Below, piece by piece: positions 1 through 24,068 of a stretch of 24,068 nucleotides of DNA; position 1 is the stretch's first letter; every line of letters starts with the position of its first letter. The notes beneath the pieces are model-generated. The model was not told where the DNA came from. It made no database searches and saw only the letters and a list, made by a program, of their open reading frames with translations. This DNA comes from a virus. Taxonomy: Duplodnaviria > Caudoviricetes. The DNA is taken from positions 1 to 24,068 of IMG/VR virus record IMGVR_UViG_3300033076_001532. One strand, given 5' to 3'. Made by a program: the position numbers and the translations under genes.

Positions 1-1
1 C

Positions 2-931
2 AAAGAGAAGGTGCTTGTTGTGCTGAAGGAATACACCGGTCCTGCAGATCCGGGTGATCCAACTCAACCTTCGACCTTCAAGATTGCTCGTGAGACCCTG
101 ATTACGGCTCAGCGCCTGCTTCTGGACTCAGGCAACCTTAACATGTTCCACCAGTCGATCGGTAGCTTGACGCTGCTCGACGACTATCGCCGTTGGCGCG
201 ACCGCGTGTTCCTTGATGAACTCGCCAAAGCAGAAGCCAATGGTGCTGCATCTACTTCGCAAGGTGGCTACTACTTTGCTGGTGGTAAGACCAAAGATTC
301 TTCTGGTCGCATCAGCTACACCGCTGCTGAGTATACCGCTGATGTTCAGCAGTTCCAAGTTCGTACCGACTTGCTGAACGTTGTCAAGGACCTGCGTAAG
401 CGCAACGTGCCGACCTTCTCTGATGGTCTGTATCGTTGTATTTGCGATCCCGTCTTCATGATGCACCTGCGTCGTGATCCTGACTTCCGTGAGATCGCTC
501 GTTACGCTGGTAACCCTGGCCAAGGCATGTACATGGGTAACCCCATGATGCCTAACAACGCCAGCTTCTACATGGGTCCCCAGGCTGGTCAAGGTTACTT
601 CCTGGCTGGCGAACCTGTGATGCCTACTGGCGTTCAGTTTGAAGGTGTGAAGTTCTTCGAATCGACTAACTTCCCAAGCAAGAATATTACCGCTTCCTTC
701 AACGCTGGTTCTACTTACACTTCCCAAGAAGTTGCACAAGGTTACTTCTTCGGTCCACAGTCTGTTGGCGTTGGTATCGGCGGCCCGAATGCCCAAGTGC
801 TTATCAACAACAACGACGACTTCAGCCGCTTCATCATTCTGATTTGGCAACTGTACGCTGGCTTCGAAATCCTTAACACCGATTTCATCACCACCGCGTT
901 CAGCTTCGTGTCTGATGATGGCAGCATCTGA
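2..931 (+). CDS. Major capsid protein, C-terminal part (5'-truncated by the window edge)
   Basis: The frame is open from position 2. Codon bias is strong and typical of highly expressed genes. The C-terminal pattern (GVQFEGVKFFESTNFP...FFGPQSVGV...DDFSRFIILIWQLYAGFEIL) resembles HK97-fold capsid ends. It heads a structural cluster. Confidence 0.75.
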   Translation, partial: KEKVLVVLKEYTGPADPGDPTQPSTFKIARETLITAQRLLLDSGNLNMFHQSIGSLTLLDDYRRWRDRVFLDELAKAEANGAASTSQGGYYFAGGKTKDSSGRISYTAAEYTADVQQFQVRTDLLNVVKDLRKRNVPTFSDGLYRCICDPVFMMHLRRDPDFREIARYAGNPGQGMYMGNPMMPNNASFYMGPQAGQGYFLAGEPVMPTGVQFEGVKFFESTNFPSKNITASFNAGSTYTSQEVAQGYFFGPQSVGVGIGGPNAQVLINNNDDFSRFIILIWQLYAGFEILNTDFITTAFSFVSDDGSI

Positions 932-959
932 TAACAACAAACATATCTGGAATAGATAG

Positions 960-1772
960 ATGACTTATTTAACGGCTAAAAAGATTTATCCAGGTAACTG
1001 GAATAATGCTCTTAACGGTTGGTATCGCAATATCAATCCCAACGCCGCTGGTACTGATACCGGTTCCAACGCAGGCCCTACTTCGGTGCTTGCTACCCCT
1101 GGTTACCGTTATTTCCAACAGCGTGGTTATGTGCCCGTTGCGGGCATTTCTGGTGGCACCGGCTCTCTTGCCGTCACCTCTAATGCTGATGTGATCGTTC
1201 CTTCGCCTTACCGCCAAGACGATACTCGTCCCAACATCACAGGCATGGTGATCTCTGGTGACTCCACCTTACCTGCGTACGTGTATCGCACTGCGATTTC
1301 CGTTGCTTCTGGTTGGGATGGCACTGTTGCTTCCGGTGTGTATGCCGCAACTGGCAACGTGATTTCGTTCGGTCGCAGCAATGGTGGTAACCCCACCGCT
1401 GCTTCCGGCGTTGGTGAAGGCGTGGCACAAGCCAACCTCACCTCTACCGTCTCTGGTACCCAAGCTGGCGAGATTTATTTTGCCGGCGGTACTGCTGGTT
1501 ACGGCACCAATCCTTTCATTCTGAGCTCCGGCGTTCTTGGTCCTCTTCCCGGTAATGCTTATTACTCGGTGACTAGCTCGACCACTTTCAAAGTGTTCGC
1601 TAAGGAAACCGCTAATAGCACCACGACTTCCGGTGGTTTCTACATTTCTGCCGCTGATAGCGCAGCCAGCCGTACTGGTTATCTGGTTGTGGAAGTTTGC
1701 TACATCCAACCTGATGTTGCTCCTGGTTACGAAGATATCGACATGTACCTCACTGGTCGTGTTGTTAGCTGA
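960..1772 (+). CDS. Virion structural protein (capsid decoration or minor capsid candidate), 270 aa
   Basis: G/S/T/A-rich, beta-like composition, with the same codon bias as the capsid gene and directly downstream of it. Confidence 0.55.
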   Translation: MTYLTAKKIYPGNWNNALNGWYRNINPNAAGTDTGSNAGPTSVLATPGYRYFQQRGYVPVAGISGGTGSLAVTSNADVIVPSPYRQDDTRPNITGMVISGDSTLPAYVYRTAISVASGWDGTVASGVYAATGNVISFGRSNGGNPTAASGVGEGVAQANLTSTVSGTQAGEIYFAGGTAGYGTNPFILSSGVLGPLPGNAYYSVTSSTTFKVFAKETANSTTTSGGFYISAADSAASRTGYLVVEVCYIQPDVAPGYEDIDMYLTGRVVS

Positions 1773-1778
1773 TTAGGT

Positions 1779-1808
1779 TAAACTAAGACCAGTGAACAAC
1801 TGGTCTTA
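1779..1808 (+). promoter_or_regulatory. -10-like TAAACT (1779-1784) overlapping a perfect 10-bp hairpin that includes the A of ATG 1808
   Basis: TAAGACCAGT (1784-1793), loop GAACA, ACTGGTCTTA (1799-1808). Confidence 0.7.
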
Positions 1809-2239
1809 TGTCTACGCCAACTGCAGATATGCTTTATCAGCATAAAAAAACAGGTGCACGTGTCGAGATTGTAAGCGAATGGGATAACGGCGATTGGTTC
1901 ATGGTCAAAGACCAAGACGGTCGCCTTTATACCGCATACAAAACTGAACTCACACCTGATGAAGCGGCGACGAAGAAAGTAAAAACTCTTCGCGTTAAAG
2001 ATAAAGCATCGCAGGAAGAGCCGCGTACTTTCCCCCCGGACACACGCCTTAACATCAATGGCGCTACCCCACAAATGATCGCTGATCATATTAAAGGTAT
2101 CGGATTGAAGACAGCTCGAGAAATTAAAGATCTTCAAATGTCCTTATCGGGTGAAAGGTTTAACAATCTTGAACAGTTAAAGCAAATTAAACGGGTTGAT
2201 TGGGATGCGGTTTTAGCAGCTGATTTGATTCGAGTTTGA
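1808..2239 (+). CDS. Helix-hairpin-helix (ComEA-like) DNA-binding protein with a small N-terminal beta domain, 143 aa
   Basis: RLNINGATPQMIADHIKGIGLKTAREI...RFNNLEQLKQIKRV follows the ComEA HhH pattern (ININTA...LPGIGxxxAxxI...FxSxEDLxxV). Confidence 0.75.
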   Translation: MSTPTADMLYQHKKTGARVEIVSEWDNGDWFMVKDQDGRLYTAYKTELTPDEAATKKVKTLRVKDKASQEEPRTFPPDTRLNINGATPQMIADHIKGIGLKTAREIKDLQMSLSGERFNNLEQLKQIKRVDWDAVLAADLIRV

Positions 2240-2255
2240 TACTTATCTCCTACTG

Positions 2256-2281
2256 AACCCCTGGGAAACCAGGGGTTTTTT
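2256..2281 (+). terminator. Intrinsic terminator closing the capsid transcription unit
   Basis: AACCCCTGG-GAAA-CCAGGGGTT: a GC-rich stem with a GNRA tetraloop that runs into a T6 tract. Confidence 0.9.
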
Positions 2282-2307
2282 GCACGTAAAATAAGAAATA
2301 AAACAAC

Positions 2308-3042
2308 ATGGCATATCCTGTATTTCGATCTGGTTACACAGGCCCCAGTGGGAAAATTGGTGGAAGTACGGAGTATCACATTGATTTAAAGATGCTGCAA
2401 TCTTTACCGATTGCCGAGCGTGTTAAAGCAATGGACGCAGTAGCAAATCAATATGAATCGATAGGTCGGAATATTGAATTTTCAAATCCTGCAGTATCAG
2501 GCCGACGGTGGGATACTGCTGCAGATCTGGCTGCAAAAGTTGATTTATTAGAACGTGCTTCTGGAGCACATAGTCACAGTACACATCCTGGCTGGGACTC
2601 TTTTGATTTCTATGTACCCTTCAAAGGAAAAAGTAGATTTGATAAGGGAGCTGTAGAAGACGCTTCTATTTATCTCCCTGGAGTAGCAGGAGGCAAGATT
2701 CGTCGCGGTAGTGGAGGAGGGTATGGTTACTTTTCCGAGGCTTTAGATCCTAGTGGTAAGGTTGTTTTTCGTGTTGGTCATGGTAATGTTGATCGACCTG
2801 AAGCCGAAACAGAACTAGCTGTTACATCAGGGCAACCAGGAAATACTCCTACCTCTAGTAATGCAGATACAACTGAATCACGGCAAGATTTCCTAAAGCG
2901 TTACATGCAAGATCAATTGCAAACAACAATGATGCAGCAATTACTTAATCCACCGCAACAGACAAATCATCGAGAAGTTATGGAACAAATGATGAAATCA
3001 ATGGGAGGGCTTGGCATCATGCAAAATCCAATGAGCGTATAA
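2308..3042 (+). CDS. Putative virion-associated peptidoglycan peptidase, M23/LytM-like and apparently permuted, 244 aa
   Basis: M23-like segments GYTGPSG...STEYHID, HPGWDSFD and GGYGYFSEALDPSGKVVFRVGH, followed by an S/T linker and a Q/M-rich tail. Confidence 0.45.
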   Translation: MAYPVFRSGYTGPSGKIGGSTEYHIDLKMLQSLPIAERVKAMDAVANQYESIGRNIEFSNPAVSGRRWDTAADLAAKVDLLERASGAHSHSTHPGWDSFDFYVPFKGKSRFDKGAVEDASIYLPGVAGGKIRRGSGGGYGYFSEALDPSGKVVFRVGHGNVDRPEAETELAVTSGQPGNTPTSSNADTTESRQDFLKRYMQDQLQTTMMQQLLNPPQQTNHREVMEQMMKSMGGLGIMQNPMSV

Positions 3043-3065
3043 TATAAAACATACGGAACTAAGCT

Positions 3066-3527
3066 GTGCATCTCAGCGACTTCGATAAAAGTAGAGTCCG
3101 ATACCACCTCGGCTACTTCACGGTCACCGTACCGGCGGGCGATTATGCACGTCTGGAGGAAGCTATGAATACCATCCCGGATTCATACTTCTACGACAAA
3201 GTTATTATTCAACTTGGTCGTTGTGATACTGCCGAGAAGAAAACCGAAGTGGCAACTTCACCTTCTACTCGTATTGAAAATATTGCTGGTGACGTTGATC
3301 GTACAATTCGCTCCAGTAATGCCAGGGAATCGTTAAAAGTTTGGGATGAGATTTATCTCTACGAGACTAATCGATTAGCACAGATTCTTTACGTTCCAAA
3401 CTATAAAGATCCTTTCCAGGCTCGTTATCGTTACGAGCGTTCTGGTGGTGAGTTTATTCAGGCTTTACCTGGTCCAGCCGACACTGCTGTTGGTTCTCGC
3501 ATTTATTTACATGAGGTTTGGAGGTAG
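3066..3527 (+). CDS. Conserved-looking structural protein (head-tail adaptor candidate), GTG start, 153 aa
   Basis: ORF with native codon usage and TATAAT at 3038-3043. Function is inferred from size and position only. Confidence 0.45.
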   Translation: MHLSDFDKSRVRYHLGYFTVTVPAGDYARLEEAMNTIPDSYFYDKVIIQLGRCDTAEKKTEVATSPSTRIENIAGDVDRTIRSSNARESLKVWDEIYLYETNRLAQILYVPNYKDPFQARYRYERSGGEFIQALPGPADTAVGSRIYLHEVWR

Positions 3528-3529
3528 TT

Positions 3530-4462
3530 ATGGCTTGGTTTGATTTTCTTAATCAAGCAAACCCGCGTGGAAGAGATGCTGGTAGCATTGCTCGGCAGCG
3601 TTTATCCGGACGTAGCGCAATTCCTGCTGCAAAACCCACTACTGCAAAACCTACGTTACCTCGCGGAGCTGGTTTGGGAACAAGTTTTGCTTTGGGTTCT
3701 TTACTAGGTGATTACGTTGCTGCTCCTATTGCTGTAGGCATTGGAGATTATTTGCGTAGTGATCAAGGACAGCTTTTTAAAGACAGGTTAAGGCAAGGTG
3801 ATATTGGAGGAGCTTTTACCGCAGTAACTGGGTTTGGCCGCAGCAATGCTCCTGTTTTAAATCAATATAATCCTCCCGGTTTTATCCCTGGTTCTCAAAT
3901 TACTTCAAGCGATATTTTAAAATCCGCAACTGAAGTTGCAAGACAACGCCCACAAGAACGCATTGATCAGCGCACACCATTTACGCGTCCCCCCGGAACA
4001 AGTTCTTTCACACCGTTAGATCCGTACGCTGCACAAAACAGAGAGTACGAACGGGAGCGTGCTAGGGTTGAGGCAATGGTGAAAGCCAACCCAGACATGC
4101 AAAAGCAAGCGATTGCTGATGAACGTGCTAAGGTACGTGACCAAGGCATGGCAATTTGGGCCACAGCAAATCCTACTCTTGCAAAACAAGTAAAACCAGG
4201 CGCTGTTGGTTACGATGCTATTCAACGCGGTATTGGCATTCAATCAATTCCATCAATTGAGAACCGTGCCGAGTTTAGTTGGAACCAGGCTACTCAAGGC
4301 CCTACACCTGCCGTACCAATGGCAGACGCCATGCTGAACCCCGCATCTCCTAGCTTTATTGGTGGAGAAGGGCCGCCGCCTGTAAACTTTGCTGATCCAC
4401 GTTTTGAAAACATGAGTCCAGAAGAATTTCAAAAGCTTCTGAACCAGTACACTAAACGTTAA
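3530..4462 (+). CDS. Hypothetical internal virion (ejection-type) protein, about 310 aa
   Basis: Start moved to ATG 3530, which follows a GGAGGT SD. The protein is A/P/Q/G-rich with one hydrophobic Gly-rich stretch. Confidence 0.5.
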   Translation: MAWFDFLNQANPRGRDAGSIARQRLSGRSAIPAAKPTTAKPTLPRGAGLGTSFALGSLLGDYVAAPIAVGIGDYLRSDQGQLFKDRLRQGDIGGAFTAVTGFGRSNAPVLNQYNPPGFIPGSQITSSDILKSATEVARQRPQERIDQRTPFTRPPGTSSFTPLDPYAAQNREYERERARVEAMVKANPDMQKQAIADERAKVRDQGMAIWATANPTLAKQVKPGAVGYDAIQRGIGIQSIPSIENRAEFSWNQATQGPTPAVPMADAMLNPASPSFIGGEGPPPVNFADPRFENMSPEEFQKLLNQYTKR

Positions 4463-4467
4463 TTCTT

Positions 4468-4542
4468 GGCATTGCTCAGCATGTAAGCCCAACCTACTGG
4501 ATACGAATCTTTTGATTCACGGAGGCCAGTGTTGTTGCTTTT
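4468..4542 (+). ncRNA. Candidate structured RNA or long leader (family not recognised)
   Basis: Nested stems CAAC..ACTGG (4490-4500)/CCAGTGTTG (4526-4534) enclose GAATC-TTTT-GATTC (4505-4518). A T-run follows at 4539-4542. Confidence 0.35.
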
Positions 4543-4548
4543 AAACCA

Positions 4549-4665
4549 ATGATTCTCTGCCCTAATTTTGTTAAACGCTTAGCCACGAAAATCAGTCTTG
4601 TTACCGCATTACAAGCTGTATTTATCCCTGGTCTTAAAGCAAATTCAAATTGGGTAGGAGAATAA
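4549..4665 (+). CDS. Unannotated 38-aa small protein MILCPNFVKRLATKISLVTALQAVFIPGLKANSNWVGE
   Basis: Translated by hand. It fills an otherwise empty gap, has a basic N-terminus followed by a hydrophobic stretch, and stops just before the AGGAGGT SD of the next gene. Confidence 0.55.
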   Translation: MILCPNFVKRLATKISLVTALQAVFIPGLKANSNWVGE

Positions 4666-4678
4666 TTTAGGAGGTAAT

Positions 4679-5398
4679 ATGCCACCAAAAACGGTACAGC
4701 AATTATTTAACTTAAAGCCGGAAGAAGTTAACGCGCTTACGGTTCTTTCTGGATTAGAAGGATATCGTGGCGGCCGTGGTGAGGATGCAGCAGCAGTTGC
4801 TGCCAACGTACTTGCTCGGCGTTTAGCTGGTAACTGGGGTGGTGTTGACATTAGAAACATTGCTAAATCACCTGGTCAGTACGAGGCTGTTTTTGATTAT
4901 TCAATGCAGCAGCTCGCTGATCCAGCTTTTGGTGCTCAAAAATTAGGCGGCGAAGCTGAATACAATCGTATTCGCAATATTATTAACGACCCATCTTTGG
5001 TTGGTGAACAGTTTAGAAAATCCCAAGGTGCCCAGTCTTTTAGAGGTGTATCTGCATACGGACGCAAAAAACAAGGGGACTACATGCCAATCCCTGGTAA
5101 AAGTAATTATTACTTTGATCCGTTAAACCCTACTCTGTTTAACAAAGGCCTTGGTATTTTTGGAGCAGCTAATCAAACTAATGCAACCAATCCAAGCACA
5201 AGCCAACCACAACCAACAAGTGTAGCGTCTTCGTACGGCCCTACAGTTGAAGAAGCGATGGGCATTAAGTTGATGCAACAAGCGATGCAAGGAGCTCCTC
5301 AACCAAAGAATGCAGCACAACGCTTTGCTGATTTCTTAGGAGGTATTGGTAATAACTTAGGTGTTATTCCCAATCCGCTATCTACACCTGGTTATTGA
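4679..5398 (+). CDS. Cell-wall hydrolase, SleB/Hydrolase_2-like, probably virion-associated, 239 aa
   Basis: ALTVLSGLEGYRG..EDAAAVAANVLARR...IRNIAKSPGQYEAV parallels the SleB pattern (EARGE..GQxAVAxVxxNR...IxxVxxxPGQFxxV). It has a strong SD. Confidence 0.65.
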   Translation: MPPKTVQQLFNLKPEEVNALTVLSGLEGYRGGRGEDAAAVAANVLARRLAGNWGGVDIRNIAKSPGQYEAVFDYSMQQLADPAFGAQKLGGEAEYNRIRNIINDPSLVGEQFRKSQGAQSFRGVSAYGRKKQGDYMPIPGKSNYYFDPLNPTLFNKGLGIFGAANQTNATNPSTSQPQPTSVASSYGPTVEEAMGIKLMQQAMQGAPQPKNAAQRFADFLGGIGNNLGVIPNPLSTPGY

Positions 5399-5436
5399 AA
5401 CTCAGGTATAATGGTGGATATTAGTGCGTTAGAACC

Positions 5437-6225
5437 TTGGCTTCGACAAATACAAATAAGCAGCCCCTGTTAGTTGACAGGCCTCTTTTTGATTCAGTGC
5501 GAGTCACGACTCAAACTGTTGGAAGCGCGTCCACCAACACACTTTTTGTGCAAGGTGGACAAGCTCCGTCGATTCTTGTCGACATGGATGCCGCACTCCA
5601 AGAAGATAACAATAGTGGTGGCGTTGTTGATTCCATCACTATTGTGAGGAACGATTATTACCGCAATCCTGATTACACCTTAGAAACAGCGACTACCGGT
5701 ACTCGAGTTCGCTTAGTCAGTGGGCAGTCTGTTTACATTACGGCTACTGGGCTTAACACGCCTGCAGCAGAAAGTGGTCTTGGTTATTACACGTACACAG
5801 GCGCCACTGCGATTACCGGCACTCTGGGAACAATTCGTTATTCCGGTGTTGCAACCCCTGATGCAAGCGGTTTTTCTTACGCAGGAACTGTTGGCCCTTA
5901 TCAGCCAGAAGTAACTTTTGTCCTGTACCACACCCGTGGTACTACCCAACCAATTCCAGCGAGCGGTGATTACAAAGTTGTGTTTGCCAAGCGTGTTCCT
6001 GCCAATACGCAGCAGGTTGATTGCTCTGATGTGATGCCCCAACTTGCGGCCCCCAACCCAACCGCAGGTAACGCCTCTGGCCTTGCTGCTGGTGCCCCGC
6101 TACGCAACCGTGGCATCTACCTGGAACGTGGCGACCGTCTTTACGTTGGCGTCTTCCCAGACGGTCCTAATGCGTCTGGATACATCCCAGGTGCACATGT
6201 ATATGCCGAAGGTGGTTTCTTCTAA
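5437..6225 (+). CDS. Virion structural protein (tail or baseplate candidate), TTG start, 262 aa
   Basis: T/G/S-rich beta-like ORF with TATAAT at 5407-5412. Confidence 0.5.
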   Translation: MASTNTNKQPLLVDRPLFDSVRVTTQTVGSASTNTLFVQGGQAPSILVDMDAALQEDNNSGGVVDSITIVRNDYYRNPDYTLETATTGTRVRLVSGQSVYITATGLNTPAAESGLGYYTYTGATAITGTLGTIRYSGVATPDASGFSYAGTVGPYQPEVTFVLYHTRGTTQPIPASGDYKVVFAKRVPANTQQVDCSDVMPQLAAPNPTAGNASGLAAGAPLRNRGIYLERGDRLYVGVFPDGPNASGYIPGAHVYAEGGFF

Positions 6226-6227
6226 GT

Positions 6228-7772
6228 ATGTCAAAAAGAGGCAGCTCTTTTAACCCAAAAGGTACTGGTTCTTTTGGTGATTTTGGCAAGATAAAAGAAC
6301 AGATAAATCCCAAAGAAGTAAAGCCAATTCAAGGGGAGTTTTCCAAAGGATCACTCCCTGGTTCTATTTGGACCATTGACCGAGAATCGGCATGGTCGCG
6401 TTGGCGTAGAGGATACGAGATCTATTCAAATGGACAATATTTTACATATGAGTTTGAGTACAACATCCCAGACGTTACATTTGCACCTAGCCCTCCGGTT
6501 GTGATTCAAGGAGCCTTCATAGGCTTTCCAACAAAGAGTCGAGAGCTTGGTATGCACTGGTGTTTATGGCGTTATGCAGGAGCAATTAGAACTGACTTAT
6601 ATACAGATCCAATTACAACTAACAACCTATCTGTGGAATCAGTAACAGAAGATAAAAACTATTGGTACGTAAAATTAACAGGCAATTGGAGCCCAGCAAA
6701 CCCACTTCCTCCACCATTCTTTTTCCCTGGCGGACAAAAACCTTTAATATCAGAAGTCTTTGAAGATCGCATTGTTTCTTCAGGCGGTGAATTAATTGAG
6801 ATTGATACGATCAATCCAAATACACAAACACGATATGGCTATGTAAGCGCCGTGTTACTTACCATTGATGAGACAACTGGCATCCTTAAATTTAGAAAGT
6901 CGGGCTCCGTACAAGCAACCTCAGATGAAGAATTTGTAACACCATCTCCCATTGGGTTTACACCAGGACGCTACCTAAACTCTGGCGCACGGTATAGCTG
7001 TACTTGTCAAGATTTTACACGCCGTGATTACTTTTATGTGTCTTCTGAAAACCCCCGTAAGTTATTTCCAAGAACCAATATTGCCACTGTAAAACCAGGG
7101 CGTTTTGAACTTACTAAACGTGATGGGATTTTAAATACTGCCGCGCAGGTTGAACCGTCTATCAATCTTACTCTAGAAATTACAGCGCCACCTTCATTTG
7201 ATTTGACAAACCAGGTCAGCACCGATCGGGTCATCAGTCGTGATGCAACACGAGATAGCCCAGGCTTGTATGCAGATTTTGGAGGCACATACACACGTAA
7301 CCCTAATAATCTTGGAACACAAGGTTCATCAGCAGATGGTATGCCAACCTTTGCGGATTATACCTCTGTTACAGAAACTCTTGACAGCAATTCAATTCCA
7401 CAAAGTACGATCATCACTTTGGAAGATAGGTGGTCACCTGTACTTGATGAGCTGCGTTACTGCAAACACATCTATTCTCTTAAGTTTGCAGATCGTGTTT
7501 TTCCCCCGGAACCATCTGATTTCCCAACGGATATACCAAGTATGGCCGAGTGGGAAGCAGAGTTGGTAGCCAAAACAGACAGTGAATTAGAGTCTATTAA
7601 AAAAGATAGACTTGCTAGAGAGTCACTGTCAAGAATGGATGTTCCTCCGTATAACTGCCAATCTTTATCTGTGTATCCCATGTTGCAGCGTTTATTTAAC
7701 TTTGCTACAGATCGGATTGAAATACAAAACTTCACAATGATTGATCAATATGGGAATCGATCTCAACCGTAA
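6228..7772 (+). CDS. 514-aa protein with a split SWIM-type Zn-finger motif
   Basis: YSCTCQDF (Cys codons at 6999 and 7005) and RYCKHIYSL (Cys codon at 7461). Confidence 0.55.
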   Translation: MSKRGSSFNPKGTGSFGDFGKIKEQINPKEVKPIQGEFSKGSLPGSIWTIDRESAWSRWRRGYEIYSNGQYFTYEFEYNIPDVTFAPSPPVVIQGAFIGFPTKSRELGMHWCLWRYAGAIRTDLYTDPITTNNLSVESVTEDKNYWYVKLTGNWSPANPLPPPFFFPGGQKPLISEVFEDRIVSSGGELIEIDTINPNTQTRYGYVSAVLLTIDETTGILKFRKSGSVQATSDEEFVTPSPIGFTPGRYLNSGARYSCTCQDFTRRDYFYVSSENPRKLFPRTNIATVKPGRFELTKRDGILNTAAQVEPSINLTLEITAPPSFDLTNQVSTDRVISRDATRDSPGLYADFGGTYTRNPNNLGTQGSSADGMPTFADYTSVTETLDSNSIPQSTIITLEDRWSPVLDELRYCKHIYSLKFADRVFPPEPSDFPTDIPSMAEWEAELVAKTDSELESIKKDRLARESLSRMDVPPYNCQSLSVYPMLQRLFNFATDRIEIQNFTMIDQYGNRSQP

Positions 7773-7807
7773 GGGGAGCTTAGAATAAGTTAACGGCCAT
7801 TGACAGC

Positions 7808-8146
7808 ATGTTTTGCAACGAGCACGAGCCCCTCGCCCTGCTAGTTGAACTAACTCCAAAGCTTGCCAAGAAACGTTTTAGACAAAGCATATATGAAGCC
7901 TGGGACTACAAATGTGGATATTGTGGTGACTCGGCGTCAAGCCTTGATCATATTGTTCCAAGGTTTAAGTCGGGCTCTTCTAACCGACATAATTTAATTC
8001 CTTGTTGCAGACGTTGCAACGCAAATAAAGGATCAGAAGACATGAAAAAATGGTACGAAAAACAATCTTTTTTTTCTTCTTCTTCTCTTGCTAGGATTGA
8101 AAACTGGATTCAGCAACAAGCTGTTTTTATTTTTGGTGAATGCTAA
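7808..8146 (+). CDS. HNH endonuclease (McrA/HNH_5-like), 112 aa
   Basis: CGYCG...SLDHIVPRFKSG...NLIPCCRRCNANKG. Confidence 0.9.
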   Translation: MFCNEHEPLALLVELTPKLAKKRFRQSIYEAWDYKCGYCGDSASSLDHIVPRFKSGSSNRHNLIPCCRRCNANKGSEDMKKWYEKQSFFSSSSLARIENWIQQQAVFIFGEC

Positions 8147-10977
8147 TGAGTAGTTTCAACGACTACGTTTCCTCATATTCTGATATCGCACAGGATTACA
8201 ATAGCTGGTTGAATGACAGGGGCAATATTCATTGGTCTCAATATGTTGATGCAGATTCATATTTAAAACAAGCATGGGAGGCAGAGAATAGAAGAAATGG
8301 GATTTCTAAATGGGATTGGGGTTGGAATCATTATCAACAGTACGGAAGAACAGAAGGACGTTTAACGCCAAAAGTTATAAACACAAACGGTTTGCCTGAT
8401 ATACCAGGCTCTGGAGGACGTGGTGGGTACACAACACTACCCGTGTATCAAGATGGTAGCGGAAACCCAACTACCAATGAAACTGCTCAAAGCGGTTTTG
8501 GATACGACCATTGGGAAAAACGTGGCGGAAAAAATGAGTATCGCGTTTTACCAGGAGGTAATTACTTTAGTGTTCAACCAGATGGCAGCATCTCTTTAAA
8601 CACACAATCAATTGGACAAGATGCTCAGCAAGCGTTTAAAAACTTTGTCACCAAATACAACAGCAGCAATGGCACCAATTTCAAAGATATTGCTAACTCG
8701 TTAAATGCATTAGGCGCAACTGAATCGAAAATATTAACAGACTCAGGTGCAACTAATACGCTTGTCAATACTTTTTATGGAAAAGTTACCCCCTGGGACC
8801 CCGGAAATAACTCGGCTTATCAGCCTCCAATGGGAGCATTTGATCCTACTTACTACGTCACAACCGATCAAGGAAGAGAAGCATACAATCAATGGCAAAA
8901 AGCTGTTGAAGGCACTATCAATATTGGTGGACAAGCTTATCCAGACGTTTCACTAGTTGGTAAATACACTCAAGATTCATTCTTACAGTACAACTATGCA
9001 GTTGTACATGGTAAAACTGAACGAGGTAATCGAGTTGTTAAGGCAGAAGCCGCTGAGGATTTTAACGAAATCCCAATGACTGATGCACAATACCAATTGT
9101 ATCGTGACCAGGTACTTGGATTGGGTTCGTTCACTACTTTAAAAGAATGGGAAGCAGCACAAGATCCTGTTTTTTTAAAAGAGTGGATTAATTCTTTATC
9201 TCCAGAAGATGCAGCAGATCGCGCTAGTGGGTATTTAACAATTCCATCTATTACTCAATTACCAGAAAAGCTTCGTGCTCAAGCAAAAATGTCAAAAGGA
9301 GACACGCTTCTTGAAGGAAAACTAACCAATGTCCTTGGCGCCAAAGAGCAAGAAGCAGCCAACAAGTTTAGATCTTTAACTATTGACACGTTTAAAGAAA
9401 CTTTAAAAGAGTACAAAAAACAACGCGCCAAAGAACAGCAGTTTGATTTTTATAGTGGGCTTCCAGGGTTTAATGAAATTATAAACGTGAATAAAGAATT
9501 ATCTAATTCTCTTTTGGGAGATACAGGTGTAGGAGGGGTTCTTTCGTTAACAGGGGAAAATCAAGAAAAATCAGAAGCTAATTTAGAAAAACAGTTTTCA
9601 GCAATAACTGGCATTCCCTCTAGATCAAGTGCGGTTTACAACTGGCAAAAGTGGTTTGATGAAACTTTGACAAAACGCTATCAAGAAGGAGCTACCTTTG
9701 CAGATTTTCAAGACCCTAATAGCCAATACACAATTGACAAAGAATTTGCAGAAGATTACATCAACCGTTACTTGAATCCTCGCTTTAATACGTCTCGTTC
9801 TATGTCAGAGTTTATGAGTTATATGGATGTAACGCAAGGAGAAGAAAACATTTTTCAAACACAAAGTGCGTTAAATTCTTTAAAAACTATGGCAGATTTA
9901 CGTGCTCAAAAATATTTAGACGACATTAAAAACTCAGGGAATTCCGGCTTTGATTCTGAGTTCTACTTCAATCCTTCTGGTGGAGATGTAGATAGCTCTA
10001 AGCATACTTTACAAAAGGAAAAAGTAACCGAAGATTGGGAAAAAGCTAAAACAAATGGAGAACAAGTTGTACCTGGTACAAATCCTCCGCAAACCTGGAA
10101 CCAGCTAGCTTACTACCATGGATACAATTTAAACGATAAAGCACAGTTTGCCAAACTCCATTATCAAGTATATGGAAGACAGCAAGGATTTGATCCGGCA
10201 CGTGATAAGTTATCGTTTAATGCTGCACAGTCTTTTATTGATAATGACATACTTCCGGCCATTGCAAATGAGAAGTTAAAGTTAGGCGGTGTTTCCTTTT
10301 TAAATTTTGTTACCCCTCGTGAATACGCGGATAAGATGCTGGAAGGCATTGACCCTATTGAAAATAAACCAGAGTGGGAAAAAGTGCTTAAATCTATGGG
10401 AATTACAGATGCAGATATGGGGATTGAAGAAGTAAAAACCTTTATTGAAGAAGCTTTCCAAACAGGAGAGGCAACTAAAATTCGAGAAGCAATCAAGTAC
10501 CTGAATGAAAAAAAAGAAGAAGTAACACAAGAAAAACTTGGCGTAGACTATATTGAACGTCCTGAAGACACAGCTCCTCGTACTGATCCCACAGAGACAC
10601 AGCTATATAGTGTGTTTAAAAGTGCAGGGTTTGCTGGAACAGAAGACGATTTTTACAAAGAATTTATGCCAGATGTTAACAGAGAAGATATGGAACTTTT
10701 AACACAAGCTGGAAAAGGGTTTAAAGAAGGCAGTGTTTTTAGCAAGTTAAGTAGCAACGATCCGTTTGAATCTATGGGCGCAATAGAAGGTTTATTTGCA
10801 GACGACGAAACAACTAAAGATGCTAGTAGTCAATCAACTTCTTCTGAAAAAAAGAAATCTTACTTTAGCTTATATAATGATGAAGATGATGAAGATACAA
10901 CAACGGCAAAATCAGACGCAGGTCAAAGCTTCCTTGGTAGCTTTACCAGTGCCTTTAAAGGTCTTACACCCAAGTAG
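8146..10977 (+). CDS. Large virion or internal protein, about 943 aa
   Basis: Long ORF with a TAATG overlap to the HNH stop (alternative start at 8140). It carries dispersed FDxxYY and HYxxYGRxEG-type motifs and an acidic tail. Confidence 0.6.
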   Translation: MSSFNDYVSSYSDIAQDYNSWLNDRGNIHWSQYVDADSYLKQAWEAENRRNGISKWDWGWNHYQQYGRTEGRLTPKVINTNGLPDIPGSGGRGGYTTLPVYQDGSGNPTTNETAQSGFGYDHWEKRGGKNEYRVLPGGNYFSVQPDGSISLNTQSIGQDAQQAFKNFVTKYNSSNGTNFKDIANSLNALGATESKILTDSGATNTLVNTFYGKVTPWDPGNNSAYQPPMGAFDPTYYVTTDQGREAYNQWQKAVEGTINIGGQAYPDVSLVGKYTQDSFLQYNYAVVHGKTERGNRVVKAEAAEDFNEIPMTDAQYQLYRDQVLGLGSFTTLKEWEAAQDPVFLKEWINSLSPEDAADRASGYLTIPSITQLPEKLRAQAKMSKGDTLLEGKLTNVLGAKEQEAANKFRSLTIDTFKETLKEYKKQRAKEQQFDFYSGLPGFNEIINVNKELSNSLLGDTGVGGVLSLTGENQEKSEANLEKQFSAITGIPSRSSAVYNWQKWFDETLTKRYQEGATFADFQDPNSQYTIDKEFAEDYINRYLNPRFNTSRSMSEFMSYMDVTQGEENIFQTQSALNSLKTMADLRAQKYLDDIKNSGNSGFDSEFYFNPSGGDVDSSKHTLQKEKVTEDWEKAKTNGEQVVPGTNPPQTWNQLAYYHGYNLNDKAQFAKLHYQVYGRQQGFDPARDKLSFNAAQSFIDNDILPAIANEKLKLGGVSFLNFVTPREYADKMLEGIDPIENKPEWEKVLKSMGITDADMGIEEVKTFIEEAFQTGEATKIREAIKYLNEKKEEVTQEKLGVDYIERPEDTAPRTDPTETQLYSVFKSAGFAGTEDDFYKEFMPDVNREDMELLTQAGKGFKEGSVFSKLSSNDPFESMGAIEGLFADDETTKDASSQSTSSEKKKSYFSLYNDEDDEDTTTAKSDAGQSFLGSFTSAFKGLTPK

Positions 10978-10982
10978 TAATC

Positions 10983-11348
10983 ATGAGCGAACGTAAAAAA
11001 GCCGCTAAAGCGGCTAAACTCCACAAGGATTCAATGGCATGTAACAAGCCAAGAAAAACACCTGGGCACCCAACTAAATCGCACGTTGTAAAAGCATGTG
11101 AAGGAGGCGAAGAAAAAATTATTCGCTTTGGGCAACAAGGCGTAGAAGGCGCTGGTAAAAATCCAACCACAGCCAAGGACAAGGCGCGTAAGAAATCTTA
11201 TTATGCACGTCATAATGCTCAAGATCCCAACCCAGACAAGATGTCGGCAAGGTACTGGTCGCACAAGGTGAAGTGGACGATCTTAAGTGGTATGATAATT
11301 CCAGAGTTACTTCACACATGTCTTCACATTGGAACTACGTTGACGTAA
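10983..11348 (+). CDS. Small basic phage protein whose C-terminus is extended into the HNH cassette
   Basis: K/R-rich core (CNKPRKTPGHPTKSHVVKAC...IIRFGQQG...SYYARH...ARYWSHKVKW) followed by a compositionally different 23-aa tail. Confidence 0.7.
   Translation: MSERKKAAKAAKLHKDSMACNKPRKTPGHPTKSHVVKACEGGEEKIIRFGQQGVEGAGKNPTTAKDKARKKSYYARHNAQDPNPDKMSARYWSHKVKWTILSGMIIPELLHTCLHIGTTLT
11268..11315 (+). promoter_or_regulatory. Extended -10 TGgTATGAT (11288-11296) in the loop of a hairpin ending 2 nt before ATG 11318
   Basis: GTGAAGTGG (11268-11276) pairs with TTACTTCAC (11307-11315): 7 Watson-Crick plus 2 GU pairs. Confidence 0.55.
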
Positions 11349-11734
11349 AGTGTACGGTTTGCGGAATAGAAGGGAGCATTCGAATTGATCAGTACAATCG
11401 CAAGGGCAAACAATGGGTTTGTCGCTCATGTGCTTTTTCTGGTAGAAAATTAGACTTGAAAAACCCTTCTGCTAAGCATGATCCAATAAAAGTGGGAGCC
11501 TGGAAAAGTTATTGGAGAGCAAAAAAGCGCGTAAATGAAAATCATCACAACGCCTATGCTCACGTTGAGTTTAAGTTTAAATCTTTTGAAGAGTTTTACA
11601 AAGAAATGGGGCCAAGACCAGAAGGCAAGAGTTTAGATCGGATTGATCCTTGGGGGCACTACGAATCAGGTAATGTCAGATGGGCTACACACAAAGAACA
11701 ATGCAATAATAGAAGAAAGAATCACATAAGGTGA
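11318..11734 (+). CDS. HNH homing endonuclease with N-terminal Zn ribbon, 138 aa
   Basis: CTVC...CRSC and MGPRPEGKSLDRIDPWGHYESGNVRWATHKEQCNNRR. Start reassigned to ATG 11318, 21 nt after TATGAT. Confidence 0.85.
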   Translation: MSSHWNYVDVKCTVCGIEGSIRIDQYNRKGKQWVCRSCAFSGRKLDLKNPSAKHDPIKVGAWKSYWRAKKRVNENHHNAYAHVEFKFKSFEEFYKEMGPRPEGKSLDRIDPWGHYESGNVRWATHKEQCNNRRKNHIR

Positions 11735-11738
11735 AGTA

Positions 11739-11972
11739 ATGACGCAATTAGCCGGTAAGTATATAGAGTTTGACGAGTATCTTGCTCCACAAACAAGATT
11801 AAGTCTCGGCCCTGGATATGAAAACATTACTGTAGAACAGCGCAAAGCATTGGAAAATGCACTGCGTACGATTCATACAGCTCCTCCAGGAAGTGAGCAA
11901 GCCGTACAAGGAATGATTCAGCTAGGCCAGATTCAAAACGCAATTGGTGCAGGGCAAGGAAACAAGCGCTAA
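11739..11972 (+). CDS. Hypothetical protein, 77 aa
   Basis: ORF that fills the gap between neighbours. No motif recognised. Confidence 0.6.
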   Translation: MTQLAGKYIEFDEYLAPQTRLSLGPGYENITVEQRKALENALRTIHTAPPGSEQAVQGMIQLGQIQNAIGAGQGNKR

Positions 11973-11998
11973 GCTATCTGGGTCGACTTCTTACCAGT

Positions 11999-12121
11999 AT
12001 GGCAAAACCCAAGTCCACCGCAATCCTGATTGAATCTAAGCCTAAGAAAACTCGTCAAGGCGACGGCAAACATTCACGTCCCAACCACGGACGTAAATTG
12101 TCTCGCGGTCAAGGCAAGTAG
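11999..12121 (+). CDS. Unannotated 40-aa highly basic protein MAKPKSTAILIESKPKKTRQGDGKHSRPNHGRKLSRGQGK
   Basis: Translated by hand, with TAAGCT at 11970-11975. The KPKKTRQG...RGQG pattern recalls small basic cyanophage proteins (from memory). Confidence 0.75.
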   Translation: MAKPKSTAILIESKPKKTRQGDGKHSRPNHGRKLSRGQGK

Positions 12122-12129
12122 AAATTATG

Positions 12130-12156
12130 TATACTTGGGGTAACAACTGTTACCCC
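12130..12156 (+). promoter_or_regulatory. -10 TATACT (12130-12135) immediately before a GC-rich hairpin that ends 2 nt before the lysozyme ATG
   Basis: GGGGTAAC (12137-12144), loop AACT, GTTACCCC (12149-12156). Confidence 0.7.
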
Positions 12157-12158
12157 TT

Positions 12159-12788
12159 ATGGATAATTACAAGCAAGCAATTGATTTGATCTGTCGTTAC
12201 GAAGGATTCAATGAGCTTGCTTATCCAGATCCTCAAACAGGTGCAGAGCCTTACACGATTGGATTTGGAACGCAATATTATCCTGACGGCAGTGTTGTTA
12301 AACGCAGTCAATGCTGCACAAAACACAAAGCCTTAGAGTATCTTGTCGATGAGCTCACAGTTTTAAATACAGAGCTTTTAAAACTGAACCTGGGTCTAGA
12401 CGAGAACATGCACCAGGCATTGCTTTCCTTCTGTCATTCAGTTGGCTGGGAAAGTTTTCTATACAGCGCCATCATTGATTGCCTTGAAGTCGATGACTAT
12501 GCTGGTGTAACAGAAGAAATTGCTCGTTGGGTCTTTGATGCAGAGCACCAGGTTATTGGTGGTCTCTTGGAACGACGTAGAGAAGAAATTAACTTGTTTC
12601 TGTCTGATGTTGAATCCAAGCCTTGGGTCGCCACAGACGTACTATTGCGTGCGTTTAGAAGCTATGGAGCAAAGCCCCATGAGACTGAAGCAATACGGAC
12701 CTTAGAGGCAACGATTAACCCGTATGCCCTGGCTGAGTTTGCCAATAGTTTCAAGCTAGATGACACCTCTGCTTTTTCAAGTGACTAG
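12159..12788 (+). CDS. Phage lysozyme (GH24-like) with a C-terminal accessory module, 209 aa
   Basis: LICRYEGFNELAYPD...PYTIGFGT (E-x8-D...T), ALLSFCHSVG and GLLERRREEINLF. Confidence 0.9.
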   Translation: MDNYKQAIDLICRYEGFNELAYPDPQTGAEPYTIGFGTQYYPDGSVVKRSQCCTKHKALEYLVDELTVLNTELLKLNLGLDENMHQALLSFCHSVGWESFLYSAIIDCLEVDDYAGVTEEIARWVFDAEHQVIGGLLERRREEINLFLSDVESKPWVATDVLLRAFRSYGAKPHETEAIRTLEATINPYALAEFANSFKLDDTSAFSSD

Positions 12789-12821
12789 CATCCTAGAATG
12801 AATGCAGTACTCAGGCTTTCC

Positions 12822-13118
12822 ATGGAGAACGAACCTACACGTAAAGAGTTTGAACTTCCTTTAGAGCTGCAGTTTGCCATGCGCAAAGCCGAACTGCAAA
12901 CAGAGGAGATGTGTTGGGAAGAGTTACAAGCTGCGCTATTAAACCTATATTTCCAACGAATGATGGAATGGGAAGCCGTCAAAGAAGTGATGTGCTCCGA
13001 AGGAATTGACATTGACTGGGATCTGCCTAGTGAGTTGGAATTAACTGAACTCGCCCTGGCTTGCATGCAGGACGAGTCGGACGATGATGACGACTTACAC
13101 TACGCACATCCTTTCTAA
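12822..13118 (+). CDS. nblA: NblA-like phycobilisome degradation adaptor with an acidic C-terminal extension, 98 aa
   Basis: ELPLELQFAMRKAELQTEEMCWEELQAALLNLYFQRMMEWEAVKEVM fits the NblA pattern LSLEQQFxxR...MSxxQxxxxLxxLYxQxxxxE. TAGAAT lies at 12794-12799. Confidence 0.7.
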   Translation: MENEPTRKEFELPLELQFAMRKAELQTEEMCWEELQAALLNLYFQRMMEWEAVKEVMCSEGIDIDWDLPSELELTELALACMQDESDDDDDLHYAHPF

Positions 13119-13141
13119 AGAATTTTGCATAGTGCATTGAT

Positions 13142-13175
13142 TTTTGCTATAGTGCATTTAGTGCTTATGGCAAAA
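13142..13175 (+). promoter_or_regulatory. -10 TATAGT (13148-13153) within the 5' arm of a long hairpin that includes the A of ATG 13175
   Basis: TTTTGCTATAG (13142-13152) pairs with TTATGGCAAAA (13165-13175), and GCAT/GTGC adds an inner stem. Confidence 0.65.
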
Positions 13176-13612
13176 TGAAACGTTTAAACCCAAAAACAAA
13201 TAAACCGTACAAACAAGGAGAACAACGAGAAGATGGTTATTATTTTTCGTGTTATTTGTTAAATAAAACAGATGAAAAAGGATGTTATTTAGAACGTTGG
13301 TATTCACCAATAACCTTTAAAAAATACAAAGAGAAAACAAAAAAACTAAACTGCGCAAACAATAAAAAGAAAAGAGAAGAGCGTAAAAAATATATTGATG
13401 CCTTAAAGACGTCAGAAGGGTGCTTTGACTGTGGATACAATAAGCACCCAGAAGCTTTACAGTTCGACCATCTTCCAGGTCAACAAAAATCTTTTGAAAT
13501 CTCAAAAGGAGTTCTTAAACCTCTAGATGAGGTTTTAAAAGAAATTAAAAAATGCCAAGTTGTGTGTGCATGTTGTCACGCAATACGCACACACAACCGC
13601 AGAACAAGATAA
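13175..13612 (+). CDS. HNH endonuclease, AT-rich and probably a mobile insertion, 145 aa
   Basis: CFDCGYNKHPEALQFDHL...EIKKCQVVCACCHAIRT. It is visibly more A-rich than its neighbours. Confidence 0.85.
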   Translation: MKRLNPKTNKPYKQGEQREDGYYFSCYLLNKTDEKGCYLERWYSPITFKKYKEKTKKLNCANNKKKREERKKYIDALKTSEGCFDCGYNKHPEALQFDHLPGQQKSFEISKGVLKPLDEVLKEIKKCQVVCACCHAIRTHNRRTR

Positions 13613-13927
13613 TTATTTGGAATCGTTTAGTTCTATTAAATGTTCTAAATACCATTTGCATTTTTTTAAATCCTGTACTCCGCCTTTATTTTTCCATCTC
13701 CATAAGTATTTAACACAGTTACCTCTTAAGTATCCTTCGTACTCTTCGATTGTCAACTGTGCTTCAATAGCTTCGATACACTCAATCCCACTTGCATCGG
13801 TGTAGTGAGAAGGATGGTTAACTACATCTTCTTTGATTACAGGAGATTTCTCAAGCGTAGCCCAGGGCACTGGACAAACACCATCTACACACCCATTGGT
13901 TTCTTCCACAGGGGAAAACATGTCCAT
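13613..13927 (-). CDS. DUF3310 / SaV-like protein (T7 gp1.7 nucleotide-kinase-related), 104 aa
   Basis: VNHPSHYT..GIECIEAI...GYLRGNCVKYLWRWKNKGGVQDLKKCKWYL. Confidence 0.85.
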   Translation of the reverse strand: MDMFSPVEETNGCVDGVCPVPWATLEKSPVIKEDVVNHPSHYTDASGIECIEAIEAQLTIEEYEGYLRGNCVKYLWRWKNKGGVQDLKKCKWYLEHLIELNDSK

Positions 13928-13960
13928 CGTAAAAATGCCGACTGAGACAGCCTAGCAGTC

Positions 13961-14326
13961 TTAACGGATCAAACCTTTGCGTTTGGCAGAAAGCAGAAGT
14001 TCTTCAGCATCTGGTTGACCCTCAATATCACCTTGAATACCAAGGGGCTTAGGGTTTGCACCATACAATTCCATTCCTTCTTCCATAGACGGAATGTAAC
14101 CCGTTAAGCCAGGCCGTTGGCCATAAAAACCTTGACCTTCAATGTTAAGTGGGTTGCGTTGCATGCCATCCATTGGAGCAACTAAGCCCGTGTTGTACAT
14201 ATCTTGAAGAGGTACGTCATGGGAATCGGTATCAAGAGGCGCACCAAAATCTTCAAAGTCAATACAACGGCACTTTACTTGATCATTATTTGCCGCAAAC
14301 TCTTGCAAAAACATTGAGGGCCGCAT
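13961..14326 (-). CDS. Hypothetical protein, 121 aa
   Basis: ORF that tiles with its neighbours. No motif recognised. Confidence 0.6.
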   Translation of the reverse strand: MRPSMFLQEFAANNDQVKCRCIDFEDFGAPLDTDSHDVPLQDMYNTGLVAPMDGMQRNPLNIEGQGFYGQRPGLTGYIPSMEEGMELYGANPKPLGIQGDIEGQPDAEELLLSAKRKGLIR

Positions 14327-14363
14327 TGTTTTCTTAGCGATATATCCTTTCTATAATGATAGT

Positions 14364-14687
14364 ATGAGCAAGTTTAGATCCAAGACTTACGACGCCGCCA
14401 AGGACTCCGGTACTTCCGCCGGGGTACCTACCGATCTGAACCCTGGGAAGGCCTACAACGTTGACCTGCGGTACGTACGACCACAAGAACGTGGTGTCGT
14501 TGGCTCTGCATCCAAAGGAGCAGTGGCACGCGTTGATCGTTTCATGCGCAGTGCGCGAGCTGCTGGTAAGTACCAAAAGAATCAACTCATTAACGAACCC
14601 ACCAGTGCCACGGCAGGTGACAGTGGTGGGCGTGCAGGTTCTACCGCATATGCGGACAAACCAAAACGATCGTTTGGCCGTATCTAA
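14364..14687 (+). CDS. Hypothetical basic protein, 107 aa, possibly on a leaderless mRNA
   Basis: ORF between two minus-strand genes. TATAAT at 14352-14357 is only 6 nt before the ATG. Confidence 0.6.
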   Translation: MSKFRSKTYDAAKDSGTSAGVPTDLNPGKAYNVDLRYVRPQERGVVGSASKGAVARVDRFMRSARAAGKYQKNQLINEPTSATAGDSGGRAGSTAYADKPKRSFGRI

Positions 14688-15271
14688 ACCTGTGGGAAAA
14701 CTACACTATTCGGTTGGTCTTGATACTTGCCTTTGCGATCTTGGTAGCTAACCTCGCAAGGATTACCACGGTAGAAAAGTAGTTGAGTAATCCCTTCATT
14801 TGCGTACACACGGTTGAATAAACCAGTGCAGTTACTAATCTCAAGCGTCAGGTAACCTTCCCACCCACTTTCGGCAGGCGTGATGTTAACTAAGATGCCA
14901 GAACGTGCATACGTAGATTTACCAACGGCAACGACTGTAATATCACGTGGCAGTTTTAAACGTTCTTGTGCAACGCCTAGGCAATAACCATACGGAGGAA
15001 GGAGGAAGTATTTACCGCGTTCATCTTCCAGAAGTTCCGCAGGTTTTAAAATACTTTCGTCAAATGCCTTGGGATCACAATCACCGGTTTGGATCTTACC
15101 AAAGATCAAGCACTGGCTGGGGGACAGGCGAATGTCATACCCATAAGAGCTAAGGCCGTAACTTAACAAACGACGACCATCTTCTTTGCTGACCAAACGG
15201 TCAACAAAAGGTTCGATCATTTGTTCTTTCTCAGCGCGTTCTTTGATTTCCCAATCGGCCAGGACGCTCAT
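14684..15271 (-). CDS. dcd: dCTP deaminase
   Basis: SYGLSSYGYDIRL, GKSTYARSGILVNITPAESGWEGYLTLEISN, YANEGITQLLF and YQDRKGKYQ. Confidence 0.95.
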   Translation of the reverse strand: MSVLADWEIKERAEKEQMIEPFVDRLVSKEDGRRLLSYGLSSYGYDIRLSPSQCLIFGKIQTGDCDPKAFDESILKPAELLEDERGKYFLLPPYGYCLGVAQERLKLPRDITVVAVGKSTYARSGILVNITPAESGWEGYLTLEISNCTGLFNRVYANEGITQLLFYRGNPCEVSYQDRKGKYQDQPNSVVFPQV

Positions 15272-15289
15272 AAATCCTCGATAGCTTGT

Positions 15290-15889
15290 TCAGTCTACAA
15301 GGAGATGACCACGCTCGCCGTAGATTTTACAAAAGCTTTCTACTGCATCTCCAGAGCGATCTTTAGGCGGTAGATACACCAAGAAAGAAGTGCACGTTTG
15401 TTTTTTCTCAACTTTTCCGTCAAGATTTCGCAGCAGATAAGGGACAGTCCGTAAAACGCACATAGGAAACTTGAAGATTTTTGGTTCGTATCGGATCATG
15501 TCCGGGCAGTTGCTGAAGTACAAGCCTTGTTCAATTTCATCTGCTAGCCAAGCGTGGTACATACGACGAAACCAAACGGCATGCGAAGAAGTCAACGTCA
15601 AGGACGAAGCACGTGTCATCTTCCACCGTTGGTTTTTTTGATCCCAAAAGTAGGATCCCGCTGGTGGGAACAAGTAGCAGCTCCCATACCACTGTTGGCT
15701 ATTTAAGCCATCATCCGAAGGAGTGTAGTACTCAGCTGCCTGTACATATTCATTGGCAACCTTAGAGCTAGCAACATCTAAATCAATGCCGCCTAATAGT
15801 TCGTTGGCTGCATGAACCAAATCTGCATTGGTAATTAATTCTGCACCTTCAACGCGTGCAGATACACCACGAATACCTTTTTCAGTCAT
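15290..15889 (-). CDS. Phage N6-adenine methyltransferase-like protein with a degenerate catalytic motif
   Basis: LGGIDLDVASSKVANEYVQAAEYYTPSDDGLNSQQWYGSCYLFPPAG follows the DLDPAS...DDGL..W.G..FLNPPY pattern. Start set at ATG 15889, overlapping the upstream stop. Confidence 0.7.
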   Translation of the reverse strand: MTEKGIRGVSARVEGAELITNADLVHAANELLGGIDLDVASSKVANEYVQAAEYYTPSDDGLNSQQWYGSCYLFPPAGSYFWDQKNQRWKMTRASSLTLTSSHAVWFRRMYHAWLADEIEQGLYFSNCPDMIRYEPKIFKFPMCVLRTVPYLLRNLDGKVEKKQTCTSFLVYLPPKDRSGDAVESFCKIYGERGHLLVD

Positions 15890-16271
15890 GGTTAGCAATA
15901 TCGTTGTAGTTTATTTCCAAATAGCGAATGCCCTTTTCGTCATTGATGACATACCCTGCTTTTTCCATCGGATTAATTTTTTGTGCTGCGCTAAGAATAC
16001 GTCGGAAAGTCTCAGCAAGATCTCCATTATTGCTACTCTCGCACTCTTCTTCTGCTGCGTGTATTTCTTTTAATGTCCAAAAGAATATAGAACGCTCCTT
16101 ATTGCCAGGTTGAAATACTAAAACGCCAGGACCTTCTGCATCCCAAAACTTCACATACTGTGCACCCATGTCACCAAGAATAAACTTGACAGTTGTGTCA
16201 AGCATCTTGGCCTTGGTCTCATCTAGCTCTGGACCAATGACTGATGCAATTAATTTCTCACGTCGATCCAC
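15882..16271 (-). CDS. Hypothetical protein, 129 aa
   Basis: ORF overlapping both neighbours by a few bases, as in an operon. Confidence 0.65.
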   Translation of the reverse strand: MDRREKLIASVIGPELDETKAKMLDTTVKFILGDMGAQYVKFWDAEGPGVLVFQPGNKERSIFFWTLKEIHAAEEECESSNNGDLAETFRRILSAAQKINPMEKAGYVINDEKGIRYLEINYNDIANHD

Positions 16272-16728
16272 TTTTTAACAAACCTTGACGATGCAAGGAT
16301 TCTAGCAGCTTTGGAGTGGGCTGGTACAACACAACCAATTTGCCAAGCACTCCGCGTTTCTTGCAAAGTTTTCCGTTTTCATCGCGGACTTTATCAAATT
16401 CCCCAGACCGTATTAAGTATTCGGCAACGCATCGCAATCTACGTTTAAGAGGCAGTTCTGCTTGTGGGAATTTACCGCAGATTGTGTCTGGGTTTAGATC
16501 TTTAAATGCCAGTCGTAATCGATTGGCTAAGGTCATACCAGAATTAGCGTCTTCTTCTTCATAGTTTTTTAAGTTTTCCAAGTAACGACGCAGGCACCCG
16601 TCGTCAAAAGAACCACACGGAGGCAAGAACATTTCTACTTGCTCTGCAAGAGATTTTGGCAATAGCTCGATGTGATTATCGACAGTGATGGCATCGATAT
16701 CAATTCCTTTAAAACGATGCGCCATCAC
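16258..16728 (-). CDS. Hypothetical protein, 156 aa
   Basis: ORF with an ATGA-type overlap to the upstream HTH gene. Confidence 0.65.
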   Translation of the reverse strand: MMAHRFKGIDIDAITVDNHIELLPKSLAEQVEMFLPPCGSFDDGCLRRYLENLKNYEEEDANSGMTLANRLRLAFKDLNPDTICGKFPQAELPLKRRLRCVAEYLIRSGEFDKVRDENGKLCKKRGVLGKLVVLYQPTPKLLESLHRQGLLKSGST

Positions 16729-17135
16729 TCAAGTACCTCTTTGGTTGCATGGTACAAGTGGTATTGAGCACGTAGGTTTTTAAGGTTGATGTTTTCGTTC
16801 TTGGCAAAAGATTGAATCAGTCGGTTCCATGGAATACGTAACACTGCTTTTTTATGGACATCTGGGGAAACGTTGACGTAGTGGATGCCTTCTACCCAGC
16901 CTTTGCTGGGAGTCTTCCTACCGATTGCAATCCAGTTTCGAATGGTTTGGTCGGAGACTCCTAGTCGTCTACCGCATTCTTCTGTTGAAATATATTCATC
17001 TGCAAACATCTCGGGGTTGGCAATGTCAGTTTCAGCATTTGAATACCGGCTGTGCCACATGGAGCCAAGGATAGTTCTGATTCCTTTCAGCTCGTAAGCA
17101 ATGTCTTCCAAGCCTTTGCGTAATCCGTACGGCAT
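16725..17135 (-). CDS. Excisionase/MerR-type helix-turn-helix DNA-binding protein, 136 aa
   Basis: EYISTEECGRRLGVSDQTIRNWIAIG...WVEGIHY. Start reassigned to ATG 17135 (GGAG SD, TAGCAT 20 nt upstream), which removes the overlap with the divergent gene. Confidence 0.75.
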   Translation of the reverse strand: MPYGLRKGLEDIAYELKGIRTILGSMWHSRYSNAETDIANPEMFADEYISTEECGRRLGVSDQTIRNWIAIGRKTPSKGWVEGIHYVNVSPDVHKKAVLRIPWNRLIQSFAKNENINLKNLRAQYHLYHATKEVLE

Positions 17136-17186
17136 ACTGCACTCCGATTGATTAAATGCTAGTCTTTTGTAAACAACTTTGTGATC

Positions 17187-17483
17187 ATGGAAGAGCAAAT
17201 TCCACCCAGCCAATATCCCAACCAACAGATTTTGGAAGGACAGATTACTCCTGAAGCGTTGGCAGAAATGAAAGCACGTGCTATGGAGTTAGCTATCCAG
17301 CAAACAGCACCTTACCGCACGTCTGTAGAAATGCCACCGCAAGTTGTGTATGTGCGACGTAATTTGACCGTGGCAGAATTGCTGTTGGTGCTGTTGCTTT
17401 CTTGTGGAATTGTAACAGGAATTCAAGGGCTGTGGTACTTAGGTACCAATTTATTGCCTCGTCTTGAGGTTAGGGTACGCTAA
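17187..17483 (+). CDS. Small membrane protein with one predicted TM helix, 98 aa
   Basis: Hydrophobic segment LTVAELLLVLLLSCGIVTGIQGLWYLG. TAGTCT lies at 17160-17165. Confidence 0.65.
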   Translation: MEEQIPPSQYPNQQILEGQITPEALAEMKARAMELAIQQTAPYRTSVEMPPQVVYVRRNLTVAELLLVLLLSCGIVTGIQGLWYLGTNLLPRLEVRVR

Positions 17484-17526
17484 ATAAGCCGCCTTATAAT
17501 AAAGGAAAGAATTGCGCAGTAGATAG

Positions 17527-19320
17527 GTGGCAAACCGCCGTATTACCGAATTTCCTGCAATTGCAGCGAGCGAAATTGTAGACCAGGATGTCATGACCCT
17601 GGTCCACGTTTTCGAGGTGGACCCTTCACTGCGCAACAAAAAGATTACCTTTTCGCAGTTTAGAGATTACCTAGATCTTTACTATGCCCCTGGTAGCGGC
17701 GCTTTAATTAGTGGTAACGTCACGATTACTGGTAACTTAACAGTAGGTGGCAGCTCTAGTTTTAATACGGTAACCGCATCTGGTCTTAGTACCTTTAGTG
17801 GGATTGTTGTTCAAAACAATGCCATTGTCAGTGGTACTGTCAGTGGAAATACGCTAACGGGTACGTTTGTTCAAGGTAGTCAAGTCAATGCAGTAACAGG
17901 TACCTTTACAGCATTAGCTACTGGAACTACAGCATCTTTTTCAACGGGAAACTTTACAAGTCTCACGGGTACCACCGCGAGCGGTGTAAATGCTTTCTTT
18001 ACAAATGGCACGTTTACCAACGTAACAGGCACCACGTTTACAGGAACAACTGTTGCAGCAACCACGGGTACGTTCCAAGTCTTAGGTACACCCATTCTTG
18101 ACGTTAGTGGAAACTTATCTGTTGCCAGTGGATTAACGGTTACAGGAATTGCACAATTTGCAAACAGTGTAAGAGTCACTGGTACGTTATCAGGAACAAC
18201 AGTTACTGGAACTACTGCTCAATTTTCAACAGTCTCTGGTGTATCCGGAGTATTCACCACTCAAGTATCAGGTGCCACAATTACTGGCAATACGTTACTT
18301 GTTTCAAATGCAACAGGGATCTCCGGTACATTTACAACCAGGGTTTCAGGAGCAACCGTAACAGGTAATACGGGTGCATTTGGCAACGTTAATGGTATCT
18401 CGGGCGTTTTTACACAAGTTCTTTCTGGTCAAACAGTCACGGGAGATGCAGGCAATTTTGGAACAGTAACTGGTGTTTCCGGTGCGTTTACTAATTTATC
18501 TGGAGCAACTGTTACAGGCACTGTTGTTAACGCGGGGACAGTTACTTCGGTTACTGGTAATTTTGGCCGTGTGTCAGGCACAACAGTCACTGGTAACGCT
18601 GGACAATTTACAACGGTTACTGGTGGCACGGTTGCAGGAACAACAAGTATTTCAGGTGCAACAATTACGGGAAATGCGGGACAATTTACAACTGTCACAG
18701 GCATTACAGTTGTTGGCACAACTAGTGTCTCTGGCTTAACTGTTACAGGAAATACGCTACTTGCCACGAATTTAACCGGTCAAGTAGGAACATTTACAAC
18801 GAGTATTTCCGGCGCAACAATTACTGGCAACAGTATTTTAAGTACGTCGGGAAGGTTTCAAAATATCAGTGGTTTAGTTATTACCGGCGACACAATGCAA
18901 GCCGGATTAATTTCTGCTGTTTCAGGTGTTTTTACAAATATTGTTTTTGTTAATACGGTTGTTTCTGGTAACTTATCTGTACTAGGAACTGGTATTTTTT
19001 CCACTGGAGGAATCATTTCTTCCGGCTCAATTAGTGGAAGCAGTGTTACGGCACCAACAGGAACATTTACAACTCTTTCTGGAACAAGTGGTACTTTTGT
19101 TTCGCTAACAGGGACAACAACCACAGGTGTAACTGCAACATTCACAACGGTTTCTGGTGTCACAGTCACTGGTGCGACCGGTACATTTACCAATATCACC
19201 GGCAGTACACTCAGCGTAACAACACCATCTGGTGCAACACCTGCCATTGTTTGTTCTGGTGTTGTTTCAGGTGGTACAAGCGGATTTGTAATCCAAGGTC
19301 CGTTAATTATTCTTCCTTGA
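17527..19320 (+). CDS. T/G/S/V-rich repetitive tail fibre or spike-like protein, GTG start, 597 aa
   Basis: MANRRITEFPA N-terminus typical of fibre anchors, followed by many SGxTxTG / GxFT repeats and almost no charged residues. Confidence 0.7.
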   Translation: MANRRITEFPAIAASEIVDQDVMTLVHVFEVDPSLRNKKITFSQFRDYLDLYYAPGSGALISGNVTITGNLTVGGSSSFNTVTASGLSTFSGIVVQNNAIVSGTVSGNTLTGTFVQGSQVNAVTGTFTALATGTTASFSTGNFTSLTGTTASGVNAFFTNGTFTNVTGTTFTGTTVAATTGTFQVLGTPILDVSGNLSVASGLTVTGIAQFANSVRVTGTLSGTTVTGTTAQFSTVSGVSGVFTTQVSGATITGNTLLVSNATGISGTFTTRVSGATVTGNTGAFGNVNGISGVFTQVLSGQTVTGDAGNFGTVTGVSGAFTNLSGATVTGTVVNAGTVTSVTGNFGRVSGTTVTGNAGQFTTVTGGTVAGTTSISGATITGNAGQFTTVTGITVVGTTSVSGLTVTGNTLLATNLTGQVGTFTTSISGATITGNSILSTSGRFQNISGLVITGDTMQAGLISAVSGVFTNIVFVNTVVSGNLSVLGTGIFSTGGIISSGSISGSSVTAPTGTFTTLSGTSGTFVSLTGTTTTGVTATFTTVSGVTVTGATGTFTNITGSTLSVTTPSGATPAIVCSGVVSGGTSGFVIQGPLIILP

Positions 19321-19353
19321 TCTTCGGTTAAAATAGACAAAAAGAGACAACAA

Positions 19354-22302
19354 ATGACTTACGGAACAATTAAGGTTGATACGGTTACTTTTACCAATGA
19401 TGGTGTTGATAAGAGCGTTACGCTTTCTGGTTTAGTACAGAATCCTACCTTTAGTGGTAACGTCACTGTTACTGGTACTCTTTCTGGTGTTACTGTAACT
19501 GGTACAACTGCCAACTTTACGAGCGGTAATTTTACTAATATTAGTGGCGGTACTCATACTATTACATCGGGTGTATTTGCGGCAGGTAGTGCAGCAAGCC
19601 CTTCGATTACATTTACGGGTGATTTAAATACCGGTATTTACTCACCCGGCGCAGACCAAGTAGCCATCAGCACTGGTGGGTCTGGCAGGTTGTTTGTTGA
19701 TGCGAGTGGAAGGGTTGGTATTGGAGCATCCGGACCTGGATTCCCGCTTGAAGTGCGGGCTACATCAAGCACAGGCCAAGTACAGATACTTGGATCCGAC
19801 AACACAAACGCGACATGGAGACTTGCTACACCAAGCAATAGCGTTGTTGCATTTGGTGGCGCCCTAGCGCACGCAGTTGCTTTTGGTGGCTTTGATAATA
19901 CTACCCAAGCATTTAGCGAACGCCTGCGCATCACATCGGCAGGGCTCGTGGGCATTGGAACCAGTTCGCCTGGGTATTTGCTTGATGTTGTATCTGCCGG
20001 AGCGTCTGACATCCGGGTGAAAAGTGGAGGAGCTGGCAGTGCATACTTGCGGCTAGGAACAGCAACTAGAGATCATGCTATTTATTCAGATGCGTCAACA
20101 GGAAGCCTTGTTGCATACGACATCACGTCGGCAACAACTCGTCTTGTTATTGATTCCTCAGGCCGCGTAGGCATAGGGACTAGTTCGCCTGGCCGCAATC
20201 TTCATGTTGTAGGTTCAAGCGCCACTGCGTTAATCGAATCTACCGGAAGTACAAACGCTGATTTGCTAATTGGCGATGGCGGCGTTCGGTACTACGGTAT
20301 TAGAGGCGTCGCTGGAGGTGGTTCGCTTCAGATTCGCAATGACACTGCTAACACAACGCTTGCAACATTTACAAGCACAGGGCTAGTAGGGATTGGCACT
20401 ACGAGCCCTAGCGCGACTTTACAGGTATCCCCATCTTCTGGATCGGCAAACTTCCAAGTTAGCCGTGGTTCCAAAGGACTTCAGATCAATCAAGACAACG
20501 ATTCTGTTGATCCAAACATCAACACCATTGGTGCAACTGCGCTGAGGTTCCTTCGGGATGGTGGCGAGTCGATGCGTATTGATACGTCGGGACGGCTCCT
20601 AGTGGGCACGTCTAGTGCGCGTAGCAATTTCTTTAACTCAACAATCACAGCAGATCTTCAAGTAGAAAGTACAAACGGCATTGCGTCTATTATTAGAGAC
20701 ACTGCTGCAGCCGGCGGTCCGGCTTTAATCCTTGGGAAAACTCGTTCGGCAAGTGTCGGTGGAACAACCATTGTTCAGAACGGTGACTTAATTGGCGCTG
20801 TTAGTTTCCAAAGCAGTGACGGCTCTACGTTTATTGTTGCAGCTTCTGTTGAGGCATACGTAGACGGCACCCCTGGCGCTATTGACATGCCAGGGAGATT
20901 GGTGTTCTTCACTACTGCGGATGGGGCGAGTTCTCCGACAGAACGCCTACGCATCACATCGGCAGGGCTCGTGGGCGTGGGGACTAGTTCGCCTAGCTAT
21001 CGTTTACATGCAGTAGCCGCTAGCGAGCAAACAAATCCCGAGAGCGATTCAGGCGCTTACTGGCCGCTTCTTAATTCTAGTTCAACGCTAAATACATGCA
21101 GTGCGCTTGCTCTGGGTACCAACAATGACATAGGAACAGCTATTGTTGCCCAACGCGTTGGTGCCAATAATGAACATGTTATTAAGTTTCAAACAAGAAA
21201 TAGCAGCGGTTCATTAGGAACCAGAATGACCTTGACTGGCCCAGGGTCACTAGGGATTGGCACTACGAGCCCTAGCCAATTACTACACATTCAAGGCGCA
21301 AGTAATCCTGCCTTTTTAAGTCTGGATACAAGAAATAATGTGAATGCTTATATGTTTGCTGGGAACACTGAAGCGGTTTTTGGAGCAGGAAGCGCCCATC
21401 CAGTTACTTTCAGGGTCACGGATTTAGAAAGAGCGAGAATTGATACGTCGGGACGGCTCCTAGTGGGCACGTCTTCTACGTCTAGTGCTAGTGCTTTAGT
21501 CGTTCAAAACAACAGCTCTGGAAACGGAGTTGGAGTTGTGCGAATTAACTACAGCACAGATTCTCCAGGAGCTAACGATACCCTGGGCATTGTTTCTTTT
21601 GGCGACAACACACACGGTGAGTATGCAAGCGTTGCTGGATTAAGAGATGGTGGCACATGGAGTGGCTCATCGAAGCCAACGAGGCTTGTGTTCTCCACTA
21701 CTGCGGATGGGGCGTCTTCTCCGACGGAGCGGATGAGGATTACGAGTGCCGGCAAAATTCTATACAACACAGCAACTGCCGCAGCCAACACTGCAATTAC
21801 AATTACAGCATTTGATAATAGTGTTGGTGGAGCTGCAGTTGAACTCAATGGTTGGGGCAATGGCAGAGGCCATGCTATTCAATTTACAGCACATAACACA
21901 GCTAACGCAGATGTTGTATATTTCAATACATCTGCAGCCACTGTTGGTAGCATTTCAATTACCTCAACTGCGACTGCTTACAATACTTCTTCTGACTACC
22001 GTCTTAAAGAAAATATTGTTCCAGTTATTGATGGCATTATTCGCCTACAACAGCTAAAACCTAGTCGTTTTAACTTCCTTACTGATCCAAGTAAAGTAGT
22101 TGATGGTTTTATTGCACACGAAGTGCAGTCAGTTGTTCCCGAAGCTGTTACAGGAACCAAAGATGAAATTAGTCCTGACGGCACTCCGAAATACCAAGGC
22201 ATCGACCAATCCAAGCTGGTTCCACTGCTGACGGCTGCGTTGCAGGAAGCTGTTGCCAAGATTGAAAGTCTTGAAGCTCGCTTAACTGCGGCAGGCATCT
22301 AA
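19354..22302 (+). CDS. Long tail fibre with a C-terminal peptidase S74 intramolecular chaperone, 982 aa
   Basis: Repeated ERLRITSAGLVGIGTSSP / RIDTSGRLLVGTSS modules. From 21991: SDYRLKENI...GFIAHEVQ...PEAVTG...IDQSKLVPLLTAALQE. Confidence 0.9.
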   Translation: MTYGTIKVDTVTFTNDGVDKSVTLSGLVQNPTFSGNVTVTGTLSGVTVTGTTANFTSGNFTNISGGTHTITSGVFAAGSAASPSITFTGDLNTGIYSPGADQVAISTGGSGRLFVDASGRVGIGASGPGFPLEVRATSSTGQVQILGSDNTNATWRLATPSNSVVAFGGALAHAVAFGGFDNTTQAFSERLRITSAGLVGIGTSSPGYLLDVVSAGASDIRVKSGGAGSAYLRLGTATRDHAIYSDASTGSLVAYDITSATTRLVIDSSGRVGIGTSSPGRNLHVVGSSATALIESTGSTNADLLIGDGGVRYYGIRGVAGGGSLQIRNDTANTTLATFTSTGLVGIGTTSPSATLQVSPSSGSANFQVSRGSKGLQINQDNDSVDPNINTIGATALRFLRDGGESMRIDTSGRLLVGTSSARSNFFNSTITADLQVESTNGIASIIRDTAAAGGPALILGKTRSASVGGTTIVQNGDLIGAVSFQSSDGSTFIVAASVEAYVDGTPGAIDMPGRLVFFTTADGASSPTERLRITSAGLVGVGTSSPSYRLHAVAASEQTNPESDSGAYWPLLNSSSTLNTCSALALGTNNDIGTAIVAQRVGANNEHVIKFQTRNSSGSLGTRMTLTGPGSLGIGTTSPSQLLHIQGASNPAFLSLDTRNNVNAYMFAGNTEAVFGAGSAHPVTFRVTDLERARIDTSGRLLVGTSSTSSASALVVQNNSSGNGVGVVRINYSTDSPGANDTLGIVSFGDNTHGEYASVAGLRDGGTWSGSSKPTRLVFSTTADGASSPTERMRITSAGKILYNTATAAANTAITITAFDNSVGGAAVELNGWGNGRGHAIQFTAHNTANADVVYFNTSAATVGSISITSTATAYNTSSDYRLKENIVPVIDGIIRLQQLKPSRFNFLTDPSKVVDGFIAHEVQSVVPEAVTGTKDEISPDGTPKYQGIDQSKLVPLLTAALQEAVAKIESLEARLTAAGI
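19918..21725 (+). repeat. Four pairs of dispersed DNA-level direct repeats at tail-fibre module junctions
   Basis: 19918-19971/20941-20994 (49/54 identical), 20387-20412/21251-21276 (26/26), 20578-20613/21439-21474 (36/36) and 20902-20939/21688-21725 (35/38). Confidence 0.9.
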
Positions 22303-22390
22303 GTCCCCTTCACTCGTGACCCTGGCTGAACTATCTGGGAATCCCGGATAGTTCCCAACTCATCAGCCCGGCTTACAAGTCCACGTCACT
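22301..22390. repeat. Palindromic hairpin element flanked by a 14-nt imperfect direct repeat
   Basis: AAGTCCCCTTCACT (22301-22314) and AAGTCCACGTCACT (22377-22390) surround GAACTATCTGGG-AAT-CCCGGATAGTTC (22328-22354). Confidence 0.75.
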
Positions 22391-22427
22391 ACTTACTTCC
22401 TGTAAAATAGTAGAAAACATTGGTATT

Positions 22428-22751
22428 ATGGCTAACGCAACTTGGGATATTGCTCAGCTTGAGCGTAAGCTTCCTGATGGTGACACTTGTCCTGATGGTG
22501 CTGTCTACATTGCACACTGGACTGCTGCTTTGGAAGAGAACGGTGAATCGGTTGGCGCCTATGGCTCCGTTGGTTTTGGTGATCCAGACCCCGATAATTT
22601 TACTCCTTTTAGTGAACTGACCAAAGAGGAGGTTTTAAACTGGGTGTTTGAAACCCTTGGTCCTGACCAAATCGTCACTATTGAAGAAGGGTTGTACAAT
22701 CAACTCCAGCAAAAACTGAATCCAACCACAGAAGCTGGCGTACCTTGGTGA
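22428..22751 (+). CDS. Tail-fibre-associated small acidic protein, 107 aa (paralog 1)
   Basis: TWDIAQLERKLPD...AHW...GSVGF...FTPFSELTKEEVLNW...GVPW, directly after the fibre gene. Confidence 0.7.
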   Translation: MANATWDIAQLERKLPDGDTCPDGAVYIAHWTAALEENGESVGAYGSVGFGDPDPDNFTPFSELTKEEVLNWVFETLGPDQIVTIEEGLYNQLQQKLNPTTEAGVPW

Positions 22752-22785
22752 TTTTTGTTATACTCTTTGAAGTTATTTGTTCATT

Positions 22786-22968
22786 ATGGCTTGCAAAAAG
22801 TCTGAGCTGATCAGCGCCATTAATTCTTTTGGTGCTGCACGTGTTACCGGTGACGGCAATCTGATCGCTTTCTCCGGTAACCTCATCGGTCAACTGATTG
22901 AAACTCTTGAGTTTGAAGCAGAAGAAGAGGTCGCGCCTGCTATTGATCCTGAAGTTGTTGAGAGCTGA
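22786..22968 (+). CDS. Small acidic protein, 60 aa (tail-assembly chaperone candidate)
   Basis: ATG 22786 lies 21 nt after the extended -10 TGtTATACT (22756-22764). Confidence 0.6.
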   Translation: MACKKSELISAINSFGAARVTGDGNLIAFSGNLIGQLIETLEFEAEEEVAPAIDPEVVES

Positions 22969-22971
22969 GCA

Positions 22972-23343
22972 ATGAACAAAACTACCTGGGGAATTTCTTT
23001 GCTAGATCGAAGACTTCCTGATAGCGGTACTTACCCAGGTAGTGAAGTCACTGCAATCCACTGGTTTGCGTATCAGATGGCGGGTAAGTACACAGTCAGT
23101 ACTTCTGGCATTGTTGAACTTGCCCCCGCTGATCGCAGCAAGTGGGTGCCATACCTAAGCCTTGACAAAAACACGGTAATGGGTTGGTGTAAAGATGCGC
23201 TTACAGCAGATCGTGTCAAGGAAATTGAAAACGCTCTTGCTGAACGCGTTGATGCCGAACTGAACAAAGCATCTGGACTCCCTTGGGACGTACCAGATCC
23301 TTTGCCACCATTACCGCATCCACTTGGCTACGTGGAAGTTTAA
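22972..23343 (+). CDS. Tail-fibre-associated protein, 123 aa (paralog 2)
   Basis: TWGISLLDRRLPD...IHW...SGIVEL...WVPYLSLDKNTVMGW...GLPW aligns with 22428-22751. Confidence 0.7.
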   Translation: MNKTTWGISLLDRRLPDSGTYPGSEVTAIHWFAYQMAGKYTVSTSGIVELAPADRSKWVPYLSLDKNTVMGWCKDALTADRVKEIENALAERVDAELNKASGLPWDVPDPLPPLPHPLGYVEV

Positions 23344-23348
23344 AAAAC

Positions 23349-23396
23349 TGCGATACTACTATCAGTTAAAATAAAACAACTGGCAGTAGTATCGTG
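23349..23396 (+). promoter_or_regulatory. About 19-bp hairpin that buries the endolysin GTG start, with -10 TAAAAT (23367-23372) at the arm/loop boundary
   Basis: TGCGATACTACT-AT-CAGTT, loop AAAATAAAAC, AACTG-GC-AGTAGTATCGTG. It has one A.C mismatch and three GU pairs. Confidence 0.8.
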
Positions 23397-24068
23397 ACAA
23401 TTAAACTAACAGACGCCGTTGAATTTTTCAACAAAGAACCGCATCAAATTGATGCGTGGAATTGGCTTCAGTCTCAGTTAACACCTGAGGCTTTGGAGTC
23501 TTTTTCTGTTAAGTATCGCAATAAAACAACCAAGGAAGTTACCAATACATGGGACGTTGTTGTTAAAGCAGCAAAAGAAGCAGGTGCAAAGTTTCCTGAA
23601 TGCGTTGCAGCACAGTGGGCACTTGAATCTGGATGGGGTCAACACACCTCTGGCAAGAATAATTACTTTGGATTGAAAGGGGCAGGATCTACAGTTGAAA
23701 CCAAAGAGTTTGTCAATGGTCAGTGGATCACAATTAAGGCTGGGTTTATTGATTTTCCTGATTTAAAAACCTGTGTTTCGTACCTTGTTGATCGTTGGTA
23801 TAAAGATTTTGATGGACATAAGGGAGTTAACAGAGCAGAAAGCAGGAATGAGTGCGCACGTTTATTGGTGAAAGAAGGTTATGCAACTGATCCAGACTAC
23901 AGTACAAAATTAATTCAAATCATGGATCGTCAACTCCAAAATATTGGAGAAAAGAAAAGTGTTAACCCACATGAAAATAGTTTTAACCCTTGGAGCCCAT
24001 TTACTTTTAAAGTGACACCTAACATCACCTATGGCGAATTGACACTTAACCAAGAAGCTCGTCGTTTC
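23394..24068 (+). CDS. Endolysin with a GH73 glucosaminidase (FlgJ-like) domain, 3'-truncated and missing from the ORF track
   Basis: Translated by hand from GTG 23394: MTIKLTDAVEFF...VAAQWALESGWG...KNNYFGLKG...GYATDPDYSTKLIQIM. The frame is open to the window end, where VTPNITYGELT resembles the start of a peptidase M15 domain. Confidence 0.9.
   Translation, partial: MTIKLTDAVEFFNKEPHQIDAWNWLQSQLTPEALESFSVKYRNKTTKEVTNTWDVVVKAAKEAGAKFPECVAAQWALESGWGQHTSGKNNYFGLKGAGSTVETKEFVNGQWITIKAGFIDFPDLKTCVSYLVDRWYKDFDGHKGVNRAESRNECARLLVKEGYATDPDYSTKLIQIMDRQLQNIGEKKSVNPHENSFNPWSPFTFKVTPNITYGELTLNQEARRF

Follow-up and report, generated by a model that had tools for sequence, protein, structure and literature searches.

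Conserved hairpins at the starts of a few genes probably silence their read-through RNA in S-EIV1-like cyanophages

In the phage DNA analyzed here (the window, 24,068 nucleotides) and in its relatives, a few genes carry a conserved hairpin over their start region. This hairpin probably blocks translation when the RNA comes from read-through, and the short transcript made from the gene's own promoter would lack it. This 24-kb contig belongs to an S-EIV1-like Synechococcus phage, i.e., to a freshwater cyanophage lineage: its capsid protein is 84.8% identical to that of KJ410740, and the gene order of the capsid-to-lysis block is shared and syntenic. According to the mechanism that we propose, the host RNA polymerase would start about 7 nt past a TAnnnT box, giving a leader of 15–17 nt devoid of most of the 5′ arm of the hairpin. 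Such a short leader would be unstructured and translated, and RNA coming from upstream promoters would keep both arms, fold, and stay untranslated. The output of a gated gene would then be set by its own promoter only, which may cap the dose, and possibly the timing, of proteins that do harm when overproduced or made too soon (wall hydrolases, the terminase, and a DNA-binding protein ending the capsid transcript).

The TAnnnT boxes noticed in the initial annotation are real. They start 24–30 nt upstream of 21 of the 32 examined starts, where the window-wide frequency predicts 3.0 (several of these starts were chosen by eye, and AT-rich spacers lift the true expectation slightly). This spacing is kept in relatives: positions −29, −28, and −27 hold 58, 45, and 60 boxes in 391 non-redundant leaders of homologs, against 1–16 per position at −75..−35, and the peak persists when the starts are taken from protein alignments alone. 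The boxes read TAnnnT on both strands; no separate late-promoter motif was seen among the box-bearing leaders, and among the 43 families listed, only 4 have a TTG −35 element, these four lying on the strand that does not carry the capsid genes. An A peaks 7 nt past the hexamer (75% of 130 leaders; 78% of 157), and S. elongatus promoters are described as having a −10 element without a strong −35 and preferring A at +1 (PMC3219970). These features hint at a +1 at this position, which the host RNA polymerase would use. Sigma70_r2 found no match in five of five phage records, three of them at least 90% complete; a non-sigma activator is possible. In RNA data (4 of the 15 listed runs, all of them assembled contigs), depth was flat across the region, with no start or end signal. 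By eye only, gated boxes seem further from TAnAAT than the ungated boxes of the capsid strand.

Three genes of the window keep their hairpin in homologs, and their features are the following.

1779..1784, plus strand: TAAACT, a −10-type box by its sequence; the hairpin begins at its final T
1784..1808, plus strand: 10-bp perfect hairpin of the HhH gene (−13.9 kcal/mol), with a 3′ arm ending on the A of the start codon
1808..2239, plus strand: gated HhH gene (143 aa, weak helix-hairpin-helix match)
12130..12135, plus strand: −10-type sequence TATACT of the lysozyme gene; all 13 non-redundant homologs have a box
12137..12156, plus strand: 8-bp hairpin of the lysozyme gene (−12.4 kcal/mol), ending 2 nt upstream of the AUG
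12159..12788, plus strand: gated phage lysozyme gene (Pfam Phage_lysozyme, E 2.5e-18; PHROG endolysin)
23351..23394, plus strand: long hairpin of the GH73 gene (10 perfect plus 6 inner bp), initially annotated at 23349–23396 (−20.6 kcal/mol for this stretch)
23367..23372, plus strand: −10-type sequence TAAAAT of the GH73 gene; 33 of the 40 non-redundant homologs have a box
23394..24068, plus strand: gated GH73 glucosaminidase endolysin gene, running off the contig (Pfam Glucosaminidase, E 6.3e-20; PHROG endolysin, E 5e-75)

Each real leader was compared with shuffles of its upstream sequence using two metrics (32 window starts, p values uncorrected for the 32 tests), and homolog counts give the leaders of non-redundant homologs with p<0.05 against shuffles. 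In the window, the lysozyme hairpin gives p 0.007 and 0.07, and the GH73 hairpin 0.003 and 0.0025 (z 7.0–7.6); in homologs, 9 of 13 lysozyme leaders pass, as do 8 of 14 GH73 leaders in one draw, 4 of 13 in another, and 17 of 40 overall. For the HhH gene the window values are 0.87 and 0.013, the former because a competing upstream 7-mer, which is not kept in relatives, can take the 5′ arm; all five homologs pass. A switch of the HhH gene through this 7-mer, located at the end of gene 960, was rejected since it is neither conserved nor covarying. The AAACT of the HhH box is invariant in 22 distinct leaders. The gene lies downstream of the capsid genes and is the last one ahead of a terminator. 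Its protein matches Pfam HHH_3 below the cut-off (E 2.4e-4), HHH_3 is found in 17–26% of the members of its Atlas clusters, and searches of PDB (0 hits), PHROGs, and Atlas gave nothing past this weak match.

The position of the hairpin relative to the box differs between genes. In the lysozyme gene, the 5′ arm fits between the box and A12142, the predicted +1; the same holds for most of the 5′ arm in the HhH gene (predicted +1, A1791). In the GH73 gene, the box is at the hairpin loop, the predicted +1 is A23379, and the hairpin extends to the first nucleotide of the start codon; in most GH73 relatives this position is occupied by another stem, whose 5′ arm includes the box. One predicted start would undo all three geometries, whether the arm follows the box, contains it, or leaves it in the loop. 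The idea that such hairpins cover the SD is, on the other hand, a weak argument here: GGAG, GAGG, or AGGA is present at −15..−5 in 1 of the 47 leaders of gated families, the other 46 having no SD core. SD-less starts are reported to require local unfoldedness (PMC3121790).

Compensatory changes in relatives, a check proposed with the initial annotation, are present for the three stems, beyond shuffles. In the alignments, the HhH stem has 96.8% of its cells paired and 14 cells changed on both sides, the lysozyme stem has 39 such cells, and the alternative stem of the GH73 relatives is 93% paired with 18 such cells; each time, 0 of 500 shuffles did as well. At a single location, two clades have rebuilt the GH73 stem out of unrelated sequences. 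On quick FastTree trees of 420 nt, where recombination may inflate the counts of changes, we found at least 19 Watson–Crick-to-Watson–Crick changes in the lysozyme family and at least 6 and at least 14 in the other two. Among independent pairs of the three families, changes went in the same direction 6.4, 2.6, and 8.9 times, against 0.3, 0, and 0.5 times in the opposite one, and no single base pair of the three stems was significant in the tree-based covariation. Read on the mRNA strand, G.U outnumbers A.C in the lysozyme (49 vs. 19) and GH73 (85 vs. 9) stems, with the reservation that G-rich 5′ and T-rich 3′ arms favor G.U through composition alone.

These patterns bear on the possibility of a DNA-level element, in which the inverted repeats would be operators of dimeric proteins or extruded hairpins tuning the promoter. 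The early promoters of phage N4 are tuned by extruded DNA hairpins. Every stem overlaps or abuts a −10 box, and the HhH stem, in which 6 of the 10 pairs are constant, is nearly invariant and also strand-symmetric (the plus strand is more stable in 8 of 21; G.U 1 vs. A.C 2), as could be expected from such an element. However, the stems of different genes have no sequence in common, they change by compensatory pairs and by full turnover, and G.U is favored on the mRNA strand; we thus consider this explanation very unlikely.

A start hairpin that silences read-through RNA should also be distinguished from a promoter nested in a terminator. In this case, the hairpins would end or weaken read-through transcription immediately ahead of the start codon, and RNA made from the internal promoter, without the 5′ arm, would pass, i.e., the same logic and outcome at the level of transcription. 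Cyanobacteria have no Rho and rely on intrinsic hairpins, some of which terminate only partly, and short intergenic stems of this kind set relative output in Synechococcus (PMC3219970); nothing on phages was found in the available part of PMC5069720. Moreover, the GC-rich stems of two gated genes outside the window (70 and 77 aa, see below) are often followed by T-rich tails. In contrast to the Synechococcus terminators, the three stems of the window mostly have no T run and overlap the next promoter and start region: at least 5 T in the 8 nt past the stem were found in 2 of 12 HhH, 3 of 30 lysozyme, and 1 of 42 GH73 leaders (a count covering the three window genes and leaving out the 70-aa and 77-aa genes), and their 3′ arms end 0–2 nt from the start codon. 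A true terminator of the window is arranged otherwise.

2256..2283, plus strand: intrinsic terminator behind the HhH gene (GC stem plus T run; fold −18.7 kcal/mol), kept in relatives

It precedes the promoter box of gene 2308 and lies wholly upstream of it. Gene 2308 has no start hairpin (0 of 6 leaders gated), and this terminator insulates it without any. Overall, termination at the start hairpins appears unlikely to us. Terminator-like sites number 23 in the window, against 19.2 ± 4.2 in shuffles, and an Rfam search gave nothing above threshold, the best sub-threshold match (E 0.26) falling on the terminator, at 2220–2280.

We surveyed 12 records, comprising 99 gene families, 42 of them box-bearing. 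Six of the 42 box-bearing families (about one in seven) are gated, against 1 of 45 box-less ones; in family 50, which is box-less, 2 of 4 leaders pass. Outside the window, the gated families are that of the terminase large subunit and those of two short genes without Pfam match, one acidic (70 aa) and the other preceding the DNA polymerase (77 aa). Two gated genes sit in the replication-gene region, and one of them has a TTG −35 in 5 of 6 leaders. In the six families, the modelled cost of opening the start region has a median of 11.2–16.7 kcal/mol on the long RNA and 0–0.9 on the predicted short RNA starting 7 nt past the box. The hairpin is incomplete within families, being found in 4 of 11 terminase and 17 of 31 77-aa gene leaders, as in GH73 (17 of 40). 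The glycosyltransferase family is a candidate seventh: most of its 9 leaders have 7-bp stems, and 1 of 9 and 3 of 8 pass.

The stems could also serve RNA processing or 3′-end protection, by stabilizing the upstream message (e.g., that of the capsid) or as nuclease sites, their adjacency to starts being incidental to tight packing. The HhH stem does stand directly behind the capsid genes, and intergenic spaces are only ~35–40 nt, so that any stem there overlaps a box or a leader. But most equally short spacers are stemless, the predicted start always cuts the stem, which in every case extends into the ribosome footprint, and harmful products (both lysins and the terminase) are overrepresented among the gated genes. 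Processing as the main role therefore seems quite improbable.

The initial annotation had extended gating to most genes of the window, translatable only from their own promoter, on either strand and whether metabolic, structural, or DNA-binding. Most spaced genes do own a box, this being the case in 42 of 99 families, and a stem of some kind can be fitted to many starts. A box lies at −35..−21 in 24 of the 32 window genes, yet only 3 of these genes retain their hairpin in homologs. In the survey, the 36 other families with a box do not exceed chance (p<0.05 in 11 of 217 sequences, median z −0.5), and the hairpins of gene 17527, the HTH gene, and HNH 11318 are unconserved. This general version is thus highly improbable; silencing of read-through RNA finds support, through covariation, geometry, and the T4 precedent, for the three genes of the window and not as a general rule.

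The nine hairpins named initially can all be folded at their coordinates, and an excess of folding over shuffled controls was found for only some of them. In the homolog shuffle tests, those of the HhH, lysozyme, and GH73 genes hold, two others are lineage-restricted or open, and four fall. Three of these remaining leaders are laid out as follows.

15275..15303, minus strand: dcd leader hairpin (−9.3 kcal/mol), surrounding the box TAGACT (15292–15297)
13142..13175, plus strand: HNH 13175 leader hairpin (−13.2 kcal/mol), containing the box TATAGT (13148–13153)
11268..11315, plus strand: HNH 11318 stem (−9.5 kcal/mol), with the box TATGAT (11291–11296)

The dcd hairpin is above chance in this sub-lineage only (window p 0.007 and 0.02; homologs 1 of 14 and 2 of 13). 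Gating of HNH 13175 is uncertain: its hairpin gives p 0.11 in the window, is better paired in an 85% relative (p 0.03), passes in 1 of 4 leaders, and is absent in two distant relatives. The four others are at chance. HNH 11318 has a conserved box without a conserved stem (0 of 8 non-redundant leaders with p<0.05); the hairpins at 5404–5437 (−4.9 kcal/mol), 17488–17531 (gene 17527, −10.8 kcal/mol), and 17136–17163 on the minus strand (HTH gene, −5.1 kcal/mol) pass in 0 of 14, 2 of 14, and 0 of 13 homologs, and the start of gene 5437 is more open than its own shuffles (z −1.8).

The precedent invoked for this logic, i.e., the T4 genes for lysozyme e, soc, and I-TevI, is confirmed (PMC3014915, PMC2988022). 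On long transcripts of T4 gene e the start region is held in a hairpin with the SD sequestered, and RNA from a nearby promoter, a TATAAATA late promoter served by the phage sigma gp55, lacks the 5′ strand and is well translated; the control is about 100-fold and kept in related phages, and the T4-like cyanophages Syn9, S-PM2, P-SSM2, and P-SSM4 are described as having no apparent gene e (PMC3014915). The likeness lies in a lysozyme start hairpin on long RNA with a proximal promoter, here predicted. The differences are that the boxes are of the host TAnnnT type, with neither a Sigma70_r2 match nor, in all leaders but one, an SD core, and that the stem lies over a leader without SD, reaching the first nucleotide of the start codon at the HhH and GH73 genes. 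Such hairpins are also described for T4 I-TevI, I-TevII, I-TevIII, segB, soc, 25, 26, 39, and 49, and for Aeh1 mobE; as in our case, the promoter is inside or beside the 5′ arm and the genes lie within polycistronic transcripts (PMC2988022). Those are all late genes carried on early or middle messages, whereas two of ours belong to the replication-gene region, and the window's own HNH genes have no conserved gating. With at least 10 hairpin-controlled T4 genes named in the available parts of these papers (PMC3014915, PMC2988022), gating here, in 6 of 42 families, is at about T4's scale.

We lean toward a gain in dose rather than timing, because no separate late promoter class was found. A broader reading, which we offer tentatively, is that these phages have nearly one promoter per gene, run by the host polymerase, and that structure alone decides the translation of their SD-less 15–17-nt leaders. 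Self-cancelling hairpins, independent of T4 and rebuilt several times, would insulate a chosen set (the two lysins, the terminase, the HhH gene, and the gene leading the DNA polymerase), fixing dose and not early or late timing, and the −10 box would double as the repressing strand. If silencing of read-through RNA is true, the T4 strategy for lysozyme arose anew in an unrelated and widespread freshwater cyanophage lineage, without phage sigma or SD, and extends to the terminase and a replication-operon leader. It establishes no new regulatory principle; it could provide compact (~35-bp) promoter-plus-insulator parts for Synechococcus, and the fixed box-to-start distance helps to correct start codons in a poorly annotated group. 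Perfect inverted repeats of at least 8 bp number 20 in the window, against 4–13 in 12 shuffles, and are mostly intragenic.

The window is an entire record (24,068 bases) from a freshwater Synechococcus phage of the S-EIV1 type; the capsid proteins of the window and of the S-EIV1 record KJ410740 share 84.8% identity, and the two agree in gene order. We examined 32 gene starts in the window, and a family scan gave the following products:

start at 12159, lysozyme
start at 23394, GH73 endolysin
start at 1808, helix-hairpin-helix (HhH) protein, weak match
in the window, dCTP deaminase (dcd)
in the window, three HNH nucleases, two of them starting at 11318 and 13175

Upstream of these 32 starts, 21 TAnnnT hexamers begin 24-30 nt 5' of the start, against 3.0 expected. 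Because some of the starts had been picked by eye, the count was redone on 391 non-redundant homologous leaders, where boxes at -29/-28/-27 number 58/45/60, compared with 1-16 per position at -75..-35. A genome-wide set, made up of the window, S-EIV1 and ten IMG/VR records, was analysed with starts taken from protein alignments. In these 12 records the peak is present on both strands, and of the 99 testable families 42 have the box in three quarters or more of their members. The frequency of A peaks 7 nt beyond the hexamer, at 75% of 130 leaders; in a count by strand, it is 78% of 157 leaders for the capsid strand and 54% of 129 for the opposite one. In the six window leaders checked, the predicted +1 is always a purine, and leaders would be about 15-17 nt long. 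Box and A peak match the promoters mapped in S. elongatus, where a -10 element is combined with A at +1 and the -35 is not fixed (PMC3219970). No Sigma70_r2 gene was found in any of the five records searched, and the host polymerase is therefore the likely reader of the boxes. At 17156-17165, two divergent genes, HTH on the minus strand and 17187 on the plus strand, have boxes that stand back to back with a 2-bp overlap, an arrangement kept in relatives; use of one promoter may preclude use of the other.

The initial annotation had drawn nine start-occluding hairpins at such boxes and proposed that translation is gated in this way throughout the window. The boxes are real and all nine quoted stems fold, but drawable stems occur near many starts. 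The energetic cost of opening the start region was compared with that of controls in which only the sequence 5' of the predicted start site was shuffled, the box being kept. By p values uncorrected for 32 tests, GH73 and dcd pass both metrics in the window, while lysozyme (p 0.007, 0.07) and HhH (p 0.87, 0.013) pass one each. Among homologs (at most 14 non-redundant leaders for each family), leaders pass in 5/5 cases for HhH (second draw 4/4), 9/13 for lysozyme (6/12) and 8/14 for GH73 (4/13; 17/40 over all leaders), and in 1/14 for dcd (2/13). The hairpins of genes 5437 (0/14), 17527 (2/14) and HTH (0/13) do not rise above shuffles, nor does that of HNH 11318 in an enlarged set (0/8); HNH 13175 passes in 1/4 of its enlarged set, and no remaining window family goes beyond 2/14. 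What stands of the proposal is a real, conserved and selective element at HhH, lysozyme and GH73, with about three further cases elsewhere in the genome, and not a window-wide system.

At these three genes, relatives carry compensatory changes. The lysozyme stem (36 leaders) has 78.5% of cells paired and 39 changed on both sides, a level reached by 0/500 shuffles; the HhH stem (22 leaders) has 96.8% paired and 14 changed on both sides; and the GH73 main-clade stem has 93% and 18, in an alignment of 42 of 62 distinct leaders selected by box type and excluding the window's own clade. The window GH73 stem occupies the identical location with an unrelated sequence. Since the shuffles ignore kinship, pairs were mapped on quick trees of the coding sequence, giving at least 19 (lysozyme), 6 (HhH) and 14 (GH73) Watson-Crick-to-Watson-Crick changes. 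Independent pairs changed in the same direction versus the opposite one number 6.4 vs 0.3, 2.6 vs 0 and 8.9 vs 0.5, respectively; no individual base pair is significant for covariation on the trees. On the mRNA strand, G.U exceeds A.C for lysozyme (49 vs 19) and GH73 (85 vs 9), and not for HhH (1 vs 2).

Across the 99 families, four stand out when the opening window is -12..+3. When the whole leader is used instead, p falls below 0.05 in half or more of the members of six box-bearing families: HhH, lysozyme, GH73, the large terminase subunit (Pfam Terminase_6C), a 70-aa acidic gene and a 77-aa gene. Sequences of the remaining 36 box-bearing families pass no more often than by chance (11/217), and the same is true of box-less families (9/227 sequences; 1/45 families). 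Gating is thus selective, concerning about one in seven promoter-bearing genes. Loci considered outside the window are:

L002:32496-32730 (S-EIV1) and L380-L447, 77-aa gene that fits no known family and is missing from the S-EIV1 annotation; it lies directly 5' of DNA polymerase A and overlaps its annotated start
L002:36727-36949, 70-aa acidic gene, invariant TATCCT box within a 10-13-bp GC-rich stem
L165:9414-10941 (another phage record) and homologs, terminase; in nearly all of 11 non-redundant leaders, the stem begins within the TAGTAT box or immediately 3' of it
L002:8074-9343 and homologs, glycosyltransferase; most relatives show lysozyme-type 7-bp stems that vary in sequence and do not reach significance

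In wider sets, 17/31 leaders of the 77-aa gene pass, with stems of up to ~20 bp and changing sequence; no stronger hairpins were seen than those of this leader (down to -28 kcal/mol); they contain the box, and 5/6 leaders have a TTG -35. For the terminase, 4/11 pass and z is at least 1.5 in 10/11. The 70-aa gene passes in 4/6, its stem sequence turning over among relatives and T-rich bases often coming next. The main rival explanation, that the hairpins are transcription terminators, may hold for these two small genes. At the window genes it is unlikely, T runs after the stem being rare (HhH 2/12, lysozyme 3/30, GH73 1/42).

As start-occluding elements, the stems differ in geometry: the 5' arm lies between box and predicted start site in HhH and lysozyme, includes the box in the GH73 main clade and terminase, and flanks it in the window GH73 and the 77-aa gene. 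If transcription starts 7 nt past the box, the modelled opening cost in the six gated families drops from a median of 11.2-16.7 to one of 0-0.9 kcal/mol, so that, in the model, this one rule would undo every geometry. An SD core is found in 1/47 gated leaders versus 31/254 other box-bearing leaders. SD-less initiation requires an unfolded start (PMC3121790), and a stem that comes to within 0-2 nt of the start codon in such leaders would therefore be expected to silence strongly. Upstream of each gated window gene are genes on the same strand that carry boxes of their own. HhH is the final gene before the terminator at 2256-2283, and capsid-region RNA would thus read through it; gene 2308, behind this terminator, has a box and no hairpin. 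In this way, the hairpins probably make the production of risky proteins dependent on the genes' own promoters.

The genes described as using this logic include T4 e, soc, 49, 25, 26, 39, I-TevI-III and segB, together with Aeh1 mobE (PMC3014915, PMC2988022). Gating here is about as extensive as in T4, and not larger as had been supposed. In T4, the SD is sequestered in the stem, whereas the gated leaders of S-EIV1-like phages are SD-less; the T4 late promoter read by a phage sigma factor likewise has no counterpart seen in these phages. Because both features are absent, we class the hairpin system as a variant of the T4 logic lacking two of its defining features, and the resemblance is probably convergent. 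As to the suggested novelty in cyanophages, no description was found in the titles and abstract openings searched, which included few subscription papers and do not imply absence from print. Phage N4, with its hairpin promoters, offers another comparison.

Several other observations concern the annotation. Directly 3' of the lysozyme gene, 12822-13118 has its own box and resembles NblA weakly, with a Pfam match (E 5.7e-4) that falls short of the cut-off. The RNA runs that cover the region consist of assembled contigs. In a relative from the RNA run X1, HNH 11318 (11353-11700) is mostly missing by internal deletion, its promoter being retained, and HNH 13175 (13111-13763) is replaced by a different sequence; from these comparisons, both look like mobile, decaying nucleases. 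An ORF at 10983 overlaps HNH 11318 by 31 nt. The 216-nt gap 4463-4678 contains a 38-codon ORF (4549-4665), contigs from several runs match there, and an Rfam search of the gap gave no match. A 12-bp hairpin at 22328-22354, which includes one G.U and has no T run, separates the tail-fibre gene from gene 22428. Finally, KJ410740 60784-62010 (L001:21785-23011 in our stretch of that record) is annotated as one ORF on the reverse strand and a short one on the forward strand; this region matches the window capsid protein across all 309 residues, and the annotation is likely wrong.
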